DNA from: Escherichia phage VEc74 | Direction: 5' to 3' (one strand) | Length of the DNA stretch: 64,000 bases | Sequence record: MT932213.1 | Part shown: piece after piece, positions 1-64,000 of the stretch | Position numbering within the stretch: the first letter of the stretch is position 1 | How the letters are laid out: each line of letters begins with the position of its first letter | Notes under the pieces: model-generated | What the model saw: only the letters and a program-made list of their open reading frames with translations | Databases searched by the model: none | What the model was told of the DNA's origin: nothing | Program-made: the position numbers and the translations under genes

Positions 1-118
1 CGCCATTTCGTCCAGTAATAAGAGTTTTTTGAACCTTATCTAATTGAATGTCAATAGGATTTCCACCTACTGACATTATATTTTGATACCTAACTCGGTT
101 TAGTTTAAAATTCTTCAC
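1..118 (-). CDS. 46: Recombination nuclease ATPase subunit gp46 (Rad50/SbcC-like), N-terminal fragment running off window
   Basis: Minus-strand translation ...KNFKLNRVRYQNIMSVGGNPIDIQLDKVQKTLITGRNG (start of P-loop); likely GTG start at 118 overlapping stop of upstream ORF (GTGA); position downstream of gene 47 as in T4. Confidence 0.6.
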   Translation of the reverse strand, partial: MKNFKLNRVRYQNIMSVGGNPIDIQLDKVQKTLITGRNG

Positions 119-378
119 AAAAGATTCCTTTTAATGTATCTTTTAGACCATTCTATCATATCATCATAATCTAAAAAGTATTCATCAAATTCAGCCATGC
201 AAACAACACCTTGTGCTGCTTTTGATGTGATATAAATTATTCCAACATATCTAGAATCTTCTTCGGTGTAATCAATATTTGCTATGAATTCATCGTTAAT
301 GTCAAATGTCGAAAACTTCACAGTATGCATCCTTAATACAAGATACAGCCATATCTTGTAATGATTTAGGTGTGTCAT
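115..378 (-). CDS. Hypothetical small protein (46.1-like position); true start uncertain
   Basis: ORF track; stop overlaps putative gp46 start; N-terminus overlaps next ORF so start is probably internal. Confidence 0.4.
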   Translation of the reverse strand: MTHLNHYKIWLYLVLRMHTVKFSTFDINDEFIANIDYTEEDSRYVGIIYITSKAAQGVVCMAEFDEYFLDYDDMIEWSKRYIKRNLL

Positions 379-565
379 TATCTAAAATGTTGAAGTTAAA
401 AGATACAGCCCAGTCAGTGCAGACCGTAACCTTTTTAATACAATTATCTTCAACCTCTAGTGGTTCAAACCAGTATTCAATAATTTCTTTATGCCCAATA
501 TCATCTTTTACTTCGCATTCAAAATGCTGACTCATCATAACATTTTTAAATTCATCAAAAGTCAT
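302..565 (-). CDS. Hypothetical protein (46.2-like position)
   Basis: 87-aa ORF immediately downstream of gene 47 with stop/start overlap. Confidence 0.5.
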   Translation of the reverse strand: MTFDEFKNVMMSQHFECEVKDDIGHKEIIEYWFEPLEVEDNCIKKVTVCTDWAVSFNFNILDNDTPKSLQDMAVSCIKDAYCEVFDI

Positions 566-1581
566 TGTGTTGCCTCTACATATAACTGATTTGCATATTG
601 AATAAGTGCTTCGCGATCAGAATCAGTGATGTCTGGAATTGCATTAATGTATTCTTCCATCAACGTCTGAAGAGATTGAACTTCAACCTCTTCGCTATCA
701 TCTGACTCGACAGAGTTATCAATCTTTGACACAACTCGTAATGAATGCACAACTTTTTCTAGTTCAGATTCGAACTTCGTCAGATTTTTGTCTACCTCAG
801 TTACTATAACACGTACTGATAGATTTGTAAAATCTTTATAGTCAATTTTTCCCTTAAATGGATATTGAATTCGACGATGCCAGGTAGTGTTGTTTGGAAT
901 AAATTCCATTCGTTCTGTTTCTGTATCAAACATCCAGAACCCACGAGGGTCATTCTCGTCACCTGCTGTTAGTGTCCATGGTGTCCCAATATATCTGACG
1001 TTAGCAGCCTCAGAGATAGTATGGAAGTGACCAGACCACACCTCTTTATAAGTCTTAAGGAAATCAGGTTCAAGACCGTGAGATTTCATTCCTTTATAAA
1101 AATAAAATCCATTCAGCTCCCAATGACCAACACAAAAAGAAGCAGATGAAGTTTTGATGTGTTCAAGAATTTCACCAGTATTTTCTTCACACATCCAAGG
1201 AATTAAATCAATCAAGCATCCGTCAAAATCTACTGTAGTAGGCTTATCATATACTTTAACATTAGGATATTTAGCTAAAAGCTCAGTAGAAGCATTTGGA
1301 GTTAAAGTATTTTTAAAGTGCATATCATGGTTTCCTACAACAGTATGTAGGGTAATACCAGCATCATCAAGCATTTGAACTATTTCACGGGCAAACTCCA
1401 TAGTTTTATGTGTGATTGCTTTTCGCACATCAAAAATATCGCCGTATTGAATCCATGTAGTAATTCCGTTTTTCTTAGAATATTCTATCGCTTGCTTAAT
1501 TCCATCTAATTGGATTGATTGAATCCACTCATCATCAGCTTTAACGCCTAAATGCCAATCACCTAAATTTAAAATTTTCAT
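562..1581 (-). CDS. 47: Recombination endonuclease subunit gp47 (Mre11/SbcD-like phosphoesterase)
   Basis: 339 aa; calcineurin-like phosphoesterase motifs LGDWHLG, GDIFD, GNHD, GHFH; matches T4 gp47 as I recall it. Confidence 0.9.
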   Translation of the reverse strand: MKILNLGDWHLGVKADDEWIQSIQLDGIKQAIEYSKKNGITTWIQYGDIFDVRKAITHKTMEFAREIVQMLDDAGITLHTVVGNHDMHFKNTLTPNASTELLAKYPNVKVYDKPTTVDFDGCLIDLIPWMCEENTGEILEHIKTSSASFCVGHWELNGFYFYKGMKSHGLEPDFLKTYKEVWSGHFHTISEAANVRYIGTPWTLTAGDENDPRGFWMFDTETERMEFIPNNTTWHRRIQYPFKGKIDYKDFTNLSVRVIVTEVDKNLTKFESELEKVVHSLRVVSKIDNSVESDDSEEVEVQSLQTLMEEYINAIPDITDSDREALIQYANQLYVEATQ

Positions 1582-1718
1582 ATATCAAGAACCGTCATTG
1601 AAATGCAAAATAAAATTATTGAAATAAATCCATCTGGAGTGCTAAAGAACCCAATCCAACATGCTCTAGTGAATAGATAAAATGCGAGAAAAAGTATCAC
1701 ATATCCAAGAAATATCAT
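1578..1718 (-). CDS. Small hydrophobic protein (46 aa), translationally coupled to gene 47
   Basis: ATG at 1718, MIFLGYVILFLAFYLF...; stop TGA overlaps ATG of gene 47 (ATGA); not in ORF track (<60 aa). Confidence 0.3.
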   Translation of the reverse strand: MIFLGYVILFLAFYLFTRACWIGFFSTPDGFISIILFCISMTVLDI

Positions 1719-1741
1719 TATATCAAACTCCGTATAAAGCT

Positions 1742-1759
1742 AAAGGGCCGAAGCCCTTT
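1742..1759 (-). terminator. GC-rich tetraloop hairpin overlapping a-gt stop (weak terminator / RNA-stability element)
   Basis: aaagggc-cgaa-gcccttt palindrome; weak T-tract on minus strand. Confidence 0.3.
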
Positions 1760-2960
1760 ATTTTGTAATAATGTCAAACTGCTCTTTAAAGCAGAAGCTT
1801 GAATCTTGATGCTGATACAAAAATTCATAAGCTTTTTCGCGTTCACGGTCATAAAGAGCTCGGTCAGATGACAGTTCTTTAATACGTTCAAATGTTGATT
1901 CCATGTCATTTTCATCAAACCAAACGATACCGCTATCGTGCGAAATTAATGGAGTATTATCAACACGGAATTTTAAATTTTCGCCAGTAGATTTCCAAAA
2001 TACTGGAATTGTTCCACATGCACCAAGCTCGAGATGAGTATATTCTAAAGAACGCTGTAGATATTTTTTATCTAATTTACTCAGCTGATAACCAAATCCG
2101 GATTTACTCATGCGTTCAAGCATTTCGCTATTTACATAACGGTCGAGAATTTGCGTCGGCAAATTAGGAGCAATTTTAATTTGGTCTACTTGATGAAGAC
2201 GATAATACTCGTATGGAATTCCTTTTTCTTTAATAGGAATGAACGCTGGAGAACGTTCCAGACCTTCCATAATAGTACTTAGTCCTGCAGGTTTAAGATG
2301 TTTTTCGTGAAAATCAAACATCTGATAAAAGCCTTTCCATGTAGTAGTACGACCAATCCAACGATTGATATTCATGTTAATTTCAGAAACATCTTTCCAG
2401 TAGGTTGATCGAACCTTCGCAATATCCATGGGAGGCTGAAAGTTATATACGGTCGGTGCTTCTTCAATATCATCAAATAGAGAAACAGTTTCCGGATACC
2501 ATTCTTTCATCAGAACTTTATTAAAATCACCATTATCAGAATGGCTAAAAATAACATCAGCCCGACGAACAGTTTCTTCTAATCCCAAATTTCGACGCAA
2601 AGAAAGAGAAGAATGGTCATGCTGATAAACTACAACACGAACCGAAGGTTTAATGTTATCAATAATTTTTTTATAGTTATTAATGGTGTCTTCTTCAACT
2701 GAAGTAGCAGGAACTGAATTGATAACTAGAATATCACAATCATTTACCAGCTTAAGCGTTTTATCGTATTCTTTTGCCAATAAAACCGGAATTGAAAATG
2801 ATTTATAATCATGCGCGCAATTACGAGTAAATGATTTATCTTTAGCATAAACCAAAGTTACTTCATGACCATTTTTAATAAACCAATCACGCTGCTCAAG
2901 AGAAAATTTAGTTACACCGCAACCTTCAAGACCTCGAGCCATAAAAATGCATACTTTCAT
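1758..2960 (-). CDS. a-gt: DNA alpha-glucosyltransferase (hydroxymethylcytosine glucosylation)
   Basis: 400 aa; near-identical over its length to T4 alpha-glucosyltransferase as I recall it (MxxCIFMARGLEGCGVTKFSLEQRDWFIKNGHEVTLVYAKDKSF...). Confidence 0.9.
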   Translation of the reverse strand: MKVCIFMARGLEGCGVTKFSLEQRDWFIKNGHEVTLVYAKDKSFTRNCAHDYKSFSIPVLLAKEYDKTLKLVNDCDILVINSVPATSVEEDTINNYKKIIDNIKPSVRVVVYQHDHSSLSLRRNLGLEETVRRADVIFSHSDNGDFNKVLMKEWYPETVSLFDDIEEAPTVYNFQPPMDIAKVRSTYWKDVSEINMNINRWIGRTTTWKGFYQMFDFHEKHLKPAGLSTIMEGLERSPAFIPIKEKGIPYEYYRLHQVDQIKIAPNLPTQILDRYVNSEMLERMSKSGFGYQLSKLDKKYLQRSLEYTHLELGACGTIPVFWKSTGENLKFRVDNTPLISHDSGIVWFDENDMESTFERIKELSSDRALYDREREKAYEFLYQHQDSSFCFKEQFDIITK

Positions 2961-3010
2961 TTAATATCCTCATTGTTTTGGTTTATTTTACCAAAAATTT
3001 ATAAAGCAAT

Positions 3011-3030
3011 ATAGGAGCCGAGGCTCCTAT
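3011..3030 (-). terminator. Stem-loop upstream of a-gt (putative terminator/attenuator)
   Basis: ataggagccgaggctcctat perfect hairpin followed on minus strand by T-rich ATTGCTTTATAAATTTTT. Confidence 0.35.
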
Positions 3031-3203
3031 CCGCATAATACGCCATACAGAGGCTCATTAGAGCTTCTAAATTTTATGCGCTTATATGTTATAGTTCCTT
3101 CTGCTTTAGCTTTATCGTGAGCCTCTTTAAAGCGTCTCATCATTTCTACTTTAGAGGAACGAATTTTATTATAATCTATTTCAGAAGTCTGGGTGTTCAT
3201 CTT

Positions 3204-3407
3204 TCACAGTTGCCACCATTTTTTGACTTGATAAGAATCAACCCACACTTTCATATTAGGGTCTGCTCTTACAATAGGAGGATTAACTTCTTTAATTGAA
3301 CTATCATGGTATTCTTTTTCAGAAATTTTCACACAAAGATGACCGTTCAAAGATTCAGTAAATCCTGCATTAATTTTAAGACGCTTGAATTTTACGTGTG
3401 TAAGCAT
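3204..3407 (-). CDS. Hypothetical small protein
   Basis: ORF track (68 aa); overlaps upstream gene end; weak support. Confidence 0.25.
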   Translation of the reverse strand: MLTHVKFKRLKINAGFTESLNGHLCVKISEKEYHDSSIKEVNPPIVRADPNMKVWVDSYQVKKWWQL

Positions 3408-3693
3408 CAATCATATCCTCAATCTGCGATCTAGTAGTCTTCCAAAGAATACTAATGAGTTCATCATTATATGGCTGTTTTAGAATATCCCGACTTTTCT
3501 TGATAGCATATTCGTATTGAGCAAAATTATTGTTTTCAGCTGCAATTTGAGCGTGTTTATAAAGACGGTTCAGTTCGCGTTTGTTTTTAGACAATAACTT
3601 ATTTGCTTTTCTTTCTGCTTCAAGACGGTTCTTTTCTTCAATAGAAGAAATAAGCTTTTCCACTTCATCATTAATTTCGGGTTTATCAGTCAT
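3376..3693 (-). CDS. Hypothetical coiled-coil protein
   Basis: 105-aa ORF, charged/helical composition. Confidence 0.5.
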   Translation of the reverse strand: MTDKPEINDEVEKLISSIEEKNRLEAERKANKLLSKNKRELNRLYKHAQIAAENNNFAQYEYAIKKSRDILKQPYNDELISILWKTTRSQIEDMIDAYTRKIQAS

Positions 3694-3694
3694 A

Positions 3695-3913
3695 TTATTT
3701 CTCTAATATAAAATAAAAATCATCATCTGTTAAATGATACCGATAGTTTAATTCTACACCATTAGATTTAAAAGCGGTATCATACGGATTTTCTGGATCA
3801 ATATCAATGTCAAGAGCTAAAACTTCCCTGAGATACATTTTAAGTAAATAGGGAATAGCTTCAACTTCAGGTATTTCTTCCAAGAATCCGGAGAGGTTAA
3901 TCGTTAGCCTCAT
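3695..3913 (-). CDS. Hypothetical protein
   Basis: 72-aa ORF tightly packed downstream of gene 55. Confidence 0.45.
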
Positions 3914-4454
3914 ATAAAAAATCCAAACTAGGAGAATCGTCTACAACACTTTTCTTTTCAGCCCCTGGTGTTCTATAGGTTGATTCTTCGTAATGCGTCA
4001 TTTTATCGTAGATGTCTTGAATAAAAGTTTCATCTACTAACGCAACCATATCGTCGTCACGACTGTCATAGACATTGTGAACGAAGTAACTATATTTCTT
4101 TGCAACTTCCTTACGTTCTTTTTTAATACGTTGGACGAATGCATTAAAACAAGCTTGAGTTATATATGCATGTGGGTTTTTATATTTCGTTTCATCAAAA
4201 TTATGAAGTCCCTTAATAGAAGCTTCTATACCATCTGCAATCATTTCTTGTTTCCAAGACTGGGTGTATCCTGAAAAGTTGAAACGTTTAGATAAGCCTT
4301 CTGCAATAAGCATAATGGCTAATCCGATAGTATCATTCTGACGAACTACTTTATTTGGGTCTTTATTATTTGCTAATTCTGTTTTCCAATCAATAATAGC
4401 TTGTAAAAGCTCTTTATTGTTTACGTAATTATATTTAGGCTTAGTTTCTGGCAT
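3897..4454 (-). CDS. 55: Late-transcription sigma factor gp55
   Basis: [23 protein letters not shown]... matches T4 gp55; ORF-track start at 4460 is GTG, the ATG at 4454 with upstream GAGGTG SD gives 185 aa. Confidence 0.9.
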
Positions 4455-4534
4455 TTTCACCTCTTAGCTCAATTCATAGATCTATTATATCATAATATTT
4501 GAAGATCTATCTTAAAGCATAGAGGATGAATCAG

Positions 4535-4804
4535 CTATCTAAGTAAACAGTATGCTTGGAATACTTTCTCCATCATCTTTTTAAATTCATGAATATCTAT
4601 ATAATGACTAGTTAAATCAGCATGATATAAAAAGTCTAAAAACTTTTCATGTGTGCTAACATATTCGCTTTCATTTAATTCAGAAACATGGCTTTCCCAA
4701 TATCCAACACCAGTCTTATTTGGGAAAAATGAAATTTTCATGTATTGGTCAACATAGAAAATGCCATAATTTTCAATAGTAATAGAAATATTAATAAATT
4801 TCAT
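4535..4804 (-). CDS. Hypothetical protein (55.x region)
   Basis: ORF track, co-oriented, start/stop coupling. Confidence 0.5.
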   Translation of the reverse strand: MKFINISITIENYGIFYVDQYMKISFFPNKTGVGYWESHVSELNESEYVSTHEKFLDFLYHADLTSHYIDIHEFKKMMEKVFQAYCLLR

Positions 4805-5016
4805 ACATTCATCAACTTAGCCGCTTCAAGAGCTGCATCTAGTGAATCAAATTGATCGACATATTCAATCAATTCGCCGTAATTAGCATATAACCACCAT
4901 TGGCTAAATTCATACTCAAGGATAAATCCATTTCCTTCAATTTGAGTTAAACCAATGCCATTTGTATTTACTTCATATCCGGCAAGACGCAAATCATTGA
5001 TAAGAGATTCATTCAT
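4801..5016 (-). CDS. Hypothetical protein (55.x region)
   Basis: ORF track. Confidence 0.5.
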   Translation of the reverse strand: MNESLINDLRLAGYEVNTNGIGLTQIEGNGFILEYEFSQWWLYANYGELIEYVDQFDSLDAALEAAKLMNV

Positions 5017-5018
5017 AA

Positions 5019-5345
5019 TTATACCTTAGTAATTTTCAGATCAGCAAATTTTTTCTTGCGTTGATTTTTCATACGACGAATAGTTTTATCAGAAATTTCA
5101 TGCTTTTGATAAGCTTTAGATTCTACACCAAAAGCTTTAACATCAAATTCTGACAAGATATATTGAACCAACAATTCACGAATAGTATTTCGTCCAATTT
5201 TCTGATCATTCTGTTTCATCATCTGATGAAGCTCTTTTTCCCATTTATCCAAAATTTGAGGAGTTACAATATCGCCTTTTTCTAGCAGAGAAACTACTTT
5301 ATCATATGCATAAGAATTGATGGCGTTTTTAATTTGAATAGTCAT
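5019..5345 (-). CDS. Hypothetical protein (55.x region)
   Basis: ORF track; ATG at 5345. Confidence 0.55.
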   Translation of the reverse strand: MTIQIKNAINSYAYDKVVSLLEKGDIVTPQILDKWEKELHQMMKQNDQKIGRNTIRELLVQYILSEFDVKAFGVESKAYQKHEISDKTIRRMKNQRKKKFADLKITKV

Positions 5346-5380
5346 ACATTATCCTCAATTGCGTTAAAATTTTATTATCC

Positions 5381-5398
5381 AAAAAGGGCCGAAGCCCT
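5381..5398 (-). terminator. Rho-independent terminator-like hairpin
   Basis: agggccgaagccct hairpin followed by UUUUU on minus strand, immediately after stop of 5398..5598. Confidence 0.5.
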
Positions 5399-5598
5399 TA
5401 GCTAAACTGTTTGGCGCCCTTCCAGCCTTCGTACATCATTGCGGCTGATATTAATATTGCTCCTGCGCATTTTGAATATTTGTGATTCCAAAACCAGTTC
5501 AGAAAAACTTCGTCATCAATACCTTGTGCTATCATATTTTCAAAGAACTGACGACGAGCTTCAGCAATTCGCTGCGATAATTTAGATTCAGGATTCAT
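5398..5598 (-). CDS. Hypothetical protein
   Basis: ORF track. Confidence 0.45.
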   Translation of the reverse strand: MNPESKLSQRIAEARRQFFENMIAQGIDDEVFLNWFWNHKYSKCAGAILISAAMMYEGWKGAKQFS

Positions 5599-5730
5599 TT
5601 AAATTTCCCAATTACCGTTTTCATCAATAAATTTAATCCAGTCATTTACTGACCATTTGGTCGTATCGCCTTTTGGAGAAACATTTAAAGTGTATAGCCC
5701 TTGCTTAAAAAGCATGCGTTTGATATTCAT
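5599..5730 (-). CDS. Hypothetical small protein (start placed at internal ATG with GAGGA SD)
   Basis: ORF track 5599..5814 trimmed to ATG at 5730 to avoid overlap with upstream gene. Confidence 0.35.
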   Translation of the reverse strand: MNIKRMLFKQGLYTLNVSPKGDTTKWSVNDWIKFIDENGNWEI

Positions 5731-5737
5731 ATTTTCC

Positions 5738-6031
5738 TCAGCTGTAACGATAACACTCGTTTGATTTACGTTTAGCAACTCGTTGAGAAGTATTATAATC
5801 AAAATCATCGTCAATGTAAACTGATTTTTTCAACTTTCTCACTTCGCCGCGTAATTGACGATTTAACTCATCTTTAACTTCTGAATCAATGCCTTTCATT
5901 CTACGCCATTTATCTGAGCGAAAAATGTTTTCAACCATATCTTTATGACTTACACCATCAGGAGCTTTACGCTTTCCGAAATAGTCATAATCACGCACTT
6001 TTAAGTCTTTACGACGATACGTTTTACCCAT
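5738..6031 (-). CDS. Hypothetical basic protein
   Basis: ORF track 5738..6076, start moved to ATG 6031 (MGKTYRRKDLKVRDYDYFGKRK...). Confidence 0.45.
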   Translation of the reverse strand: MGKTYRRKDLKVRDYDYFGKRKAPDGVSHKDMVENIFRSDKWRRMKGIDSEVKDELNRQLRGEVRKLKKSVYIDDDFDYNTSQRVAKRKSNECYRYS

Positions 6032-6200
6032 GGAGTTTAATTTCCTTAGCAACTGAACTAAATACAGCACGATCACAAATCATACGTTTGTTCCATTTAA
6101 TCACAGTATAATGAACATCTAGATCATCGACTGCTGTAACAATAACGATATGTCCGTTAACACGATAATACTGGTCAATTTTAATCTCTTTATCAACCAT
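6024..6200 (-). CDS. Hypothetical small protein (58 aa)
   Basis: MVDKEIKIDQYYRVNGHIV...; GAGGA SD; directly downstream of an early promoter; absent from ORF track. Confidence 0.4.
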   Translation of the reverse strand: MVDKEIKIDQYYRVNGHIVIVTAVDDLDVHYTVIKWNKRMICDRAVFSSVAKEIKLHG

Positions 6201-6227
6201 ATCAATTCCTCAAAGGTAATTCATATG

Positions 6228-6262
6228 TTAATAATACCACGGTTTGAACTTGTTGTAAACAA
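6228..6262 (-). promoter_or_regulatory. T4-type early promoter (-35 GTTTAC, -10 TATTAT)
   Basis: minus-strand GTTTAC (plus 6255..6260), ~18-nt spacer, TATTAT, then SD and ATG of 6024..6200. Confidence 0.45.
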
Positions 6263-6358
6263 CTTTGTGAAAAATATTTTAGGGAATGATAAGAAAGGAA
6301 CGATAGCTTAGAATGGTAATATACAGAATGTGAGAAAGAAAGGCCCAGAGGGCCAGTC

Positions 6359-6682
6359 TTAATCTTCTATGATATCTCTATCATATCCAAGTGAAATGAG
6401 AGTTTCTTTGAAGTGTTTAATGTTCTTTTGTCTAGAATCATTAATGAAAATGACTGGATAACGAATGTTAAGAGATGTGAATCCAGCGCGTTTAGCAAGA
6501 GATACAATCAGCGGACGATCATACTCAATCTTACCATTATTTGTAAGAACTTTATAGAAAGTAAAAGGAGCATTGAGCTCCTTTAGAAGTTTTGTAACTG
6601 ATTGACATCCAGGACAACGACCTACTTCATCTGGAATTCCATAGACTTCAATCTTATTCTTTAAGTTCGAGTTTTGTTCCAC
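6359..6682 (-). CDS. nrdH: Glutaredoxin/NrdH-like redoxin (CPGC active site)
   Basis: EVYGIPDEVGRCPGCQSV... thioredoxin-fold CxxC; ORF-track N-terminus overlaps upstream gene, so start placed at GTG 6682 (AAGGAA SD). Confidence 0.55.
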   Translation of the reverse strand: MEQNSNLKNKIEVYGIPDEVGRCPGCQSVTKLLKELNAPFTFYKVLTNNGKIEYDRPLIVSLAKRAGFTSLNIRYPVIFINDSRQKNIKHFKETLISLGYDRDIIED

Positions 6683-6965
6683 GAGAAATAATTCCTTGGT
6701 AAGCCCAATAAGGAGGATTAACAGAATCCTCACCAGAGTTTTCTTCAGGAAAATAAACCTGGATAACGAAGCCGGATTCATCAAAGGTGAAATAAGTAGT
6801 AGGCAGTTCACCTAACAAATCGGCACGAGCGTTGATTTCTTCGAGGTCTTGTTCACGTCCAGCCCAGAAGCTTGGGTTCAGACTACATTCATAGAAATAA
6901 TAGTCATTACCGAACATATCAAAACCATTCCAACTCTCTACTACATACCGCTCAAAACTAATCAT
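6654..6965 (-). CDS. Hypothetical protein
   Basis: ORF track, 103 aa. Confidence 0.5.
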   Translation of the reverse strand: MISFERYVVESWNGFDMFGNDYYFYECSLNPSFWAGREQDLEEINARADLLGELPTTYFTFDESGFVIQVYFPEENSGEDSVNPPYWAYQGIISRGTKLELKE

Positions 6966-6967
6966 AA

Positions 6968-7183
6968 TTAAGCCTTTTTATCAAGAACCGCATTCAGCTT
7001 GTTAGTAATTTTATCCAGACGCTCATTGAACTCACTAGAAGATAAGCCCTTTTCTGGAGAAATTAAACTAATCACGAAAAATATAGCAATAAAAGGAATA
7101 AGGAAAATAGCTCCAACTGCCATAAACAGAAAGAATGTTACAGTTGTAAGAAAATCAGCTAAACCTTTACGAAATTTATACAT
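6968..7183 (-). CDS. Small membrane protein (single TM helix)
   Basis: TVTFFLFMAVGAIFLIPFIAIFFVISLI hydrophobic segment. Confidence 0.45.
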   Translation of the reverse strand: MYKFRKGLADFLTTVTFFLFMAVGAIFLIPFIAIFFVISLISPEKGLSSSEFNERLDKITNKLNAVLDKKA

Positions 7184-7298
7184 ATTTTACCCTTAATTGA
7201 TTAACCAAGCATTGATAAGCACTAAACTATACTGCGAATAAAATTCTGGACCAAAATGAAAAATCATATCATTTATAGTATCCATAATATAATTCAAT

Positions 7299-7769
7299 TT
7301 AATCATGTTTCCACACCCCATCGGTATTTGACCAAAGTCGCTGATTATCTGATCCTCGCCACAGCTTTTTAGTCGGAAGATTTTTCTCATACTTCCCATC
7401 AATAATAACATCAACATATTTAAGCATTTCTAGTTGTTTAATATCTTCAAATTTATATCCTGTCCACAACCAAATGCTTTTATTGGGATAAAGATTTTTT
7501 ACTGTTTGAACGATGCAATGAATAACATCTCGGTTATCAGGATAGAGAGGGTCTCCTCCAGTTATAGTTAATCCTTCTATATAATCATTATTCAAACATT
7601 CAATTAATTGTTCTAGTGTTTCACCAGTGAATGGAATACCATTTCTAGCATTCCATGTTGATTTATTATAACACCCTTCACATTTATGCAAACAACCTGT
7701 AACGAAAAGAACGACCCTGCAACCAGGGCCATTCACAAAATCGCAAGGATAAAATCTATCATAATTCAT
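7299..7769 (-). CDS. nrdG: Anaerobic ribonucleotide reductase activating protein (radical SAM)
   Basis: 156 aa; CxxxCxxC cluster motif CLHKCEGCY; adjacent to nrdD. Confidence 0.85.
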   Translation of the reverse strand: MNYDRFYPCDFVNGPGCRVVLFVTGCLHKCEGCYNKSTWNARNGIPFTGETLEQLIECLNNDYIEGLTITGGDPLYPDNRDVIHCIVQTVKNLYPNKSIWLWTGYKFEDIKQLEMLKYVDVIIDGKYEKNLPTKKLWRGSDNQRLWSNTDGVWKHD

Positions 7770-9583
7770 TGGTGTTTAACCCTATGCATGATTTCTTTAT
7801 TTTTGCCGAGATTAAATCCACGTTCGTTCGGATTTCCCAAATAACCACATGTTCTTCTTATGGTATTCATCTTTTTAGGATCAGTTTCTCCACAAATAGA
7901 ACAAACAAATCCGTTTTCAGTAGGAGTCATTTCATGGGTACTTCCACATGTAAAACATTTATCCACTGGCATATTAACACCAAAATAATCTAAATGTTGT
8001 GCAGCATAATCCCATACGGCCTCAAGACCTTTCAAGTTATTTTTCATATCAGGAAGTTCAACATAAGAAATGTGACCACCTGTCGCAATGAAATGATATG
8101 GCGCTTCACGAGAAATCTTTTCAAACGGAGTAATATTTTCTTCTACTGAAACATGGAAACTGTTAGTGTACCAGCCTTTATCGGTAACATCTTTTACACT
8201 TCCATATTTTTCTGTATCAAGTTTACAGAAGCGATAACAAAGGTTTTCAGCAGGAGTCGAATATAAACTAAAAGCAAATCCGGTTCTTTCAGTCCACTGT
8301 TTAAGATGAGCATTCATTTTAGTTAAAATTTCTCGTCCAATATCACGACCGGCAAGAATATTCAATTCGTGAATACCAATGTATCCTAAAGACACTGAAC
8401 TTCTGCCGTTTTTAAATAACTCAATTATATCGTCATCAGGTTTAAGACGAACCCCGAATGCACCTTCTTGATAAAGAATAGGAGCAACAGTAGCTTTAAC
8501 TCCTTTTAAGGAACTAATTCTACACATCAAAGCTTCAAAACATAAATCCATTCGCTCATTGAACAATTCGATAAATTTCTGTTCATTGAACTGTGTTCCA
8601 ATATAAGAATCTAATGCGATACGAGGAAGATTCAGTGTTACAACACCAAGATTATTACGTCCATCAAGAATTTCATTACCGGTTGAATCTTTCCACACAC
8701 CCAAGAAACTGCGGCAACCCATTGGAGAAACAGGAATAGATGAGCCGGTGATAGCTTTATTGTTCTTAGCTGAAATAATATCAGGATACATTCTTTTGCT
8801 TGCGCACTCTAGAGCAAGCTGCTTAATATCATAGTTCGGATCGTCTTTATAAAGATTAACACCTTCTTCAACAAACATAACAAGCTTAGGGAAAATAGGA
8901 GTTATCCCATCACGACCAAGACCTTTAATACGATTTTTCAGAATTGCTTTCTGAATCATTCGTTCAGTCCAGTCAGTTCCCGTACCAAATGTAATTGTTA
9001 CAAAAGGCGTTTGTCCGTTTGAACTAAAGAGAGTGTTTACTTCATATTCATAAGCTTGAAATGCATCGTATACGTCTTTTTCTGTTTTAGATTGAGCATA
9101 ATTCAACGCATCAGCGATTTGCCATTTTTCTGCATCCTCAATATGTTTTGCATAGGTGCGTTTAACATAAGGAGAAAGTACTTTATCTACATTCGCAAAA
9201 GTCGTTCCGCCGTATTGGTGAGAAGCAACCTGTGCAGTAATTTGTGCCATAATTGCAGTAGCAACACCGATTGATTTAGGAGTTTCAATCTGTGCATTAC
9301 CAAGCTTAAATCCATTCTCAAGCATTCCTTTTAAATCTACTAAACAACAATTAGTAAATGGAAGAGCAGGGGAATAATCAATATCGTGGAAATGGATAAT
9401 TCCGCTTTCATGCGCTTTCATAATAAAAGACGGGACCATATTTTTGGCAATGTGTTTAGACACAATACCAGCCATAAGGTCCCGTTGAGTTGGAAAAACA
9501 CGAGAATCTTTATTAGCATTCTCGTTTAAAAGGTCTTTATTAGTTTTATGAATCAATCCTTCAATTTCTTTTTCAATTGTCAT
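7766..9583 (-). CDS. nrdD: Anaerobic (class III) ribonucleotide reductase, uninterrupted
   Basis: 605 aa; C-terminal glycyl-radical motif RRTCGYLG and Zn-ribbon CFTCGS...CSICG; single continuous ORF (no intron). Confidence 0.9.
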   Translation of the reverse strand: MTIEKEIEGLIHKTNKDLLNENANKDSRVFPTQRDLMAGIVSKHIAKNMVPSFIMKAHESGIIHFHDIDYSPALPFTNCCLVDLKGMLENGFKLGNAQIETPKSIGVATAIMAQITAQVASHQYGGTTFANVDKVLSPYVKRTYAKHIEDAEKWQIADALNYAQSKTEKDVYDAFQAYEYEVNTLFSSNGQTPFVTITFGTGTDWTERMIQKAILKNRIKGLGRDGITPIFPKLVMFVEEGVNLYKDDPNYDIKQLALECASKRMYPDIISAKNNKAITGSSIPVSPMGCRSFLGVWKDSTGNEILDGRNNLGVVTLNLPRIALDSYIGTQFNEQKFIELFNERMDLCFEALMCRISSLKGVKATVAPILYQEGAFGVRLKPDDDIIELFKNGRSSVSLGYIGIHELNILAGRDIGREILTKMNAHLKQWTERTGFAFSLYSTPAENLCYRFCKLDTEKYGSVKDVTDKGWYTNSFHVSVEENITPFEKISREAPYHFIATGGHISYVELPDMKNNLKGLEAVWDYAAQHLDYFGVNMPVDKCFTCGSTHEMTPTENGFVCSICGETDPKKMNTIRRTCGYLGNPNERGFNLGKNKEIMHRVKHQ

Positions 9584-10053
9584 TTTAAACTCTTTCTAAG
9601 CTGCTTCTTAAATGAAGCTATTAACTGTGTTTTGGTGTCAGATTCATTATATTCAAATCCTCTTTGAAGCATCTCGGCCATCATTTCCTCTTTTCCTAAA
9701 CGAGAAAATTCCTTTGATTTATCTCCAACAAAGTTAGGGTGAATATTATTTTGGGTGTAATCGGATTTTAAATAAGTAAGTAAATTTTCTAACCATTCAA
9801 GATAATCAACACCTTGTCCCTTTAAGCCAGAACGATTAAATTTATGCTTCATTTGACCTTCTGCGGCATTGCAGAGATTACAAAGCAATCCACGCACCTT
9901 TCCTGCTTTTGGTCCATTTAATTCATGGTCATGGTCAAGATGATTAGCTTGAACATCAGGATTTAGTTCTCGTTGGCAAATTAAGCATTTACCGTTTTGT
10001 GCATCATAAAATTTCTGTTTTTCTTCTTTATATAATTTGCCAGTCAATAACAT
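9580..10053 (-). CDS. 49: Endonuclease VII (Holliday junction resolvase)
   Basis: 157 aa; CLICQ...HLDHDHE...CNLCN zinc/His-Cys box; matches T4 endo VII. Confidence 0.9.
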   Translation of the reverse strand: MLLTGKLYKEEKQKFYDAQNGKCLICQRELNPDVQANHLDHDHELNGPKAGKVRGLLCNLCNAAEGQMKHKFNRSGLKGQGVDYLEWLENLLTYLKSDYTQNNIHPNFVGDKSKEFSRLGKEEMMAEMLQRGFEYNESDTKTQLIASFKKQLRKSLK

Positions 10054-10094
10054 AATAAACCCTTACCTTAAATAGATAAGGGTATTTATTATTT

Positions 10095-10580
10095 TTAAGT
10101 ATTGTAAAACATTTGATGCAATCGCTTATATTGCCGAATCATTTGGTCAGAAAAAGAAATTTGAGTTTCAAGCCATTCAATGTACTCTGCGGCAGCTTGC
10201 ATTAAATTTCCTTCATAACCATCGTTATTTTCTTGTGCAGCTAATTTAGCTAATGCGTATGAAATATGTTCACCTTGAAAATCGGCTTTAGGCTTCTGAA
10301 CAACTTGATTAGTTCGCTCTACAACTTCTTCAATTTCGCCATTTTCGACTGATTCAGTATTCCACAAACACCAATACGTAATTGGTTTATCGTAGATGTT
10401 AATAATCTTTCCATCAGAAAGTTCAATTTCAATAATTCCAGTATCAGGCTCTATATCATCTTCACATTCTTTTGCAAGTTCACGAACTTTAAAGACAGTA
10501 CCTGCGCTAAGTTCCGGCCAGTAATTACATAGCCCTGTATCAGCACGATTAATTCTAAACCACTTATCTACTGTAATCAT
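10095..10580 (-). CDS. pin: Protease inhibitor Pin-like protein
   Basis: Position after gene 49 as in T4; ORF-track start (10598) is a TTG, the ATG at 10580 gives 161 aa. Confidence 0.55.
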   Translation of the reverse strand: MITVDKWFRINRADTGLCNYWPELSAGTVFKVRELAKECEDDIEPDTGIIEIELSDGKIINIYDKPITYWCLWNTESVENGEIEEVVERTNQVVQKPKADFQGEHISYALAKLAAQENNDGYEGNLMQAAAEYIEWLETQISFSDQMIRQYKRLHQMFYNT

Positions 10581-10703
10581 GTCCCATCTCCATATCAATT
10601 AAGTCATTTATCGTTGGTTCATTATATACTGTTTCTTCATCAGTGTAAACCGGTTCTTCCGGCTCTGGCTCTACAGTTTCCCATCTAGCCGCCCACCAAG
10701 GTT

Positions 10704-10889
10704 TTATAGCGTAATCCATTCTCGTACTGTCTGAGTTACTACACGTTCTCGAAGCTCAACCAGTTCAACGGTAGGAACTGCATAATACCAGTCAGAATGA
10801 TAAGAACCTGAGCGAGATTCATTTACAGCCACATGTACATTATGTTTTGGACTAAAAATAAACACACTGACGATATTGGCATTTACCAT
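10704..10889 (-). CDS. Hypothetical small protein
   Basis: ORF track. Confidence 0.3.
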   Translation of the reverse strand: MVNANIVSVFIFSPKHNVHVAVNESRSGSYHSDWYYAVPTVELVELRERVVTQTVREWITL

Positions 10890-11036
10890 CTTGCACCCAG
10901 TCTTCTATTTCGATAGGTTTAAGATAATCGGAAAAATCGAAATCATAGTTTTCTGAAAATGCATCGTGGTCTTCGATGATTTCGCTCAGAACTGCATCAA
11001 CATCTAATTTATTTTCAATAGTCATTTTTTCACCAA

Positions 11037-11246
11037 TTAATTTCGCAATTTATTAAGTTCTTCATAATCAATCCAGGATTCTAATCCTGATGGCAAATCA
11101 GATTCAATTTCCCAAAGAAGTTCTTCAATTTTATGAAGACGATCTAATTCTTCAGCTGGAATAGTAACCATTGATGGAGTTCTTGATACACTAATATCGT
11201 AAATCATATTTACCCCAGTTTGACCATACAATCGCCGTATTTCCAC
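11037..11246 (-). CDS. Hypothetical small protein
   Basis: ORF track. Confidence 0.4.
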   Translation of the reverse strand: MEIRRLYGQTGVNMIYDISVSRTPSMVTIPAEELDRLHKIEELLWEIESDLPSGLESWIDYEELNKLRN

Positions 11247-11425
11247 TTAGAAATAGACTTTTCGCCGTTAGAATAATAAACTTCGAGTTTAGCACGATTA
11301 TTTTTAATTTGAATAACCTTGGCTGTCATCAAAGTTCCATACCCATAGTAAACTGCAACTTCATCACCTACATATACCGCGCTTCCGCGATAATCATGGA
11401 TATAATCAGTTCCTTCGAGCATCAT
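11210..11425 (-). CDS. Hypothetical small protein
   Basis: ORF track. Confidence 0.4.
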   Translation of the reverse strand: MMLEGTDYIHDYRGSAVYVGDEVAVYYGYGTLMTAKVIQIKNNRAKLEVYYSNGEKSISKWKYGDCMVKLG

Positions 11426-11685
11426 TTAAAGTATTCCCGCAATTGGTCAAATCCACCAATATGACTTCCATCAGGAGCAAATACCTGGGGCATTGTCAAG
11501 CCGATTTGAGTATCACGACCTAGTTTAGTCAGAAGCTCAGCGATTTTCTCATCATCAAAAACACCTTTTTCCGGCATAATGTTGATAAATTCAAACGGCT
11601 GTTTCTTCACGGTCAAAAGACGTTTTGCATTATCGCAATACACACATTTATGAATGTTGCTATCATAACCATATACTTTAAACAT
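11422..11685 (-). CDS. nrdC: Glutaredoxin/thioredoxin (RNR electron donor)
   Basis: 87 aa; CVYC active site; matches T4 NrdC. Confidence 0.9.
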   Translation of the reverse strand: MFKVYGYDSNIHKCVYCDNAKRLLTVKKQPFEFINIMPEKGVFDDEKIAELLTKLGRDTQIGLTMPQVFAPDGSHIGGFDQLREYFK

Positions 11686-11686
11686 A

Positions 11687-11929
11687 TTATTCCTTAATTC
11701 CTAGTACTTGTTTAAAAGTCTCGTCGTAATCAAGACTTTGGCCCGTTTGTTCTTTATGTTTGTATATAATATCACTTACTTCTGATAGCATATTTTTATA
11801 TGAACGAGTTAAAGCAGATTTAAGCACGCTGTATCTATCAGGAAATTTACCATGTTCATTATAATAAGCTATTGCTAATTCACGGACTGCCTTTTCAGCA
11901 GTCTCCATATATTCTTTACGCTTGGTCAT
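11687..11929 (-). CDS. Hypothetical protein (start at internal ATG 11929)
   Basis: ORF track 11687..12070 trimmed; [23 protein letters not shown]... Confidence 0.45.
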
Positions 11930-12230
11930 TTTCTTCTCGGTCAAATCGGTGTTTACAATGGCGACATTTATAACGAAGATTATTAGTCTGCCAATGGACC
12001 AATTGCACCTGTTCAGTTCCACATTCAGGGCAATTAGGAACGTTTTTAGAAGCGCGTTCGCGGCGTTCAACCATGACCATTACAGAATCCCAATTAATAG
12101 GGCTGCTATAATCATCACAACCATGAATCTTTCCACGCATTTCCAAATCGTCTTCTTCACCAGCCATAATAATTTTAATTAGACTAGAATTACTTGAAGC
12201 TGCAATGTCTTCTAATAGACGCTTTTTCAT
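11916..12230 (-). CDS. Zinc-ribbon protein
   Basis: Two CxxC pairs (CPECGTEQ ... CRHCKH). Confidence 0.5.
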
Positions 12231-13153
12231 TTCAATACCTCAATAGCATTACGTAAACCATTTGCTTTTGCATTAAGAGCTTTTAACAATTTGGTGTGTT
12301 CTGCAATTTGGGCTTCAACTTCAATCAAACGAGCATTGAGATATTCGCGTTCTTCTTTCATAGTATCATTCCCATGATTGGATTTTGGCGTAGGTTTAAA
12401 TTCACTAGGGTCCTTTAATTTAATAACAAATTTAGTTTCAAACAGTGAAAGACCATAATTCGTATTATCATCAAAGGATTTGACTACATCCATATCAGAT
12501 AATAACACGCGCAAATTATAAGCCAAAGAACTAATAGTTTCGTTATGTTTATTAGCTTCGCGTGGTTTCATATATGGAAGATTTTTATATATCTCGTGCG
12601 GAGCACAAATGATAATTGACAATTCAAATTGTCCATTTTGGGATGATGGAGTGAATTTAGCCGTAACCCAGTCTTTTACATTCACATTAATAGTACGGTT
12701 ATCACCATGACAAAACAGTCTACGAGAATGCTTAAAAAGCATATTCACGTTATTATTGAATTCGTGTGAAAATTCACTAGCAAATTTTTCTTTACTATCT
12801 TTAGAAAACCATTCTTCTAAATAAGTTCTTTTCACGTCGTTAATAATATTAAATGTAACAACACTAGCATTTGATACATTAGTCTCAATGTAGTTTGGAT
12901 ACATAAATTTTTTAACATTATTAACAGCTATCACAGAAGATAGTAATCGGGAACGTTTGAACCACTCGAGCAAAGAACCAAGAGAATGTGAATACGCATT
13001 TTGTGTATCTTTACAAATATGGTTTTCCCATCCAATATAGTCTAAAAAATCACGAAGAATATTATTGATTACTGCTCTGTGTCCGATCTGATAATTACGG
13101 TGTTTAGTAATAAGACTGTCAAAATAATCAATATAATGTTTACGAGTTTTCAT
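12227..13153 (-). CDS. Hypothetical protein, paralog family member 1 (C-terminal coiled coil)
   Basis: 308 aa; shares N-terminal MKTR..., central ...DMDVV... segment and C-terminal amphipathic helix with the three following genes. Confidence 0.6.
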   Translation of the reverse strand: MKTRKHYIDYFDSLITKHRNYQIGHRAVINNILRDFLDYIGWENHICKDTQNAYSHSLGSLLEWFKRSRLLSSVIAVNNVKKFMYPNYIETNVSNASVVTFNIINDVKRTYLEEWFSKDSKEKFASEFSHEFNNNVNMLFKHSRRLFCHGDNRTINVNVKDWVTAKFTPSSQNGQFELSIIICAPHEIYKNLPYMKPREANKHNETISSLAYNLRVLLSDMDVVKSFDDNTNYGLSLFETKFVIKLKDPSEFKPTPKSNHGNDTMKEEREYLNARLIEVEAQIAEHTKLLKALNAKANGLRNAIEVLK

Positions 13154-13207
13154 GTTCTTCTCACTTGGTTAATGGTTTATACTCCGAGCCATCCTTGGCT
13201 TTAAATT

Positions 13208-14209
13208 TTACTTAATTAACTGTAAAGCTTGTTCAAGACGATCCAGGCGATTAACAGATTCTTCCCAAATCCTTTTAGCCTGCTCATATTCTTTCTGCGC
13301 TTTGTTAGAAATTTCTAGAACTTCTTTATAAGCTTTTTCTAGTGCAATAACTTCTGGACGAATTTCTACCGGTTCAGGTGAATCATCAAGATTATCCATT
13401 AGTTCCTCAAGGGTAGTTTCTTCTTTAGGAGTATTCACAATTTCATCACATTTTTGTTGGTAAATTTCTTTATCAGTAGGTGAATAAGCACATTTCACTT
13501 CACGAAGACTAATTACAATTTTATATCCTTCCCAGCCGCACATATTCTTAAAAGGATATGTATGAATATTTTCTACTGTTTCCATACAAAGTAATGCGGT
13601 CTCTAATTGACGAGTTATAGTGCTAGCAATTGAGAAAAATTTATTAATATTCTTTTGGTTAGCTTCTGGTGTAAAAAATCCATAATTCACAAAAATAGAT
13701 ACTTTATTTTTATCAAGTTCATATTCTTTTATGATAATCATATCAGAAGCCAAAGGATGAATTTGACGATAATCGCCATAACATAATTTAGAAGCTGATT
13801 TTAGAATTTGCTTCTTAAAAAGTCTGAAATTACTAATCCAACGACGAGTAAAAATATTCTCAGGGTCTTCTTTGACATTAAGATGATAAGAATTAACATC
13901 ACCGAACCAATTATATCCTACTACATCTTTGGTTCGTTTAATTTCTTTCCCAAAATTACCAAGAATATCCCGATTAACCAAATATGAAAGAAGACGAGAC
14001 TCTTTAAAGGTTTTCTTGATAACATCTTTATCTACACGGCTAGAAATTTTACGAATTTCATGAATAAATTTAGTAGAAGAAACAATACTTGCATCAACAC
14101 TATTGAGCCACTGATTGATAATAGAAATAACGCTATTTTGGCCAAACATCGGTATAGCTTTACCATCAATAACGCTATTGAATGATTTGATATATTCGTT
14201 ACGAGTCAT
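13208..14209 (-). CDS. Hypothetical protein, paralog family member 2 (C-terminal coiled coil)
   Basis: ORF track 13208..14260 trimmed to ATG 14209 (GAGGAG SD, own early promoter); C-terminal EYEQAKRIWEESVNRLDRLEQALQLIK. Confidence 0.6.
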   Translation of the reverse strand: MTRNEYIKSFNSVIDGKAIPMFGQNSVISIINQWLNSVDASIVSSTKFIHEIRKISSRVDKDVIKKTFKESRLLSYLVNRDILGNFGKEIKRTKDVVGYNWFGDVNSYHLNVKEDPENIFTRRWISNFRLFKKQILKSASKLCYGDYRQIHPLASDMIIIKEYELDKNKVSIFVNYGFFTPEANQKNINKFFSIASTITRQLETALLCMETVENIHTYPFKNMCGWEGYKIVISLREVKCAYSPTDKEIYQQKCDEIVNTPKEETTLEELMDNLDDSPEPVEIRPEVIALEKAYKEVLEISNKAQKEYEQAKRIWEESVNRLDRLEQALQLIK

Positions 14210-14235
14210 AATAATCTCCTCAGTAGAAAGTAAGA

Positions 14236-14268
14236 ACATTATACCACATCCTTGTGGCAAAGTAAACT
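14236..14268 (-). promoter_or_regulatory. T4-type early promoter
   Basis: minus-strand GTTTAC (plus 14262..14267) ... TATAAT ... GAGGAG SD ... ATG 14209. Confidence 0.45.
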
Positions 14269-15286
14269 AGTTCAGTGCATTTAGTGCATTGTTCAGTTTA
14301 GAACGTTGCTTTGTCAGATTTTGAACCCTTGACTGAGCTTGTTCTAACGCCTTTTCAGCTTCTAACACTTCATTGGTCGCTTTAACGAGTTCATCATCTA
14401 CTGCCTTAAGGGACTTCTCAATCGCATCCGCGTGCCATTTTTCAACAGGTTTAAGACTCGGATTTTCAATAGGAAGAAAATTCACTTTATTGAATTTCCA
14501 TGCATCTTTATTACCTGAACTATACATCCAAAATTTAGGATCATTTGACGAGTAATTAGATAAATTTAAGTTATCTTGCACTTCCTGCTTTTTCTCTTGC
14601 GGGACTTCGTCCTTTCTCAAAAAATCGTATTTAAATGAAACGATCATATCAAGTTCATATGATGTTGTATCTAACTTAAATCGTTCAAAACGAGGTAAAA
14701 TCTTAGATTGAACAGCAGCAACAACATCCATATACTTAAATGCTTCTGTCAACTGTGATTTAAGGCATTCACAAATTGAAAGAGAATTTTTTGTATTAGG
14801 TTTAAAGCTAATTCGTGCAGTTCTATTATTTTCTTTTAACGGTCTTACTTCCATCTGAAGAGTATAACCATCAAATTTCAGATTCTTTAAGTTAATATCA
14901 GAGCCTTTTAATCGACTAGCAGTAGACAAAATTTGCTTTAATTGTCTACGGAACAGAGCAATAAATCTCCATTCAATACGATAATGATTTGGATTGAAAA
15001 ATCCAGATGATAAATCGACCTTACTTTGACCAACGCCTTGAACAAATAGAGGATTTTTATAATCAATAGTTTTACAGAAATCGGTGAGCTGCTCACGAGC
15101 AGTCATTTGTGTAATATACCCCGCTTTATTAAAATGACGTAACCATTCACTGCTATTCATATATTTAAAGTGAATATCACGATTAACTTTATCAGGGTCT
15201 AAATTATTTTGGCACAAAAATGTCATAACATCACGAGTATAGCTGGCATTACGAACCATATCTTCAATTTGAGAACGAGTTTTCAT
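14267..15286 (-). CDS. Hypothetical protein, paralog family member 3 (C-terminal coiled coil)
   Basis: 339 aa; MKTR... N-terminus; C-terminal EVLEAEKALEQAQSRVQNLTKQRSKLNNALNALN. Confidence 0.6.
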   Translation of the reverse strand: MKTRSQIEDMVRNASYTRDVMTFLCQNNLDPDKVNRDIHFKYMNSSEWLRHFNKAGYITQMTAREQLTDFCKTIDYKNPLFVQGVGQSKVDLSSGFFNPNHYRIEWRFIALFRRQLKQILSTASRLKGSDINLKNLKFDGYTLQMEVRPLKENNRTARISFKPNTKNSLSICECLKSQLTEAFKYMDVVAAVQSKILPRFERFKLDTTSYELDMIVSFKYDFLRKDEVPQEKKQEVQDNLNLSNYSSNDPKFWMYSSGNKDAWKFNKVNFLPIENPSLKPVEKWHADAIEKSLKAVDDELVKATNEVLEAEKALEQAQSRVQNLTKQRSKLNNALNALN

Positions 15287-15294
15287 GGTGTTCC

Positions 15295-16209
15295 TTAAGA
15301 TTTAAGTAAATCAACAATTTTAATTAACTTTTCACGCTCAGATTTAGCTTTACTACTCAATCCGGATAGTCTGAAAATTTCATCGTCATATTGTTGAATA
15401 GAAATATTCAGCTCTTCAATTTGCTTATTAAAATAATCAATTTGTTCAGAATGTTTTTCGTTACTACGAACTGGTACAGGTTTTGTAGGCAATTTAGTTA
15501 AACTGGATTCATCCGGGCGATAAATTAAAATGCAATTTGAACCAATAGGGCATTTTGCACCAGATGAATATTCTAATGTTCCGGCTTCTTTTAAAACTTC
15601 AAAAGCTAAACAGAGATGATGCCCCATATTGACATAATCTGTAGAGTGAGCGCTGACGTAATAATCATCTCCACGAGTACTAAATTTAAAGCATTTAAGG
15701 TCTTCTGTATTATTAGTTTTAAAAATCATTTGTTTATCTAGACCTTTAGCCAATCGAGCGCCTAATGCTAATAATCGTCGTTGATTTTCCCACAAATCCG
15801 CAATCATTTGGTCGAATGATAATTTCGGCATTAGTCGACCATAAAGGTCGTATCCTTTATTATAATTGCGAAGGATTTCACTCGCATTAATACGAGACAA
15901 TGCTCCAATTTTATTAAGGGCTTTCATAATGCGATTAGATAAACTCATTCCAGACCCGTTTGTTCGCTGTAAATGTTTTTCTAATCCAAATCCAATATCA
16001 ACTTTAAATTTATCTAAAATTTCAGCATGAACATCTCTGTCAATAACATTCAAATCCAAAGTTGGGTTAAATCTATGAAAAAATTTATCTGGCTCTCCAC
16101 GACGAAATACAGTCCATTCATTCATCATTTTTTTATTAACTAAAGATTTAATTACTGCATTGACATTATTAATTACTACTGACATATTTTCCTCACTCAA
16201 TTTTACCAA
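15295..16209 (-). CDS. Hypothetical protein, paralog family member 4 (C-terminal coiled coil)
   Basis: 304 aa; C-terminal QIEELNISIQQYDDEIFRLSGLSSKAKSEREKLIKIVDLLKS. Confidence 0.55.
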   Translation of the reverse strand: MVKLSEENMSVVINNVNAVIKSLVNKKMMNEWTVFRRGEPDKFFHRFNPTLDLNVIDRDVHAEILDKFKVDIGFGLEKHLQRTNGSGMSLSNRIMKALNKIGALSRINASEILRNYNKGYDLYGRLMPKLSFDQMIADLWENQRRLLALGARLAKGLDKQMIFKTNNTEDLKCFKFSTRGDDYYVSAHSTDYVNMGHHLCLAFEVLKEAGTLEYSSGAKCPIGSNCILIYRPDESSLTKLPTKPVPVRSNEKHSEQIDYFNKQIEELNISIQQYDDEIFRLSGLSSKAKSEREKLIKIVDLLKS

Positions 16210-16594
16210 TTACGCGGAATAAGATTGAACAGACTATATAAGTACCACATATAGATTGAACTAATGCCATTCCAAAGAACCAAACAATATTATCAAACCA
16301 TGTCTGTTTTACGTCGAAAGGACGTAAACTTACAGTAATATTATCACCTTTTTCTATTGATGAATACATCTCTGGGGAAATATATTCGCTAAATCTATAA
16401 CCGTCTTTGAGTTCATATACAGCAATAAACGATAAACTAGACCCCTTTCCTTGAGTTCCTGTAAGGGTATTAACTACAGTAACATCATAATCTTTATAAT
16501 GCATATAATCATTAATAGCATAATAACCATATGCAACTACTACACATAAACAGCATATCAATAAATTCAATCTTTTAATTATCAACTGTTTCAT
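16193..16594 (-). CDS. Membrane protein (N- and C-terminal hydrophobic segments)
   Basis: LLICCLCVVVAYGYYAI and IVWFFGMALVQSICGTYIVCSILF segments. Confidence 0.5.
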   Translation of the reverse strand: MKQLIIKRLNLLICCLCVVVAYGYYAINDYMHYKDYDVTVVNTLTGTQGKGSSLSFIAVYELKDGYRFSEYISPEMYSSIEKGDNITVSLRPFDVKQTWFDNIVWFFGMALVQSICGTYIVCSILFRVIGKIE

Positions 16595-16649
16595 AATAAT
16601 CTCAATTAAAAGGGCTTAGAACCATTATACCATCCTTAGTATAAAGCGG

Positions 16650-17177
16650 TTATGCGAGTACCGTCTTTAACCGTTCTTCAAACTTCCGAAGAGTATTCTG
16701 GCGTTCAGCTCTTTGCTTTTTGTAAGTTTCGATACGCTCTGAAATGAGAGTGTATCGTTCATTTACTGATTCTTTCATAAAATCAGGAATTTCACGAGAA
16801 GCTTTAATCTCGTCAAATTTATCAATAACAGCTTGCTCTTCAGCAATTAAGTTATCATACATCAAAATATCTTTCTTGATGAACTCAATATCTTCTTGAG
16901 TTACACGAGATAATTTAGATGCTTTATCCTTTTTGTACTGTTCGTTAGTATCACGAGACCAGTGTAATGTACGATTTTTATTCGTATTTTTGTAAATTTC
17001 TACAATACCAATCTCATCAATAATAACGATCCAATTCCAACGTGATTTGTAAATTTGTCCTCCATCAACAGTGATTTCACCTCCGATTGAGATGTCATTA
17101 AAGAACTTGCTTTGTGCTTCAGATTTAAATTTACCATCGTTGTAATTTACCAGGTTGAAAATATCTTTAGCGTTCAT
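16650..17177 (-). CDS. Hypothetical protein
   Basis: 175-aa ORF directly downstream of an early promoter. Confidence 0.55.
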   Translation of the reverse strand: MNAKDIFNLVNYNDGKFKSEAQSKFFNDISIGGEITVDGGQIYKSRWNWIVIIDEIGIVEIYKNTNKNRTLHWSRDTNEQYKKDKASKLSRVTQEDIEFIKKDILMYDNLIAEEQAVIDKFDEIKASREIPDFMKESVNERYTLISERIETYKKQRAERQNTLRKFEERLKTVLA

Positions 17178-17201
17178 TTTGTGTTCCTCCGTAGTTGATA
17201 G

Positions 17202-17237
17202 TTGTATAGTACCACAGAGGAACAGTCTTGTAAACCA
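17202..17237 (-). promoter_or_regulatory. T4-type early promoter
   Basis: minus-strand GTTTAC (plus 17230..17235) and TGGTACTATAC extended -10. Confidence 0.45.
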
Positions 17238-17552
17238 CTAAAAGAAACTTCTTTCACAATTTTTTCCACTGAACCACGCGCTCACTGCTTTCTTAGTCTC
17301 AGGAGCAGTGTTATCCATAAACCATTCAAAGGCAGCCTTTTTATGATTCTGGAGGGCTTCTCGGGCTTTAATCTGTTCACGGTCTATTAACACTAACATA
17401 TGAGCCTTTCTTGTCACCATGGGCTTCTTATGATTTTTTGAATATTCCCAATCATTTGTCCATCGCATCGTTGTTGCGAATTGAAGTACAGCTTCTTTAA
17501 TCTTAGTTTCGTAAATTTCACGAGCCTTTGAGTATAACATCACTACCTCCAT
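17238..17552 (-). CDS. Hypothetical protein
   Basis: ORF track, 104 aa. Confidence 0.5.
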   Translation of the reverse strand: MEVVMLYSKAREIYETKIKEAVLQFATTMRWTNDWEYSKNHKKPMVTRKAHMLVLIDREQIKAREALQNHKKAAFEWFMDNTAPETKKAVSAWFSGKNCERSFF

Positions 17553-17641
17553 TTACCAGTTTAATTCTAGTCATCTTTTTAATGGCAGTCCATATAATCT
17601 ATTTCTGAACTGCCTTTTTGTCTTAGAAGGCCTCTTATGAA

Positions 17642-18622
17642 TTATTTCAGAAGAGTAACCTCAGCAATTTCTTCCCAACCGTTTTTGTCGGTCATAATAA
17701 AGTCAGCAAGATAAAGAGCAGTACGCAGTGAAACATTGCGTAAACGGTTAACATTGACTTTCATCCATGATAATGCTTTATAAGTTTCTTCATCAGAAAG
17801 ACCGCGCTTTTGCATCATGTCGGTTGAAAGAATAACATCTTCAACCCTGACCATAATTTCTTCATTAGTGTGAACACCCAAATCCAAATAAACTGAGCGG
17901 GACACTAATGCTTGTAAATGTGGAGCAAGTTTAGTACCACGGTCTAATTCGCGGTCAATATCAACGTTTGTGATAAAAACAATCGTTCCTTTAAATTCAA
18001 ACTCACGGTCAATGCCTTTTTCTTCTAAGTAAGAAGATGCAGTGCTCCAGCAGACTTTACGGGTCTCTCCAGTGTCCAGAGCAGCTTTCAGAAGATTAAG
18101 AATGTCCATATCAGAGAAAACATCCACATCATCAATCAAAAGGACAGAATTCTCTTCACGATTATTCCAAAGCTGCTCATAAAGACCGATACCCGAGATT
18201 TTACCATTGATGCTTTTATATTCAATGTATCCAATATCATTTGCTTTATTCAAAGCTTTATCTAAAGAATACGTTTTACCAATACCTGCTGCTCCCGAGA
18301 TAATTAATGAACGAATGTTTCCGTTAATAATACCATTCGTCATCATTCCCATAACATTAAATCTTTTATTAATGCGGGTTTTCATATCTTCATATGATTC
18401 TTTAACTTCTTCAACTTTTACACCATCATATGAAATGTCTGATTTGTAAACCCAAACACCGCGACGTTTACCATCAATTTCAACAAAAACTTTACCATCT
18501 CCTTGTGCATCTACCGGAGCATTATCTGGGAACCATTCGCCTAAGAGCTCAAAAGTTCCAGAGATTTCTTTACCGAAGTAGATACCCTTATTGATAGTTA
18601 CAGTTTTCATTTTATTCTCCAA
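17642..18622 (-). CDS. AAA+/P-loop ATPase
   Basis: Walker A ISGAAGIGKTYS and Walker B VLLIDDVD; 326 aa. Confidence 0.7.
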   Translation of the reverse strand: MENKMKTVTINKGIYFGKEISGTFELLGEWFPDNAPVDAQGDGKVFVEIDGKRRGVWVYKSDISYDGVKVEEVKESYEDMKTRINKRFNVMGMMTNGIINGNIRSLIISGAAGIGKTYSLDKALNKANDIGYIEYKSINGKISGIGLYEQLWNNREENSVLLIDDVDVFSDMDILNLLKAALDTGETRKVCWSTASSYLEEKGIDREFEFKGTIVFITNVDIDRELDRGTKLAPHLQALVSRSVYLDLGVHTNEEIMVRVEDVILSTDMMQKRGLSDEETYKALSWMKVNVNRLRNVSLRTALYLADFIMTDKNGWEEIAEVTLLK

Positions 18623-18640
18623 ATCTGTATCAGTTGATAG

Positions 18641-18676
18641 TTGTATAGTACCATAAAGCTTTATGCTTGTAAACAG
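18641..18676 (-). promoter_or_regulatory. T4-type early promoter
   Basis: minus-strand GTTTAC (plus 18669..18674), TGGTACTATAC, SD GGAGAA, ATG 18622. Confidence 0.45.
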
Positions 18677-18695
18677 TTTTGTGAAAAATTTTTGA

Positions 18696-18722
18696 AATAA
18701 AAAAAGGAGCCCGAAGGCTCCC
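18696..18722 (-). terminator. Rho-independent terminator
   Basis: ggagcc-ttcg-ggctcc hairpin followed by U7 on minus strand, directly after stop of 18725..19738. Confidence 0.55.
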
Positions 18723-18724
18723 TA

Positions 18725-19738
18725 TCATTTATAATAACTTCGGTGGTTTTCAAGATAAACCTTCTCAAGGAAGTCATCCCAAAAACCCATGTCTACTTTT
18801 TGCTGCATACCGTTCTTAGAAGCTTCAGTAGATGCTGCTTCTACTTGATCGACCACATCTTCCAAAAACTCTTGAACCGTTTTAAATGGATGTTTACCCA
18901 ACTTCACGTCGAGAATAAATGGAGCGTCTTGAAGTGGATAAACCAAGTCACCAGTTTTGTAAATTTCCAATAGTTGAAGTCCACCACGACAAGCATGGCT
19001 CAGAGCTTTCCAGTCAATACCTTCGTTGGCTTCGGCCTTACGGGCACGTTCACCATATTCAGCATCTAATTTGTTCAGTGACTGCTTAAGCTCAATAAGA
19101 GAAAGCGTTGTCTGATATTTACGACCCAACACAGTGTAGAACGTTTGTGGGCCTGTTTTCTCATGATTATGGAACACCCATTCACAGAATTCGTTTTCTG
19201 GAAGACGATGCTTAATATCTTCAACTTTAGTACGACGCTGCTTAATGGAACCGTCTTCTTGGTAATCAACCCATTGCTCAGGGATTTGATTAACTACTTT
19301 CAATACATCACGTAATGCAGCCAAACGAGAACCCTTGACCCCGTATTTAGAAGCTTGCTTACGGACATATCCTAAATAGGATTTCATGTTAGTCGTATAA
19401 AAACGAGAACGGTTGTCTTGAATAAACTTCCACACATCAGGCAAATCAGATTTAACCATTAGTTCAGGTGGAGTGTGAAGCATATCTAATGCTACGGTTT
19501 CACCATCTGCTGCTAATTTAAAGAAATATTTAAGACTGTATAGTTCATGGTCAATATCATCTTTAGTGTTTTTAGATGATGTGTTGTTAGTGTTTTTACT
19601 CATGTGCTCTTTGACATTTCCGATAAGAATATCACGAGCAGGAGGAACAAAAATTTCTTTAAAATCTACATCAGATTCTGGGGTAGAAGTTCCATAAAGA
19701 TGACTACCAAAATAGCTTTTCATTACTGTTTTCATCAT
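18725..19738 (-). CDS. Pol-beta-superfamily nucleotidyltransferase
   Basis: GSHLYGTSTPESDVDF (G-S...D-x-D) nucleotidyltransferase signature plus downstream acidic residue (ETVALDMLH); 337 aa. Confidence 0.65.
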   Translation of the reverse strand: MMKTVMKSYFGSHLYGTSTPESDVDFKEIFVPPARDILIGNVKEHMSKNTNNTSSKNTKDDIDHELYSLKYFFKLAADGETVALDMLHTPPELMVKSDLPDVWKFIQDNRSRFYTTNMKSYLGYVRKQASKYGVKGSRLAALRDVLKVVNQIPEQWVDYQEDGSIKQRRTKVEDIKHRLPENEFCEWVFHNHEKTGPQTFYTVLGRKYQTTLSLIELKQSLNKLDAEYGERARKAEANEGIDWKALSHACRGGLQLLEIYKTGDLVYPLQDAPFILDVKLGKHPFKTVQEFLEDVVDQVEAASTEASKNGMQQKVDMGFWDDFLEKVYLENHRSYYK

Positions 19739-20196
19739 TCAGCCTTATATTCAATAACAGGACATACTTTAGCTTTACGAGCTTTTAAAAATTCGACGAT
19801 AATCGATTTCTTGGGTTGAATAGGAGGTAAACCTTTATACGCCCTATCAATATTTTCTACGTGTAAAGCATAATCCTTTTTCCATTTATAGTCTTTATAT
19901 TTTTCATGCAAATGTGCAGGAATAACAAATGAACCGATAATAAGTAAAACAACCAAAAGCGCAAGTATAAATGCCGATGGAAGAAGAGTCCATAAACTAC
20001 CGAAAATAAGCCAACGTTGTAGGCTTTCTGCACAAATAATTGTTAGCCCTACGAGTATAGCACACCCAAAAATAGAAACGAAAAATGTAGGAATGGCAAT
20101 AGACCAAAAATATGCGCATAGTGTCTTAGGTCGTTGCCATTCATCGTTAAACAATTTGAATAATTTATAGTGCCAAGAGTTTTCATTAATAATCAT
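19735..20196 (-). CDS. Integral membrane protein (multi-TM)
   Basis: Several long hydrophobic stretches (FWSIAIPTFFVSIFGCAILVGLTIICA; FILALLVVLLIIGSFVI). Confidence 0.5.
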   Translation of the reverse strand: MIINENSWHYKLFKLFNDEWQRPKTLCAYFWSIAIPTFFVSIFGCAILVGLTIICAESLQRWLIFGSLWTLLPSAFILALLVVLLIIGSFVIPAHLHEKYKDYKWKKDYALHVENIDRAYKGLPPIQPKKSIIVEFLKARKAKVCPVIEYKAE

Positions 20197-20198
20197 AA

Positions 20199-20720
20199 TT
20201 ATCCTTTCATTGAAGGCGTAACGGTTGTTAAATACTTAATCATAGCTTCAGCTTCTGATTTTGATAATGAAATTTCTCCATTGTTTTGACGAATAGAAAT
20301 AAAATCCGGATGACGGTCACCACCAGCTTTTAAAACACACATATAAGTATCAGTTTCATCTTCAATATCTGAAATGATTGAAGCAGTTCCACACGAATGT
20401 GGTTTTTGATAAATCAATACAGCTTTTCTTCCACCGTTTGACTGTTCATAAACTTTTAACACATCAAACAAATCACTTCTTTTATCAATAGCTAAGATGT
20501 TGTTTTCATCTTCAATATTAAATCCTTCGGATACTTCATAAAGTGTCACCCATAAATCACCTATATCGATAGTAGCATTTTCCTTTCCATGACTTTCAAG
20601 AGCATGACAAATTTTCTTAATTTCGTCATAACTCATTTTAATAATATCATCTCCTTGACTAAGGAAGATGTCATTTTTAAATTCAACACGAATTAAACCG
20701 CTTCCACTTGAAATAAACAT
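20199..20720 (-). CDS. Hypothetical protein, tandem paralog A
   Basis: C-terminus ISLSKSEAEAMIKYLTTVTPSM resembles that of 20727..21284. Confidence 0.55.
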   Translation of the reverse strand: MFISSGSGLIRVEFKNDIFLSQGDDIIKMSYDEIKKICHALESHGKENATIDIGDLWVTLYEVSEGFNIEDENNILAIDKRSDLFDVLKVYEQSNGGRKAVLIYQKPHSCGTASIISDIEDETDTYMCVLKAGGDRHPDFISIRQNNGEISLSKSEAEAMIKYLTTVTPSMKG

Positions 20721-20726
20721 ATTTCC

Positions 20727-21284
20727 TCACTTTGAAATCATAGTTGGAATAACAGAATCAAGATAAGTTTTTAGTGCAATAGCTTCGTCTTTGTTTAATG
20801 TAATGATATGTGATCGAAAATCGTCAATTTGACGAATAGATACTATATTTCCCTCTTCATAGCATTTTGACACATTTAAAATAGTTTCATCATTATGATT
20901 ACAGGAGTTAGTAATAATAGCATTACATTTTTTAAACCATTTTAAATTATGTTTTATTTTAGTAGAATCATAAAAATATTTAATGTTAGTTATAAAATTA
21001 TCCCAATTATTAATTGATAAGCACATTGACTCGCTTTTAATATTAAATCCTGGGCATGAAGAATAAAAATGAATTTTATGCTCATCATTAATGCTTACAA
21101 TTTTATCAGTGTAAGCATATTCAATTTGGGTTAAACGAACAATTTCGCTAAGCGTAAAATATAACATGTCATCTTCTTGCGTCAAACGATACATGTTATT
21201 TACTTTTTCTATAGCCAATTCACCAAAAAGTGGACTAACTTCTAATACTAATCGTTTCATATTGATTCTCTTCGACTCGCTCAC
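20727..21284 (-). CDS. Hypothetical protein, tandem paralog B (GTG start in ORF track)
   Basis: C-terminus ITLNKDEAIALKTYLDSVIPTM; AGGAG SD 9 nt upstream of GTG. Confidence 0.55.
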   Translation of the reverse strand: MSESKRINMKRLVLEVSPLFGELAIEKVNNMYRLTQEDDMLYFTLSEIVRLTQIEYAYTDKIVSINDEHKIHFYSSCPGFNIKSESMCLSINNWDNFITNIKYFYDSTKIKHNLKWFKKCNAIITNSCNHNDETILNVSKCYEEGNIVSIRQIDDFRSHIITLNKDEAIALKTYLDSVIPTMISK

Positions 21285-21414
21285 AATTACATACTCCTTT
21301 GAATAATATCAATAATGTTGTTCACCAAATTATAAGTAAACATTGGGTAATTATATTGAATCATCACATACACAACAAACAAAACTTTCATTCTCTTCTC
21401 CTTGGCAGTTGACA

Positions 21415-21451
21415 AGATTACTATACCATAACCTTGCCAACTTGTAAACCA
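21415..21451 (-). promoter_or_regulatory. T4-type early promoter
   Basis: minus-strand GTTTAC (plus 21444..21449) and TATAGT -10. Confidence 0.4.
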
Positions 21452-21625
21452 TTAAATGACGTTTTCAATAAAATTCTGAAGCTTTGTGTGAGCATCAACC
21501 ATGATTTTCATTTCTTCTTTGGCGAAAGCTGTACCTCTTTCCCGAGAAGAATATTCATAGTCAGAAACTGCATTAGCATATTCTTCAATTAGCTTCATTA
21601 AAAACATCTGCTTTTCAGTTTTCAT
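21452..21625 (-). CDS. Hypothetical small protein (57 aa)
   Basis: MKTEKQMFLMKLIEEYANAVSDYEY...; not in ORF track (<60 aa). Confidence 0.35.
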   Translation of the reverse strand: MKTEKQMFLMKLIEEYANAVSDYEYSSRERGTAFAKEEMKIMVDAHTKLQNFIENVI

Positions 21626-21809
21626 TATTCCACCTAATCATTTCAAGATATTGAACTAACTTAGCTTTAGATTTGTCCAAATCCTTTTTAGTTGCTTCTA
21701 TACCGTCGTATGAATATCCTTCACAATGCTCAACTGCCAATTGATATGAATCTATTTCAATATCACGTGCTAATTTAATGATTTTTTCAAACTGTTCACG
21801 TGTTAGCAT
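21615..21809 (-). CDS. Hypothetical small protein
   Basis: ORF track. Confidence 0.45.
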   Translation of the reverse strand: MLTREQFEKIIKLARDIEIDSYQLAVEHCEGYSYDGIEATKKDLDKSKAKLVQYLEMIRWNNEN

Positions 21810-21811
21810 AC

Positions 21812-22051
21812 TTAAACTCTCGTATTATGATCGATAATTTCATCAAGAAACATATCTAACGCTTCTAAAGCATTATCCACTTTAGTTTCAAAGTCTTTAA
21901 TGCCTTTATTCGAAATACCCGATGAATACCAAGCAAAGTCAATCAGCTCTTCATCTGCTTTACGAATTAAAGCTACCAATTCCTTAATTTTATCCGCTTG
22001 TTCGATACTAATCATTATTCCACCACATATGAAAGAGAGAATATTGCACAC
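21812..22051 (-). CDS. Hypothetical small protein
   Basis: ORF track. Confidence 0.45.
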
Positions 22052-22203
22052 GCCATGTGAGTTGCAACTTCATCACACATATTATAACGTTTCTTGAGAA
22101 GTTCTACAAGTTCTTCACTAGTAACTTCATCCATGTCGACGAAAAAATCACCATTAATGATGACGTAGATATTTCCTTCTTGATTAAGTGCTTCAATTTT
22201 CAT
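22015..22203 (-). CDS. Hypothetical small protein (start at ATG 22203 with GAGGAG SD)
   Basis: ORF track trimmed; [21 protein letters not shown]... Confidence 0.45.
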
Positions 22204-22225
22204 GATGTTCTCCTCTTTATCCGAT

Positions 22226-22263
22226 GGTTGTATAGTACCACAGCTCAAACGGAAAGTAAACCG
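22226..22263 (-). promoter_or_regulatory. T4-type early promoter
   Basis: minus-strand GTTTAC (plus 22256..22261), TGGTACTATAC. Confidence 0.45.
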
Positions 22264-22271
22264 GTAAAATG

Positions 22272-22294
22272 AAAAAAGTCTCCCGAAGGAGACT
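22272..22294 (-). terminator. Rho-independent terminator
   Basis: agtctcc-ttcg-ggagact hairpin plus U-tract on minus strand after stop of 22299..22685. Confidence 0.5.
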
Positions 22295-22298
22295 AATG

Positions 22299-22685
22299 TT
22301 ATTCGAGGGAAAGAAGATACTTACTTTGGTAAAACATTCCAGTAATATCATCTATCGTGCTTTGAATGGCTGGAGGCATTTCTTTATAAATGCTGTTAGA
22401 TTGATCTAGTATGTGATCAATCATTTTAATTGTGTCGGTAGGAAGTTTACTGGCATCTGGAATTGAAGGTGTGTATTTTCTACCAGAATACCCCAAATAT
22501 TGCTCACCAAATTTATCAATCAAATCTGGCAACTCGGAGAAAATAAAATCGTATGCTTTGTGTCTAGCATAACTTTTAGTTTCAAAATGTGCAGAATGAA
22601 AATAAGCTTGTGCAGCCATTAATAAACCTAAGTATTCATCTGCCTTTGAAGGTTTTCCACTTTGTGAAAAGTCGCTGAATTTCAT
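22299..22685 (-). CDS. Hypothetical protein
   Basis: ORF track, 128 aa. Confidence 0.5.
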
Positions 22686-22975
22686 TCAGTCTCCAATTTA
22701 ATGTTCATAATTCTAGCGTATGATTGTGCCATCTCCGCGCCTCGCTCTATACATTCAAAATCAGAAGAGCACGGGTCATTTTTATAGGTCGTTCTCATAA
22801 AACTATAGAATTGTTCAGACGATTCTACGCTTTTATTTTCAAAAAGCATATAAACGTGCCTAATACCAGATTCCATAAATTTATCAAAATGAGGATCGAC
22901 ATTCGCTTCAATCGATGGAGATAAAACAAATGACAATCCTAGCATGGCAAATAGTGCCGTTGCTTTTAAGGCCAT
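22682..22975 (-). CDS. rI: Lysis-inhibition regulator rI (secreted/periplasmic)
   Basis: 97 aa with N-terminal signal-anchor MALKATALFAMLGLSFVLSPSIEA; position upstream of tk as in T4. Confidence 0.7.
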   Translation of the reverse strand: MALKATALFAMLGLSFVLSPSIEANVDPHFDKFMESGIRHVYMLFENKSVESSEQFYSFMRTTYKNDPCSSDFECIERGAEMAQSYARIMNIKLETE

Positions 22976-22987
22976 AAAGGCCTCCTA

Positions 22988-23200
22988 TCATTTTTGTCCT
23001 GTATTTACTTTATGCCGATGCACGGCCTTAACTTTATCAAGGTATTTTTCAAAATTTCGCAATCTAGTATAGTCTGCCGGAGATTGGTTGAGTGATACTT
23101 CTCGACGCAAAGCTGAAATGATATTTCCAACTTCCCTACGAATTTCATCTAATTGAAGCACAGTAAGATTGCGAAGTTGCTTTTCAGTTAATTGTAGCAT
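22988..23200 (-). CDS. Hypothetical protein (rI.1 position)
   Basis: ORF track. Confidence 0.5.
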
Positions 23201-23242
23201 ATATACCCCTTTAGTTAGATAAACCTATTTATAACTTTTGCA

Positions 23243-23824
23243 CTAACCGAGCTTTTTAGTTAATTCATTCCAATGTTTTCTACACAAAGAAACATAAATT
23301 TCATCGCCAATACAGATTTGATTACCTTCTTTAACTGGTGTTCCATCTTCCATTAATCGAGCTGTCATAATCGCTTTTTTACCACAATGACAAACTGCTT
23401 TTAGTTCAATAAGTTTATCTGCAATCGCTAAAAGTTCTTTAGAACCTTCAAATAATTTTCCAGCGAAATCAGTCCTTAGCCCATAAGCCATAACAGGAAC
23501 ATTATATGTATCAACAATTCGACTTAATTGATGCACTTGTTCAGTTTTTAAAAACTGAGCTTCATCTACAAATACGCAATGAATATCTTTTTGTGCTTCA
23601 GCCCATTTATAGAACTCGAAAATATCCATATCATCTGTAATAATATTCGCTTCCTGCTTAATTCCAATGCGAGAAACGACTTCACAGACAGAATCGCGAG
23701 TATCAATAGCAGGCTTAAGAACTAATACACTCATTCCACGCTCTTTATAATTATGCGCAGCAGTCAAAAGAGAAGCAGATTTTCCAGCATTCATTGCTGC
23801 ATAAGTAAAAATTAAACTCGCCAT
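23243..23824 (-). CDS. tk: Thymidine kinase
   Basis: 193 aa; P-loop YAAMNAGKS and C-terminal Cys cluster (CHCGKK...C...C). Confidence 0.9.
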   Translation of the reverse strand: MASLIFTYAAMNAGKSASLLTAAHNYKERGMSVLVLKPAIDTRDSVCEVVSRIGIKQEANIITDDMDIFEFYKWAEAQKDIHCVFVDEAQFLKTEQVHQLSRIVDTYNVPVMAYGLRTDFAGKLFEGSKELLAIADKLIELKAVCHCGKKAIMTARLMEDGTPVKEGNQICIGDEIYVSLCRKHWNELTKKLG

Positions 23825-23825
23825 C

Positions 23826-24014
23826 TTAGTCCTTAGTTAAATTTTCTAAATATGTTTCTAAATCATTTTCAGCTTTATCGATAGATTTTACTAATTCGTA
23901 ATATGTTTCGGCATCTCCATAATCAGAAGATAATTCAAAAGACAAATCCTTTTCTAAACTAATAATTTCACCAACTAAAAATAATATTTCGTTCTTTTGT
24001 TCGCGAGTAATCAT
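23826..24014 (-). CDS. Hypothetical acidic small protein (tk.1 position)
   Basis: ORF track. Confidence 0.45.
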   Translation of the reverse strand: MITREQKNEILFLVGEIISLEKDLSFELSSDYGDAETYYELVKSIDKAENDLETYLENLTKD

Positions 24015-24202
24015 AAGGAATTTATATAATCAATGAGTTCTTGTTCTTTATTATCGAATTCTTTAGAAAGTTCTTCATACTCGTTTGCACTAAAAGGACC
24101 ACATTCATTACAAACTTTTTCCAATTCACTATTTTTATCCATAACTTCGTGGATAAGAGAAAAGAGTTTGTCTTTTTGTTCTTTGCTTAAACTCATAACC
24201 AT
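24011..24202 (-). CDS. Hypothetical acidic small protein (tk.2 position)
   Basis: ORF track; resembles preceding ORF in composition. Confidence 0.45.
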   Translation of the reverse strand: MVMSLSKEQKDKLFSLIHEVMDKNSELEKVCNECGPFSANEYEELSKEFDNKEQELIDYINSL

Positions 24203-24420
24203 GTCACCTTTAAGCAGTATTCTTCTACATGCTGTTTACGACCTTTCTTATCAATAAAGGTATATTCAACGAATGTTCCAATGTAGTCTTTATCTACATC
24301 ATGTGGACTATTAATTGGACATTTAGTGCGACAAATGCGTTCCCATTGACGAATAATTACTGCCTTATTCTTTGGGTCATATGGATGTGGATAATGTATA
24401 TTCATAATAATGGTTCCCAA
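24193..24420 (-). CDS. Hypothetical small protein (tk.3 position)
   Basis: ORF track. Confidence 0.45.
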   Translation of the reverse strand: MGTIIMNIHYPHPYDPKNKAVIIRQWERICRTKCPINSPHDVDKDYIGTFVEYTFIDKKGRKQHVEEYCLKVTWL

Positions 24421-24869
24421 TCAACAATCACAATTTCTAATTTAGAGGAATACGTATCTAAAATCCCCTCAATAATATCCCAGTTCCCTTTACCTATGCC
24501 TGCACCAATCCTAGGCATATAGATTGTAGGTTTAATCAGTTTATTTTCACCGAACTCATTTAATTCTAACATACAATTCATTAAAGCGGAATATTCAAAA
24601 TGAGGTCCTGGTTGAAATTGAGTATAAAGATTAAAGCAGTAAGCTTTATGAGTCCTAAAGTATTTTTCATAAACTGAGTAAGAACCAAGTTTAGTTACAT
24701 CACCCCATTCAGTCTGTAATTTATCAGCTTCCAAAATTTTAGGGAAAGCTTTGGTTAATTGACCCGCTACGCCTGAACCCATAGTATGAAAACAATTGCA
24801 TCCATGCGCAATATTTTTACCTTCAGCGAAAAGGGCGACAATATCGCCCTTGATATATTTTACAATCAT
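24402..24869 (-). CDS. Macro-domain protein (putative ADP-ribose binding/hydrolase)
   Basis: 155 aa; Gly-rich loops AHGCNCFHTMGSGVAGQL and PRIGAGIGKG typical of macro domains. Confidence 0.55.
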   Translation of the reverse strand: MIVKYIKGDIVALFAEGKNIAHGCNCFHTMGSGVAGQLTKAFPKILEADKLQTEWGDVTKLGSYSVYEKYFRTHKAYCFNLYTQFQPGPHFEYSALMNCMLELNEFGENKLIKPTIYMPRIGAGIGKGNWDIIEGILDTYSSKLEIVIVDWEPLL

Positions 24870-25213
24870 CTAGTACTCAATCCTCGATTATAAGAATCTA
24901 CCAAACGGTCAACCATTGAATGACAAGCGGCTTTATCTTTCTCCTCCGCAACTGAACATTCTAAAGTATTCCACTTTTTAGCATATCGTTTTAATAATGT
25001 ATCGTTTTTGTATCTGCTTGATTTATCTCTTTCTCCGTCTTTATATGCATATATTAATTTCTGTGCAAATTCAGCTTGGCATGCTTTATTTTTCCCACAA
25101 TAATCTGCCGCAGTGCGGTTTACATATTCTCTAATTTCAGTATATGATGTATCTGCTGACGCAGAAGCAGAAAATGAAATTAATCCTATACATAAAACCA
25201 AAATTTTAGTCAT
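24866..25213 (-). CDS. Secreted Cys-containing protein at the T4 vs position
   Basis: 115 aa; signal peptide MTKILVLCIGLISFSASASA; assignment to vs is by position only. Confidence 0.45.
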   Translation of the reverse strand: MTKILVLCIGLISFSASASADTSYTEIREYVNRTAADYCGKNKACQAEFAQKLIYAYKDGERDKSSRYKNDTLLKRYAKKWNTLECSVAEEKDKAACHSMVDRLVDSYNRGLSTR

Positions 25214-25751
25214 TTACTATTTCCAAAAGTTTATTATTTTTAAGGTAATTAGCCTTTTCTAGGACTTCAGAAGCATATTTAGAACCAGCTTTAACATTCC
25301 ATCCCGAATTATAAGAGGATATTGCTTTTCTTATATCGCCCTTATGTATATTTAACCAATAAGAAAGTTCAATGTACGCCCAGGAAGCTGAATTGGATCG
25401 TTTATTCAACATTCTTTTTATTTCAGCATCGGTCATATTATAACCAAGTTCCTTAACTCTCGCTCGCATAGTAGGCAAATAATTTTGGAACATTCCATAA
25501 GCGTGATGCTTTGGTTTAGATTTTAAATTAACTCCGCCAGAGCTTTCTTGCCATAAAATAGCAGCCATTATATGACCTAATCCGCTCTTGTGGATATTTT
25601 TATGTGTTTTATATTTTCCATCCTTAGAAAATTGTTCCCCGAATTGATACGCGTAACGCATGTTATCGAGTTGGACATTACTGAAAGTATGCTCGGAGCT
25701 ATGTGCCATCATTGAAATGGCCAATAGACCAGCGAGTAGTGCTTTTCTCAT
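25206..25751 (-). CDS. Secreted lytic-transglycosylase-like (SLT) protein
   Basis: Signal peptide MRKALLAGLLAISMMAHS; SLT-like catalytic region ILWQESSGG ... YGMFQN. Confidence 0.6.
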   Translation of the reverse strand: MRKALLAGLLAISMMAHSSEHTFSNVQLDNMRYAYQFGEQFSKDGKYKTHKNIHKSGLGHIMAAILWQESSGGVNLKSKPKHHAYGMFQNYLPTMRARVKELGYNMTDAEIKRMLNKRSNSASWAYIELSYWLNIHKGDIRKAISSYNSGWNVKAGSKYASEVLEKANYLKNNKLLEIVND

Positions 25752-25758
25752 GCTTACC

Positions 25759-26220
25759 TCATTGAGTTTTAATTACTGCTTTAGAAGCCTTTCCTGGTAA
25801 ACGACGACTGTTAATAATTGCCATCCTGCATTGAAGCGACGGGTCTTTGAACTTCGCATTAGGTTTACAAACTGTAAATCCAAGCCAAAGATTTCCATCT
25901 GTGATTTCTAAACGTCCAGGACGATATTCAACCCCATCAATAAAATCCTCGTCAATGTCAGGACGCGGAGGCATACTCAGGAATTCATTAACTTCTAAAA
26001 CATGGTCTTTTATTTTATGGAATAATTCAAAAACGTATGTCTCATCAATCTCCCGTTGAATTGCGCGATCAAGAAGATGCTGAGAATATTTTAGATGAAA
26101 CGATGAGACTCCTGCTGCTTTTGACGCCTCACGAATCTCATTGTTAATTTGACGAAACTCCGACTCAAAGTGACGACGAAGCTTATTTCGACGGATAAAA
26201 ACTTCTGTATTGATAGTCAT
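25759..26220 (-). CDS. regB: Site-specific RNA endonuclease RegB
   Basis: 153 aa matching T4 RegB as I recall it; preceded by early promoter. Confidence 0.8.
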   Translation of the reverse strand: MTINTEVFIRRNKLRRHFESEFRQINNEIREASKAAGVSSFHLKYSQHLLDRAIQREIDETYVFELFHKIKDHVLEVNEFLSMPPRPDIDEDFIDGVEYRPGRLEITDGNLWLGFTVCKPNAKFKDPSLQCRMAIINSRRLPGKASKAVIKTQ

Positions 26221-26244
26221 GTTATTCTCCTCTTAACTGATAGA

Positions 26245-26279
26245 AAAATTATACCACAGTCAAGAGGAAAAGTAAACAG
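26245..26279 (-). promoter_or_regulatory. T4-type early promoter (regB)
   Basis: minus-strand GTTTAC (plus 26272..26277), TGGTATAAT, GAGGAG SD. Confidence 0.5.
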
Positions 26280-26600
26280 TTATTCTTTAAATCTAATCAA
26301 TTTATTCATAGACTTTGAAACTTCGGCACGAACCTCATGTAGATTTTTGAGCTGTTCAAGACGCTGCGTATAGTAAGCAATTTCATCTTCTTCGAGACAG
26401 TCCTGTGAATCTTCTTTAAGATAACGTGCATAGTCCTGGAAAGCTTTACGGACTACTTCCTGGAAGTCATCAAGACTTTGAATTTTCTTAGGAGCAACAG
26501 ATACACGACGAGGGGCAGTATAATACTCATAACCAAACCCTGCGCTTAATTGAGCCATTAGTATTTTTCCTCTGGTTGGAACACTGCACGACAAGCCCAC
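26280..26600 (-). CDS. Hypothetical protein (vs.3 position)
   Basis: ORF track. Confidence 0.5.
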
Positions 26601-26860
26601 ATACTGGCTTCTTTGAGTTTCGTTTTAGCAATAGTTAACTGATCGAGGCTTTCGGCGTAATTCTTCGCGAGTTCATCATCTTCACAGCTATCAAATGCTT
26701 CCCAAAATTCATCGTATAAAGCATCAAAGATAAGTCCTAAACGAACTTCAGCGTCTTTAATAGCATTTACTTTACCGATTTTTTCGTCGGTATGTGGCTT
26801 ATAACCTTTAATATCTTCAATCATATTTGACTTCCTCACCAGTACATAAATCGTATTCAA
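26558..26860 (-). CDS. Hypothetical protein at the vs.4 position (possible Acb2-family cyclic-nucleotide sponge; assignment by synteny only)
   Basis: Fourth ORF after regB in a block collinear with T4 regB-vs.3-vs.4...; start uncertain. Confidence 0.4.
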
Positions 26861-27038
26861 CTAAACGAATAGGTTCATGAATGCCATATCCCTGAACAGA
26901 AATTTCTGTAGTAGGATAAATTCCATTAATATCACCCATGTTCCATGCTTCGTTAAATTGCTGTTCGCCTGAATTACTAAACCATTCGGCGAAAGCATTT
27001 AGCACATCTTCAGAACCTTCAATAATTATCTTTGCCAT
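26817..27038 (-). CDS. Hypothetical small acidic protein (vs.5 position)
   Basis: ORF track. Confidence 0.45.
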   Translation of the reverse strand: MAKIIIEGSEDVLNAFAEWFSNSGEQQFNEAWNMGDINGIYPTTEISVQGYGIHEPIRLVEYDLCTGEEVKYD

Positions 27039-27400
27039 TACAAACTCTCGGTAAAGGTACGAGCGATAACATCGCGCTGCTGTTCCGGAGTCAGAGAGTT
27101 AAAGCGAACTGCATAACCGGATACACGAATGGTCAGCTGCGGATATTTTTCCGGATGCTTAACTGCATCTTCCAGAGTTTCACGACGCAGAACGTTAACG
27201 TTCAGGTGTTGACCACCTTCAATTTTAACTGTAGGCTGTGGCTCAATTTCAATTTCACGGGCATGCAAACCATAGAAAATTTCTGGGTCTACAAAAGAGT
27301 CCTCTTTAAAGGTTTTAGAAACGATAATTCGTGCTTGAATACCATCTTCAAAATAAATAGTACCTTTATGTGTGCCTTCAAGAATTTGATATGCTTTCAT
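27038..27400 (-). CDS. Autonomous glycyl-radical cofactor (GrcA/YfiD-like)
   Basis: 120 aa ending with glycyl-radical signature [26 protein letters not shown]. Confidence 0.8.
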
Positions 27401-27407
27401 ATAAACC

Positions 27408-27737
27408 TCAATTAGAAAATAAATTTATCCAAGATTGTTCTTTAATTAAAAATGGCTCAGAATCATATGCCATTAAACTCTGTGTGATTAGTCCTTTAAA
27501 AGGCCCATCAATAAATTCCATGGTAAAATATGGAATTTTATTCATTAGCCGTGCATTAGGAGCAGTGCACAAAACTCTGCATCCTTTGAATACACCTTTT
27601 TGTAATTTGTATTGTTTGGGATAAAATTCGCTTAAAATGTTGTTATTTGCCAAAATTTCAAAATGATTCACCAATTTATTTTTAATAGTTTTTGGCGAAA
27701 AATAAAGATATTCGAAAAGCTGAGTGTCTGTCATCAT
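27408..27737 (-). CDS. Hypothetical protein (vs.7 position)
   Basis: ORF track trimmed to internal ATG. Confidence 0.4.
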
Positions 27738-28321
27738 TGCATTCCAATTACGAAAAACTGTGGACGAGTAATACCACCAATACAACATTTAATATTACAG
27801 CAGCAGTGTACAGTGTCAATATGGACACTATAAATCTTATCCATATCAGGAGATTTGACAGGCTCATCAATTATATATAAAATTCGCGAAAGCGATAAAC
27901 CTCTGAACTTGCTTCCTTTATTACCAATAAAACTGCGCACAGAATCAGTAAATAAACGAAAACGTATATCATCATTAGAATAACGCGAAAATTCCTTTTT
28001 AATGTTATTTGCAGAAATTTTAGCGTAAGCTGAAGTATTAGAAAGAACAATAACTGTTCCGCCATCATACAACCAATTAGCAGCAAAGTTAGTCACAGCA
28101 ATTGATTTACCGGATTGACGTCCACCATCTAGTCGAAGTGTACAATACTGTTTAAGTAAGTCTTCAAATGGCGGGATATATTCGTTTTTACAAATTTCTT
28201 CTACTCTAGCATCAGAATGGTGTGTAAAAGCATTCATCAGGGATAGATAAGGACCAGTTAAAAATGTTCTCATTTTATTCTCTCTAAATTTGGGCCATTC
28301 CATGGCGCATGAATTGTCCAT
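27734..28321 (-). CDS. P-loop NTPase-like protein (vs.8 position)
   Basis: Walker A-like GGRQSGKS; ATG at 28321 lies inside repeat copy 1. Confidence 0.5.
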   Translation of the reverse strand: MDNSCAMEWPKFRENKMRTFLTGPYLSLMNAFTHHSDARVEEICKNEYIPPFEDLLKQYCTLRLDGGRQSGKSIAVTNFAANWLYDGGTVIVLSNTSAYAKISANNIKKEFSRYSNDDIRFRLFTDSVRSFIGNKGSKFRGLSLSRILYIIDEPVKSPDMDKIYSVHIDTVHCCCNIKCCIGGITRPQFFVIGMQ

Positions 28322-28341
28322 TTCTGTATTTACCCATTACC
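28292..28341 (-). repeat. Direct repeat copy 1 (carries the start codon of 27734..28321)
   Basis: 31-nt core gaattgtccatttctgtatttacccattacc repeated 29/31 at 28947..28977. Confidence 0.6.
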
Positions 28342-28414
28342 GCACTTGGGCTCGACCTTATTACAGGTTGGCGGGAATCCCTCACAGAATCATGAGGTCC
28401 AGGTTGTTCCCATG

Positions 28415-28888
28415 TTATTTGAACGATTTAACGTACTGAATAGAACCTTTACTATTCACAAAGGCAATTTTACCATTTTTGTTATACATAGTAGCAGTAC
28501 GTTGATAGCCATAAGTTTGCTTACCAGATTGATAACCAACTAATGCAAAATTATCTTCACCCATTTTATTCTGTTTAGCGCGAATGCGTTCATGACCATG
28601 TGCCATAAGAACCTTAGCATCACCAGTTGCAATGGATCGACGAGTTTTTTCATCTTCAACTGTATTAACAAAGTCGTCAAATGAATCAAATTTAGCATGA
28701 GATTTATTATACAGTTTTCCATCTACTGCATAATTATATCCTTGTACATCCATCTCAACTTCTGTACCATCATCTAATACAGCAGTAATTTTCTGTCCTT
28801 TTTTAAATTTCAAAAGATCAGTAAAAGATTCAGCAATAATTTGAGAATTAATAGCTGCCTCAGTAATAAATTCTTGATATGTTTTCAT
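28415..28888 (-). CDS. Internal-protein-like capsid-targeted protein (CTS leader MKTYQEFITEA)
   Basis: N-terminus matches the T4 internal-protein capsid-targeting sequence with L/I-x-E cleavage context. Confidence 0.65.
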   Translation of the reverse strand: MKTYQEFITEAAINSQIIAESFTDLLKFKKGQKITAVLDDGTEVEMDVQGYNYAVDGKLYNKSHAKFDSFDDFVNTVEDEKTRRSIATGDAKVLMAHGHERIRAKQNKMGEDNFALVGYQSGKQTYGYQRTATMYNKNGKIAFVNSKGSIQYVKSFK

Positions 28889-28929
28889 GTATATCCTTTA
28901 AATGTAAATAGTTTTATTCTTTAAGTTTT

Positions 28930-28977
28930 GGACAATTCATGCGTGTGAATTGTCCGTTTCTATATTTACCCATTACC
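28930..28977 (-). repeat. Direct repeat copy 2 with perfect palindrome ggacaattca/tgaattgtcc; start codon position reads ACG
   Basis: 28947..28977 is 29/31 identical to copy 1; 28930..28955 forms a 10-bp-stem hairpin. Confidence 0.6.
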
Positions 28978-28996
28978 AGGTTCGAACTCGGCTTTA

Positions 28997-29561
28997 TTAA
29001 GAATTACCGCGGGCTGCATTAGCAACGGCGTAAGCGTACTGAACATTAGCGTCTTTAAACGTACCTTTAGAGGTATCTAGTTCTGCCTTAAAGCCACCTT
29101 TAGTCATAACCTCGGCGAATTCTTTACGGAAAGCCATTGCATCAAGACTTCTCCATGATGATTTGTGCTTGGCGAATTCAAGACCAGCGTAGTTGACAGC
29201 CTTAGCTAATTTATTATCAATAACCCATTTACCAGCTTTAGGCACAAACACCGGGCCTTTCTGTTTAGAGAACAGTTTTAAATTCCAGCGACGAAGGTCA
29301 CCGTCGGCTTTAACAAAAGCTGCGTCTAAGTTACTAGCAACAACATCCTGAATATGGCCAAATTTAAGCCCATCAACTTCAATATTTAGATCGGTACGCC
29401 AGCGAAGTCCTTCCCAAGCGAAAGCTTTAAAGTCGGAAGCCTTTGTAGCTAAGTACCGTTCAATAGGAGCCGTTTCCCGATCGATAGGTCCACTCATCTT
29501 TATTAATGCCTTTGGCCTTTTCCACAGAAGCTTCAGCGATAAATTCTTTATACGTTTTCAT
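28997..29561 (-). pseudogene. Internal-protein-like gene with frameshift between CTS leader and body (or sequencing indel)
   Basis: ATG at 29561 encodes MKTYKEFIAEASVEKAKGINKDEW... which stops after 33 codons; the 166-aa body (28997..29497) is in the -1 frame and that frame is open across the junction. Confidence 0.45.
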
Positions 29562-29577
29562 GTGTTTCCTTTAATTT

Positions 29578-29895
29578 TTATTCTTTAGGGAAGTTTTTAG
29601 AATATGCATCATAAAGCTTATTTCCAATACGGCGGAAAACTCTAGCCGCAAAACGATTTTCTGGGTTTTTAATCATGATTTGCATCATATAAGTACCCGC
29701 GTCAGAAAGAGCTTCTTCATAGTACCCATTAATTTCTTTAAGAGTCCTACGTTTACCACCAGGACCATCAACAGTGATTTTCCATTTACCTGTAGAAGTG
29801 CGACTTGGCGGCTCAACTTGTTCAATCCAGATATAACCACCTTCTACACGTTGTCCTGCAGCAGATTCTGCAATAAATTCTTGATAGGTTTTCAT
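29578..29895 (-). CDS. Internal-protein-like capsid-targeted protein (CTS leader MKTYQEFIAES)
   Basis: 105 aa, basic; CTS leader; own early promoter. Confidence 0.65.
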   Translation of the reverse strand: MKTYQEFIAESAAGQRVEGGYIWIEQVEPPSRTSTGKWKITVDGPGGKRRTLKEINGYYEEALSDAGTYMMQIMIKNPENRFAARVFRRIGNKLYDAYSKNFPKE

Positions 29896-29944
29896 GTGTT
29901 TCCTTTAAATATTTTAATTAGTAATTTGTCTCTTCAAGTAACTG

Positions 29945-29982
29945 TGAATATACTATCACAATTCCAAGAGAAAGTAAACAAC
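29945..29982 (-). promoter_or_regulatory. T4-type early promoter
   Basis: minus-strand GTTTAC (plus 29974..29979) upstream of 29578..29895. Confidence 0.45.
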
Positions 29983-29983
29983 T

Positions 29984-30952
<969 letters not shown>

Positions 30953-30971
<19 letters not shown>

Positions 30972-31315
30972 TCACTCACAAACTCTTTCATTGACTCATT
31001 TTCAATATAAGACATGTAGCTATTATATTCCTTTAATTGTATTTTGTAATCCTTTTTTCTTTGCCAATTTATTTTAAAATTATCATAATGAAAATATAAA
31101 ATGATACCAAAGAATGAAAACAATGAAATAATTTTAGTATAACAAAGCTCACTCCAAACTTCTGTTATATTTACTGTGCCGTCGATGTTTAAAATAAGAC
31201 AGTCAATTAACAATCCAAAAAGACTACCCGCAAGAGCTGCAGCCAACGCCACAGCAAAAATTAAAAATGACTCAGGAAACGAATATTTGACTTTATTTAG
31301 TTTTGGCTTTTGCAT
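30953..31315 (-). CDS. Membrane protein
   Basis: Hydrophobic segments (FLIFAVALAAALAGSLFGLLIDCLIL). Confidence 0.45.
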
Positions 31316-31710
31316 CGTGATTCCTTAACAAATTTCATAATTTCATCAAATTCATACGCAGCAAGTTTAAGCTGATGTTCCTTTTTAATCTTTTTACACT
31401 GTGCTTTCCAATCACGTACGCGTTTACGATAATGTCTTCCTTGATACCAGTATCCTACCCAATTTACGGGTACTAATAAAAGTGGAACTATTAATGGAAG
31501 AATTAGCATTAACACAAGTATTTCGCCAGAATCAATATCAGTCATAACATCTAAAACACCTCCAATAATCAATAGAATTACAAATGATATAAGTATAACA
31601 GGACCTATTAATACATCAGTAGAAATTATCTGACGCTTTAATTCATACTTCAACGGTTTACTTGGAAGGTATAGTGATGGTTTTGACATATTCTCTACAT
31701 TCCTTAACAA
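31297..31710 (-). CDS. Membrane protein
   Basis: Two TM-like segments; basic C-terminus. Confidence 0.45.
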   Translation of the reverse strand: MLRNVENMSKPSLYLPSKPLKYELKRQIISTDVLIGPVILISFVILLIIGGVLDVMTDIDSGEILVLMLILPLIVPLLLVPVNWVGYWYQGRHYRKRVRDWKAQCKKIKKEHQLKLAAYEFDEIMKFVKESRCKSQN

Positions 31711-32266
31711 ATTTTTCTAGTAATAAATCACTTTCAAAATTAGGATTTTCCACTAATTTATCAAAAAGATCATCAACAATATTCAAGATATTTCTTTTAC
31801 TAAGAATACGTTTATTTTCATGCTTCGTTTCAGAATCAACTATAAGAGTAAAGAAATATTTCTTTCCCTGAAATTTTACCGTAGTATCAATATAGAATAA
31901 ATTTGACTTTTGTAAGTTACGTTTAAACCATGCGTCACTTAAACTATAAACACCGAGATAATCAAAATCGTCGTTTAAATAACAAACTGTCCATTCAGGA
32001 GAAATGAAATCAGTAAATTCAACATCAAAATCGCATGTCAATGAATAAATTGATTCAATACTGTTAATAAGTATTCCAGGACGTATTAAAGACTTTTTAC
32101 CTCTGGAAAATCTTCCAGAAAGACTTTCATCAGTTTCATATGAAGAACCCCAATAATAATTACGTCCTTCTGCCATGCGTTTAAGAGCATTTAGCAATTG
32201 GTCTGGAACATCAACCTGTCTTTGGAACTCTTCAAACATTGAATTGAAATCACTTTGCATTTTCAT
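31658..32266 (-). CDS. Hypothetical protein
   Basis: ORF track, 202 aa. Confidence 0.5.
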   Translation of the reverse strand: MKMQSDFNSMFEEFQRQVDVPDQLLNALKRMAEGRNYYWGSSYETDESLSGRFSRGKKSLIRPGILINSIESIYSLTCDFDVEFTDFISPEWTVCYLNDDFDYLGVYSLSDAWFKRNLQKSNLFYIDTTVKFQGKKYFFTLIVDSETKHENKRILSKRNILNIVDDLFDKLVENPNFESDLLLEKFVKECREYVKTITIPSK

Positions 32267-32286
32267 TCCTATTTACTCCAAGTAAT

Positions 32287-32302
32287 AGGGGCCGAAGCCC
32301 CT
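32287..32302 (-). terminator. GC-rich tetraloop hairpin (weak terminator/RNA-stability element)
   Basis: aggggccgaagcccct directly after stop of 32308..32901. Confidence 0.35.
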
Positions 32303-32307
32303 TATCA

Positions 32308-32901
32308 TTATTTCAGAGAATTAATATATTCCTGAACATCGGCAGAGGTAGTTTCAACCCCAGAAATATTACCATTAAAGGTTTCAACTCGAGCAAGAGT
32401 ATCTTCAATATCAACCTTAGTTAGCGCTGCGATTTCAACTACATCATCGGCAGTACTAATTCCAAGGGCATTTGCCGCACGAGTTTCACGGATATATTCC
32501 AATTTAACTGCAAGTTCTTGGCGAGCATCATCTAACTCAACTACTTTCTTGGCGATTTCAATTCGCATTTCAGCATAACCATCAGCTTTAGTAGTCAACT
32601 GTTCAGCTGTTCGACGATATAACAAGCCAAGTTTAGCATGCATTGTTACATCTTGACCTTCGGAAAGAAGCTTGCGAATTTCACGCTCTTTTGATTCGGC
32701 TTGCTTATTCTTTTCGACAATAAGTTCACGAATACGCTTTTCTTCATTAATAGATTTAACGGAAGCAGTTTTTAGATCTTTAATCTTATCAAGTAGTTTT
32801 GCTGCTGCAGCAGTATACTGTTCTTCAACAGATAGATTTTTAGCCATAGCAGAACCAAGTTTAGTGCGAATAAACTCAACAATTTTCTTCAGTGTGTTCA
32901 T
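32308..32901 (-). CDS. Hypothetical coiled-coil protein
   Basis: 197 aa, long helical/charged repeats. Confidence 0.5.
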
Positions 32902-32944
32902 AGTATTTCCTTAGGTTGATTAAGATTTAAAATCCGTGAGAGTA

Positions 32945-33121
32945 TTATACTCCGGATAGTTTGTAAACTATTTCAACATCGCCTTTTGCTGCTTTATAAC
33001 CTTCAGCCCAAGATACAACCGAGTTTTTATCTGAAGATTCAAATTCTGGCATTGGGCTTTCGCCAATGTTCACGCAGTATGTTTCTTCATTTTCGTCGAA
33101 CCAAATAATTAAAGTAGTCAT
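32945..33121 (-). CDS. Hypothetical small protein (58 aa)
   Basis: MTTLIIWFDENEETYCVNIGESPMPEF...; GGAGAA SD; absent from ORF track. Confidence 0.4.
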   Translation of the reverse strand: MTTLIIWFDENEETYCVNIGESPMPEFESSDKNSVVSWAEGYKAAKGDVEIVYKLSGV

Positions 33122-33189
33122 TTATTTCTCCGTTTCTGTATTTGTTTTGATAAGTCTATAATAACACCGTCCTTGGTGTTTGTACACAA

Positions 33190-33453
33190 TTATTTCATAT
33201 TATTGAAATATTCTTCTGCGATTTCGTCGTTATCATGGTAAACTTTAGAAGACAGTTTAACATAACCTTCTGCCGTGAACATATTAATCACAACCTTTAC
33301 AGTATACCACTGACCATCTTCATTACCCATTACTGCATAGGTTTCAAACATCGGATGGTCAGGACCGATAACTTTAATATCATTCACTGTACGACCAAAA
33401 TCTTCTGAAACGCATTTCATAAAGAAGTTGAACAGTTCACCGTAATTATCCAT
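33190..33453 (-). CDS. Hypothetical protein (start at ATG 33453)
   Basis: ORF track 33190..33516 trimmed; GGAGAATAAAATG context; own early promoter. Confidence 0.5.
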   Translation of the reverse strand: MDNYGELFNFFMKCVSEDFGRTVNDIKVIGPDHPMFETYAVMGNEDGQWYTVKVVINMFTAEGYVKLSSKVYHDNDEIAEEYFNNMK

Positions 33454-33494
33454 TTTATTCTCCAAGTTGTTTTCTGTATCAGTAGTTGATAGTT

Positions 33495-33528
33495 GTATAG
33501 TACCATGGAAGGACAAGGATGTAAACTG
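33495..33528 (-). promoter_or_regulatory. T4-type early promoter
   Basis: minus-strand GTTTAC (plus 33521..33526), TGGTACTATAC. Confidence 0.45.
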
Positions 33529-33654
33529 TTTTGTGAAAAAATTTTTAAAAGTTTTAGGGAATTCTAGGGGCAGGGAGGGGCAATTAAAAGATAGGATAAT
33601 ATATTATAAAGGATAGAAACTAAATGATGCCTAGAGATGTCTGGAAAGGCCTAG

Positions 33655-33688
33655 ATACCAAAAAGCCCCAACCTTTCGGTCGGGGCTA
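33655..33688 (-). terminator. Rho-independent terminator at the end of the tRNA/small-RNA transcription unit
   Basis: minus-strand GCCCCGACCGAAAGGUUGGGGC hairpin followed by UUUUUGG. Confidence 0.6.
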
Positions 33689-33699
33689 AGCCTTGCGGC

Positions 33700-34003
33700 A
33701 ACCTTGTCGGGGTTCCACCTGCTAAGGCAAGTGTTTGTACGAAACGCCGGGATTCGAACCCGGTTATTAAGTAGTTGACGCTACTCAATATTTTTAAAAG
33801 GCCATATCTCGACCATATCCGAACGTTCCGTCAAAAACGCTACTCGGCTTACGGCAAAGATATTTCCTCGAATCGATAATTCGGTGCGCCGTTTCTGCTG
33901 TGATATAAGGGGACATTAACAAAACATAAAGATTTATTAATGCCAGTCCTTAAACAGGGAACATCAGTCCGACGACTTGCCGGTAGCGACCCGGCTTCTT
34001 GTC
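33700..34003 (-). ncRNA. Small stable RNA region with tRNA-like elements (T4 rnaC/rnaD-like position); boundaries not resolved
   Basis: No ORF; contains a T-arm-like CCGGGTTCGAATCCCGG and an anticodon-arm-like hairpin without an acceptor stem; lies between tRNA-Arg and the terminator. Confidence 0.3.
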
Positions 34004-34079
34004 TGGTCGAGGCAGTAGGGATCGAACCTACGACCCAGGACTTAGAAGGTCCTTGCTCTTCCTTCTGAGCTATGCCTCG
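34004..34079 (-). tRNA. tRNA-Arg (anticodon UCU)
   Basis: Hand-folded cloverleaf: acceptor CGAGGCA/TGCCTCG, anticodon loop CUUCUAA, T-loop GGTTCGATCC, encoded CCA. Confidence 0.85.
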
Positions 34080-34083
34080 TATT

Positions 34084-34158
34084 TGGCGGACGTGATAGGA
34101 TTCGAACCTATAACCAATCGCTTAACAGGCGATCGCTCTGCCATTGAGCTACACATCC
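34084..34158 (-). tRNA. tRNA-Asn (anticodon GUU)
   Basis: Acceptor GGATGTG/CACGTCC, anticodon stem ATCGC/GCGAT with loop CUGUUAA, T-loop GGTTCGAATCC, CCA. Confidence 0.85.
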
Positions 34159-34162
34159 AAAT

Positions 34163-34249
34163 TGGTGGGGAGTGGTGGAGTCGAACCACCCGAGTCGCAA
34201 TGACAATGGATTTACAGTCCACACCGCTACCTCTACGGGATAACTCCCC
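34163..34249 (-). tRNA. tRNA-Tyr (anticodon GUA), long variable arm
   Basis: Acceptor GGGGAGT/ACTCCCC, anticodon loop CUGUAAA, long variable arm, T-loop GGTTCGACTCC, CCA. Confidence 0.8.
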
Positions 34250-34259
34250 CAAATTAATT

Positions 34260-34334
34260 TGGTGGCCCTGGGTGGAATTGAACCACCATCTGGCGATTAT
34301 GAGTCGCTTGCTTGAACCTTCCAGCTACAGGGCC
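34260..34334 (-). tRNA. tRNA-Ile (anticodon CAU, T4 tRNA-Ile type; tRNA-Met not excluded)
   Basis: Acceptor GGCCCTG/CAGGGCC, anticodon loop CUCAUAA, T-loop GGTTCAATTCC, CCA. Confidence 0.8.
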
Positions 34335-34335
34335 T

Positions 34336-34411
34336 TGGTGCTGATTGACGGAATCGAACCGCCGACCTTCTCATTACAAGTGAGTTGCTCTACCTACTAA
34401 GCTAAATCAGC
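34336..34411 (-). tRNA. tRNA-Thr (anticodon UGU)
   Basis: Acceptor GCTGATT/AATCAGC, anticodon loop CUUGUAA, T-loop GGTTCGATTCC, CCA. Confidence 0.85.
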
Positions 34412-34416
34412 AAAAC

Positions 34417-34506
34417 TGGCGGAGGCGATAGGATTTGAACCTATGAGTCGCCGGAGCGACTGCCGGTTTTCAAGACCGGTGCATTAAACCACTCTGCCAC
34501 GCCTCC
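34417..34506 (-). tRNA. tRNA-Ser (anticodon UGA), long variable arm
   Basis: Acceptor GGAGGCG/CGCCTCC, anticodon stem CCGGT/ACCGG with loop CUUGAAA, long variable arm, CCA. Confidence 0.85.
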
Positions 34507-34508
34507 AG

Positions 34509-34582
34509 TCTCCGCGGCAGGATTTGAACCTGCGACATTCTGCTCCCAAAGCAGACGCTCTACCAAACTGAGCTACACGGAG
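34509..34582 (-). tRNA. tRNA-Pro (anticodon UGG), CCA not encoded
   Basis: Acceptor CTCCGTG/CGCGGAG, anticodon loop UUUGGGA, T-loop GGTTCAAATCC; discriminator followed by CU then tRNA-Ser (2-nt spacer). Confidence 0.85.
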
Positions 34583-34592
34583 TAAATTAAAT

Positions 34593-34666
<74 letters not shown>

Positions 34667-34671
34667 AAATT

Positions 34672-34758
34672 TGGTGCGAGAAGTGGGACTCGAACCCACA
34701 AGGAAATCATTCCGCAGCATTTTAAGTGCTGTGCCTTTACCAATTTGGCCATTCTCGC
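34672..34758 (-). tRNA. tRNA-Leu (anticodon UAA), long variable arm
   Basis: Acceptor GCGAGAA/TTCTCGC, anticodon stem CAGCA/TGCTG with loop CUUAAAA, long variable arm, T-loop GGTTCGAGTCC, CCA. Confidence 0.85.
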
Positions 34759-34764
34759 GCTATA

Positions 34765-35397
34765 TTATTTATTACGTGAAAAAGACTGTTCTATCAATTC
34801 TGGACACTTTCGTTCTATCCATTTTCTAGCTTTTTGTGGGCTTATACCTATTATTTTAGCAGCTTTACTAACCCATCCAAATTTAGAATAATCGATTTTA
34901 ACTAATTCTTCGTAAATTTCATCAGTTAAAATCTTTTCATTAATATTTACCAGTAAATGATATAATTTATTATCATTAGCAATTTTAATGAATCTTTTAT
35001 AGTTTCCGCCTTTACTTAAGCCTAATGAAGTAATTGCAGATGATATAGTAGCCGAATTTAATAGTGCGTTTAAAATTTCTTCATCACTAACATTATAACG
35101 CTTTTTATTATTTTTAATATTTTTACCAGCAAAAGTATCAGTTTGCGAATGGCAGTTTGGACATAATAATCTTAAATTTGATTTAAGATGATTTTTGTTA
35201 TTTCCATCAATATGGTCTAATTGCAGAACAATATGCTTATTTTGCCATTTTGAAATTTTACAAATTGCACACTCATATGGAAAAATATTTTCTTTTATTA
35301 TTTTGTCTTTCAGCTTTCCTGTACTAAAATTTGGATGTTTTCCTTCAAAAATTTCAGCTAATTTAGTATCCATAATATGATTCCCAATTATTAACAA
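34765..35397 (-). CDS. HNH homing-endonuclease-like protein (free-standing)
   Basis: HNH signature CAIC...LQLDHIDGNNKNH...NLRLLCPNCH plus C-terminal HTH-like region; stop 6 nt upstream of tRNA-Leu. Confidence 0.7.
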   Translation of the reverse strand: MLIIGNHIMDTKLAEIFEGKHPNFSTGKLKDKIIKENIFPYECAICKISKWQNKHIVLQLDHIDGNNKNHLKSNLRLLCPNCHSQTDTFAGKNIKNNKKRYNVSDEEILNALLNSATISSAITSLGLSKGGNYKRFIKIANDNKLYHLLVNINEKILTDEIYEELVKIDYSKFGWVSKAAKIIGISPQKARKWIERKCPELIEQSFSRNK

Positions 35398-35472
35398 AGG
35401 CTCTCAAATAAGAACCCTTGATGATAGAGGGTATTAATCAGTGCGGTATGAGTTAATAATAACAAATAATTC

Positions 35473-35997
35473 TTAAAGCAAATTAAACATTTTAACGGTC
35501 GGCAAAACAATTTCTTCTTCTATATAAGAGTATTTAACACTCTCAACTACACGCAAAAAATCATAATCATAATACTCAGAAGCATTACCTAAAATATTAG
35601 TAAGTCCTTCAAGCACTTTATTACCATTCACAAAGAATAAGTCAAATACACGTTCTTCGTCTTCTTCGGATTTATTACCAAGGTCAACTTCTATGTCAAA
35701 GACCTTTTTAATGAATTCTGGATAAAGTTGTTCTGAGAACAGTCCTTCAACCAAGTATTCATAAATAAAAAGCGATTGCTCGCTGAACAAGCCATTACCA
35801 CAATAACGTTCAGCTTTAGTACTAGAATGTCTGCTTTTAAACTTCTTTAAAAGATATTGGAACTGTAAGATTTCATGCTCTTCTACGCCAAACAGTGTTT
35901 TAGTTTTATAATTGTCACCATCATTTTCCCAGGTAGTGACATCAATTACGTAACCCTGCGGAATTGTAGTACCTAAACAAATATTCATTTTCACCAC
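35473..35997 (-). CDS. Hypothetical protein
   Basis: ORF track, 174 aa. Confidence 0.5.
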   Translation of the reverse strand: MVKMNICLGTTIPQGYVIDVTTWENDGDNYKTKTLFGVEEHEILQFQYLLKKFKSRHSSTKAERYCGNGLFSEQSLFIYEYLVEGLFSEQLYPEFIKKVFDIEVDLGNKSEEDEERVFDLFFVNGNKVLEGLTNILGNASEYYDYDFLRVVESVKYSYIEEEIVLPTVKMFNLL

Positions 35998-36281
35998 GCT
36001 GCATTAATATAAGTATATTTAATACATTCAAGACTTAAAGGATTCTTGAAAATATCATATTCAAGAGGACCTTTTTCTGTTTCAATAAAGAAATCAAAAT
36101 TTACTGTATTAAATTTACGGTCTTCCTTCACTAATTTAACCTGAGAAGATGAACGGTCAATGTAAACCTTTTCAACTTCAAAACATGTTAAAATGCCATA
36201 ATCATCAATCAAGGCTTTAGCTGCTTCTTGATCATATTTATATCCATTTTCAACGGATGATACTTTCGCATAAAGAATCAT
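35991..36281 (-). CDS. Hypothetical protein
   Basis: ORF track. Confidence 0.45.
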   Translation of the reverse strand: MILYAKVSSVENGYKYDQEAAKALIDDYGILTCFEVEKVYIDRSSSQVKLVKEDRKFNTVNFDFFIETEKGPLEYDIFKNPLSLECIKYTYINAAW

Positions 36282-36283
36282 TA

Positions 36284-36667
36284 TCAGCCTTCATCAACAA
36301 TAGTATGAGTATGGGCATTTACGATTTGCCACCAATCAAAGCGATTAGAACCATACATCGGTTTGTTTTCATTTTCTTTGATAATATCACGGAGTTCATC
36401 TTCGGTAGCGGCTTTCGCGATTAAATCAGCATATCCACCACGAGGATAATAATTATCACCTGCAAAAAGTAAAAAATTTGGTGTAATATTATTGAACTCT
36501 TCAAGAGTAATAACTGTTCCTGATGGTAGTTGAACAATCTCTACATAGTTATATCCTAATTTTTGAGCAGCATCTACTGCTTCAAGCAGAGTATCATGAG
36601 CCCGTCCTATTTGGCAATTTGGCTTTTTAGATGGATTAGCCTGATAATCCGCGTACACTTTATACAT
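36284..36667 (-). CDS. Hypothetical protein (start at ATG 36667 with AGGTGA SD)
   Basis: ORF track 36284..36706 trimmed. Confidence 0.45.
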   Translation of the reverse strand: MYKVYADYQANPSKKPNCQIGRAHDTLLEAVDAAQKLGYNYVEIVQLPSGTVITLEEFNNITPNFLLFAGDNYYPRGGYADLIAKAATEDELRDIIKENENKPMYGSNRFDWWQIVNAHTHTIVDEG

Positions 36668-36668
36668 T

Positions 36669-36854
36669 CTATTCACCTTTAGAAATTTTATCCATAACGA
36701 TAGCAATTAAACCAATTAAAAATGCTACTACAAGTGAAAACACATTTTCTGCTGTAGTTAATAATCCGCATATAAATCCAACAAACATTGAAAAACTAAA
36801 AGCGGAAGCAGAAATTGCAATAGCAGCATTTCGAATTAATTCACAACGTTTCAT
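36669..36854 (-). CDS. Small membrane protein (61 aa, two hydrophobic helices)
   Basis: AAIAISASAFSFSMFVGFICGLL and FSLVVAFLIGLIAIV; own early promoter and GAGGAG SD. Confidence 0.5.
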   Translation of the reverse strand: MKRCELIRNAAIAISASAFSFSMFVGFICGLLTTAENVFSLVVAFLIGLIAIVMDKISKGE

Positions 36855-36879
36855 TTTATTCTCCTCAGTAGTTGATAGG

Positions 36880-36915
36880 GTAATAGTATCACAACTAAAA
36901 CCCTATGTAAACAAT
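36880..36915 (-). promoter_or_regulatory. T4-type early promoter (cassette 1)
   Basis: minus-strand GTTTAC (plus 36907..36912), TGATACTAT; leader ...CAACTACTGAGGAGAATAAAATG. Confidence 0.5.
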
Positions 36916-37140
36916 TTATTCAACACCAGCGGCTTTCAAAAGTTTTTTAAGATTGGCAACACCTTGAGCAGAAAATGTGACCTTGCCACCTTTTTCACTG
37001 ATAGAACCAACCAATTTAGCAAGTTTATCATTAGGAATTTTTTTAAAATCAGACAATGTTCCATCAAAGGTTTTTGAAACAAAAGGCAGTTCGTCTTCGC
37101 GTCTTTTAGCTTCTACAATAAATTCTTTAGATGTTTTCAT
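36916..37140 (-). CDS. Internal-protein-like capsid-targeted protein (CTS MKTSKEFIVEA)
   Basis: 74 aa, Lys-rich; CTS leader; own promoter. Confidence 0.6.
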   Translation of the reverse strand: MKTSKEFIVEAKRREDELPFVSKTFDGTLSDFKKIPNDKLAKLVGSISEKGGKVTFSAQGVANLKKLLKAAGVE

Positions 37141-37164
37141 TTTATTCTCCTCAGTAGTTGATAG

Positions 37165-37200
37165 GGTAATAATATCACTACCCCATCTAAAAGTAAACGG
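37165..37200 (-). promoter_or_regulatory. T4-type early promoter (cassette 2)
   Basis: minus-strand GTTTAC (plus 37193..37198), TGATATTAT. Confidence 0.5.
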
Positions 37201-37208
37201 TTTATAAA

Positions 37209-37517
37209 CTATTTTATTCCGCGTGATGCAATTGTGTTCTGCCGTTTAACGCCAGTTTGTTTAAAGTCATGATTGTCGATTTGATCGGTACGAGCAACTC
37301 CGAATGATGATTTGATCTTAGCTTTAGATCCTTTAGTTATAGAAATAAACATCTCGGAAGCCCCTTTCTTAAAGTCCGAGGCGATTACTTCAACGCCGTT
37401 CTTAGCAAGTGACTTCAGAATTGCCTCCGCATACTCATCATCAAGACTCGCCTGAGTATTAATAACGAATGTCTTTGGCGCAGCCGCTTCATTGATAAAT
37501 TCTTTAAATGTTTTCAT
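37209..37517 (-). CDS. Internal-protein-like capsid-targeted protein (CTS MKTFKEFINEA)
   Basis: 102 aa; CTS leader; own promoter. Confidence 0.6.
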   Translation of the reverse strand: MKTFKEFINEAAAPKTFVINTQASLDDEYAEAILKSLAKNGVEVIASDFKKGASEMFISITKGSKAKIKSSFGVARTDQIDNHDFKQTGVKRQNTIASRGIK

Positions 37518-37539
37518 TTTATTTTCCTAATTAATTTTG

Positions 37540-37580
37540 ATGAGATAATAGTATCACTACCCTATTTAAAAGTAAACTCA
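37540..37580 (-). promoter_or_regulatory. T4-type early promoter (cassette 3)
   Basis: minus-strand GTTTAC (plus 37572..37577), TGATACTAT. Confidence 0.5.
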
Positions 37581-37850
37581 TTTTAAATAAATTGCGTATT
37601 TTTTATAACCCGCTGACTCATGACGAAGACCCTTATCATTAGCAAAACGCTCAATGTTGTTAATTTGATTCTGATCAAGTTCAGAGATGTCAAACACGAA
37701 AAAGTTACGTTTGTTACCAACTGTTATATAGTCAGTTAAATCAATATCATATAGGTAATTGATGTCAGCAATCAAAGTCTTGACAGCTTTGCTAATTTTT
37801 ACTTTTTCGTTAAAAGCAGCTTCAGCAATAAATTCTTGATACGTTTTCAT
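37578..37850 (-). CDS. Internal-protein-like capsid-targeted protein (CTS MKTYQEFIAEA)
   Basis: ORF track 37578..37910 trimmed to ATG 37850 where the canonical CTS begins, with GAGGAG SD. Confidence 0.6.
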   Translation of the reverse strand: MKTYQEFIAEAAFNEKVKISKAVKTLIADINYLYDIDLTDYITVGNKRNFFVFDISELDQNQINNIERFANDKGLRHESAGYKKYAIYLK

Positions 37851-37874
37851 TTTATTCTCCTCAGTAGTTGATAG

Positions 37875-37912
37875 GATAATAGTATCACTACTAAAACCCC
37901 GTGTAAACAACT
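37875..37912 (-). promoter_or_regulatory. T4-type early promoter (cassette 4)
   Basis: minus-strand GTTTAC (plus 37903..37908), TGATACTAT. Confidence 0.5.
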
Positions 37913-37920
37913 TTGTGAAA

Positions 37921-38178
37921 TTATTTTAAATCTTCTAATCGTTTCTTCATCTTAGAACCGTTCTTAGCGATTTCGCCTGCATCAGAGCATAATGCTAAAA
38001 GCGCTTTAACTTTAGTTTGGTCTCCTTTAAAAGATGAAGGATCAACAGCAGCAGCAAGTTCTTTAATACGAGAGAAAAGACGCTCAGCTTCAGCTAAAGC
38101 CATTCCAAGCTTTACTTCCATACCGTGGGAAGATTCAGTAATAGTAGTTTTTGTAGCAAACTCTTTGAAAGTTTTCAT
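37921..38178 (-). CDS. Internal-protein-like capsid-targeted protein (variant CTS MKTFKEFATK...ITES)
   Basis: 85 aa; N-terminus related to CTS; own promoter. Confidence 0.55.
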   Translation of the reverse strand: MKTFKEFATKTTITESSHGMEVKLGMALAEAERLFSRIKELAAAVDPSSFKGDQTKVKALLALCSDAGEIAKNGSKMKKRLEDLK

Positions 38179-38204
38179 TTTATTTTCCTAATTAATTTTG
38201 ATGA

Positions 38205-38240
38205 GGTAATAGTATCACTACCTCATCAGCATGTAAACAA
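38205..38240 (-). promoter_or_regulatory. T4-type early promoter (cassette 5)
   Basis: minus-strand GTTTAC (plus 38233..38238), TGATACTAT. Confidence 0.5.
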
Positions 38241-38250
38241 CTTTGTGAAA

Positions 38251-38935
<685 letters not shown>

Positions 38936-38936
<1 letters not shown>

Positions 38937-39661
38937 TATAGTACCTTTAGTGTATTTTTAATTTTAGAAAAAAGTTCTTCAAGAGAACCATCGTTTGTAA
39001 TTACTAAATCGCCATCACGAATTGGCAATCCAGCTTCTGTAATATGTGTATCATTGGATTTTTGACCAGGACGAACTACATGAATTACTGTAGCACCCAT
39101 CGCCCTAGCCGCATCCATTTCATGATCTTGACGGGTATCAGGAACGATATAATAATCATAACCTGAGTTAAATTTATCAAGATAATCTAAAGCAAATAAT
39201 TTTACCCAGTACATGCGGTCGAAGTTATTAACAATCAAATCCGTACCTAGGGCTTGCATCAGACGACGGACTGACCATTGATCTTCAATATTATTTATAA
39301 CGTCAATAATCTTGTTAAATGCTACGGAATTAACTGATTCTTGTCCTTCGTCATCAAAAACAAACACACCTTTAATTGGGCTTTTACCATTAAGATAGCA
39401 AAATGCTTGTTCCATAATGGTGATTACTTCTAATTTAGTCAGATTTAAATTAGTCTCACGATCATAGTCAATTCCTTCAAACTCTTTACGAGTTAAGCAA
39501 GGATAGTCAGTGTTTGCTGCAAATACTCCCCATGCATAAGCCAATGCATCCTTAATAGGACCAGCAAGTTGGTATTTAATTGCAGAATAATTGCTCATGA
39601 TAAAATCAGCAGTAGTATCTTTTCCACTACGCTTTACACCGCTTAAAAAGATTAGTTTCAT
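38936..39661 (-). CDS. 1: Deoxynucleoside monophosphate kinase
   Basis: ATG 39661 (GAGGAG SD) gives 241 aa; P-loop LSGVKRSGKDT. Confidence 0.85.
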
Positions 39662-39710
39662 GTGTTTCTCCTCAAATTTAATTAAGATTATAACACACAA
39701 AACTGAAGCA

Positions 39711-40241
39711 TTAAACTTCTGCTATAATTTTTCCATCTTTTTCTACTTGAAAATAGGTGTAAGGAATCGTTGCTGTACATACTAAAGCCGGGTCTGAATC
39801 TTCTGTGTAGCTAAATTCTACTTCAGACAGGTCAGAAACCCAAGGCTTATAAAAATTTATTGACATCACGATTTCAGTTTTGCTATTATCTAAAATGTAA
39901 AGCGTAATGTATTCAGGACCTGTTTTTTGGGCAGTATTTTCACCTGTAAGATAGTTGCTAGTTCCTAGCATCCATTCATACATTCCTATCCATGACTTAA
40001 GTTCTTCATCAACTATAAATCTCACGATGAGTGGATCGTACTCAAATGTAGCACCTGGACGTTGTGCTCGACCAAGTCCAAACGGCCCAGTCACGGTATC
40101 AGTAACAGGTATTCTAATTCCTGGAATAGGAACTGACTGAGCATTTAAAGTAAAAGCAGATGTAGTATTACTATGTGGTATTGATACTACAAAGTTAGTT
40201 GTATTTGCTTGGTTAAAAATTTGTTGCAGAGCTTGCGACAT
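39711..40241 (-). CDS. 3: Tail completion / sheath stabiliser gp3
   Basis: ATG 40241 with GAGGA SD gives 176 aa; position between genes 1 and 2. Confidence 0.7.
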   Translation of the reverse strand: MSQALQQIFNQANTTNFVVSIPHSNTTSAFTLNAQSVPIPGIRIPVTDTVTGPFGLGRAQRPGATFEYDPLIVRFIVDEELKSWIGMYEWMLGTSNYLTGENTAQKTGPEYITLYILDNSKTEIVMSINFYKPWVSDLSEVEFSYTEDSDPALVCTATIPYTYFQVEKDGKIIAEV

Positions 40242-40347
40242 ATATTCCTCATAATGCTTTATAAATGTTGGTGGTATAATGGGTCTAAGTCCCTTCCATT
40301 CAATTCCATTTAGAACAAACAACAGAAAAGAATGGAAGATAATAGAA

Positions 40348-41172
40348 TTAGATATTTGACCAGACTTTGTTTGCAGAGAAACGTTTTCCTTTTGAAACGA
40401 ACTGCTGAAGTGGCATTAACACAACGTTCGCCCAGTCTTTCGGGGCGATTTCAACTAGGCTACCCATGATATTACCAGGTATATATGCCTTAATCATTTG
40501 GTCTGCACCCCTAAATCCTTTCACTTGACTCCAATCAATTTTTAATTTTGTTTTATTAGTAATAGTAGGTGTATTCGAATATTGCTTTAAAAGCTCTTCT
40601 AGAAATTGCTGACGAGCTTTAGGTGGAATATAGTGCAAGTTCAATCCATACATTAAATTATGTTTACCTAAACCAAGGTAAATTATCAAAGGAAATTTAT
40701 CCCAGTAAGGAAGAGTTTCCTTGTGTTTAGCATCATAAGCAAAAGCATATATTCGTCCCGGCTGCGGGCGAACAACTTTATGCCCTTTTACTTGCTTAAT
40801 AGTTTCAGCAAACCACTTTCTGGTTTTATTATTAATTGCTGCGCCTTCATTACGAATTTTATCGCGCAATGTTTGTCTGAATGAATTTATCATAAGCAGT
40901 TGTCTTTCTTGCTTATTGAGTTTATTCATTGGTTTTGATTCAAGCTTTTGAATCTTTTCAGCTGTTTTAATTCCTGAAGCATATTTTGACATTGCCGAAG
41001 TAAACGTAGAATATTTAATTCCTCTTTCTTCAGCAAATTGCTTTCCTGTCATTCCTTTTGCTTTGGCCTTTTTGTATTCAAGACCTATCTGAATCCATTT
41101 CTTTTCGTTTAATGATTGCTTAACCTTTGGAACTTGGGGAGTGCTTTCATTAATTATTTGAAAAATAGCCAT
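40348..41172 (-). CDS. 2: DNA end-protector protein gp2
   Basis: 274 aa basic protein; synteny 3-2-4. Confidence 0.7.
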
Positions 41173-41624
41173 TATGCCCCCTTAAAGCCAAGAGCTCGTA
41201 ATCCATCTTCTGTTAGAATTCTAAATTTTATTCCACGCTTTTCAGCTAAAGATTGCGCTGCTTTCCATTTGTCAGTATTAACTGAATATGTATAAATTTC
41301 ATTCATAAATCTTTTCTTCGCTGCGGTTGTTAGATGTGCTGGTTTAACTGGTGGTTGTGTTTCTTTTTTAGGCTTTATTTCAATAAAAAATTCTTGTCCA
41401 GAAGAATCTTTCATCCAAATATCCATGAAGTATCTACGTTTTTTCCCTTCTGCATTACAAAAATAAGGAATTACTGCTGTTTCACTACCCCATGCAATAA
41501 TTTCTGGATTTTTATCTAACCATTCAAAAAAGAATTTTTCCCAATTTGATCTATACGTAATTTTTTTAGGGTCACCTCTATATTTTGATATATTTTTAGG
41601 AACCCATTTTCCAGAATATGCCAT
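41172..41624 (-). CDS. 4: Head completion protein gp4
   Basis: 150 aa; synteny; divergent from gene 53 with late promoter. Confidence 0.7.
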
Positions 41625-41635
41625 TGGATTCTCCT

Positions 41636-41643
41636 TATAAATA
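41636..41643 (+). promoter_or_regulatory. T4 late promoter TATAAATA (gene 53)
   Basis: Exact TATAAATA about 28 nt upstream of the gp53 ATG. Confidence 0.55.
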
Positions 41644-41650
41644 GATAATA

Positions 41651-41658
41651 TATTTATA
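41651..41658 (-). promoter_or_regulatory. T4 late promoter TATAAATA (gene 4, divergent)
   Basis: Exact TATAAATA on minus strand about 27 nt upstream of the gp4 ATG. Confidence 0.55.
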
Positions 41659-41671
41659 AACAGGAGGGCCC

Positions 41672-42262
41672 ATGCTCTTTACATTTTTTGATCCGATTGA
41701 ATATGCGGCCAAAACGGTGAATAAAAACGCGCCGACTATTCCTATGACAGATATTTTTAGAAACTATAAAGACTATTTTAAACGCGCTCTTGCGGGATAC
41801 CGCTTACGTACTTATTATATCAAAGGTTCACCACGCCCGGAAGAATTAGCAAATACTATATATGGAAATCCACAGTTGTATTGGGTTTTATTGATGTGTA
41901 ATGATAATTATGATCCGTATTATGGATGGATTACTTCACAAGAAGCTGCTTATCAAGCATCTATACAAAAATACAAAAATGTAGGTGGAGACCAAATAGT
42001 ATATCATGTGAATGAGAACGGTGAAAAATTTTATAATTTAATATCATACGATGATAATCCATATGTTTGGTATGATAAAGGCGATAAAGCTAGAAAATAT
42101 CCTCAATATGAAGGAGCACTTGCTGCGGTCGATACGTATGAAGCGGCTGTTCTTGAAAATGAAAAACTTCGTCAAATAAAAATAATAGCAAAATCAGACA
42201 TCAATTCATTTATGAACGACCTTATACGTATAATGGAGAAATCTTATGGAAATGATAAGTAA
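41672..42262 (+). CDS. 53: Baseplate wedge protein gp53
   Basis: 196 aa; synteny with 5-12. Confidence 0.8.
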   Translation: MLFTFFDPIEYAAKTVNKNAPTIPMTDIFRNYKDYFKRALAGYRLRTYYIKGSPRPEELANTIYGNPQLYWVLLMCNDNYDPYYGWITSQEAAYQASIQKYKNVGGDQIVYHVNENGEKFYNLISYDDNPYVWYDKGDKARKYPQYEGALAAVDTYEAAVLENEKLRQIKIIAKSDINSFMNDLIRIMEKSYGNDK

Positions 42263-43973
42263 TAACCTTAATTGGTTTGTCGGTGTTGTTGAAGATAGAA
42301 TGGACCCATTAAAATTAGGTCGTGTTCGTGTTCGTGTGGTTGGTCTGCATCCACCTCAAAGAGCACAAGGTGATGTAATGGGTATTCCAACTGAAAAATT
42401 ACCATGGATGTCAGTTATTCAACCTATAACTTCTGCAGCAATGTCAGGAATTGGAGGTTCTGTTACTGGACCGGTAGAAGGAACTAGAGTTTATGGTCAT
42501 TTTTTAGACAAATGGAAAACTAACGGAATTGTCCTTGGCACGTATGGTGGAATAGTTCGCGAAAAACCGAATAGACTTGAAGGATTTTCTGACCCAACTG
42601 GGCAATATCCTAGACGTTTAGGAAATGATACGAACGTGTTAAACCAAGGCGGAGAAGTAGGATATGATTCCTCTTCTAACGTTATTCAAGATAGTAACTT
42701 AGACACCGCAATAAATCCCGATGATAGACCATTATCAGAGATTCCAACCGATGATAATCCAAATATGTCAATGGCTGAAATGCTTCGCCGTGATGAAGGA
42801 TTAAGATTAAAAGTTTATTGGGATACCGAAGGATATCCGACAATTGGTATTGGTCATCTTATCATGAAACAGCCAGTTCGTGATATGGCTCAAATTAATA
42901 AAGTTTTATCAAAACAAGTTGGTCGTGAAATTACAGGAAATCCAGGTTCTATTACAATGGAAGAAGCGACAGCTTTATTTGAGCGTGATTTGGCTGATAT
43001 GCAACGTGACATTAAATCACATTCTAAAGTAGGACCAGTCTGGCAAGCTGTCAACCGTTCTCGTCAAATGGCATTAGAAAATATGGCATTTCAAATGGGT
43101 GTTGGCGGTGTAGCTAAATTTAACACTATGTTAACTGCTATGTTAGCAGGAGATTGGGAAAAAGCATATAAAGCCGGTCGTGATTCATTGTGGTATCAAC
43201 AAACAAAAGGCCGTGCATCCCGTGTTACTATGATTATTCTTACGGGGAATTTGGAATCATATGGTGTTGAAGTGAAAACCCCAGCTAGGTCTCTATCAGC
43301 AATGGCTGCTACTGTAGCTAAATCTTCTGACCCTGCTGACCCTCCTATTCCAAATGACTCGAGAATTTTATTCAAAGAACCAGTTTCTTCATATAAAGGT
43401 GAATATCCGTATGTTCATACAATGGAAACTGAAAGTGGTCATATTCAGGAATTTGATGATACCCCTGGGCAAGAACGATACAGATTAGTTCATCCAACTG
43501 GAACTTATGAAGAAGTATCACCGTCAGGAAGAAGAACAAGAAAAACTGTTGATAATTTGTATGATATAACCAACGCTGATGGTAATTTTTTGGTAGCCGG
43601 TGATAAAAAGACTAACGTCGGTGGATCAGAAATTTATTACAACATGGATAATCGTCTTCACCAAATAGATGGAAGCAACACAATATTTGTCCGTGGCGAT
43701 GAAACTAAGACGGTTGAAGGTAATGGAACTATCCTAGTTAAAGGTAATGTTACTATTGTAGTTGAAGGTAATGCTGACATTACAGTTAAAGGGGATGCTA
43801 CCACTTTAGTTGAAGGAAATCAGACTAATACAGTAAATGGAAATCTTTCTTGGAAAGTTGCTGGGACAGTTGATTGGAACGTTGGTGGTGATTGGACAGA
43901 AAAAATGGCATCTATGAGTTCTATTTCATCTGGTCAATACACAATTGATGGATCGAGGATTGACATTGGCTAA
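42246..43973 (+). CDS. 5: Baseplate hub / tail lysozyme gp5
   Basis: 575 aa; N-terminus MEMISNNLNWFVGVVED...; lysozyme domain EGLRLKVYWDTEGYPTIGIGH; C-terminal VxGxxxxx beta-helix repeats. Confidence 0.95.
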   Translation: MEMISNNLNWFVGVVEDRMDPLKLGRVRVRVVGLHPPQRAQGDVMGIPTEKLPWMSVIQPITSAAMSGIGGSVTGPVEGTRVYGHFLDKWKTNGIVLGTYGGIVREKPNRLEGFSDPTGQYPRRLGNDTNVLNQGGEVGYDSSSNVIQDSNLDTAINPDDRPLSEIPTDDNPNMSMAEMLRRDEGLRLKVYWDTEGYPTIGIGHLIMKQPVRDMAQINKVLSKQVGREITGNPGSITMEEATALFERDLADMQRDIKSHSKVGPVWQAVNRSRQMALENMAFQMGVGGVAKFNTMLTAMLAGDWEKAYKAGRDSLWYQQTKGRASRVTMIILTGNLESYGVEVKTPARSLSAMAATVAKSSDPADPPIPNDSRILFKEPVSSYKGEYPYVHTMETESGHIQEFDDTPGQERYRLVHPTGTYEEVSPSGRRTRKTVDNLYDITNADGNFLVAGDKKTNVGGSEIYYNMDNRLHQIDGSNTIFVRGDETKTVEGNGTILVKGNVTIVVEGNADITVKGDATTLVEGNQTNTVNGNLSWKVAGTVDWNVGGDWTEKMASMSSISSGQYTIDGSRIDIG

Positions 43974-44502
43974 TATACTTCCAATGAGCGCTGATTTAGG
44001 AGAATCCATGGAAGGTTCTTCTATCGACGTCACCTTTACCGCTCAATTAGAAACAGGTGAAACGTTAGTATCTATAAATATAACTAGTTACGAAGAAACT
44101 CCTGGGGTTTTAGTAGAAGAAAATCGCTTATATGGAACATATGAATCTGTATTTGGTTTCGGAAATGACGCGTTGAAATATCGTTTAGGCGATGAATTTA
44201 AAACTGCTGCTTCATGGGAAGAACTTCCTACTGATTCTGATACTCAGTTGTATTTGTGGAAAGCTCCTCAAAATCTCCAGAAGACATTCACTTACGAAGT
44301 AACATTAATATATGACTACCAAGAACAAAGTGAATCCGGTGGTTCTGGCAGTAATTCTAGGTCATCTTCTGATACTACTGAACCAACGAATCCTCCAGCT
44401 CCAATAAGAAAAACTCTAGTTAAAAATTACACAAAAACTATAGTTGGAAATTGGAGTCGTTGGGCTAATAAATTAAGAAGCTATGTGTATGAGAGGCCAT
44501 AA
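43945..44502 (+). CDS. Hypothetical protein (5.1 position)
   Basis: ORF track, 185 aa. Confidence 0.6.
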
Positions 44503-44796
44503 ATGTCAGGATTAAGTTATGATAAGTGTGTTACTGCTGGCCATGAAGCGTGGCCTCCAACAGTTGTGAATGCTACACAAAGTAAAGTATTCACTGGAGG
44601 AATTGCTGTTCTAGTAGCAGGCGATCCAATTACAGAACATACAGAAATTAAAAAGCCATATGAAACACATGGCGGAGTGACACAACCCAGAACTTCTAAG
44701 GTATATGTCACTGGAAAGAAAGCTGTTCAAATGGCTGATCCAATATCATGTGGTGATACTGTGGCTCAGGCATCATCTAAAGTATTCATTAAATAG
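44503..44796 (+). CDS. 5.4: gp5.4-like spike-tip protein (PAAR-type)
   Basis: 97 aa between gp5 and gp6 as in T4. Confidence 0.7.
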
Positions 44797-44804
44797 GATT
44801 TAAA

Positions 44805-46787
44805 ATGGCAAATACCCCTGTAAATTATCAATTAACAAGAACAGCAAATGCTATTCCCGAGATATTCGTCGGGGGTACGTTTGCTGAAATAAAACAAAAC
44901 CTCATTGAATGGCTTAATGGCCAAAATGAATTTTTGGATTATGATTTTGAAGGCTCAAGATTAAACGTTCTGTGTGACCTTTTAGCTTATAATACATTAT
45001 ACATTCAGCAGTTTGGTAATGCTGCTGTGTATGAAAGCTTTATGCGTACTGCTAACTTACGAAGTTCAGTTGTTCAAGCTGCACAAGATAACGGATATTT
45101 ACCTACTTCAAAATCCGCTGCGCAGACCGAAATTATGTTAACATGCACCGACGCATTGAATAGGAATTACATTACTATTCCTCGCGGAACTCGCTTTTTA
45201 GCATATGCAAAAGATACTTCTGTTAATCCATATAACTTCGTTTCTACCGAAGACGTTATTGCTATTCGTGATAAAAATAACCAATATTTTCCGCGTTTAA
45301 AATTGGCCCAGGGACGTATAGTAAGAACTGAAATCATTTATGATAAATTAACACCTATTATCATTTATGATAAAAATATTGATAGAAACCAGGTTAAATT
45401 ATACGTTGATGGAGCGGAATGGATTAACTGGACGAGAAAGTCAATGGTTCATGCTGGTTCAACATCAACGATTTACTATATGCGTGAAACTATTGATGGA
45501 AACACTGAATTCTATTTTGGCGAAGGTGAAATTTCTGTTAATGCTTCTGAAGGAGCTTTGACCGCTAATTATATCGGAGGTCTTAAACCTACCCAGAACT
45601 CTACGATTGTTATTGAGTACATCAGTACTAACGGTGCAGATGCGAATGGCGCAGTCGGATTTTCATATGCAGATACATTAACAAATATAACTGTCATCAA
45701 TATTAATGAAAATCCAAACGATGACCCAGATTTTGTTGGTGCTGATGGTGGTGGTGATCCAGAAGATATTGAACGTATTCGCGAATTGGGTACTATTAAG
45801 CGTGAAACTCAGCAGCGATGTGTAACTGCGACAGATTATGATACATTTGTCTCAGAAAGATTTGGTTCTATTATTCAAGCCGTTCAGACTTTCACTGATT
45901 CTACTAAACCTGGTTATGCATTTATTGCTGCTAAACCTAAATCAGGATTGTATTTAACTACTGTGCAGCGTGAAGATATTAAAAATTATCTCAAAGATTA
46001 TAATTTAGCACCTATTACACCATCAATTATTTCTCCTAATTATCTTTTCATTAAGACTAATTTAAAAGTCACATATGCTTTAAATAAGCTACAAGAATCT
46101 GAACAGTGGCTTGAAGGTCAAATAATTGATAAAATTGACCGCTATTATACTGAAGATGTAGAAATTTTTAACTCATCTTTCGCTAAGTCTAAGATGTTAA
46201 CTTATGTAGATGATGCAGATCATTCTATCATTGGTTCATCAGCGACTATTCAAATGGTTCGTGAAGTACAAAACTTCTATAAAACGCCTGAAGCTGGTAT
46301 TAAATACAATAATCAAATAAAAGACCGTTCTATGGAATCTAATACGTTTTCATTTAATTCTGGACGAAAAGTTGTAAATCCTGATACTGGTTTAGAAGAA
46401 GATGTATTATACGATGTTCGTATAGTATCAACAGACCGAGATTCTAAAGGAATTGGTAAAGTTATTATCGGTCCATTTGCTTCTGGCGATGTTACAGAAA
46501 ATGAAAATATTCAGCCATACACAGGAAATGATTTTAACAAATTAGCAAACTCCACAGGACGTGACAAATACTATGTTATCGGTGAAATAAACTATCCAGC
46601 TGACACAATTTACTGGAATATCGCTAAAATTAATTTAACATCTGAAAAATTTGAAGTTCAGACTATTGAATTATATTCTGACCCAACCGATGATGTTATC
46701 TTTACTCGCGATGGTTCACTGATTGTATTTGAAAATGACTTACGTCCACAATACTTAACTATCGATTTGGAGCCTATATCACAATGA
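44805..46787 (+). CDS. 6: Baseplate wedge protein gp6
   Basis: 660 aa; synteny. Confidence 0.85.
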   Translation: MANTPVNYQLTRTANAIPEIFVGGTFAEIKQNLIEWLNGQNEFLDYDFEGSRLNVLCDLLAYNTLYIQQFGNAAVYESFMRTANLRSSVVQAAQDNGYLPTSKSAAQTEIMLTCTDALNRNYITIPRGTRFLAYAKDTSVNPYNFVSTEDVIAIRDKNNQYFPRLKLAQGRIVRTEIIYDKLTPIIIYDKNIDRNQVKLYVDGAEWINWTRKSMVHAGSTSTIYYMRETIDGNTEFYFGEGEISVNASEGALTANYIGGLKPTQNSTIVIEYISTNGADANGAVGFSYADTLTNITVININENPNDDPDFVGADGGGDPEDIERIRELGTIKRETQQRCVTATDYDTFVSERFGSIIQAVQTFTDSTKPGYAFIAAKPKSGLYLTTVQREDIKNYLKDYNLAPITPSIISPNYLFIKTNLKVTYALNKLQESEQWLEGQIIDKIDRYYTEDVEIFNSSFAKSKMLTYVDDADHSIIGSSATIQMVREVQNFYKTPEAGIKYNNQIKDRSMESNTFSFNSGRKVVNPDTGLEEDVLYDVRIVSTDRDSKGIGKVIIGPFASGDVTENENIQPYTGNDFNKLANSTGRDKYYVIGEINYPADTIYWNIAKINLTSEKFEVQTIELYSDPTDDVIFTRDGSLIVFENDLRPQYLTIDLEPISQ

Positions 46788-49700
46788 CAGTAAAAGCACC
46801 TTCAGTCACTAGTCTCAGAATTTCCAAGTTATCCGCAAATCAGGTGCAAGTACGCTGGGATGACGTTGGTGCTAATTTCTACTATTTTGTAGAAATCGCT
46901 GAGACAAAAACAGACTCGGGGGAAAATCTCCCGAGTGATCAATATCGTTGGATTAATTTAGGGTATACAGCAAATAATAGTTTCTTTTTTGATGATGCTG
47001 ATCCACTGACATCATATGTTATTAGAGTAGCTACGGCGGCTCAAGATTTTGAGCAGTCTGACTGGATTTATACCGAAGAGTTTGAAACTTTTGCTACGAA
47101 TGCTTACACATTTCAAAATATGATTGAAATGCAATTAGCTAATAAATTCATTCAGGAAAAGTTCACTCTTAATAATTCTGATTATGTTAATTTTAATAAT
47201 GACACCATAATGGCTGCATTGATGAATGAATCGTTTCAATTCAGCCCATCATATGTTGATGTTTCATCAATCAGTAATTTTATTATTGGTGAAAATGAGT
47301 ATCATGAAATACAAGGTTCTATTCAGCAAGTATGTAAGGATATTAACCGAGTTTATTTGATGGAATCAGAAGGGATTCTATATCTTTTTGAGCGCTATCA
47401 ACCCGTAGTTAAAGTATCCAATGATAAAGGACAAACTTGGAAAGCTGTAAAGCTCTTCAATGACCGCGTAGGATATCCTTTATCTAAGACTGTATATTAC
47501 CAATCTGCGAACACTACATACGTTCTAGGATACGACAAGGTCTTCTATGGCCGTAAATCGACTGACGTTAGATGGTCAGCAGATGATGTCAGATTCAGTT
47601 CACAGGATATAACATTTGCTAAATTAGGAGACCAACTTCATTTAGGATTCGATGTTGAAATCTTCGCTACTTATGCTACTTTACCAGCGAATGTATACCG
47701 CATTGCAGAAGCTATTACTTGTACCGATGATTACATTTACGTTGTCGCCAGAGACAAAGTTAGATACATAAAAACGAGTAATGCACCTATAGATTCTGAT
47801 CCATTATCTCCGACATATTCGGAAAGACTTTTTGAACCTGATACTATGACTATAACCGGAAATCCTAAAGCAGTATGCTATAAAATGGATTCTATTGGTG
47901 ATAAAGTTTTTGCTCTTATTATTGGTGAAGTTGAAACATTAAATGCCAATCCGAGAACTTCAAAAATAATTGATTCTGCTGATAAAGGAATATATGTTTT
48001 AAATCATGACGAAAAAACATGGAAAAGAGTTTTTGGCAACACTGAAGAAGAAAGAAGACGTATTCAACCCGGATATGCGAATATGTCAACTGATGGTAAA
48101 TTAGTTTCTCTATCATCGAGTAATTTTAAATTTTTAAGCGATAATGTTGTTAATGACCCTGAAACTGCAGCAAAATATCAGTTAATTGGCGCTGTTAAAT
48201 ATGAATTTCCTCGTGAATGGTTAGCTGATAAGCATTATCATATGATGGCATTTATAGCTGATGAAAAATCTGATTGGGAGACTTTTACTCCTCAACCAAT
48301 GAAATACTACGCAGAACCGTTCTTTAACTGGTCTAAAAAATCTAACACGCGTTGTTGGATAAACAACTCCGATAGGGCTGTAGTAGTTTATGCTGATTTA
48401 AAATACACCAAAGTTATAGAAAATATTCCGGAAACATCACCAGATAGATTAGTTCATGAATACTGGGATGATGGTGATTGCACTATAGTAATGCCAAATG
48501 TTAAATTCACTGGATTTAAAAAATATGCGTCTGGGATGCTTTTCTATAAAGCCTCCGGTGAAATAATTTCTTACTATGATTTTAACTATCGTGTGAGAGA
48601 TACAGTAGAAATTATTTGGAAGCCGACTGGAGTATTTTTAAAAGCATTTTTACAAAACCAAGAGCATGAGACTCCTTGGTCACCAGAAGAAGAGCATGGA
48701 TTAGCTGATCCTGATTTAAGACCATTGATTGGCACAATGATGCCTGATTCTTATTTGCTACAGGATTCGAATTTTGAGGCATTTTGCGAAGCGTATATTC
48801 AGTATCTTTCTGATGGATATGGAACTCAGTATAACAATTTACGAAATTTAATTCGTAATCAGTATCCACGAGAAGAGCATGCATGGGAATATTTGTGGTC
48901 AGAGATATATAAAAGAAACATTTATTTAAATGCTGACAAACGTGATGCTGTTGCGAGATTCTTTGAATCACGTAGCTATGATTTTTATTCTACTAAAGGA
49001 ATTGAAGCATCATACAAGTTTCTTTTTAAAGTTCTTTATAATGAAGAAGTTGAAATTGAAATTGAATCTGGGGCTGGTACTGAATATGACATAATCGTTC
49101 AATCTGATTCTTTAACTGAAGATTTAGTAGGACAAACGATTTATACAGCCACAGGAAGATGTAATGTTACTTATATAGAAAGAAGTTATTCTAATGGTAA
49201 ATTGCAATGGACCGTAACTATTCATAATCTTTTGGGAAGATTAATTGCTGGTCAAGAAGTTAAAGCAGAAAGACTCCCTAGTTTTGAAGGCGAAATTATT
49301 CGTGGAGTTAAAGGAAAGGATTTGCTTCAAAACAATATAGACTATATTAATAGAAGCAGATCATACTATGTAATGAAAATTAAATCCAATTTACCTTCTT
49401 CCCGCTGGAAATCTGACGTTATTCGTTTTGTTCATCCAGTAGGATTTGGATTTATAGCAATTACCCTTTTAACTATGTTTATTAATGTTGGTTTAACTCT
49501 TAAACATACAGAGACTATAATTAATAAATACAAAAACTATAAATGGGATTCTGGATTACCTACTGAATATGCTGATAGAGTAGCTAAATTAACTCCAACC
49601 GGTGAAATTGAGCATGATTCAGTAACAGGCGAAGCAATTTATGAGCCTGGCCCAATGGCTGGTGTAAAATATCCTCTTCCTGATGACTATAATGCTGAAA

Positions 49701-49882
49701 ATAATAATTCAATGTTTCAAGGTCAATTGCCGTCTGAACGACGTAAATTAATGAGTCCTCTATTTGATGCTTCTGGAACAACATTTGCGCAATTTAGAGA
49801 TTTAGTTAATAAACGTCTAAAAGATAATATAGGAAATCCAAGAGACCCTGAAAATCCAACACAGGTTAAAATAGATGAATGA
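46784..49882 (+). CDS. 7: Baseplate wedge protein gp7
   Basis: 1032 aa; synteny. Confidence 0.85.
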   Translation: MTVKAPSVTSLRISKLSANQVQVRWDDVGANFYYFVEIAETKTDSGENLPSDQYRWINLGYTANNSFFFDDADPLTSYVIRVATAAQDFEQSDWIYTEEFETFATNAYTFQNMIEMQLANKFIQEKFTLNNSDYVNFNNDTIMAALMNESFQFSPSYVDVSSISNFIIGENEYHEIQGSIQQVCKDINRVYLMESEGILYLFERYQPVVKVSNDKGQTWKAVKLFNDRVGYPLSKTVYYQSANTTYVLGYDKVFYGRKSTDVRWSADDVRFSSQDITFAKLGDQLHLGFDVEIFATYATLPANVYRIAEAITCTDDYIYVVARDKVRYIKTSNAPIDSDPLSPTYSERLFEPDTMTITGNPKAVCYKMDSIGDKVFALIIGEVETLNANPRTSKIIDSADKGIYVLNHDEKTWKRVFGNTEEERRRIQPGYANMSTDGKLVSLSSSNFKFLSDNVVNDPETAAKYQLIGAVKYEFPREWLADKHYHMMAFIADEKSDWETFTPQPMKYYAEPFFNWSKKSNTRCWINNSDRAVVVYADLKYTKVIENIPETSPDRLVHEYWDDGDCTIVMPNVKFTGFKKYASGMLFYKASGEIISYYDFNYRVRDTVEIIWKPTGVFLKAFLQNQEHETPWSPEEEHGLADPDLRPLIGTMMPDSYLLQDSNFEAFCEAYIQYLSDGYGTQYNNLRNLIRNQYPREEHAWEYLWSEIYKRNIYLNADKRDAVARFFESRSYDFYSTKGIEASYKFLFKVLYNEEVEIEIESGAGTEYDIIVQSDSLTEDLVGQTIYTATGRCNVTYIERSYSNGKLQWTVTIHNLLGRLIAGQEVKAERLPSFEGEIIRGVKGKDLLQNNIDYINRSRSYYVMKIKSNLPSSRWKSDVIRFVHPVGFGFIAITLLTMFINVGLTLKHTETIINKYKNYKWDSGLPTEYADRVAKLTPTGEIEHDSVTGEAIYEPGPMAGVKYPLPDDYNAENNNSMFQGQLPSERRKLMSPLFDASGTTFAQFRDLVNKRLKDNIGNPRDPENPTQVKIDE

Positions 49883-50879
49883 TTCAAGTGTTATCTATCG
49901 TGCGATAGTTACTTCAAAATTTAGAACAGAAAAAATGTTGAATTTTTATAATTCAATTGGAAGTGGTCCGGATAAAAACACTATCTTTATCACATTTGGA
50001 AGATCAGAACCGTGGTCATCAAATGAAAATGAGGTGGGCTTTGCCCCACCTTATCCAACCGATTCTGTATTAGGAGTAACTGACATGTGGACGCATATGA
50101 TGGGAACAGTAAAAGTTCTTCCATCAATGCTTGATGCAGTTATTCCTCGTCGAGATTGGGGAGATACTAGATATCCGGATCCGTATACATTTAGAATTAA
50201 CGATATTGTAGTGTGTAACTCAGCTCCTTACAACGCTACTGAATCAGGCGCAGGCTGGTTAGTATATCGTTGTTTAGATGTTCCTGATACCGGAATGTGC
50301 TCAATAGCATCTTTAACTGATAAGGATGAATGCCTTAAATTAGGCGGAAAATGGACACCTTCTGTTAGGTCAATGACTCCTCCTGAAGGTCGAGGAGATG
50401 CTGAAGGAACAATTGAACCTGGGGACGGGTATGTATGGGAATATCTTTTTGAGATTCCGCCTGATGTATCTATAAATAGATGCACGAATGAATATATCGT
50501 GGTTCCTTGGCCTGAGGAATTAAAAGAAGACCCGACTAGATGGGGATATGAAGATAATCTCACTTGGCAACAAGATGATTTTGGATTAATTTACCGTGTT
50601 AAGGCAAATACTATCCGTTTTAAAGCATATTTAGATTCAGTTTATTTTCCTGAAGCTGCATTGCCAGGAAATAAAGGATTTAGACAAATATCAATAATCA
50701 CGAATCCTCTTGAAGCTAAAGCTCATCCAAATGACCCAAACGTTAAAGCTGAAAAGGATTATTATGACCCAGAAGATTTAATGAGGCATTCGGGCGAAAT
50801 GATTTATATGGAAAATAGGCCACCTATTATTATGGCAATGGATCAAACAGAAGAAATCAATATTCTGTTTACATTTTAA
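49875..50879 (+). CDS. 8: Baseplate wedge protein gp8
   Basis: 334 aa; synteny. Confidence 0.85.
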   Translation: MNDSSVIYRAIVTSKFRTEKMLNFYNSIGSGPDKNTIFITFGRSEPWSSNENEVGFAPPYPTDSVLGVTDMWTHMMGTVKVLPSMLDAVIPRRDWGDTRYPDPYTFRINDIVVCNSAPYNATESGAGWLVYRCLDVPDTGMCSIASLTDKDECLKLGGKWTPSVRSMTPPEGRGDAEGTIEPGDGYVWEYLFEIPPDVSINRCTNEYIVVPWPEELKEDPTRWGYEDNLTWQQDDFGLIYRVKANTIRFKAYLDSVYFPEAALPGNKGFRQISIITNPLEAKAHPNDPNVKAEKDYYDPEDLMRHSGEMIYMENRPPIIMAMDQTEEINILFTF

Positions 50880-50884
50880 ATTAA

Positions 50885-50909
50885 GGGAGCCCATGGGCTC
50901 CCTTTTTTT
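50885..50909 (+). terminator. Rho-independent terminator after gene 8
   Basis: gggagccc-atg-ggctccc hairpin followed by T7. Confidence 0.7.
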
Positions 50910-50912
50910 CTT

Positions 50913-50920
50913 TATAAATA
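50913..50920 (+). promoter_or_regulatory. T4 late promoter TATAAATA (gene 9)
   Basis: Exact TATAAATA about 25 nt upstream of the gp9 ATG. Confidence 0.55.
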
Positions 50921-50944
50921 TTATAAACTCATAAGGAAACCGCT

Positions 50945-51811
50945 ATGTTCATTCAAGAACCAAAGAAATTGATTGATACCGGCGAAATTGGTAACGCTTC
51001 TACTGGTGATATCTTATTCGACGGTGGTAATAAAATTAATAGTGATTTTAACGCAATTTATAATGCGTTTGGCGATCAGCGTAAAATGGCAGTAGCAAAT
51101 GGCACCGGAGCTGATGGTCAAATTATCCATGCTACTGGATATTATCAAAAACACTCTATTGCTGAGTATGCAACTCCAGTAAAAGTTGGCACTAGACATG
51201 ATATTGATACCTCTACTGTAGGTGTTAAAGTTATTATTGAAAGAGGAGAACTTGGCGATTGTGTTGAATTCATTAACTCTAATGGATCAATATCAGTTAC
51301 TAATCCTTTAACGATTCAGGCTATTGATTCAATTAAAGGTGTTTCAGGTAATTTAGTAGTAACTACTCCATATAGTAAAGTTACTTTACGCTGTATTTCA
51401 TCTGATAATTCTACGTCGGTTTGGAATTATTCTATTGAAAGCATGTTTGGTCAAAGGGAATCACCAGCTGAAGGTACATGGAATATTTCTACATCCGGAT
51501 CAGTTGATATTCCACTATTTCATCGCACTGAATACAATATGGCTAAATTGTTAGTTACATGCCAGTCAGCAGATGGAAGAAAAATTAAAACAGCAGAAAT
51601 AAATATTCTTGTAGATATTATTAATTCAGAGGTCATTTCTTCTGAATATGCTGTCATGCGAGTTGGGAATGAAACCGAAGAAGACGAAATCGCTAATATT
51701 GCATTTAGTATTAAAGAAAATTATGTAACGGCGACTATAAGTTCTTCAACTGTCGGTATGAGAGCAGCAGTTAAAGTTATCGCTACGCAGAAAATCGGGG
51801 TGGCTCAATAA
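50945..51811 (+). CDS. 9: Baseplate protein gp9 (long-tail-fiber socket)
   Basis: 288 aa; synteny. Confidence 0.85.
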   Translation: MFIQEPKKLIDTGEIGNASTGDILFDGGNKINSDFNAIYNAFGDQRKMAVANGTGADGQIIHATGYYQKHSIAEYATPVKVGTRHDIDTSTVGVKVIIERGELGDCVEFINSNGSISVTNPLTIQAIDSIKGVSGNLVVTTPYSKVTLRCISSDNSTSVWNYSIESMFGQRESPAEGTWNISTSGSVDIPLFHRTEYNMAKLLVTCQSADGRKIKTAEINILVDIINSEVISSEYAVMRVGNETEEDEIANIAFSIKENYVTATISSSTVGMRAAVKVIATQKIGVAQ

Positions 51812-53616
51812 TGAAACAAAATATTAATATCGGTAATGTTGTAGATGATGGTACCGGTGACTACCTGCGTAAAGGTGGTATAAAAATAAATGAAAACTTT
51901 GATGAGCTTTATTACGAGCTTGGTGACGGTGATGTTCCATATTCAGCTGGTGCCTGGAAAACTTATAATGCTTCATCAGGACAAACACTAACAGCAGAAT
52001 GGGGAAAATCATATGCCATTAACACTTCATCTGGAAGAGTAACTCTACAACTTCCTAAAGGAACCGTTAATGATTATAATAAAGTAATTAAAGCTAGGGA
52101 TGTATTTGCAACATGGAATGTTAATCCAGTTACTCTAGTAGCCGCTTCTGGCGATACTATTAAAGGATCATCGTCATCAGTTGAAATTAATGTTCAATTT
52201 AGCGATTTAGAGTTAGTTTATTGTGCTCCAGGACGTTGGGAATATGTCAAAAACAAGCAAATTGACAAAATTATTAGTTCAGATATTAGTAATGTAGCAC
52301 GTAAAGAATTTTTAGTCGAAGTTCAAGGACAAACAGACTTTTTAGATGTTTTCCGTGGAACTAGCTATAATGTTAATAACATCCGAGTAAAACACCGCGG
52401 TAATGAATTATATTATGGCGATGTATTTAGTGAAAACAGTGACTTTGGCTCTCCTGGGGAAAATGAAGGAGAATTGATTCCTCTTGATGGATTTAATATT
52501 AGGTTAAGACAGCCTTGTAATATTGGTGACACTGTTCAAATTGAAACATTTATGGATGGTGTATCACAATGGAGAAGTTCATATACAAGACGCCAAATAA
52601 AAGTATTAGATTCAAAATTAACGTCAAAAACTTCTTTAGAAGGAAGTATTTACGTTACTGATTTATCAACAATGAAATCAATTCCATTCTCTGCATTTGG
52701 ATTAATTCCTGGAGAACCTATTAATCCTAATTCTCTTGAAGTTCGTTTTAATGGAATTTTACAACAACAAGCTGGAACAGCCGGATATCCTCTGTTTTTG
52801 TGTGAAGGTGCTAATTCAGATACGCAAGCAGGATGTATATCTCTTGGTGGTGAATGGAAAGAATCGAATACAGATTATTCTATAGAATATGAAGATGGAA
52901 AACCTGTCAGTCTTTTATTTGATAGAAAATTTGAATCTGGCGATATAATCGTTATAACATGGTTCAATAATGATTTAGGAACTCTTTTAGAAAAAGATGA
53001 CATTATTGAATTAACTGATGACCGTTATGTTAGTAAAGGATCATCTACTGAAGTTACTGGTGATGTAGCCTTAACAGATTTTGATAAAATCGGTTGGCCA
53101 AATGTTGAAAAAGTTGATTCTTATACTAGAACGTATAATTCAATATCATCTATTTTCGATAGCATTTATCCTGTTGGTTCAATTTATGAAAATGCTATAA
53201 ATCCAAATAATCCAGTGACTTATATGGGATTTGGTTCATGGAAATTATTTGGTAAAGGGCAGGTTTTAGTAGGATGGAATGATGATGTTACAGATCCAAA
53301 CTTTGCATTAAACAATAATGATTTAGATTCTAGCGGAAATCCTTCACATACCGCCGGTGGAACAGTTGGTACAACATCAGTAACGCTTGAAAACGCAAAT
53401 CTTCCTGCGACTAAAACTGATGAAAGAGTTTTAATTGAAGACGAAAATGGATCAGTTATTATTGGAGGATGTCAATATGACCCAGACGAAACTGGTCCTA
53501 TATATACAAAATATCGTGAAGACTACGCAACAACAAACTCTTCACATACTCCTCCTGCTAATATTAGTAATATTCAACCGTCTATTACTGTATACCGTTG
53601 GATAAGGATTGCATAA
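51811..53616 (+). CDS. 10: Baseplate wedge protein gp10
   Basis: 601 aa; synteny. Confidence 0.85.
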
Positions 53617-54275
53617 TGAGTTTACTTAATAATAAAGCGGGAGTTATTTCCCGCTTAGCAGATTTTCTTGGTTTTAGAACTAAGAAAAATGATATTTCGG
53701 TTATGAATAATCAGCCGGTAGGCGCTGTAACAATTTCACAAATAGCAAAAGGTTTTTATGACCCAAATGTAGAATCTGCTATCAATGATGTTAGAAATAT
53801 GGCAGAGCAACAGGTTGGAGCTGTATTAATTAATATAAGCGGCGTATCTCCTACTGGAGTGCAACAAACAGACTATTGGTCATTTGAAGGAACTGTTACT
53901 GATACTTCAGCCAAACCAGGTGACCCAGTTATTGTTAACATGTTTGGTATTCCAGTTAAAGCTACTAACGGAATGACTTCAATTGAATTTACCAGTGCCG
54001 TTAGAATAGCTCTACAGGAAATGGTTGCAAAATTTATTGCAATTGATTCATTTGAAGACCATCCTACAATAGGAAATAAAATACAAGTTAAGTATTTAGA
54101 TAACCAAGAACATATCTTAGAGCAATACTCTGATAAAGGAATTACTTTCAAACAAGAAATAATTTCTCCTTCTAAACCTGGATATGGAACTTGGCAATTA
54201 TTAGGTGCGCAAACTGTCACGTTAGATAGTCACACACAACCTACAGTATTTTATTATTTTGAGAGAATAGCATGA
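53616..54275 (+). CDS. 11: Baseplate wedge / short-tail-fiber attachment protein gp11
   Basis: Start placed at ATG 53616 (TAATG overlap with gp10 stop), 219 aa. Confidence 0.8.
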
Positions 54276-55828
54276 GTAATAATACATATCAGCACGTATC
54301 AAATGAATCAAAATATGTTAAATTCGATCCAGTAGGATCGAATTTTCCTGACACTGTTACGACGGTGCAATCTGCATTATCAAAAATAAGTAATATCGGC
54401 GTAAATGGTATTCCTGATGCAACTATGGAAGTTAAAGGAATAGCAATGATTGCATCAGAGCAAGAGGTTTTAGATGGAACAAATAATTCTAAAATCGTTA
54501 CACCAGCTACATTAGCAACAAGATTATTGTATCCAAATGCTACTGAAACTAAATATGGTTTAACGCGCTATTCAACAAATGAAGAAACATTAGAAGGCTC
54601 AGATAATAATTCATCAATAACACCACAAAAACTGAAATATCACACTGATGATGTGTTCCAAAATAGATATTCGTCTGAGTCATCAAACGGGGTTATTAAA
54701 ATATCATCTACGCCTGCAGCTTTAGCTGGTGTTGATGATACTACGGCGATGACTCCGTTGAAAACCCAAAAACTTGCAATAAAATTAATTTCACAAATAG
54801 CTCCTTCAGAAGACACTGCAACAGAATCCGTGAGAGGAGTAGTTCAATTATCTACTGTTGCACAAACTCGTCAAGGAACTCTCCGTGAAGGATATGCAAT
54901 TTCCCCGTATACCTTTATGAATTCTGTTGCAACACAAGAATATAAGGGTATTATACGTCTAGGAACACAAGCAGAAATTAATAATAATTTGGGGGATGTT
55001 GCAGTAACAGGTGAAACACTAAATGGTCGAGGAGCTACCGGTTCTATGCGTGGGGTAGTAAAATTAACGACGCAAGCTGGTATTGCTCCTGAAGGTGATA
55101 GCTCTGGGGCATTAGCCTGGAACGCAGATGTAATTAATACTCGTGGTGGACAAACTATTAATGGTTCTTTAAATTTAGATCATCTCACAGCAAATGGAAT
55201 TTGGTCGCGCGGCGGAATGTGGAAAAATGGCGATCAACCTGTTGCCACTGAAAGATATGCGTCCGAACGGGTTCCGGTTGGAACTATTATGATGTTTGCG
55301 GGTGATTCAGCACCTCCAGGTTGGATTATGTGTCATGGTGGAACTGTGTCAGGAGATCAATATCCTGATTATAGAAACACGGTTGGAACAAGATTTGGTG
55401 GGGATTGGAATAATCCAGGGATTCCTGATATGCGAGGTCTTTTTGTTAGAGGAGCGGGCACCGGCGGTCATATTTTAAATCAACGAGGACAAGATGGTTA
55501 TGGGAAGGATAGACTTGGTGTAGGATGTGATGGAATGCATGTTGGTGGTGTTCAAGCACAACAAATATCATACCATAAACATGCTGGTGCCTGGGGGGAA
55601 AATGGAAATAACAGAGGTTATGCACCGTTTGGCGCATCTAATGGCAATGGATATTTGGGCAATGGTAGAAGCGCCGACTGGGACAACCATTTGTTCTTTA
55701 CTAATGACGGATTTGAAATGGGTGGTCCTCGTGACTCGTTCGGCACGTTAAATCGCGAAGGATTAATTGGTTATGAAACTAGACCATGGAATATATCATT
55801 AAACTATATTATTAAAATTCATTACTAA
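54272..55828 (+). CDS. 12: Short tail fibre protein gp12
   Basis: 518 aa; synteny. Confidence 0.85.
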
Positions 55829-55837
55829 GGATTACAA

Positions 55838-57295
55838 ATGATTGAATTAAAAGATTTACCTTTTGTTGATAGCGTTCCTGGCGAAGGTCAGGAACGTATT
55901 TCATGGATTAAAAATGGTGAAGAAATACTAGGAGCTAGTACTAAGTATGGAAACGATGGATCAATGAATAGACCAACTGTTTCCGTGTTTAAAAATGTCG
56001 AAGTTCTTGATGAAAATGTGGGAATTCTTAAAACTGCCGTTGAAACATCACAGGAAGATATTAAAACAATTCAAGGCATTTTAGATGTATCAGGAGATAT
56101 AGAAGCACTATCGCAGATCAGCGTTAATAAAAATGATATATCAAATTTAAAGACGCTTACAAATGAACACACTGATATATTAAATGGTACAAATAACACA
56201 GTTGACCGCATTCTTTCTGATATAGGTCCATTTAATGAGCAAGCAAATTCAGTTTATAGAACGATTAGAAATGATTTGCTGTGGATTAAAAGGGAATTAG
56301 GACAATATGCTGGACAAGATATTAATGGTCTTCCTGTTGTAGGAAATAGCAGCACGGGAATGAAGCATCGTATCATTAATAATACGGATGCTATAACTTC
56401 GCAAGGAATACGTCTAAGTGATTTGGAAGAAAAATTTATTGAATCTGATGTAGGTTCGCTTACAATCGAAGTAGGAAATCTTAGACAGGAATTAGGACAA
56501 AGACCATCTTCATTTAGTGAAAGCATATATTCGCGTGTGCATAATTTAGATCAAGCACAAATTGATCTAAATTCTGAAATTAAATTTATAAAAACTTCTA
56601 TTGGATATCCAGGAAATACTTCAATAATCACAGATGTCAATGTCAATAGTCAAGAAATTTCAGCTTTAAATGATGAACTAAATAAAAGCGGAGGTGTTAA
56701 ACAACGATTAACTATTATTGAAACATCGATTGGTTCAGATGATATTCCTTCTAGTATTAAAGGTCGAATTAAAGATAATACTACTTCTATTGAATCTTTA
56801 AATGGAATTGTAGGTGAAAACACCTCGTCTGGTTTAAGAGCTAATGTTTCATGGTTAAACCAAATTGTTGGAACTGATTCTAGCGGTGGACAACCTTCTC
56901 CTCCTGGGTCTCTTTTAAATAGAATTTCAACAGTTGAAACTTCCGTTAATAGATTGAACAATGATGTTCAAAACTTACAAGTTGAAATTGGTAATAACAA
57001 TTCCGGAATTAAAGGACAAGTTGTAGCATTAAATCAATTAGTAAATGGAACAAATCCAAATGGCTCAACTGTCGAAGAACGCGGATTGACTAATTCAATA
57101 AAAGCTAATGAGACTAACATTGCTTCAATTAATCAAGAGATTCGTAGCATTAAAAGCGATGTATCTTCATTACAAAGGGATGTCCAGACTTTACAGGAAG
57201 CCGGTTATATTCCTGAAGCACCAAGAGATGGGCAAGCTTACGTTCGTAAAGACGGCGAATGGGTATTGCTTTCTACCTTTTTATCACCAGCATAA
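55838..57295 (+). CDS. wac: Fibritin (whisker, neck)
   Basis: 485 aa coiled coil ending in foldon [27 protein letters not shown]. Confidence 0.95.
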
Positions 57296-57298
57296 CAT

Positions 57299-57314
57299 GG
57301 GGCCGCAAGGCCCC
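57299..57314 (+). terminator. GC-rich hairpin after wac (weak terminator)
   Basis: ggggccgcaaggcccc; poor T-tract. Confidence 0.35.
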
Positions 57315-57326
57315 AAAGGATTTTAA

Positions 57327-59028
<1,702 letters not shown>

Positions 59029-59069
59029 TAAATATTATAAACTAATTAAAGCCCAGATTAGGAGAAATC

Positions 59070-62210
<3,141 letters not shown>

Positions 62211-62238
62211 TATTAAAGCATATTAAAGAGGATTAAAA

Positions 62239-64000
62239 ATGACTTTATTATCTCCGGGCATTGAGCTCAAAGAAACTACGGTTCAAAGCACCGTGGTTAA
62301 TAACTCTACTGGTACAGCAGCTTTGGCCGGTAAATTCCAGTGGGGTCCTGCTTTTCAGATTAAACAGGTTACAAATGAAGTAGATTTAGTTAATACTTTT
62401 GGTCAACCAACCGCTGAAACTGCTGACTATTTTATGTCTGCGATGAATTTCTTGCAGTACGGAAATGACTTACGAGTAGTTCGTGCTGTTGATAGAGATA
62501 CCGCTAAAAACTCATCTCCGATTGCTGGTAATATTGAATACACAATTTCTACCCCAGGTAGTAACTATGCAGTTGGAGATAAAATCACGGTCAAATATGT
62601 TTCAGATGATATTGAAACTGAAGGTAAAATTACTGAAGTAGACGCAGATGGAAAAATTAAGAAAATTAATATTCCTACTGCAAAAATTATCGCTAAAGCG
62701 AAAGAAGTCGGTGAATATCCGGAATTAGGTTCTAACTGGACTGCGGAAATTTCTTCGTCTTCCTCTGGTTTAGCTGCAGTAATAACTCTTGGAAAAATTA
62801 TTACTGATTCTGGTATTTTATTAGCTGAAATTGAAAATGCTGAAGCTGCTATGACAGCGGTTGACTTTCAAGCAAATCTCAAAAAATACGGAATTCCAGG
62901 AGTAGTAGCTCTTTATCCAGGCGAATTAGGCGATAAAATTGAAATTGAAATCGTATCTAAAGCTGACTATGCAAAAGGAGCTTCTGCATTACTCCCAATT
63001 TATCCAGGTGGTGGTACTCGTGCATCTACTGCTAAAGCAGTGTTTGGATATGGACCACAAACTGATTCACAGTATGCTATTATAGTTCGTCGTAATGATG
63101 CTATTGTTCAAAGCGTTGTTCTTTCAACTAAGCGTGGTGAAAAAGATATTTACGATAGTAACATCTATATCGATGACTTTTTCGCAAAAGGTGGTTCAGA
63201 ATATATTTTTGCAACTGCACAAAACTGGCCAGAAGGCTTCTCTGGAATTTTAACTCTGTCTGGTGGATTATCATCAAATGCTGAAGTAACAGCAGGAGAT
63301 TTGATGGAAGCTTGGGACTTCTTTGCTGACCGTGAATCTGTTGACGTTCAACTGTTTATTGCGGGTTCTTGTGCCGGTGAATCTTTAGAAACAGCATCTA
63401 CTGTCCAAAAACACGTCGTTTCAATTGGGGATGCTCGCCAAGATTGCTTAGTATTGTGCTCTCCTCCGCGTGAAACTGTAGTTGGAATTCCTGTAACTCG
63501 TGCAGTAGATAATTTAGTTAACTGGAGAACTGCGGCAGGTTCATACACTGATAATAACTTTAATATCAGTTCAACCTACGCAGCAATTGATGGTAACTAT
63601 AAGTATCAGTATGACAAATATAATGATGTGAATCGTTGGGTTCCATTAGCAGCTGATATTGCTGGTTTATGCGCAAGAACTGATAACGTATCTCAGACTT
63701 GGATGTCTCCAGCTGGTTATAATCGTGGTCAGATTCTTAATGTTATTAAACTTGCTATTGAAACTCGCCAGGCTCAGCGCGACCGTTTATACCAAGAAGC
63801 TATCAACCCGGTAACCGGTACAGGCGGTGATGGTTACGTATTGTATGGTGATAAAACAGCTACTTCTGTTCCTTCTCCATTTGATCGTATTAACGTTCGT
63901 CGTCTGTTTAATATGTTAAAAACGAATATCGGACGTAGTTCAAAATATCGTTTGTTCGAATTAAACAACGCGTTTACTCGTTCATCATTCCGCACAGAAA
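62239..64000 (+). CDS. 18: Tail sheath protein gp18 (N-terminal part; continues beyond window)
   Basis: ATG 62239, MTLLSPGIELKETTVQSTVVNNSTG...; frame open to the window end, so not in ORF track. Confidence 0.9.
   Translation, partial: MTLLSPGIELKETTVQSTVVNNSTGTAALAGKFQWGPAFQIKQVTNEVDLVNTFGQPTAETADYFMSAMNFLQYGNDLRVVRAVDRDTAKNSSPIAGNIEYTISTPGSNYAVGDKITVKYVSDDIETEGKITEVDADGKIKKINIPTAKIIAKAKEVGEYPELGSNWTAEISSSSSGLAAVITLGKIITDSGILLAEIENAEAAMTAVDFQANLKKYGIPGVVALYPGELGDKIEIEIVSKADYAKGASALLPIYPGGGTRASTAKAVFGYGPQTDSQYAIIVRRNDAIVQSVVLSTKRGEKDIYDSNIYIDDFFAKGGSEYIFATAQNWPEGFSGILTLSGGLSSNAEVTAGDLMEAWDFFADRESVDVQLFIAGSCAGESLETASTVQKHVVSIGDARQDCLVLCSPPRETVVGIPVTRAVDNLVNWRTAAGSYTDNNFNISSTYAAIDGNYKYQYDKYNDVNRWVPLAADIAGLCARTDNVSQTWMSPAGYNRGQILNVIKLAIETRQAQRDRLYQEAINPVTGTGGDGYVLYGDKTATSVPSPFDRINVRRLFNMLKTNIGRSSKYRLFELNNAFTRSSFRTE

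Follow-up and report, generated by a model that had tools for sequence, protein, structure and literature searches.

Why does one short module stand repeatedly in front of small accessory genes in a T4-type phage, and does its density tell which of these genes are recently acquired or exchangeable? The question arises from a stretch of 64,000 nucleotides of Escherichia phage VEc74 (MT932213.1; hereafter the window), which is that of a T2/T4-like Tequatrovirus, its genome being 96–97% identical to T2, RB32 and phiD1. The repeated module is the standard T4-like early promoter fused to an RNA-cleavage/ribosome-binding site, and as such is already known. Judging from the sequence comparisons presented here, the copies very probably represent PeSL-like units, made of an early promoter (Pe), a short leader and a ribosome-binding site, which act as recombination joints at the internal-protein (Ip) loci and at nrdC.10.

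The original prediction, that the module recurs before accessory genes, was borne out by pattern counts, a matrix scan and an unbiased repeat search. The pattern GTTTAC-N18-TACTAT has eight exact matches in the window, on the minus strand only (0.03 expected), and the looser GTTTA[CT]-N18-TA..[AT]T gives 16 matches on the minus strand and none on the plus strand. Scanning with a position weight matrix made from the copies themselves yielded 14 sites at 31–67 bits and a weak site, at 33187, at 13 bits; the top score in shuffled windows was at most 11 bits. A generic sigma-70 scan of the window showed no enrichment (89 seen versus 87 expected), hence the recurring element is a specific extended motif. 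In the unbiased repeat search, the cassette dominated the dispersed repeats of the window (families D1–D4, D6–D11 and D13). All copies, 14 strong and one weak, lie on the minus (early) strand, and the late block has none; pattern and matrix scans gave zero cassette matches at 42–64 kb and on the plus strand. Likewise, a whole-genome motif scan of the relative LF73P3 placed 35 of 35 matches on a single strand.

The module combines the parts of a T4 early promoter (UP element, GTTTAC, TGn and −10 box), often an inverted repeat, and an SD; promoter, SD and ATG are present in every copy. Exact GTTTAC with fixed spacing (17 bp from TTTAC(A/T) to the −10 TAnnAT) is found at 14 sites, the weak fifteenth having GTGTAC as its −35. 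The TG lies one base 5′ of the −10 hexamer in all 14 strong copies (GTGA/GTGG in 11, ATGG in three), and the blocks 5′ of the −35 are A/T-rich, e.g. AAAATAATTTCACAAAGTT. Published Pe features comprise GTTTAC at −36 to −31, TGn, an A-rich UP element and additional consensus regions (PMC2988021; PMC1524935), and the PeSL consensus of the T4/PST pair, TTTACW-N17-TAYWAT (PMC4122927), is matched by the cassettes. Moreover, the T4 promoters of 55.6, nrdC.4, nrdC.8, nrdC.10, mobD.2, mobD.5, regB, ipIII, e.8, trna.4 and ipI occupy orthologous positions. From consensus and positional orthology, we infer immediate-early firing: host sigma-70 RNA polymerase would initiate right after infection from the combination of UP element, GTTTAC, 17-bp spacing, TGn and −10.

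Ten of the cassettes lie outside Ip locus A, and the parts located below (cassettes, promoter-less repeat and inverted repeat) are on the minus strand. The cassette of 55.6 (6198–6354; −35 at 6260, −10 TATTAT, ATG 6200) has a terminator-like hairpin at 6354–6342 on its 5′ side. Further on stand those of nrdC.4 (14207–14297; −35 at 14267, −10 TATAAT, ATG 14209), nrdC.8 (17175–17265; −35 at 17235, ATG 17177) and nrdC.10 (18608–18723; −35 at 18674, exact GGAGAATAAAA, ATG 18610), the last with a strong terminator hairpin 5′ of it at 18723–18704. A gene start had been proposed at 18622 (TTG); nrdC.10 starts at ATG 18610 instead. Similarly, the copy claimed before 21284 is sub-threshold, the true cassette being that of the 34-codon mobD.2 (21389–21479; −35 at 21449, −10 TATAGT at 21425–21420, ATG 21391). 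At mobD.5 (22201–22294; −35 at 22261, ATG 22203), an intrinsic-terminator-like hairpin (22294–22277) directly 5′ of the cassette gives a terminator-plus-promoter layout. The regB early promoter (26218–26307; −35 at 26277, −10 TATAAT at 26253–26248, ATG 26220) leads to the SD GAGGAGAATAAC. Just 3′ of gene e, an early promoter (29893–30009; −35 at 29979, −10 TAGTAT at 29955–29950, ATG 29895) is the orthologue of the T4 ipIII promoter, differs in its leader (AAAGGAAACAC) and precedes a 105-aa ORF with a capsid-targeting peptide. The weak cassette (33119–33217; −35 at 33187, −10 TATTAT) goes with a 58-aa ORF replacing T4 e.7 and forms the right edge of the replacement relative to T4 and LF73P3. 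The e.8 cassette (33451–33556; −35 at 33526, −10 at 33502–33497, ATG 33453), with its long leader ACAACTATCAACTACTGATACAGAAAACAACTTGGAGAATAAA, belongs to a genome-dispersed subfamily found at 2130 places in 739 records.

Five of the 14 strong cassettes are crowded into the 1.4 kb of Ip locus A (36.85–38.27 kb). After 57B comes the Ip5 (85 aa; PHROG 3499, ‘internal head protein’) cassette (38176–38268; −35 GTTTAC at 38238–38233, TGn and −10 TACTAT at 38214–38209, ATG 38178), with the leader ..AATTAATTAGGAAAATAAA. The Ip9 (90 aa; PHROG 7673) cassette (37848–37938; −35 at 37908, −10 at 37884–37879, ATG 37850) has the leader CAACTACTGAGGAGAATAAA, which includes an exact RegB/S1 site, and the Ip7 (102 aa; PHROG 2667) cassette (37515–37607; −35 at 37577, −10 at 37553–37548, ATG 37517) a leader of the GGAAAATAAAA type. 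The exact GGAGAATAAAA is found in the cassettes of a 74-aa Ip (37138–37228; −35 at 37198, −10 TATTAT at 37174–37169, ATG 37140; PHROG 8765, ‘internal virion protein’) and of trna.4, encoding a 61-aa membrane protein (36852–36942; −35 at 36912, −10 at 36888–36883, ATG 36854). At the second Ip locus, a promoter-less repeat family (D3) comprises 28853–28906, which is the SD, ATG and capsid-targeting codons of Ip4 (MKTYQEFITEAA) without an early promoter, 29526–29579, which belongs to a 33-aa truncated Ip remnant, and 29860–29913.

Seven ORFs begin MKT(Y/F/S)(Q/K)EF; for five, the PHROG family is annotated as ‘internal head/virion protein’, whilst the 105-aa ORF belongs to the unannotated PHROG 3966. 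Decapeptide, loci and PHROG matches together mark the seven as putative Ip head proteins. In the Ip genes, the module runs on through about 12 codons encoding the capsid-targeting peptide MKTYQEFIAE; the T4 record X04567 gives residues −10 to −1, a 10-residue leader, as removed from IpII and IpIII.

Leader and SD are heterogeneous among the copies: exact CAACTACTGAGGAGAATAAAATG occurs in only three (36912, 37198 and 37908), related forms are found at 17235, 14267, 33526 and 18674, the 38238 and 37577 leaders are of a different, ..AATTAATTAGGAAAATAAAATG type, and those at 26277, 22261, 21449, 29979 and 6260 are also divergent. The optimal RegB/S1 cleavage site is GGAGAAUAAAA (Durand et al., 2006, PMC1702504), the site defined in that paper being GGAG plus an A-rich heptamer (consensus GGAGAAUAAAA or GGAGRAYARAA) at an intergenic SD. 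The exact 11-mer GGAGAATAAAA occurs five times, on the minus strand only, each time as the SD abutting a cassette ATG (18610, 33453, 36854, 37140 and 37850); at no more than one mismatch, there are 13 matches versus 3.7 expected. The SD of regB itself, GGAGAAUAACA, has one mismatch to the site, and according to reviews RegB cleaves the SD of its own mRNA. Before 55.2, at 5370–5380, there is a GGAUAAUAAAA site, a GGAU site whose cleavage has been reported. The Ip5 and Ip7 leaders deviate, with GGAAAAUAAAA (GGAA), a form which is very poorly cut by RegB (PMC1702504). The GGAGAAUAAAA SD of many copies would let RegB and S1 cut these early mRNAs. Since an optimal site is placed at the SD, the exact match to the published sequence suggests early mRNAs built for shut-off within minutes.

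The claim that some copies exceed 80% identity over about 50 nt was confirmed by pairs from the repeat search: 37108–37181 and 37818–37891 are 91% identical over 74 nt, 37497–37577 and 38158–38238 86% over 81 nt, 37868–37936 and 38198–38266 84% over 69 nt, and 17193–17235 is 81% identical over 43 nt to both 18632–18674 and 33484–33526. Perfectly identical tracts measure 31–37 nt among Ip-locus cassettes and 22–24 nt among dispersed ones. That this is far more than promoter function requires was overstated. Identity over the whole 70-nt promoter is not above matrix prediction (the maximum, 0.76, is the 99th percentile of simulated maxima, under a generous null, the matrix having been derived from these very 14 sequences), the SD block is a RegB/S1 site (PMC1702504), and the conservation of the first codons reflects another function, that of the capsid-targeting peptide. 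The excess conservation is thus mostly explained, because promoter, inverted repeat, RegB/S1 SD and targeting codons are all functional.

The agreement with the matrix favours pure functional convergence, in which promoter strength, RegB sensitivity and translation are each selected and recombination plays no role. Against it stand the spacers which, although unconstrained by promoter function, are identical at 11–12 of 14 positions among Ip cassettes; in LF73P3, whole spacers are identical between promoters 20–40 kb apart. Furthermore, convergence does not account for mosaic cassettes with halves matching different partners, such as that of Ip9, the upstream half of which resembles the cassette at 38238 and the downstream half that at 37198.

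Breakpoints relative to T4, T2, LF73P3 and HEMP5 bear on the same issue. At Ip locus A, each ORF body is non-homologous to all four relatives and homology picks up again inside the cassettes; ORF replacements which start and stop there again speak against convergence. Different ORFs stand between conserved cassettes in relatives, with 12 phages having different ORF sets in this slot. Gene order and content at the Ip loci vary combinatorially among phages, with another order in a Mosigvirus; the arrangement of the window was found at ≥80% coverage in none of 812 matching records, and its Ip gene combination, taken as a block, is absent among 50,697 phage records. In these exchanges, the sequence upstream of the −35 and the spacer go with the preceding gene and the leader with the following gene, most exchanges falling in the shared −10/+1 core. 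At nrdC.10, extra ORFs, one in T2 and two in LF73P3, each with its own cassette, have been inserted exactly within the cassette, which is likewise not expected from convergence. In LF73P3, the nrdC.4 cassette and first ~7 codons are kept and the ORF body is replaced; on one side only, breakpoints fall in the cassettes of nrdC.4 and e.7 and in the promoter following gene e. T4 homologous recombination needs less than 50 bp of homology (PMC2839356). As neighbouring cassettes share perfect tracts of 31–37 nt, phage homologous recombination can cross over between them, and such a crossover would delete, insert or swap the intervening ORF with expression undisturbed.

Overall, 37 of 120 breakpoint edges fall within cassette footprints, which make up 5.5% of the sequence, the events being not independent because the compared relatives are closely related. 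Outside the Ip loci, only nine of 82 edges do so, from about three independent events, a share similar to that of gene junctions carrying a cassette; many of the other edges are homing-endonuclease or intron indels. No cassette breakpoints were seen at 55.6, nrdC.8, mobD.2, mobD.5, regB or e.8 in the four relatives. The nine cassettes before 55.6, nrdC.4, nrdC.8, nrdC.10, mobD.2, mobD.5, regB, e.8 and trna.4 are position-orthologous and near-identical in T4 and T2, spacers included; 496 of 528 records have an intact regB junction, and 498 of 656 an intact nrdC.8 junction. These stable orthologues, together with a majority of non-Ip breakpoints away from cassettes, are in keeping with convergence; weighed against the spacers, mosaics and insertions, we consider it quite unlikely as an account of the whole set.

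Cassette density had been proposed to mark ORFs as exchangeable or recently acquired. Comparison with the relatives bears out shuffling for both Ip loci and for the nrdC.10 junction, with partial support at nrdC.4 and e.7. As a mark of recent acquisition, density fails for most non-Ip copies, given their T4/T2 orthology and the stable regB and nrdC.8 junctions. The cassettes of 55.6, nrdC.8, mobD.2, mobD.5, regB and e.8 are orthologous promoters at stable junctions, not recent-acquisition markers. Cassettes beyond the shuffled loci would be ordinary promoters, inherited vertically, of early genes that are conserved but non-essential.

Ordinary gene-family expansion, with the Ip-locus repeats as 5′ ends of tandemly duplicated paralogues, would suit genes that are adjacent, co-oriented and similarly small and that share the MKT(Y/F/S)(Q/K)EF start. 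It is nevertheless very improbable: once the initial 12 residues are removed, none of the seven Ip proteins matches another at E < 0.3, every protein belongs to a different PHROG family, trna.4, which is not an Ip gene, has the same promoter and leader, and the combinatorial order and content are not those of a tandem family. We give just as little credence to an integron-like system, with a dedicated recombinase recognising the stem-loop and moving ORF cassettes, for although an inverted repeat is structurally conserved at the junctions, most Ip exchanges lie in the core formed by loop and 3′ arm, and Arbiol et al. (PMC2839356) speculated on a stem-loop-binding protein, the neighbourhood of the loci showed no recombinase gene, junctions fall at no single nucleotide (edges at 36895/36917/36919, 37181/37197/37216 and others), stem sequences vary from locus to locus, and the perfect tracts lie within reach of T4 homologous recombination.

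Homologous recombination between promoter cassettes thus being the preferred reading, the inverted repeats can be considered in their own right. In the Ip5 cassette, the repeat at 38199–38228 (GAUGAGGUAGUGA/UACUAUUACCUCAUC; dG −17.4 kcal/mol, z −5.7) holds the −10 box in its loop. A like architecture is found at 37160–37187 (z −3.6), at 36875–36906 (z −3.4), at mobD.2 (21407–21442; z −5.4) and at regB (26229–26267; z −5.7, with the 3′ arm over the SD), i.e. z ≤ −3.4 in five of 14 cassettes. Spacer and leader are complementary, cognate duplexes averaging −11.2 versus −7.0 kcal/mol for non-cognate ones, and, genome-wide, none of 20,000 permutations was as low. The regB hairpin, in which CCUCUUGACUG... 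pairs with ...CAGUUAAGAGG, is kept with covariation in three clades, at −16 to −22 kcal/mol. The nrdC.8 spacer GTTCCTCTGTGG is complementary to the nrdC.8 SD region CTACGGAGGAAC, and SD-covering pairing also occurs at several LF73P3 promoters.

The same inverted repeats were annotated in 1986 as possible terminators (T4 record X04567); as the stem-loops have no U tract, that reading is unproven. Also unproven is a reading in terms of read-through masking. At roughly every second promoter, spacer and own leader are complementary and would pair into a stem-loop, with the −10 in the loop, to which read-through transcripts from upstream alone would give rise. The own-promoter transcript, having no 5′ arm, would be open to ribosomes and RegB; a read-through transcript would fold and mask the leader, and in regB, nrdC.8 and others the SD/RegB site. 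That this complementarity is a general, selected T4-type design, present at about half of the promoters and limiting translation to the immediate-early burst, is a tentative and rather doubtful proposition. If true, the generality of the inverted repeats and a discriminating function at early promoters would be new; the role of the promoter-embedded stem-loops is the only fresh question here.

For the rest, one more Tequatrovirus confirms the textbook picture of very strong, highly stereotyped early promoters coupled to a RegB off-switch, and the same cassettes appear as joints at which phages exchange injected anti-defence (Ip) proteins. For annotation, the model of the cassette locates early transcription units and small ORFs, e.g. 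mobD.2, corrects start codons (nrdC.10) and singles out the Ip loci as the part that is really exchangeable.

Compared with T4 Pe (Hinton, 2010, PMC2988021; Nolan et al., 2006, PMC1524935), the cassettes have the same −35, 17-bp spacing, TGn and −10 TAnnAT, an A-rich UP region and extra conserved positions, and similarly lie 5′ of early and novel ORFs in one transcription direction. There is no substantive difference, the −10 here being more often TACTAT than TATAAT. With T4 IpI, IpII and IpIII, the putative Ip proteins share an N-terminal MKTYQEFIAE-like decapeptide ending in Glu, small basic/acidic unrelated bodies and the same pair of canonical positions, one flanked by trna.4 and 57B, the other adjoining e. 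Specific to this genome is the Ip set, Ip5-Ip9-Ip7-74aa at locus A and the 105-aa ORF, 33-aa remnant and Ip4 at locus B.

The hairpins of regB and nrdC.8 recall the SD-sequestering hairpins with an internal promoter of T4 e, soc, 49 and I-TevI (Uzan & Miller, 2010, PMC3014915): with a 5′ arm before the transcription start and a 3′ arm across the SD, only read-through transcripts are predicted to fold, masking the RegB sites, and internal-promoter transcripts to be free. Unlike in those genes, the internal promoter is early rather than late, the late promoter TATAAATA being absent at these sites (the nearest two lie before gene e, at 30492–30512), and the stem of the Ip cassettes does not extend to the SD, which stays uncovered.

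All of this matches the published PeSL-type promoter-stem-loop cassettes (Repoila et al., 1994; Arbiol et al., 2010, PMC2839356; Comeau et al., 2014, PMC4122927), already known, of which Arbiol et al. regard the T-even elements as analogues, not homologues. Crossovers in RB49 are located in the stem-loop or between the −10 and the ATG, and similarly most exchanges here fall in the −10/+1 core. The RB49/phi1 stem-loop is a G-rich terminator 5′ of the AT-rich region; here, such terminators precede only three cassettes (18723–18704, 22294–22277 and 6354–6342), and the recurrent stem-loop instead straddles the −10 box. The description of these cassettes as T4-type shuffling joints is found in the literature, as the original prediction had it (PMC2839356; PMC4122927), including, for the T-even Ip loci, the classic PeSL example, Repoila et al. 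(1994) as cited in those two papers. Common to both systems are an AT-rich region, early promoter, SD and start codon with an associated stem-loop, perhaps clustering in plastic regions, and indels and replacements which end in cassettes.

The recurring module is real: the pattern GTTTAC-N18-TACTAT occurs eight times, on the minus strand only, where 0.03 occurrences would be expected, and a looser promoter pattern gave 16 matches on the minus strand against none on the plus strand. Trained on the copies, a position weight matrix recovered 14 sites of 31–67 bits and a weak site at 33187 (13 bits), the ceiling for this matrix in shuffled sequence being at most 11 bits. Since a generic sigma-70 scan of the window showed no enrichment (89 found against 87 expected), it is the specific extended motif that recurs. 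In an unbiased repeat search the cassette (promoter, leader, SD and ATG) came out as the window's dominant dispersed repeat. Furthermore, a collection scan placed the core pattern at 27 IMG/VR loci, and the same matrix found 35 sites, on a single strand, in the complete genome of the related phage LF73P3. The repeat is a real observation, and its family assignment is secure.

Transcription of 1–41624 is on the minus strand, which carries early and middle genes in the order 47/a-gt/55, nrdC, mobD, tk, vs, regB, e, the tRNA cluster, the internal-protein (Ip) genes, 57B, 57A, 1, 3, 2 and 4; late genes 53, 5 and onwards occupy the plus strand from 41672. Positions 30000–40000 are 95–97% identical to T2, RB32, phiD1 and hundreds of Tequatrovirus genomes. 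Within gene 5, six tandem 24-nt (8-codon) repeats of the type GTTGAAGGTAATGG lie at 43689–43856 (+), consistent with beta-helix repeats of the tail-lysozyme needle. Late promoters as drivers of the Ip genes were ruled out, as TATAAATA was not found upstream of these genes. Two such late boxes, 13 nt apart, lie directly upstream of gene e at 30492–30512 (−), the known arrangement that lets late transcripts avoid the SD-sequestering hairpin of the lysozyme mRNA.

Similarity above 80% over about 50 nt, as originally proposed, was found between copies (91% over 74 nt, 86% over 81 nt, 84% over 69 nt and 81% over 43 nt), and neighbouring Ip cassettes share tracts of perfect identity of up to 31–37 nt. 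Some details required correction. The copy placed before 21284 is absent, the true cassette having its −35 at 21449 and preceding the 34-codon mobD.2 (ATG 21391); the start of nrdC.10 is the ATG at 18610, not 18622; and the supposedly uniform leader occurs as exact CAACTACTGAGGAGAATAAAATG in three copies only. Across the whole promoter, identity did not exceed the position-matrix null, so the claim of similarity beyond what promoter function requires stands for half-cassette blocks, spacers and leaders, but not for the promoter as a whole.

The prediction that cassettes mark exchangeable genes holds at the first Ip locus (36.85–38.27 kb), where ORF bodies are non-homologous between the window and T4, T2, LF73P3 and HEMP5, and homology resumes within the cassettes. 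The slot between trna.4 (a 61-aa membrane protein gene) and 57B differs in gene set: ipI in T4, Ip5-Ip7 in T2, Ip5-Ip9-Ip7 in RB32, Ip5-Ip9-Ip7 plus a 74-aa Ip in the window, Ip5-Ip6 in GiZh, Sf21 and HEMP5, ipI-Ip6 in JK38, Ip7 alone in LF73P3, and a different order in Mosigvirus ESCO47. In none of 812 matching records did the window's arrangement occur with a coverage of at least 80%. Within the slot, the 32 nt 5′ of the −35, and usually the spacer too, go with the preceding gene and the leader with the next, the −10/+1 core being common to all its cassettes; the cassettes are therefore mosaic, with crossovers mostly in this core.

The repeat of the Ip genes continues for about 12 codons, MKT(Y/F/S)(Q/K)EFI.E, the capsid-targeting peptide. 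An origin as tandem paralogues was ruled out: once the first 12 residues are taken off, the Ip bodies show no relationship to one another (BLASTP E > 0.3), and no two of them share a PHROG family, so tandem duplication fails to explain the repeats. In the second Ip locus (28.85–29.91 kb), a promoter-less repeat of SD, ATG and targeting codons (family D3) is present three times. Between its 105-aa ORF and Ip4, a 33-codon ORF (29460–29561, −) has an intact SD, begins with the capsid-targeting codons (MKTYKEFIAEAS) and stops early; it looks like a truncated Ip-gene remnant. A 59-nt direct repeat, 78% identical, lies on either side of Ip4 (28305–28363 and 28941–28999) and contains a stem-loop (28929–28956), and about 565 nt (28423–28990) are missing in LF73P3 and HEMP5; for these reasons the Ip4 module may be exchanged through a promoter-less repeat rather than an early-promoter cassette.

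Elsewhere the shuffling reading, in which cassette density marks exchangeable ORFs, is over-generalised. Of 120 breakpoint edges, 37 fell in cassette footprints, which make up 5.5% of the sequence, but only 9 of 82 edges fell in cassettes outside the Ip loci, and many of the remaining non-Ip events are homing-endonuclease or intron indels. The junction was intact in 496 of 528 records at regB and in 498 of 656 at nrdC.8; the coverage result for nrdC.10 was left out of this evidence because the 80% coverage statistic, by joining separate pieces into one place, is blind to insertions below about 900 nt. With few edges and mostly intact junctions, most non-Ip cassettes are simply inherited promoters of conserved genes. 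The reading is correct at the Ip loci and at a small number of further junctions: the nrdC.10 cassette is an insertion point for extra ORFs with their own cassettes (one in T2, two in LF73P3), and at nrdC.4, e.7 and the post-e promoter replacement is bounded on one side. Dispersed LF73P3 promoters with identical spacers show copying of whole cassettes.

At nrdC.10 itself, an Ip-type cassette (GTGATACTATTACCCTATCAAAAC) precedes the gene in LF73P3 (minus-strand index 43179; compare window 18674) and a TGGTACTATACAACTATC-type cassette does so in the window, T4 and T2. This conserved gene has thus had its promoter replaced in LF73P3. Away from the cassettes, presence/absence differences occur at 2951–2976, 7749–7769, 9045–9048, 19739–20702, 34761–35380 and 35492–36016. 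T4 carries an extra 0.6–1.0 kb or so at the mobB, mobC and I-TevII intron positions, and a 210-aa ORF (34765–35397) and a 174-aa ORF (35473–35997) of the window are absent from T4. These differences look like homing-endonuclease-type indels.

In many cassettes the −10 box sits in the loop of an inverted repeat whose 5′ arm belongs to the spacer and whose 3′ arm belongs to the leader. Against dinucleotide shuffles, 5 of the 14 window cassettes (Ip5, the 74-aa Ip, trna.4, regB and mobD.2) gave z ≤ −3.4, with stems of unrelated sequence. Genome-wide in LF73P3, spacers folded with their own leaders at −11.2 kcal/mol compared with −7.0 kcal/mol with leaders of other promoters (0 of 20,000 permutations as low). 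The regB hairpin, whose 3′ arm covers the SD, is kept with differing stem sequences in three clades with RegB proteins 100%, 77% and 68% identical. In the mobD.2 promoter hairpin (21407–21442; T4 about 23147–23182), two positions are A-U in T4 and G.U in the window and T2; the pairing is kept only with G.U allowed, which hints at structure at the RNA rather than the DNA level. The stem-loop straddling the −10 is not new, having been annotated in 1986 in T4 record X04567, where inverted repeats D/D′, C/C′, B/B′ and A/A′ surround the −10 regions of regB, denV, ipII and ipIII, have the RBS in their 3′ arm and are labelled potential terminators. Weak AT-rich stem-loops were also noted in T-even Ip elements by Arbiol et al. 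(PMC2839356). Any novelty would lie in the generality and function of the promoter-embedded stem-loops.

The conserved SD block of the cassettes, GGAGAAUAAAA, adjoins their start codons in five exact copies, and with up to one mismatch matched 13 times against 3.7 expected. This 11-mer is the optimal cleavage site of the phage endoribonuclease RegB with ribosomal protein S1 (Durand et al., PMC1702504). At Ip5 and Ip7, GGAG is replaced by GGAA, reported to be poorly cut (PMC1702504). Before gene 55.2, GGATAATAAAA at 5370–5380 (−) matches the rare GGAU-type site, which in T4 orf 55.2 is reported to be efficiently cleaved (Durand et al.).

Immediately after infection, host polymerase would start at each cassette, and a leader SD that is both strong and a RegB/S1 site would give sharp, brief expression. 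With spacer–leader pairing, only read-through transcripts would fold, possibly leading to termination, stabilisation or translational silencing. Neighbours are perfectly identical over 31–37 nt, and less than 50 bp of homology is enough for T4 recombination (cited in PMC2839356), so that ORFs could be swapped between cassettes; unequal crossing-over or exchange on co-infection would move the intervening ORFs, each retaining a working promoter and SD and, in the case of Ips, also the packaging signal.

The upstream part of the module is a T4 early promoter. It has exactly the features that reviews list for the ‘uber’ early promoters, namely GTTTAC at −36 to −31, TGn, a −10 box, an A-rich UP region and ‘additional regions of consensus’ (PMC2988021, PMC1524935), and the published T4/PST cassette consensus is TTTACW-N17-TAYWAT (Comeau et al., PMC4122927). 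T4 promoter names could not be read from GenBank records NC_000866 and AF158101, as these carry no promoter features. Near-identical cassettes, spacers included, precede 55.6, nrdC.4, nrdC.8, nrdC.10, mobD.2, mobD.5, regB, ipIII, e.8, trna.4 and ipI in T4 and T2. Every component of the module and the composite idea are already published.

Follow-up and report, generated by a model that had tools for sequence, protein, structure and literature searches.

A glutamine-type macrodomain encoded by the T-even phage gene tk.4/adfM as a likely eraser of DarT2-placed ADP-ribose

The window, by which we mean the whole 64-kb stretch of phage DNA that was analysed, carries on its minus strand an open reading frame (ORF) of 155 codons, running from ATG to TGA at 24402–24869. 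Its extent agrees with the 155-residue ORF described in an earlier, sequence-only reading that did not give the strand; the latter was taken from the ORF list. On the basis of this list, a Pfam match and an AlphaFold2 model, the coding sequence specifies a single-domain macrodomain protein of 155 amino acids followed by a TGA stop. In phage T4 its ortholog is tk.4, lately renamed adfM (anti-DarT factor, macrodomain). The protein of the window and T4 Tk.4 are identical at 154 of 155 positions (99.4%), the region 23000–26300 matched phage T4 and its close relatives in megablast with 98.7% identity at 100% query coverage, and the T4 record lists tk, tk.1, tk.2, tk.3, tk.4, vs, vs.1 and regB in this order, on a single strand throughout. 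The near-identity, the location between vs and tk.3, and a gene order and ATGA overlaps that match those of T4 place the ORF in the T4 Tk.4/AdfM orthologous group, and its earlier placement in the tk-regB early region is correct for this T-even phage block. The sole difference from T4 Tk.4, N90H, sits in a substrate-side loop of the window allele, at a position that varies in the family (Asn in 56, Asp in 18, Gly in 9 and Glu in 7 among 118 aligned homologues). Residue 36 reportedly differs between laboratory T4 sublines (Ser36Gly); its codon (24762–24764) specifies Gly in the window, as in the AF158101 T4 reference and in the family consensus.

The start of tk.4 overlaps the stop of vs (ORF 24866–25213) in an ATGA at 24866–24869 on the minus strand, where the sequence reads AGTACTAGATGATTG, an arrangement that suggests translational coupling of the two genes. 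A second ATGA, at 24402–24405 on the same strand (TTATTATGAATATAC), joins the tk.4 stop to the ATG at which T4 annotation starts tk.3. With this start at 24405, tk.3 encodes 70 amino acids; the mechanical ORF list (window 24193–24420) starts it with a TTG at 24420, giving 75 amino acids and a 19-nt overlap with tk.4. Upstream of the tk.4 ATG, a Shine-Dalgarno-like GAGGA can be read at a distance of 11 nt (24881–24885, minus strand), and a weaker GAG at 6 nt; the GAGGA position coincides with an annotated ribosome-binding site in T4 record X04567.

A consensus scan picked out a candidate sigma-70-like promoter 5′ of regB (26248–26276, minus strand; TTTACT, a 17-nt spacer and TATAAT, with a TG), which could drive a regB-vs.1-vs-tk.4 transcript. 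The candidate is weak, because the scan of 23000–28500 returned as many promoter-like sites as shuffled sequences do (22 versus 23 ± 4.5); terminator-like sites in this region are not in excess either (4 versus 2.8 ± 1.8). The scan found no minus-strand terminator-like site between the candidate promoter and tk.4, and a search with a MotA-box pattern did not find a minus-strand site near tk.4. As both scans equal the shuffles, expression timing rests on published T4 data: a dual RNA-seq and proteomics study assigned tk.4 RNA to the early class and its protein to the middle class (PMC9697503 supplement). By orthology, the earlier description of the gene as early-expressed is thus borne out for its RNA. 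Codons 7–13 of tk.4 (24831–24851) contain an inverted repeat whose stem measures 8 bp (AAGGGCGACAATATCGCCCTT); a T-run follows it on the plus (antisense) strand. The repeat was flagged as terminator-like on that strand, but such sites are no commoner in the region than in shuffles.

Over a larger region of 24 kb (14000–38000), the match to any record reached at most 96–97% identity at ~90% coverage (T2, RB32/33 and T4_ev240) and was broken into 11 aligned pieces. Because even the nearest records are only this similar, the source phage is, as judged from the alignments, a mosaic T-even phage and not T4 itself.

The tk.4 product matched the Pfam Macro profile (PF01661) with 28.1 bits (gathering cut-off 22; E 2.1e-6), spanning residues 22–132 and profile positions 2–113 of 118, and PHROG 335, labelled 'phosphatase', at E 5.7e-65; 197 database homologues were found. 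Together with the tblastn matches described below, this is far more than chance would give. A six-frame profile search of the 64 kb turned up no other macrodomain. An AlphaFold2 model, computed from a 61-sequence alignment, reached a pLDDT of 94.3 and a pTM of 0.90, with strands and helices alternating in the three-layer α/β/α arrangement of a macro fold. The above-threshold profile match and the predicted fold agree with the macro-domain identity first proposed. When the structure was compared with known folds, as the sequence-only reading had proposed for MacroD/Af1521, the macro fold was recovered with confidence, and the outcome named there as a refutation, a model that does not match this fold, did not occur; its class, however, is TARG1-like and not that of MacroD/Af1521. 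In Foldseek searches against the PDB, TARG1, Poa1p, BT1257 and DarG ranked at the top (TM 0.72–0.81), with Af1521 at rank 48 (TM 0.54). The Tk.4 fold belongs to the ALC1/TARG1-like class (TARG1, DarG, Poa1p, SCO6735 and BT1257), not to the MacroD, macroH2A or PARG classes.

The features of a macrodomain ADP-ribose site can be recognized in the sequence as loop 1 (residues 22–37), loop 2 (residues 119–128) and D9, which aligns with TARG1 D20. Both glycine-rich motifs quoted at the outset are found in the translation, HGCNCFHTMGSGVAGQ as residues 22–37 and PRIGAGIGKG as residues 119–128. Orthologues of tk.4 had been matched to the A1pp (macro) domain already in a 2006 comparison of T4-like genomes (PMC1524935). 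The gene itself is thus known: its macro domain was recognized in 2006, and its function was assigned, under the name adfM, in 2025; new in the present analysis are the TARG1-like class, a Gln in place of Lys at the catalytic column and a lineage apart from PhiKZ gp104.

Active-site residues were assigned in a MAFFT alignment of 118 Tk.4 homologues with SCO6735, BT1257, both DarG macrodomains, TARG1 and PhiKZ gp104. The sequences of SCO6735, BT1257, the two DarG macrodomains and TARG1 were authentic PDB sequences recovered from alignment printouts, and that of gp104 was the translation of the construct sequence printed in its paper. The published residues of SCO6735 (H24, N27, K34, Q85, K89 and G128), DarG (N22 and K80), TARG1 (D20, K84 and D125) and PhiKZ gp104 (N23) were all reproduced, and we therefore regard the alignment columns as trustworthy. 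A phmmer pairwise alignment to BT1257 put the NLYTQ motif of Tk.4 elsewhere than the profile and MAFFT alignments, whose placement we preferred because they reproduced the published residue numbers.

Loop 1, delineated by conservation (24759–24806, minus strand), contains H22, N25, C26, G33 and A35, of which N25 (24795–24797) is kept in 117 of the 118 homologues and C26, G33 and A35 in all of them. The N25 column holds N27 in SCO6735, N22 in DarG and N23 in PhiKZ AdfM, and mutating these equivalents lowered activity (PMC9411070, PMC13309987). The N80-L-Y82-T83-Q84 motif (24618–24632, minus strand; from conservation and codon reading) is invariant at N80, Y82 and Q84, while T83 is present in 115 of the 118 homologues. 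At the Q84 column, SCO6735 has Q85 and BT1257 has Q80, whereas a lysine is found in DarG (K80, in the numbering of T. aquaticus and M. tuberculosis DarG), TARG1 (K84) and PhiKZ gp104 (K78). Loop 2, the phosphate-binding loop (24486–24515, minus strand; from conservation), has invariant P119, I121 and G124, the last aligning with G128 of SCO6735, where a G128E mutation led to loss of activity (PMC9411070). The column of TARG1 D125 is occupied by G126 in Tk.4 and by Ala or Gly across the family. As Q84, N25 and G124 share columns with Q85, N27 and G128 of SCO6735, Tk.4 carries a predicted SCO6735-type catalytic core, composed of Gln, Asn and the loop-2 Gly.

Streptomyces coelicolor SCO6735 (PDB 5E3B) and Bacteroides BT1257 (2FG1/2AFC), which are chromosomal whereas Tk.4 is phage-encoded, show ~20–28% identity to Tk.4. 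SCO6735 hydrolyses thymidine-linked ADP-ribose on DNA and rescues DarT toxicity, and all activity is lost in its Q85A or Q85E variants; N27 has been proposed to lock Q85, and a water-initiated mechanism, distinct from Lys chemistry, has been put forward (PMC9411070). Outside the common Gln/Asn/loop-2 Gly core, the two proteins diverge. K34 of SCO6735 corresponds to S32 in Tk.4 (Ala or Ser across the family) and K89 to G88, and the lysine-bearing mobile loop (K89, K93) is ~5 residues shorter in Tk.4; K34 and this loop have been implicated in DNA handling by SCO6735. Tk.4 thus lacks the DNA-positioning lysines and the extended mobile loop of SCO6735. The residue preceding the Gln is Thr in Tk.4, as in DarG and TARG1, but Gly in SCO6735. 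Conversely, C26 (24792–24794), D49 (24723–24725) and Y82 (24624–24626), invariant in 118 of 118 homologues, are family-specific, without a counterpart in SCO6735, BT1257 or the other reference enzymes; the D49 column holds Tyr in DarG, SCO6735, BT1257 and PhiKZ gp104.

Tk.4 has been framed in a preprint (see below) as a DarG homologue with DarG chemistry, but membership in the DarG family is ruled out by the Gln, the lack of the C-terminal domain and the failure of DarG models. Where DarG (PDB 5M31, 5M3E, 5M3I and 7OMU) has its catalytic K80, Tk.4 and each of the 118 homologues carry a Gln. With the NCBIfam DarG equivalog NF048014, Tk.4 scored 30 bits against a cut-off of 250 (positions 2–146 of 338), and with the PADLOC DarG model 35.6 bits (positions 2–145 of 329), compared to 34.5 bits for SCO6735 and 132.9 bits for PhiKZ gp104. 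No darT was found beside tk.4, the neighbours being vs, vs.1, regB and tk.3-tk. Judging from the active-site columns, the chemistry of Tk.4 is probably not the lysine chemistry of DarG.

PhiKZ gp104, also termed AdfM (Cell Rep 2026, PMC13309987), resembles Tk.4 in being a free-standing phage macrodomain directed against DarTG2 and in the conserved Asn (N23 in gp104, N25 in Tk.4), and its in vitro removal of the ADP-ribose that DarT2 attaches to a TNTC oligonucleotide is a biochemical precedent for erasure of such marks by a phage macrodomain (PMC13309987). However, gp104 is DarG-type, with FPTK and K78, while Tk.4 is Gln-type, and gp104 is a protein of the phage nucleus, into which it is imported; T-even phages lack such a compartment. 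In pairwise comparisons, gp104 scored 97 (M. tuberculosis DarG) and 82 bits with the DarG macrodomains but 21 bits with Tk.4, and we therefore rejected a single family comprising T4 AdfM and PhiKZ AdfM. The name AdfM was given independently by two groups to these different proteins. Human TARG1 (C6orf130/OARD1) and yeast Poa1p, whose known substrates are proteins or metabolites, also differ from Tk.4 at the catalytic column; the Lys84/Asp125 dyad of TARG1 is replaced by Q84/G126, and Poa1p has a Ser in the Gln84 column, with its H23 and S30, the residues that were mutated in the Poa1p structures, aligning with H22 and T29 of Tk.4.

Published genetics connect tk.4 to DarTG2. T4 lacking adfA and adfN was found to be still DarTG2-resistant, and a further factor was predicted (2025, PMC11825919). 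According to the passages on tk.4 in a 2025 HIDEN-SEQ preprint, tk.4 was the single T4 gene with significant transposon depletion on a DarTG2 host, and a clean tk.4 knockout sensitised T4 to DarTG2, the gene being named adfM; it was not needed on plain E. coli K-12 and gained importance only with DarTG2 (10.1101/2025.11.20.689424). In the same passages, the authors state that enzymatic removal of ADP-ribose from DNA 'seems likely', i.e. the enzymology is their inference, and neither complementation nor a catalytic mutant is mentioned there (10.1101/2025.11.20.689424). In the literature searched, we found no biochemical assay of T4 Tk.4 or the window allele. The role favoured in the sequence-only reading, erasure of ADP-ribose marks placed by host defences, matches the T4 genetics as given in these passages. 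As T4 and the phage of the window are sister T-even phages that share this gene, the DarTG2 requirement found for T4 tk.4 should transfer to the latter. In the parts of the preprint concerned, vs was the gene most depleted in minimal medium, and the DarTG2 screen was likewise done in minimal medium, at 30 °C (10.1101/2025.11.20.689424); polar or medium effects between the apparently coupled vs (24866–25213) and tk.4 may merit attention.

Like AdfM, AdfN (gene 30.3, NADAR) and AdfA (61.2) of T4 are anti-DarT factors of T-even phages. AdfN, an enzyme described as 'orphan antitoxin-like', undoes DNA ADP-ribosylation and is specific for guanosine marks placed by DarT1, and neither AdfN nor AdfA counters DarTG2 (PMC11825919). 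The NADAR fold of AdfN is unrelated to the Tk.4 macrodomain. Phage T2, which in a genome-level alignment is ~97% identical over ~90% of 14000–38000, tk.4 locus included, is DarTG2-resistant (PMC11825919). In T5, the DarTG2-sensitive control of both DarTG papers, a six-frame search revealed no macrodomain (best hit 9.7 bits, versus 211 bits for the window gene as a positive control); as a consistency check, this finding fits an anti-DarTG2 role of Tk.4. T5 gene T5.102 (6948–7766 of the T5 sequence used) is Sir2-like and annotated as an NAD-dependent deacetylase/ADP-ribosylase.

We suggest, and consider it likely, that Tk.4 is an early-expressed enzyme that removes DarT2-placed ADP-ribose from thymidines of phage single-stranded DNA via a Gln84/Asn25 site. 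According to this model, tk.4 would be transcribed early within the tightly packed regB-vs.1-vs-tk.4-tk.3-tk block, and its product would act as a free-standing 155-residue macrodomain. DarT2 released from host DarTG2 would attach ADP-ribose to thymidines of single-stranded phage DNA, and replication would be blocked. Tk.4/AdfM would grip the ADP-ribose via its two glycine-rich loops and an adenine-contacting D9, and would cleave the ribose-thymine bond, giving back normal DNA, as the DarG antitoxin does. The chemistry that we infer, hydrolysis of ADP-ribosyl-thymidine by a Gln-type mechanism, would employ Q84 next to N25; as in SCO6735, the Gln would position the substrate and an activated water would attack.

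It speaks against this model that Tk.4 lacks the SCO6735 features implicated in DNA handling (K34 and the longer lysine-bearing loop). Nor is protection alone a proof of catalysis, since inactive variants of SCO6735, DarG and TARG1 can inhibit DarT in vitro simply by binding (PMC9411070). Tk.4 might accordingly be a stoichiometric antitoxin mimic that protects chiefly by binding and blocking DarT2, not by hydrolysis. Such a role would be in line with the in vitro inhibition of DarT by SCO6735 Q85A, DarG K80A and TARG1 K84A, which was strongest for SCO6735 (PMC9411070), with the proposal that the ICP1 anti-DarT factor AdfB interacts directly with DarT, and with the purely genetic nature of the T4 tk.4 data in the preprint passages. 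However, the residues conserved in 118 homologues from very different phages are those of the ADP-ribose site (N25, G33, A35, Q84 and G124), a distribution expected of a catalyst rather than of a partner-specific binder. Furthermore, the C-terminal domain with which DarG binds DarT is missing from Tk.4, and the presence of the family in phages of Campylobacter, Vibrio and Microbacterium argues against a toxin-specific interface. We therefore regard blocking of DarT2 as an unlikely main function.

Still less probable, in our estimate, is that Tk.4 acts as a Poa1p-like ADP-ribose-1''-phosphate phosphatase or as an O-acetyl-ADP-ribose deacetylase, with the DarTG2 phenotype arising indirectly. The 'phosphatase' database label and an HxCNC loop common to both proteins point in this direction, as do the loop-1 HGCNC and T29 of Tk.4, which resemble the yeast phosphatase (H23 and S30). 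Yet the label is inherited from a domain name and not from an assay, and Poa1p has a Ser where Tk.4 has its invariant Gln (FTSS versus YTQF). In addition, the sole tk.4 phenotype reported in the preprint passages is restricted to DarTG2, a system with a DNA-modifying toxin, and a metabolite phosphatase offers no obvious path to DarTG2 resistance.

Least probable of all, Tk.4 could be chiefly a de-ADP-ribosylase of protein or RNA, acting on Alt, ModA or ModB marks or on those of other ADP-ribosylating host toxins, the reversal of DarT2 marks being secondary; SCO6735 acts on a protein substrate as well, by a mechanism that its authors consider different (PMC9411070). TARG1, a close structural neighbour, removes ADP-ribose from acidic protein residues and T4 encodes three ADP-ribosyltransferases (Alt, ModA and ModB), but the TARG1 dyad is absent from Tk.4, which has Q84 and G126 at Lys84 and Asp125, and the preprint passages describe tk.4 as mattering only in the presence of DarTG2, not on plain K-12. 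Moreover, Alt and ModA modify arginine residues, and arginine-linked ADP-ribose is, to our knowledge, not a typical macrodomain substrate.

DarTG blocks phages through ADP-ribosylation of phage DNA, and T-even phages combine several countermeasures (AdfA, AdfN and AdfM). Recognizing the ORF as adfM would explain the DarTG2 resistance of such phages and help in choosing or engineering therapeutic phages. The remaining value is mechanistic and modest, and lies in a Gln-type phage macrodomain lineage, not a copy of DarG, that is present in thousands of phage genomes. Going beyond enzymatic removal of DarT2 marks as such, we tentatively raise the idea, possible though rather doubtful at present, that the T-even AdfM family has found a third catalytic way, specific to phages, of erasing ADP-ribose marks from DNA, Gln-type as in SCO6735 but devoid of its DNA-gripping lysines and long loop, and with the invariant residues C26, D49 and Y82 of its own. 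If so, its range or mechanism could differ from that of DarG, extending, e.g., to the marks of several DarT variants or to other ADP-ribosylated nucleic acids, and one name, AdfM, would cover two enzymes that were recruited independently.

Homologues of Tk.4 were detected by tblastn in 2,759 of 50,697 phage records (~5%), comprising Straboviridae and many unrelated phages, on Klebsiella, Salmonella, Pseudomonas, Vibrio, Acinetobacter, Aeromonas, Campylobacter and Microbacterium. A cellular origin via a DarT-linked homologue was considered for two distant homologues labelled as bacterial (Culicoidibacterales, Bacilli) metagenome-assembled genomes, GCA_051660865.1 and GCA_051648945.1, but both lie on T4-like phage contigs and are thus uninformative on a cellular ancestor. 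Among the surrounding T4-like phage genes no DarT was found; the contigs encode RNA ligase 1, PNKP, dCMP deaminase, DNA ligase, a T4 spanin and a Dda-like helicase.

Follow-up and report, generated by a model that had tools for sequence, protein, structure and literature searches.

An apparently host-derived radical domain in the T4-type autonomous glycyl radical cofactor (Vs.6/Y06I) of Escherichia phage VEc74

When analyzing a 64,000-nt stretch of DNA from Escherichia phage VEc74 (sequence record MT932213.1; hereafter, the window), we found that a 120-aa open reading frame running from ATG to TAA on the minus strand (27038..27400) is vs.6, and that it very probably (our estimate is about 0.85) encodes a T4-type autonomous glycyl radical cofactor (Vs.6/Y06I) that rescues the pyruvate formate-lyase (PFL) of the host. 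A 3-kb query around the gene matched 890 phage records, the best of them Tequatrovirus genomes at 95 to 98% identity, and RefSeq names the gene "autonomous glycyl radical cofactor GrcA" in the Tequatrovirus relatives. The window is a T4-like (Tequatrovirus) genome, and the gene is the ortholog of T4 vs.6. Its product has the same length as T4 Vs.6 (Y06I, NP_049730) and is identical to it at 119 of 120 positions; residue 73 is R in VEc74, as in E. coli GrcA, and H in T4. At the DNA level the two genes differ at 8 nucleotides and have a mosaic structure in common. The gene neighborhood is also that of T4, where the order is vs.8-vs.7-vs.6-vs.5-vs.4-vs.3-regB, and orthologs of Vs.7, Vs.4, and Vs.8 are recognizable beside vs.6 in VEc74. 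A full-length match to PHROG 1209 (1.2e-62, residues 1 to 120 on profile positions 1 to 121), the near-identity to T4 Vs.6, and the conserved gene order place the protein in the T4 Vs.6 family.

The spare-part function itself has been known since 2001, and its rediscovery here adds nothing new. In the passages of Andorfer et al. 2021 (PMC8683613) that concern these proteins, Wagner et al. 2001 (BBRC 285:456; Knappe and co-workers) are cited for the finding that E. coli YfiD and T4 Y06I restore the function of oxygen-cleaved PFL. The same passages state that the PFL activating enzyme installs a glycyl radical on YfiD or Y06I and that the protein, once activated, associates with cleaved PFL in a complex. 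YfiD and Y06I are described there as the only validated spare-part proteins (PMC8683613), and a 2026 review (PMC13450708) also cites the Y06I work of Wagner et al. 2001. A comparative genomics study of 2006 reported a Gly_radical match of vs.6 in six of six T4-like genomes and proposed a link to nucleotide metabolism (PMC1524935). No in vivo phenotype of a vs.6 deletion was found in the searchable literature. A sequence-only reading of the window had proposed a GrcA/YfiD-like spare part for the repair of host PFL damaged by oxygen, a proposal that the one-residue distance to T4 Y06I and the biochemistry reported in the passages cited above bear out; the reading missed that vs.6 is long known, named, and experimentally characterized.

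The similarity of the protein to the GrcA/glycyl radical family is far beyond chance. The C-terminal glycyl radical signature pointed out by the sequence-only reading, whose quoted string corresponds to residues 90 to 115, was recovered by Pfam Gly_radical at residues 61 to 101 (2.8e-18; 66.8 bits, cutoff of 22.2 bits), and the NMR structure of E. coli GrcA/YfiD (PDB 6owr) aligned with residues 22 to 120 (8.6e-42). E. coli PFL was matched at 5.2e-26, while glycyl radical enzymes other than GrcA and PFL reached 4e-12 or weaker; the radical domain is of the PFL type and not that of another glycyl radical enzyme. The architecture is that of a small stand-alone protein, with an N-terminal region and one C-terminal glycyl radical domain within 120 aa. 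The NCBIfam GrcA model TIGR04365 aligned with residues 20 to 120 (3.7e-45), with a score of 153.3 bits against a curated equivalog cutoff of 170 bits, which was missed because the N-terminal half is divergent. On its sequence, we therefore assign the gene to the GrcA family as a member of its phage Vs.6/Y06I branch and not as a bacterial equivalog. Apart from this cutoff, every sequence and architecture feature of the GrcA family was found in the protein.

In an alignment of 47 phage and bacterial homologs, the N-terminal half proved homologous throughout to that of GrcA; R24 does not vary, and Q5, K29, and D34 hardly vary. The loop R92-V-S-G95-Y-A-V98 is invariant in 11/11 and 47/47 aligned homologs. 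Gly95, whose codon was read from the sequence at 27116..27118 (minus strand) within the RVSGYAV motif, is the predicted radical site and the counterpart of GrcA G102 and PflB G734; the prediction is based on the alignments to 6owr and PFL and on the invariant column.

Comparison with known proteins shows what kind of piece Vs.6 is. Residues 58 to 120 are identical to PflB residues 697 to 759 (2pfl, 1h16) at 49 of 63 positions and have the RVSGYAV Gly loop in common with them, but PflB is a 759-residue enzyme with a catalytic Cys418/Cys419 barrel, whereas Vs.6 is the detachable radical-bearing piece alone. Residues 60 to 120 are 100% identical to residues 67 to 127 of E. coli GrcA/YfiD (P68066; 6owr). 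Over the whole length, however, the identity is about 59%, with a weakly similar N-terminal half; the phage protein is 7 residues shorter and, unlike E. coli GrcA, is phage encoded with an AT-rich 5' half. The short GrcA2 and GrcA3 proteins (NF008341 and NF038360; about 78 to 80 aa) have the same Gly-radical domain, and their models score 93 to 107 bits over Vs.6 residues 60 to 120, below their cutoffs; they do not have the N-terminal half that Vs.6 and GrcA possess.

In the proposed mechanism, oxygen cleaves PflB at its glycyl radical, G734; Vs.6 would bind the cleaved enzyme, and host PflA would install a radical on Gly95. The C-terminal 60 or so residues of Vs.6, a copy of the PFL radical domain, would enter the PFL barrel in place of the lost C terminus, so that the Gly loop of Vs.6 replaces the missing part and pyruvate can again be converted to acetyl-CoA and formate. 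The N-terminal half would assist binding to cleaved PFL and activation, as in YfiD. For a protein one residue different, published work has shown that host PflA installs the radical and that cleaved PflB regains activity. In an AlphaFold2 (AF2) model, the C terminus (helix, Gly hairpin, and helix) superposes on PFL with 0.8 Å over 43 residues and matches YfiD 6owr with an E of 1.4e-6 in Foldseek; the model supports the predicted insertion of the C-terminal domain into the PFL barrel. During infection, the purpose would presumably be to keep carbon and energy moving through fermentation in a gut host that is anaerobic or microaerobic and whose protein synthesis has been shut off by the phage. 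Homologs occur in 1,591 phage records, a spread that speaks for selection. Thus understood, vs.6 is a textbook-style phage auxiliary metabolic gene, a host repair part for an oxygen-sensitive fermentative enzyme, which presumably keeps the supply of energy and acetyl-CoA going in gut-like conditions of fluctuating oxygen. Points against the PFL model are that the searchable literature yielded no in vivo phenotype, that the TIGR04365 score is below the cutoff, and that the homolog lies inside an nrdD/nrdG cluster in two other phage lineages, which hints at some connection with the radical machinery of the phage itself.

The two halves of the gene differ in origin. The 3' block (gene nt 179 to 363, codons 60/61 to the stop; 27038..27222, minus strand) was delimited by blastn, alignments, and GC content. 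These 185 nt encode the structured glycyl radical domain and have 96 to 98% DNA identity to Escherichia grcA; by blastn, they match E. coli grcA at 96.8%, with hits in 5,426 of 5,426 complete E. coli genomes. The 5' half has no match in the same 5,426 genomes. The left boundary of the patch is sharp and lies at codon 60/61, six residues into the NMR-defined structured domain; on the right, the patch ends about 10 nt short of the vs.6 stop, and the alignments showed no similarity to the E. coli grcA region outside the gene. The GC content is 0.47 in the patch versus 0.34 in the 5' part. Where the amino acid is the same, the patch codons are identical to those of E. coli in 58 of 60 cases in T4 and 55 of 61 in VEc74. 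Klebsiella phage 150040 encodes the identical 61 residues, yet only 32 of 62 codons are common with E. coli.

The donor of the patch was of the Escherichia lineage and the direction was from host to phage, since of the grcA genes of 81 bacterial genomes that of Escherichia comes closest (182/186 for T4 and 179/186 for VEc74), ahead of the next genus at no more than 168/186; as a yardstick, E. coli and Citrobacter grcA agree at 172/186. The 5' half of the phage type and the gene position are common to other T4-like genera, and the gene therefore predates the patch, which replaced its original 3' half, most simply by homologous recombination with DNA of the host. VEc74 and T4 differ at 3 of 178 positions in the 5' part and at 5 of 185 in the patch, from which the event would be roughly as old as the radiation of the T4 clade. 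Across the phage collection, patch identity is bimodal, with 638 records at 95% or higher, 8 at 90 to 95%, 298 at 80 to 90%, and 566 at 60 to 80%. We considered whether the 3' half is matched to the host in phages generally. This was rejected: with Klebsiella, Citrobacter, Morganella, T5-like, jumbo, and Aeromonas phages, none exceeded 162/186 against the 81 bacterial grcA genes, a set made up of the best 80 loci found in one scan, in which the exact hosts of the phages compared may be missing. Among the lineages sampled, the host-identical patch thus appears confined to the T4 clade (about 640 phage records). We found no mention of the DNA mosaic of vs.6 in the searchable literature. The patch is a clean case of host-to-phage DNA replacement ending at a protein-domain boundary and, as such, a minor addition to what is known of the gene.

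The 5' half (codons 1 to 59; 27223..27400, minus strand) is of a phage type and, by alignment, a divergent homolog of the GrcA N-terminal region; its conservation extends across T4-like, T5-like, jumbo, and Aeromonas phages. Truncation showed that YfiD's N-terminal half promotes binding to cleaved PFL and activation, and NMR of free YfiD showed residues 1 to 60 to be disordered. AF2 models residues 1 to 50 of the phage protein as a four-strand beta unit (pLDDT of 85 to 88). In a control run with E. coli GrcA on the same alignment, the same unit was obtained (pLDDT of 83 to 88), so that nothing points to a folded N-terminal module specific to the phage, an idea that we rejected; the beta unit is a family-wide prediction of AF2. 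Set against the NMR disorder of free YfiD, the model suggests that the region may fold on binding. Foldseek matches for the N-terminal part were KOW/SH3-like and nonsignificant. Over the N-terminal 55 or so residues, the predicted unit of the phage protein and of E. coli GrcA comprises four to five strands.

Other roles for Vs.6 have to be weighed against rescue of host PFL, and most of them involve the anaerobic ribonucleotide reductase. As the sequence-only reading had it, the phage encodes a class III enzyme and its activase: nrdD (7766..9583, minus strand; 605 aa) matches NF006732 at 4.3e-273, with Pfam NRDD and Gly_radical domains, and nrdG (7299..7769, minus strand), a radical SAM activase of NrdD, matches TIGR02491 at 5.3e-59, with Fer4_12 and Radical_SAM domains. 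That vs.6 is encoded "alongside" them is right as far as the genome goes but not as to position, since the distance is about 17.5 kb in VEc74 (about 17.2 kb in T4). Closer arrangements occur elsewhere. In the jumbo Escherichia phage UE-S1 (Asteriusvirus), the order is nrdD-grcA-hyp-nrdG (locus positions 1 to 2631), and in Aeromonas phage AsFcp_4 it is nrdD-nrdG-vs.6-nrdC-nrdH, with a stop-start overlap of nrdG and vs.6 (locus positions 365 to 3666); the arrangement in phage phiAS5 looks similar. NrdD was found in 2,922 phage records and a GrcA-like gene in the 1,591 mentioned above; T5-like phages have both, about 27 kb apart. The simplest reading of this co-occurrence is a shared anaerobic gene set. 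It could also be taken to mean that Vs.6 is a spare part for the phage NrdD and replaces its oxygen-cleaved glycyl radical C terminus, as the sequence-only reading thought conceivable. The Pfam Gly_radical domain in both proteins, the position of the homolog between nrdD and nrdG in UE-S1 and directly after nrdG in AsFcp_4, the presence of GrcA-like genes in phage groups that also carry nrdD, and the nucleotide-metabolism role proposed in 2006 (PMC1524935) are in line with it. However, BLASTP of Vs.6 against VEc74 NrdD detected no similarity (E = 5.6), and a local alignment anchored on the Gly of Vs.6 and the NrdD C terminus scored 23 versus 22 ± 4 for shuffles. Vs.6 has neither the CxxC...CxxC zinc ribbon nor the RRTCGYLG motif that are found in the radical domain of NrdD, and NrdD would be a very unlikely fit for a domain identical to that of the PFL-specific GrcA. 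With the two genes some 17 kb apart in VEc74 and T4 as well, we rejected NrdD as the target and regard its repair by Vs.6 as highly improbable.

In a variant of PFL rescue, the phage NrdG would install the radical on Vs.6, either together with host PflA or in its place, and the rescue would no longer depend on how much activase the host supplies. This variant finds some footing in two phage lineages, unrelated to each other, where the gene is syntenic with nrdG, in AsFcp_4 with the nrdG-vs.6 stop/start overlap, and in the conserved phage-type sequence of the N-terminal half, the part that affects activation in YfiD. Glycyl radical activases are usually specific for their cognate enzyme, though, and the VEc74 protein is a clear NrdG equivalog that matches PflA models weakly (51 bits versus a cutoff of 232). 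The N-terminal fold in AF2 is the same in the phage protein and E. coli GrcA, with no distinct phage module, and host PFL-AE suffices for Y06I according to the part of PMC8683613 that deals with activation. We consider NrdG activation unlikely. Similarly doubtful is a coupled reading in which Vs.6 is tied to the anaerobic radical machinery of the phage, for example, through activation by NrdG, and the T4-clade domain would be kept matched to the host enzyme by gene conversion from host grcA; within it, the conversion patch is well supported, while the evidence for the NrdG link is the synteny in jumbo and Aeromonas phages, which hints at it. Finally, Vs.6 might act as a decoy, titrating host PflA or blocking PFL and so redirecting pyruvate metabolism. 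In principle, competition with host GrcA and PFL for the activase is conceivable for a perfect copy of the GrcA domain, and phage mimicry of a host domain provides a general logic. But what the T4 protein does to PFL in vitro is to restore its activity and not to inhibit it, as stated in the relevant passages of PMC8683613, and the 47 homologs have conserved the catalytic Gly together with all motif residues, as expected of a working cofactor; a decoy is thus extremely improbable. Rescue of host PFL with activation by host PflA is the reading that we prefer.

In its surroundings, vs.6 looks like one unit of a tightly packed, codirectional gene cluster, since its Shine-Dalgarno sequence GAGG, read 5 nt upstream of the ATG at 27406..27409 (minus strand), shares nucleotides with the TGA stop of vs.7, and its own stop overlaps the ATG of the next gene (TAATG, 27036 to 27040). 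A promoter specific to vs.6 was sought, and promoter-like sites were not enriched (15 found versus 17 ± 4 expected); with such sites at the expected number, a gene-specific promoter or terminator was rejected. Opposite vs.6, a 127-aa open reading frame with a TTG start (27032..27415, plus strand) is without any support and is most likely a shadow ORF, as which we treated it.

Some further differences from T4 were observed in the window. In T4, nrdD is a joined coding sequence with a group I intron carrying I-TevII, and a homing endonuclease gene, mobC, separates nrdD from nrdG. Neither the I-TevII intron nor mobC is present at the VEc74 locus, where nrdD is a single uninterrupted, intronless open reading frame overlapping nrdG by 4 nt (7299 to 9583, minus strand). 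Two genes downstream of vs.6, the Vs.4 ortholog (26558 to 26860, minus strand) is 94% identical to T4 Vs.4 and matches the Pfam Acb2/Tad1 hairpin domain (1.4e-19), a family of phage sponges for cyclic-nucleotide immune signals. T4 Vs.8 (219 aa) matches 27734 to 28385 (minus strand) in two frames, with aa 1 to 32 at 28385..28290 and aa 26 to 219 at 28321..27737, so that, compared with T4, the VEc74 gene is split or carries a frameshift; at the vs.8 position in the relative G4498, two separate coding sequences are annotated. No tblastn match to T4 DenV was found anywhere in the 64,000 nt. Between vs.8 and the lysozyme gene e, the T4 genes are denV-ipII-ipIII; in their place, VEc74 has open reading frames at 28322 to 29983, whose counterparts in the close relative G4498 are annotated as internal virion or head proteins.

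Follow-up and report, generated by a model that had tools for sequence, protein, structure and literature searches.

A probable partial duplicate of the vs.8 leader and a conserved RNA motif at the ipII/ipIII locus of Escherichia phage VEc74

Introduction

The IP loci of T-even phages are known for modular shuffling (Repoila et al. 1994, as related in PMC2839356 and PMC4122927), in which a cassette is recognized by a conserved capsid-targeting leader of ~11 aa together with a conserved nucleotide block ahead of it. PeSL-like elements have also been described at these loci, PeSL standing for promoter-early stem-loop cassettes (Arbiol et al. 2010, PMC2839356; Comeau et al. 2014, PMC4122927). The spacer between ipIII and ipII of T4 contains stem-loop B, which record X04567 lists as a potential terminator of ipIII; a potential -10 element of ipII lies in its loop.

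We analyzed a locus of this kind in a window of 64,000 nt from Escherichia phage VEc74 (MT932213.1), where a direct repeat brackets a CTS gene. According to the original prediction, the repeat is the footprint of a cassette insertion: the 5' region of vs.8 would have been duplicated and a new CTS gene inserted, leaving a decayed start codon behind. Other phenomena resemble parts of this locus as well. Quasipalindrome-templated mutation was reportedly observed by Ripley and co-workers in T4 rII, and inversion of hairpin loops has also been described for chloroplast hairpins. GOLLD and ROOL (Rfam) are orphan structured RNAs of phages that were found near tRNA genes. A catalogue of ~10,000 candidate viral structured RNAs is available (PMC10690425).

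Our analysis makes a different reading probable: copy 1 of the repeat would belong to the vs.8 leader and carry part of an old RNA motif, copy 2 would be a one-off, decaying partial duplicate of it, the palindrome in copy 2 would have been templated and then flipped, and cassettes would be exchanged via the IP leader/CTS block.

Results and Discussion

The repeat pair

Both copies of the predicted 31-nt repeat are present (28311-28341 and 28947-28977) and agree at 29 of 31 positions. The weaker similarity beyond them was likewise recovered: an ungapped alignment extends over 59 nt at 78% identity (Table 1), a gapped one over ~91 nt at 76% identity with an E value of 2.5e-13. That this similarity is a chance or low-complexity likeness of two AT-rich intergenic regions can be dismissed almost entirely. 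Nothing speaks for it except the AT-rich genome, whereas the 31-mer matches twice in 64 kb against a chance expectation of 0, none of 100 shuffled sequences yields any further match at up to 3 mismatches, the E value of the gapped alignment is very low, and the same pair of copies recurs in nine other phages. Two further details also hold: the ATG position of copy 1 reads ACG in copy 2, and copy 2 is located upstream of Ip4, the CTS gene of 157 aa.

Table 1. Features of the locus (positions in the window; strand empty where none applies).
Feature	Position	Strand	Remarks
vs.8 (P-loop protein, 179 aa)	27734..28273	-	ATG 28273-28271 (MRTFL); Shine-Dalgarno GAGAG 28280-28284
Hairpin P5	28294..28306	-	GCCAU GGA AUGGC; just upstream of the vs.8 Shine-Dalgarno
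Repeat copy 1	28305..28363	-	59 nt; from inside the RNA motif to hairpin P5; predicted untranslated vs.8 leader
RNA motif core (47 nt)	28328..28374	-	..GCCA ACCUGUAAUAAGGUCGAG CCCAAGUG CGGUAAU GGGU.., closed by helix P2
Hairpin P1	28373..28411	-	GGGAA...UUCCC enclosing CCUCAU...GUGAGG; directly 5' of the motif core
Ip4 (157 aa, capsid-targeting leader)	28415..28888	-	cassette between the copies; 100% identical to Shfl2 Ip4
IP leader + CTS block	28852..28906	-	first of three copies; others at 29525-29579 and 29859-29913
Palindrome	28930..28955		GGACAATTCA-N6-TGAATTGTCC, 6-nt loop; overlaps the copy 2 end nearest Ip4
Repeat copy 2	28941..28999	-	probable degenerate, partial leader duplicate; begins at the ipIII double stop TAATAA
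ipIII	28997..29561	-	disrupted by a 17-nt deletion; TAATAA double stop is the left junction of copy 2

The start of vs.8 and its leader

Copy 1 had been taken for the start and first codons (MDNS) of the P-loop gene, and in the window an ORF is indeed open from the ATG at 28321 (195 aa). In five of the nine phages compared (T4, T2, Ozark, ZCEC14, Some), however, this ATG does not share the reading frame of vs.8: the frame breaks within AGAGAGAA(T)AAAATG by a 1-nt indel in Ozark, ZCEC14, T2 and Some, and by a further insertion in T4. At the protein level, 1007 of 1009 records of vs.8 homologues cover at least 80% of the 179-aa MRTFL form, and among the matches listed all alignments but two begin at residue 1-5; five alternative vs.8 starts were already given in the T4 record of 1986. 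Judged by this comparison of homologues, the conserved start appears to be the ATG at 28273, and because the MDNS frame is broken in relatives, copy 1 would be non-coding leader. If the duplicated segment is untranslated leader RNA, the notion of a decayed start codon is therefore meaningless.

No other coding use of copy 1, be it an N-terminal extension or an upstream small ORF, has a frame and start conserved among the relatives. Some annotators call a 33-aa ORF across it (28385-28284), and common polymorphisms are synonymous in that frame. We rejected it as coding because 31 nt lack any change between genera, even a synonymous one, and because the frame is closed elsewhere: as worked out by eye, it contains a stop in a Vibrio phage and has no start in rV5-like phages.

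The occupants of the slot between the copies bear on the same question. In the window as well as in Shfl2, G4498, SCS4 and ECO07P2 the slot holds Ip4; in VIPECOOM01 and JE01 it holds denV and ipII, and in W143 ipII alone. Conversely, Ip4 commonly adjoins vs.8 where copy 2 is missing (T2, Ozark, RB68, SA21RB), so that the repeat is not a footprint of Ip4 insertion. We consequently find it very improbable that the 5' coding end of vs.8, start included, was duplicated when Ip4 was inserted and that the ATG of copy 2 then decayed to ACG: the base difference is real, the ORF from 28321 does run on and the copies do flank Ip4 in the window, but against this stand the frame breaks, the conserved MRTFL protein, the other occupants of the slot and the Ip4-vs.8 neighborhoods that lack copy 2. 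Of the predicted duplication followed by insertion of a new CTS gene, the derivation of copy 2 from the vs.8 5' region is retained; the segment would be leader rather than coding sequence, and the repeat is not tied to Ip4.

As non-coding leader, copy 1 would form part of an untranslated region of ~140 nt that runs from the upstream cassette gene to the vs.8 start. Four parts can be distinguished in this leader: hairpin P1; the 47-nt motif, which helix P2 closes; a linker; and hairpin P5, adjoining the vs.8 ribosome-binding site. The 31-mer comprises the linker and the 3' strand of P2. Copy 1 was found in every T4-like locus fetched, and its nucleotide diversity is 0.016 versus 0.141 at third codon positions of vs.8, which serve as synonymous-like sites.

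A structured RNA motif in the leader

Copy 1 overlaps the structured RNA motif. The copy 1 region as a whole folds no better than shuffled sequences (z = +0.54); only local helices are supported. Hairpin P1 begins 3 nt past the Ip4 stop; its stems differ in sequence between lineages while their complementarity is kept, with moderate support in a crude shuffle test. P5 is kept in all T4-like genera aligned, with one pair switched compensatorily from C-G to G-C in PM2, and it is kept in Marfa, where the motif is absent. For the motif itself, the covariation score over 39 distinct sequences is 0.300 versus 0.105 in shuffled alignments, with none of 500 shuffles reaching 0.300; with the partners slid, it is at most 0.068. 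Among three P2 pairs and one inner pair, the types CG, GC, AU and UA are seen, and changes on both sides of a pair amount to 26 cells versus 5.1 in shuffles. In fGh-Ecl01, an instance retrieved via vs.8 and not via the pattern, all four P2 pairs are swapped compensatorily. The motif thereby shows what generically characterizes a conserved structured RNA, namely compensatory pairs in independent lineages, beyond controls. The invariance of its core in our alignment (A6) is partly by construction, because the instances came from an exact pattern; PM2, KpCHEMY26 and fGh-Ecl01 are independent and vary in the core. A covariance model (R1) scores the motif of copy 1 at 71.8 bits (E 1e-21) and, run over the fetched loci, keeps two classes apart: true instances reach at least 36 bits, chance matches of the pattern at most 25 bits. 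Alternative inner helices, a GGUCGAGCC hairpin and GAGCC/GGCUC, were rejected as they are broken in several lineages. The invariant CUGUAA of the motif looks like the anticodon loop of tRNA-Tyr.

Distribution and possible role of the motif

The motif is nearly invariant in six T4-like genera and is retained between T4-like phages with vs.8 proteins of only ~40% identity: it is identical in T4, S16 and JS98, and it is also present in Moon, PM2 and fGh-Ecl01. In T4 it lies at ~64,855-64,901, inside the over-extended RefSeq ORF of vs.8. It is found as well in rV5-like (Vequintavirinae), N4-like (Schitoviridae), Vibrio and metagenomic phages, and in 43-47-kb and marine contigs; approximately half of the metagenome pattern matches were due to chance and dropped out once the second half of the motif was required as well. 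The motif usually shares its strand with tRNA arrays and is often found next to them, often within 1.2 kb. Its conservation across these sequences suggests that it is old and strongly constrained.

An exact match to the motif occurs in none of 185,579 bacterial and archaeal genomes. The 4227 models of Rfam 15, searched at E values up to 10, returned nothing relevant in the window or in the rV5-like locus, and neither the sequence strings of the motif nor the region itself had a match in the literature searched. We see roughly even chances that the motif represents a family of small structured RNAs not described before, in the sense of being set apart from the curated Rfam models by covariance search. 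Its members would consist of a hairpin and a 47-nt core that a bulged helix closes; they would be linked to tRNA arrays, absent from cellular genomes, and present in unrelated virulent phages that infect enterobacteria, vibrios and environmental hosts. With GOLLD and ROOL it shares that it is phage-borne, supported by covariation and located on the same strand as tRNA arrays, often adjacent to them. Unlike GOLLD and ROOL it is small (47-nt core plus hairpin), matches no Rfam model, and in the T4-likes belongs invariably to an mRNA leader. Within the whole locus, this motif is the only unusual element, cassette shuffling being already known here.

A tRNA-linked role of the motif, for example as a decoy or as a processing signal, is conceivable. 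More specific assignments were rejected. The motif may resemble PK2 of E. coli tmRNA, and a tmRNA_permuted match lies 400 nt from it in one N4-like locus; this match is sub-threshold, stands alone, and is accompanied by no ARAGORN tmRNA call there, so we discarded a tmRNA link. In the interval 28250-28430 of the window, tRNA and tmRNA models gave no match at E values up to 10, and ARAGORN finds only 9 tRNAs in the window, all at 34004-34758. A riboswitch specific to vs.8 was rejected as well: outside the T4-likes, the motif has neither a vs.8 nor a vs.7 homologue in its vicinity, and Marfa has P5 without the motif.

Origin and decay of copy 2

Compared with the motif in copy 1, copy 2 is degenerate. 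Neither P1 nor the 5' strand of P2 is present, and the 5' half of the motif is missing; conserved core positions are altered (GGUCGAG to AGCCGAG, CGG to UGG); and P5 is lost, with the palindrome in its place. Model R1 assigns it 11.6 bits (E 0.32) and does not detect it in five other phages even with filters off. Between sub-types, 6 of 59 positions vary in copy 2 versus at most 2 of 59 in copy 1. With respect to the motif, copy 2 thus seems to be a drifting relic. A tRNA relic was rejected, as GGTTCGAAC is T-arm-like, yet ARAGORN and Rfam are without a match.

Copy 2 occurs only directly 3' of the ipIII stop, in ~15 of 553 records, all of them Tequatrovirus. Genomes lacking ipIII (Ozark, T2, Some) do not have it, and neither do those that carry ipIII with a different spacer allele (T4, SA21RB, ZCEC14), the spacer downstream of ipIII existing as three alleles within a constant frame. 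Because copy 1 is conserved across phage genera and families, while copy 2 is limited to these few records and evolves faster, we regard copy 1 as the original. Copy 2 would then have arisen once, within a minority lineage of Tequatrovirus, when ~85-100 nt of the vs.8 leader were copied into the spacer behind ipIII and joined through the microhomology TAATAA(A/G)G, a sequence that serves as the ipIII double stop and also belongs to the motif. Where the duplicated segment ends on the right is ambiguous, since the T4-type spacer, too, terminates in AGAATAAAA. We infer this order of events, reading the direction and number of duplications from the distribution of the copies rather than from a rooted tree.

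The palindrome in copy 2

The predicted perfect 10-bp palindrome was found with its arms at 28930-28939 and 28946-28955; as an RNA hairpin it has a centroid energy of -13.6 kcal/mol. In each of the nine copy 2 sequences its stem is perfect or almost so, with varying loop and flanks. The 26-nt palindrome of the window is the reverse complement of that in G4498 and is inverted also relative to ECO07P2, and that of TB004 differs by one substitution from the reverse complement of the Shfl2 type. To judge from these alignments, the palindrome has apparently been inverted at least twice among close relatives, and in occurring in both orientations there it resembles hairpin-loop inversion. Its origin may be traced in copy 1, which has an imperfect repeat (GGACAATTC...GAATGGCCC) that changes in one arm have turned perfect in copy 2, as in quasipalindrome mutation: the right arm, in the former P5 region, would have been rewritten in one cluster of changes into the perfect complement of the upstream GGACAATTCA. 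The palindrome was probably perfected by such templated mutation, although, unlike the selected mutants of the Ripley type, it is read here from natural variants alone.

It could instead be that selection keeps copy 2 as a hairpin for 3'-end formation, stability or attenuation of the ipIII mRNA, equivalent to T4 stem-loop B. Copy 2 may have such a function of its own because, at the site of its strong hairpin, T4 carries a different stem-loop of 13 bp that the T4 record lists as a potential terminator of ipIII. Both hairpins are strong, occupy the same position within the constant spacer frame TAATAAAGC ... CTATTTACATTTAAAGG and share the heptamer GAATTGT/ACAATTC in their arms, and the stem of copy 2 has stayed near perfect despite the variation around it. 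They differ in the rest of their sequence and in the order of the arms, and a good early-type promoter overlaps stem-loop B but is absent from copy 2. Moreover, as regards intrinsic termination, the minus-strand palindrome runs into AAAACUUAAAG, and both the T run and the call of the terminator scan are on the plus strand only, leaving the sense strand without a U tract. The third spacer allele (SA21RB, ZCEC14) is free of a hairpin, ipIII itself is broken in the window, and palindromes can persist and flip unselected. We therefore consider a selected hairpin unlikely, though a serious competitor to the templated and subsequently flipped palindrome that we prefer.

Cassette exchange

As predicted, denV is missing: tblastn gave no match in the whole window. 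Among the loci fetched, ten gene orders occur between vs.8 and e. Ip4, ipIII and the 105-aa gene all begin with MKTY(Q/K)EFI.E and have in common a block of 55 nt that is 76-85% identical; the capsid-targeting leader and nucleotide block of Repoila-type cassettes are thus found in these genes and not in the 31-mer. It had been asked whether the 31-mer marks further cassette junctions, but no additional copy exists in the window, the ipI region included. As far as the later accounts relate it, Repoila-type shuffling resembles what we see in affecting the same ipII/ipIII locus, with a hypervariable number, order and identity of CTS genes between short conserved flanks; the 31-mer differs in sequence from the leader/CTS block that recurs, has only two copies and would originate from the vs.8 leader. 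On these sequence comparisons, the recurring linker at cassette junctions appears to be the IP leader/CTS block. Exchange would run via this homology, and the two copies would merely happen to bracket the slot for Ip4, denV plus ipII, or ipII.

Since PeSL-like elements have been described at T-even IP loci (PMC2839356, PMC4122927), we also considered whether the repeat is a PeSL-type mobile cassette, comprising an early promoter and a terminator stem-loop and serving as a recombination site, possibly via mini-circles. The variable slot flanked by the copies, the stem-loop of copy 2, and the T4 spacer allele, in which a stem-loop overlaps TTTACA-N17-TATATT, are compatible with this, as is the general likeness to PeSLs as short intergenic repeats adjoining indels in hyperplastic regions of T4-like genomes. 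Several observations speak against a PeSL, however. A consensus scan of 27000-31000 yielded no promoter in 28290-28365 or 28925-29000 on either strand, TATAAATA comes no nearer than the e gene, no MotA box was seen by eye in or near the copies, and the repeat has neither a -35/-10 pair nor a common Shine-Dalgarno/ATG module. A stable hairpin with a perfect 10-bp stem exists in copy 2 only, its T run being antisense. PeSLs are dispersed in many copies with exchange points inside the element; here there are two copies in 64 kb, no copy 1-by-copy 2 recombinant appears among 553 records and no deletion product of the two copies among those matching the ipIII/copy 2 junction, and Lutter-type genome junctions fall in the IP leader TATTTACATT, outside the repeat. 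A PeSL is accordingly improbable, and exchange via the IP leader/CTS block remains our preferred reading.

Conclusion

The apparent insertion footprint at this locus would be a by-product: a one-off partial duplication beside cassette traffic through the leader/CTS homology. Its palindrome, probably perfected and then flipped in close relatives, would be direct evidence that hairpin-templated mutation shapes the intergenic DNA of T4-like phages. For vs.8, the gene model needs a new start, since the 219-aa ORF of the T4 RefSeq record and the 195-aa ORF of the window both cross conserved RNA that appears to be non-coding. The motif in this leader is a compact, apparently constrained RNA in T4, the best-studied phage; its spread across phage families is tied to tRNA arrays, and it is open to T4 genetics.

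The locus and its repeat

The interval examined here belongs to a T4-like (Tequatrovirus) genome and covers its vs.8-to-e segment, in which every gene lies on the minus strand; the best match to the interval in the phage collection reaches about 96%, with none higher. As the original prediction had it, a 31-mer occurs twice in the window with the second copy 29/31 identical, which shuffled sequences never reproduce (0 matches), and the similarity extends beyond it to 59 nt ungapped at 78% and to about 91 nt with gaps. The ATG of copy 1 versus the ACG of copy 2, the perfect 10-bp palindrome in copy 2 and the absence of denV across all 64 kb had likewise been described correctly. The ipIII gene of the window carries a 17-nt deletion relative to T4 (29469-29485), flanked by two short direct repeats (AAACGGC, AAACAGC), which leaves two ORFs, a 33-aa peptide with a capsid-targeting leader (CTS) and a 166-aa protein without one; ipIII would be a pseudogene here unless the assembly is in error. 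The tRNA genes of the window number nine, the listed counts being eight for T4 and nine for PST (PMC4122927).

Features of the vs.8-to-e segment and related elements in window coordinates
Feature	Coordinates	Strand	Remark
vs.6, vs.7, vs.8	vs.8: 27734-28273/28321	-	
Hairpin P5	28294-28306	-	near vs.8 Shine-Dalgarno
Copy 1 (31-mer; 59-nt form)	28311-28341; 28305-28363	-	
RNA motif, 47-nt core	28328-28374	-	closed by helix P2
Hairpin P1	28373-28411	-	
157-aa CTS gene	28415-28888	-	identical to Shfl2 Ip4
Palindrome, 26 nt	28930-28955		
Copy 2 (31-mer; 59-nt form)	28947-28977; 28941-28999	-	
ipIII	28997-29561	-	
105-aa CTS gene	29578-29895	-	
Lysozyme e	29984-30478	-	nudE listed alongside
9 tRNA genes	34004-34758	-	Arg, Asn, Tyr, Met/Ile-CAU, Thr, Ser, Pro, Gly, Leu

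Copy 1 as leader of vs.8

The ACG of copy 2 had been read as a decayed start codon, with vs.8 taken to start at ATG 28321 (MDNS). When the copy 1 region of nine phages was compared in the three reading frames, the MDNS ATG proved to be in phase with vs.8 only where the phage reads AGAGAGAATAAAATG; Ozark, ZCEC14, T2 and Some read AGAGAGAAGAAATG, which is one base shorter, and there the MDNS frame runs into a stop. In T4, an extra insertion brings the third frame into phase, which is why RefSeq annotates its vs.8 as 219 aa; the 1986 T4 record gave five alternative starts. By tblastn, 1007 of 1009 records match at least 80% of the length of the 179-aa form (MRTFLTGPYL...), whose ATG at 28273 is preceded by a GAGAG Shine-Dalgarno; among the matches listed the alignments start at residue 1-5 with identities down to 36%. 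Since MDNS is out of frame in five of the nine phages and homologues align from MRTFL, copy 1 is leader and not coding sequence, and the notion of a decayed start codon does not apply.

The RefSeq T4 ORF (T4 locus L005, 1754-2413, corresponding to NC_000866 64253-64912) begins 40 codons before the conserved start and crosses the RNA motif described below (T4 ~64,855-64,901). A 33-aa ORF is assigned to the same RNA in some other records, and the two ORFs appear to be artefacts of annotation. In Shfl2 (locus L001, ~1620-1640), the run CTATCCCTGATG close to the vs.8 start is one C short, so that the frame shifts, and the annotated start lies further on; the T2 record PV648363 (locus L007, 1951-2486) holds vs.8 in two ORFs of 111 and 36 aa. 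These breaks may mean that vs.8 is dispensable or may be homopolymer sequencing errors.

A conserved RNA motif under copy 1

The unexpected result of the analysis is a conserved RNA motif under copy 1. Nucleotide diversity of the 59-nt copy 1 is 0.016 in 20 phages, compared with 0.141 at third and ~0.03 at first and second codon positions of vs.8; in the region upstream of vs.8, a stretch of 31 nt, CCTGTAATAAGGTCGAGCCCAAGTGCGGTAA, is unchanged in S16 (Gelderlandvirus) and in JS98 (Dhakavirus), whose vs.8 is 63% identical. A BLAST search with the leader recovered this sequence over 40-45 nt, with 86-95% identity, from rV5-like Vequintavirus genomes and a Vibrio phage, as well as, via a related contig, from an N4-like Klebsiella phage. 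By exact-pattern scan, the motif was found in 17 IMG/VR stretches (contigs of 14 to 170 kb) and in 37 genuine metagenomic instances once chance matches were removed, and in none of 185,579 bacterial and archaeal species genomes.

The core is closed by P2, in which the 3-4 nt before AACCUG pair with the 3-4 nt after GGUAAU, with a bulged G. In 39 distinct sequences 94% of cells are paired, by pairs that include CG, GC, AU and UA types, and the covariation score is 0.300 versus 0.105 for shuffled alignments (0/500 reach 0.300) and at most 0.068 with partners slid. This covariation is not circular because P2 lies outside the search pattern; in fGh-Ecl01 (Karamvirus), which was retrieved via its vs.8 gene, all four P2 pairs are swapped (UGGU...A-GCCA). 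Just 5' of the core, each lineage has a hairpin P1 that varies in stem sequence and keeps its complementarity (GGGAA/UUCCC, GGGAG/CUCCC, GGGG/CCCC, GGAAC/GUUCC, GAAUG/CAUUC, GAGUG/CACUC, UGAGG/CCUCA, AAAGG/CCUUU), for which a crude shuffle test gives moderate support only. The downstream hairpin P5 shows a compensatory change in PM2 and is kept in Marfa, where the motif is absent. The G-U pairs present in P2 and P1 point to the transcribed (gene) strand as the one that folds. Rfam 15 contains no family matching the motif at E up to 10, and ARAGORN places no tRNA-like gene on it. Under a covariance model built from the motif alignment, copy 1 reaches 71.8 bits, against 36-64 for independent instances and no more than 25 for chance pattern matches.

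Copy 2 as a probable derived partial copy

Copy 2 is no instance of this motif: The model gives it 11.6 bits (E 0.32) and, with filters off, no match to copy 2 of five other phages. Copy 2 starts inside the core, at UAAUAA, and so has neither P1 nor the 5' strand of P2; GGUCGAG is changed to AGCCGAG and CGG to UGG, and in the Shfl2 sub-type the 3' strand of P2 is altered as well. Between sub-types, copy 2 varies at 6/59 and copy 1 of the same phages at no more than 2/59. The degeneracy of copy 2 and the deep conservation of copy 1 fix the direction: copy 1 would be the ancestral, functional sequence, from which copy 2 derives by partial copying; the copied segment would have been joined at the microhomology TAATAA(A/G)G common to the ipIII stop and the motif. 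The predicted duplication of the vs.8 5' region is right in outline; its start-codon story and the footprint of an Ip4 insertion are not. Comparison with other T4-like loci shows copy 2 bound to the ipIII stop, and the intervening gene varies among phages.

After the linker, copy 1 continues with GGACAAUUCAUGCGCCAUGGAAUGGCCC, which contains P5 (GCCAU/AUGGC) and complements GGACAAUUC only imperfectly. Relative to copy 1, copy 2 has 2-3 differences in the left 45 nt and five differences plus a 2-nt deletion in the next 14 nt, which jointly turn the sequence into a perfect complement of GGACAAUUCA and abolish P5; we infer a single templated (quasipalindrome) event. The window palindrome is the exact reverse complement of that in G4498/ECO07P2, and TB004 carries the Shfl2/VIPECOOM01/JE01/W143 form in reverse complement, asymmetric mismatch included, with one substitution. 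These two separate pairs mean recurrent small inversion at the hairpin, with at least two independent flips. Both orientations occur among close relatives (window 28930-28955; loci L006, 2506-2531, and L017, ~1840-1865). The palindrome is not a canonical terminator because no U tract follows the hairpin on the gene strand; it may have a role at the RNA level, since its position is that of the T4 stem-loop annotated as a potential ipIII terminator.

Cassette junctions

Copy 1 was found in every T4-like locus compared, and the left end of copy 2 is always the ipIII double stop TAATAA. Copy 2 is carried by the window, G4498, ECO07P2, SCS4/ECML-134, Shfl2, VIPECOOM01-03, JE01, TB004, ESh24 and W143, and is present in ~15 of 553 records matching the ipIII/copy 2 junction; Ozark, T2 and Some have neither ipIII nor copy 2, which is also missing where ipIII is followed by a different spacer allele. 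Behind ipIII, the spacer keeps a constant frame, TAATAAAGC ... CTATTTACATTTAAAGG, around one of three inserts: 12 nt (SA21RB, ZCEC14), the copy 2 block, or the T4 block, whose 13-bp stem-loop overlaps TTTACA-N17-TATATT. Five phages have Ip4 between the copies, VIPECOOM01 and JE01 have denV and ipII, and W143 has only ipII; Ip4 adjoins vs.8 without copy 2 in T2, Ozark, RB68 and SA21RB.

About 39 records have the two-piece pattern of Lutter, with ipIII directly upstream of the vs.8 leader; sequence detail was examined for Lutter and two IMG/VR contigs only. The Lutter junction lies within TATTTA(C/T)ATT, an internal protein (IP) leader sequence in which VIPECOOM01-type denV also ends. The last codons of this denV, ATATTTACATTTAAATAA, coincide in all 14 nt with the IP-gene leader CTATTTACATTTAAAGG (window 28415-28417; equivalents in loci L002, L016, L011 and L012), and Lutter-type genomes are joined exactly there, which suggests that crossovers may occur in this short homology. 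No deletion joined inside the 59-nt repeat was found among the 553 junction-matching records. The 31-mer has no further occurrence in the window and is not the linker of the cassettes; what recurs at the junctions is the leader/CTS block (family D1), in line with what published work on IP loci and promoter-early stem-loop cassettes would predict (PMC2839356, PMC4122927). Cassette shuffling at this locus is known biology.

Genomic context and possible role of the motif

In the N4-like Klebsiella phage KpCHEMY26 (locus L116, 2369-3371), the motif lies in a 1-kb unannotated stretch after the tRNA array, together with two long hairpins whose stems are almost the same (CACAACAGRTAAGAGCAYTG ... CARTG..GCTCTTTYCGTTGTG) and an Rfam match to permuted tmRNA that stays below threshold (2999-3086; 33.7 bits, gathering score 47); the stretch may hold a cluster of small RNAs not described so far. 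In rV5-like phages, another conserved element, YCCCYUAGAGGGCUUGAWAGUGC, is located upstream of the motif (locus L025, ~1560-1600), and in one rV5-like contig type (L035, ~20-60 and ~175-215) it lies on both sides of the motif.

ARAGORN was run over every motif-carrying locus, and in 32 of the 32 with any tRNA gene all tRNAs are on the strand of the motif. Outside the T4-likes, the closest tRNA is 64-1200 nt away and no vs.8 homologue was found near the motif; N4-like and rV5-like phages carry it beside the array, in 0.6-1 kb stretches without an annotated gene. In T4-likes, the array lies ~5.7-6.2 kb upstream in most loci where it was captured. Our working guess is that the motif RNA acts on, or is processed with, tRNA-related machinery, and that in T4-likes it has become fixed in the vs.8 leader.

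Follow-up and report, generated by a model that had tools for sequence, protein, structure and literature searches.

The DNA analysed here (the window) is a 64,000-nt stretch of Escherichia phage VEc74 (MT932213.1), a Tequatrovirus (T4/T2-like) in which a 24-kb stretch matches T2, teqhad, PST and further phages at 96–97% identity (97% for T2), no record being identical to it. On the minus strand, the lysozyme gene e is followed by a 105-aa gene bearing a capsid targeting sequence (CTS), the locus studied here, an Ip4-type gene and vs.8, in this order (Table 1). The locus holds two ORFs, and both stand where the first-pass annotation had placed them: a CTS leader ORF, confirmed in coordinates and translation, which starts at a minus-strand ATG at 29561 and runs for 33 codons to a stop at 29462–29460, and a 166-aa ORF (28997..29497) in the adjacent frame, which is open from 29557 through the entire junction. 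The arrangement had been labelled a −1 frameshift. This label is wrong: as the two ATGs lie 64 nt apart (64 mod 3 = 1), the body is shifted by +1 against the leader. The leader ORF encodes MKTYKEFIAEASVEKAKGINKDEWTYRSGNGSY before its stop, that is, the 10-residue CTS, 21 further IpIII residues and then SY. It has the CTS and the cleavage site of T4 IpIII (MKTYKEFIAE, then A; 29561–29529), the CTS being defined by the first 10 IPIII residues, which are sufficient for packaging (PMC9026906). The SD duplex at the ipIII start (−5.6 kcal/mol) is typical of genes in the window.

Table 1. Features at and around the ipIII locus of VEc74 (positions in the window).
Feature	Position	Strand	Remark
Lysozyme gene e	29984–30478	−	upstream of the internal-protein cassette array
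Upstream neighbour, 105-aa CTS-bearing gene	29578..29895	−	intact; phrog_3966
Spacer with the ipIII ribosome-binding site (RBS) AAAGGAAACAC	29562..29577	−	belongs to the 55-nt 5′ module of three CTS genes
CTS MKTYKEFIAE	29532..29561	−	gp21 protease cleavage motif I-A-E, then A
Leader ORF	29460..29561	−	33 codons and stop; IpIII precursor residues 1–31, then out-of-frame Ser-Tyr-stop
Internal ATG and 8 codons (MSGPIDRET)	29471..29497	−	IpIII codons 22–31 read out of frame; non-homologous protein sequence
Retained repeat copy AAACGGCT	29468..29475	−	junction 29468/29467
IpIII residues 37–193 and stop	28997..29470	−	intact in the +1 frame; PHROG 5341 match
12-bp palindromic hairpin	28929..28956		just downstream of the ipIII stop; part of the 59-nt 3′ module
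Downstream neighbour, 157-aa CTS-bearing gene	28415..28888	−	intact; Ip4-type, DUF7412, phrog_3155; T2 annotation ip4
vs.8	27734–28321	−	beyond the Ip4-type gene
55-nt 5′ modules (repeat family D1)	28852–28906, 29525–29579, 29859–29913		CTS genes downstream of e
59-nt 3′ modules	28305–28363, 28941–28999		common to ipIII and the Ip4-type gene

The leader matches PHROG 5341 (phrog_5341, 'internal virion protein') at positions 1–31 (E = 1.2e-14) and the body matches the same profile at positions 32–192 (E = 9e-96). As leader and body tile one profile end to end, the two-ORF arrangement is not a product of chance. Homology to IpIII extends over the whole length, with 88–95% DNA identity to annotated ipIII genes. 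Database homologs carry PF26861 (Phage_T4_IpIII) in precomputed annotations; a Pfam scan of both halves and of an intact ortholog gave no match with a Pfam set that does not include the PF26861 model. The position in the cassette array downstream of e is also that of an internal protein gene, the arrangement being the same as in ECO07P2, W143, LYE-01 and KIT06. In these four phages and in T4, the ipIII orthologs are single ORFs of 579–582 nt annotated as internal protein III. Whereas a precursor of ∼190 aa would join CTS and mature domain in one continuous frame, VEc74 has a stop after codon 33 and the remainder in the +1 frame. Homology and position identify the locus as ipIII, the gene for internal head protein III of the T4 type, in two halves. 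The 166-aa body of the first-pass annotation is a real ORF, but its first nine codons (MSGPIDRET) are …DEWTYRSGNG misread out of frame, and genuine IpIII homology in the body frame begins only at the Ala codon at 29470–29468.

The three CTS genes downstream of e start with a common 55-nt 5′ module (RBS and CTS codons), 76–85% identical among them. Together with the 3′ modules, these shared flanks look like substrates for cassette shuffling among relatives. Cassette arrangements observed among relatives are 105–Ip4, 105–ipIII–Ip4, 105–ipIII–ipII, ipIII–ipII and Ip4. No T4 late promoter (TATAAATA) was found directly upstream of ipIII, and the window-wide count of such matches equals chance; the nearest ones lie upstream of e, at 30492–30512. 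A second CTS cluster on the minus strand (37209–38178) consists of ORFs of 102, 90 and 85 aa that start with MKTFKEF or MKTYQEF. It occupies the T2 ip7/ip5 position, adjoining 57B. With the broken ipIII included, the window holds six CTS ORFs.

The 17-nt deletion and its flanking repeats

A single-base indel, one of the options raised in the first-pass annotation, was not borne out by alignment of the locus with T4, Lutter, ECO07P2, W143, LYE-01, KIT06 and NC-G, which instead revealed a 17-nt deletion flanked by direct repeats. From ATG to stop, ipIII measures 565 nt here versus 582 nt in T4, with a single alignment gap. The deleted segment, TTGACCCTAAAACAGCT, comprises 17 nt in the region of codons 32–37: T4 and Lutter read …GGAAACGGCT TTGACCCTAAAACAGCT CCTATTGAACG…, whereas VEc74 reads …GGAAACGGCT CCTATTGAACG…. 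Up to the junction, over the first 94 nt of ipIII, Lutter and VEc74 do not differ at a single DNA position, so the event amounts to the loss of these 17 nt and nothing else. In-silico reinsertion of the 17 nt restored a 582-nt ORF encoding a 193-aa IpIII, which is identical to the nearest intact cluster representative at 189 of 193 residues and to T4 IpIII at 178 of 193.

Two imperfect direct repeats of 8 nt, AAACGGCT and AAACAGCT, frame the deletion; they match at seven of eight positions and, in the intact allele, lie 17 nt apart from start to start with 9 nt between them. Intact alleles have the order AAACGGCT-TTGACCCTA-AAACAGCT-CCTATTG and VEc74 has AAACGGCT-CCTATTG. The direct repeats of the intact allele thus delimit the deleted segment and the mutant keeps one copy, the pattern looked for in slippage or microhomology events. 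Because of an exact GCT microhomology (29470–29468), the position of the junction is ambiguous by 3 nt. A homopolymer error would appear as a change of 1–2 nt in a mononucleotide run, whereas the ipIII lesion is 17 nt long and of mixed sequence.

Length varies naturally at the deletion site, by −3 nt in ECO07P2 and by +18 nt in NC-G. The IpIII gene of NC-G, a Dhakavirus (locus L008, 680–1276), carries an in-frame 18-nt duplication of a GNG(F/V)D unit exactly where VEc74 has its deletion, which supports the short repeat as a slippage hotspot. The site is also a possible mosaic breakpoint: on the 5′ side of the junction VEc74 does not differ from Lutter, on the 3′ side it resembles ECO07P2, and it first departs from Lutter 10 nt past the junction. 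With sparse differences and noisy MAFFT gap placement, this pattern is suggestive of a deletion that may have occurred at a mosaic recombination breakpoint.

Age of the lesion and trust in the consensus

The first-pass annotation had asked for a comparison with orthologs. Of the 228 phage records covering the junction, not one has the deletion. The same interval is 135–138 nt long in these relatives (156 nt in three records) versus 121 nt in VEc74, so that all 228 carry 14–17 nt of extra sequence (35 nt in the three). A search of IMG/VR with the exact junction, GGAAACGGCYCCTATTGAACG, returned no match, and the 166-aa product was absent from the public gene index and from public assemblies. Contigs encoding identical neighbour proteins either had no ipIII or belonged to a different phage; no independent assembly of VEc74 was found among them. 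Compared with its closest relative, ECO07P2, the body differs by 13 synonymous and no non-synonymous changes, with 157 aa identical and no further stops. This ratio indicates that the divergence arose under purifying selection. The frame break would be either the latest step, of very recent date, or an artefact. Taken alone, the undecayed body would fit equally well with a very recent mutation, with an artefact or with continued selection on the body.

Of the three options offered by the first-pass annotation, a recently inactivated internal protein gene is the best supported, the lesion being private to VEc74 and the body being without relaxed constraint. In the assembled sequence analysed here, the locus is probably a recent loss-of-function allele of ipIII that arose by slippage or microhomology deletion. 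The 17-nt segment would have been lost between the imperfect 8-nt repeats, by replication slippage or by microhomology-mediated (misaligned) recombination, and its loss would move the reading frame by +1. Ribosomes starting from the normal, well-placed RBS would then yield only a 33-residue peptide (the CTS, 21 IpIII residues and SY), and the remaining 157 IpIII codons would be uncoupled from the targeting sequence. T4 IpIII is packaged into the head in about 300 copies and is injected with the DNA. With the CTS no longer joined to the mature domain, IPIII is predicted to be absent from VEc74 virions.

Alternatively, the deletion might be an artefact of assembly, consensus or sequencing, or a minority deletion variant picked by the assembler, in which case the real phage would carry an intact 582-nt ipIII. 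We consider this unlikely, although the uniqueness of the lesion among the 228 records, a 166-aa product found in no public assembly and the complete lack of non-synonymous change in the body all speak for it. Base-calling or polishing errors do not typically remove 17 nt of non-homopolymeric sequence bounded exactly by direct repeats, which is a biological footprint. The quality of the surrounding sequence also argues against an artefact. With T2 as a yardstick across the window, essential structural genes showed only intergenic or compensated indels and no uncompensated frameshifts, indicating that the assembly is not generally indel-ridden. Only two broken genes were found among comparable T2 ORFs across the window, fewer than in the curated T2 genome. 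In the homologous region of T2 itself, at least four accessory genes are annotated as split, so such splits are normal in T-even genomes, and most of the frame-changing differences in accessory genes between the two phages are T2's own annotated split genes. The genes split in T2, nrdC.2, mobD.1, RB32ORF097c and vs.8, are single intact ORFs in VEc74 (11916–12230, 19735–21284 and 27734–28321).

Trust in the consensus is somewhat lowered by gene 49.2, where the reading frame is broken once more by a change that is private to VEc74 and of the homopolymer type (TTTT to TTTTT). This gene (10704–11025, minus strand) encodes 106 aa in T2 and T4 and is split here into ORFs of 57 aa (10852–11025) and 61 aa (10704–10889). 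The break comes from the additional T near 10854, a base that all 251 phage records spanning the site are without. Either gene 49.2 is another pseudogene private to VEc74, or the fifth T is a sequencing error in a homopolymer; this signature keeps an artefact alive as a hypothesis for ipIII.

Fate of the uncoupled body

The first-pass annotation had also raised the option that translation of the body now starts at the internal ATG and yields a cytoplasmic protein. We found no positive support for this option: the ATG is incidental, its SD pairing is weak and no CTS-less family is known from our searches. If the deletion is real, the body could still be made from ATG 29497 or by re-initiation, giving a CTS-less cytoplasmic IpIII and a separate 33-aa CTS peptide, an outcome that we judge improbable. 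Its frame is open from 29557 and holds no further lesions, and with the leader stop 35 nt further on, a terminating ribosome could scan back to ATG 29497, going by the established re-initiation behaviour of bacteria. In addition, CTS-less IPIII in the host cytoplasm rescues ipIII-deleted T4 on E. coli ECOR17 (PMC9391042), so the mature domain can function without being packaged. However, that experiment supplied IPIII before infection (PMC9391042), and a protein made de novo would come later than an injected one. The complementing IPIII in ECOR17 was, moreover, not N-terminally truncated by 26 residues (PMC9391042), whereas the product of ATG 29497 would be without mature residues 1–26 and would start with nine junk residues.

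The start site itself also argues against a cytoplasmic body. ATG 29497 is an incidental out-of-frame triplet within AAA-GAT-GAG-TGG (K-D-E-W). It is present in the intact genes of T4, Lutter and ECO07P2 and missing in those of W143, LYE-01 and KIT06, which indicates that the triplet did not evolve for initiation. Anti-SD pairing at this ATG, from an AAGG about 11 nt upstream, amounts to −3.2 kcal/mol. Measured against 72 gene starts in the window (median −5.9 kcal/mol), this places it among the weakest 19%, and 25% of all ATG triplets do equally well or better. Natural IpIII homologs without a CTS were not found among the full-length cluster representatives, all 11 full-length homolog clusters being 186–200 aa long.

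A full conversion into two products, in which a cytoplasmic CTS-less body would still counter host defence while a free 33-aa CTS peptide enters the prohead, appears no more likely. If true, it would be a natural re-routing of an anti-defence protein from delivery together with the DNA to expression after entry.

Programmed +1 ribosomal frameshifting or other recoding that joins leader and body into a full-length CTS-IpIII was rejected, for want of conservation and of a slippery site, and retains next to no probability: although the two frames overlap by 95 nt and are both open there, the two-frame arrangement is not conserved (all 228 relatives have a single ORF), the 17-nt deletion fully accounts for the change of frame, and the sole shift site that would preserve IpIII, GGC TCC TAT TGA, offers no cognate +1 re-pairing, inspection of this site and of the 95-nt overlap revealing neither a prfB-like SD at the correct distance nor any other dedicated SD-like stimulator. 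Overall, ordinary loss of a dispensable accessory gene, with no new mode of expression for IpIII, is the best reading of the locus.

Probable loss of ipIII in VEc74 and its absence from other T-even phages

The phage would tolerate the loss of ipIII because this cassette is accessory and missing from many T-even phages. The T2 locus runs e, ip4, vs.8, with neither ipIII nor ipII, and in many complete phage genomes that encode identical 105-aa and 157-aa neighbours these two genes are directly adjacent, with no ipIII between them. VEc74 itself retains at least five intact internal-protein genes of the CTS type, three near 37.2–38.2 kb and the two that flank ipIII. Independently split ipIII genes were found in two other assemblies, broken by a 2-nt deletion in a 171-kb NCBI contig (JANPXS010099800.1, GCA_034286715.1; locus L010, 1501–2095) and by a 2-nt insertion in a 145-kb Logan contig (SRR20814965_1633; locus L011, 1501–2075). 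Both lesions lie near codon 95 (…FVKADG…), within about 12 nt of each other. The region around codon 95 may be another place prone to indels; alternatively, the two splits may be assembly errors.

The consequences of losing the gene are known from T4. Mutants in IPI, IPII and IPIII are viable, and IPIII− phage has a burst of about 40% of normal, slower head maturation and more polyheads (PMC9026906). In experimental evolution, three of five T4 populations lost ipIII, and without the gene T4 could not grow on E. coli ECOR17 (PMC9391042). By analogy, the phenotype expected of VEc74 is a smaller burst, an excess of polyheads and no growth on ECOR17. From T4 genetics, a lower burst and slower head assembly would be the only effects on ordinary hosts, and growth would probably be lost on hosts whose defence IPIII counters, for example ECOR17. 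In annotation, two hypothetical proteins should give way to a single ipIII pseudogene or to a flag that calls for resequencing. A recent loss of ipIII would add a further data point to the view of T-even internal-protein genes as expendable cassettes with fast turnover. Only if the physical phage proves to carry the deletion could a natural ipIII-null phage with its other internal proteins intact be a handy host-range tool.

Deletions between short direct repeats are a feature of the classical rII deletion spectra of T4. The VEc74 ipIII lesion resembles them in that the intact allele has two 8-nt repeats of which one copy is kept. It departs from them in that its repeats match at only 7/8 positions and share 3 nt of exact microhomology; slippage and misaligned recombination are the candidate mechanisms suggested by its footprint.

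As a gene, the locus resembles T4 ipIII in its place in the same cassette array downstream of e, here with a 105-aa CTS gene between e and ipIII, in its CTS and, once repaired, in its length. It differs in that the coding sequence is interrupted, with CTS and mature domain in different frames. T2, teqhad and many other natural T-even phages without ipIII make the same point as VEc74, that ipIII is a cassette of gain and loss; in T2-type phages the gene is wholly absent, whereas in VEc74 it is present and broken. The two split alleles from other assemblies are unlike that of VEc74, which lost 17 nt at codon 32, in being broken by 2-nt indels around codon 95. Similar in predicted outcome are the laboratory ipIII nulls of T4 (amber IPIII−, Δe-ipIII-ipII and evolved deletion clones), which are viable T-even phages lacking IPIII, as VEc74 would be. 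Those nulls, whether engineered or obtained by selection, consist of amber point mutations or kilobase deletions, whereas the VEc74 allele is a small and apparently spontaneous frameshift deletion.
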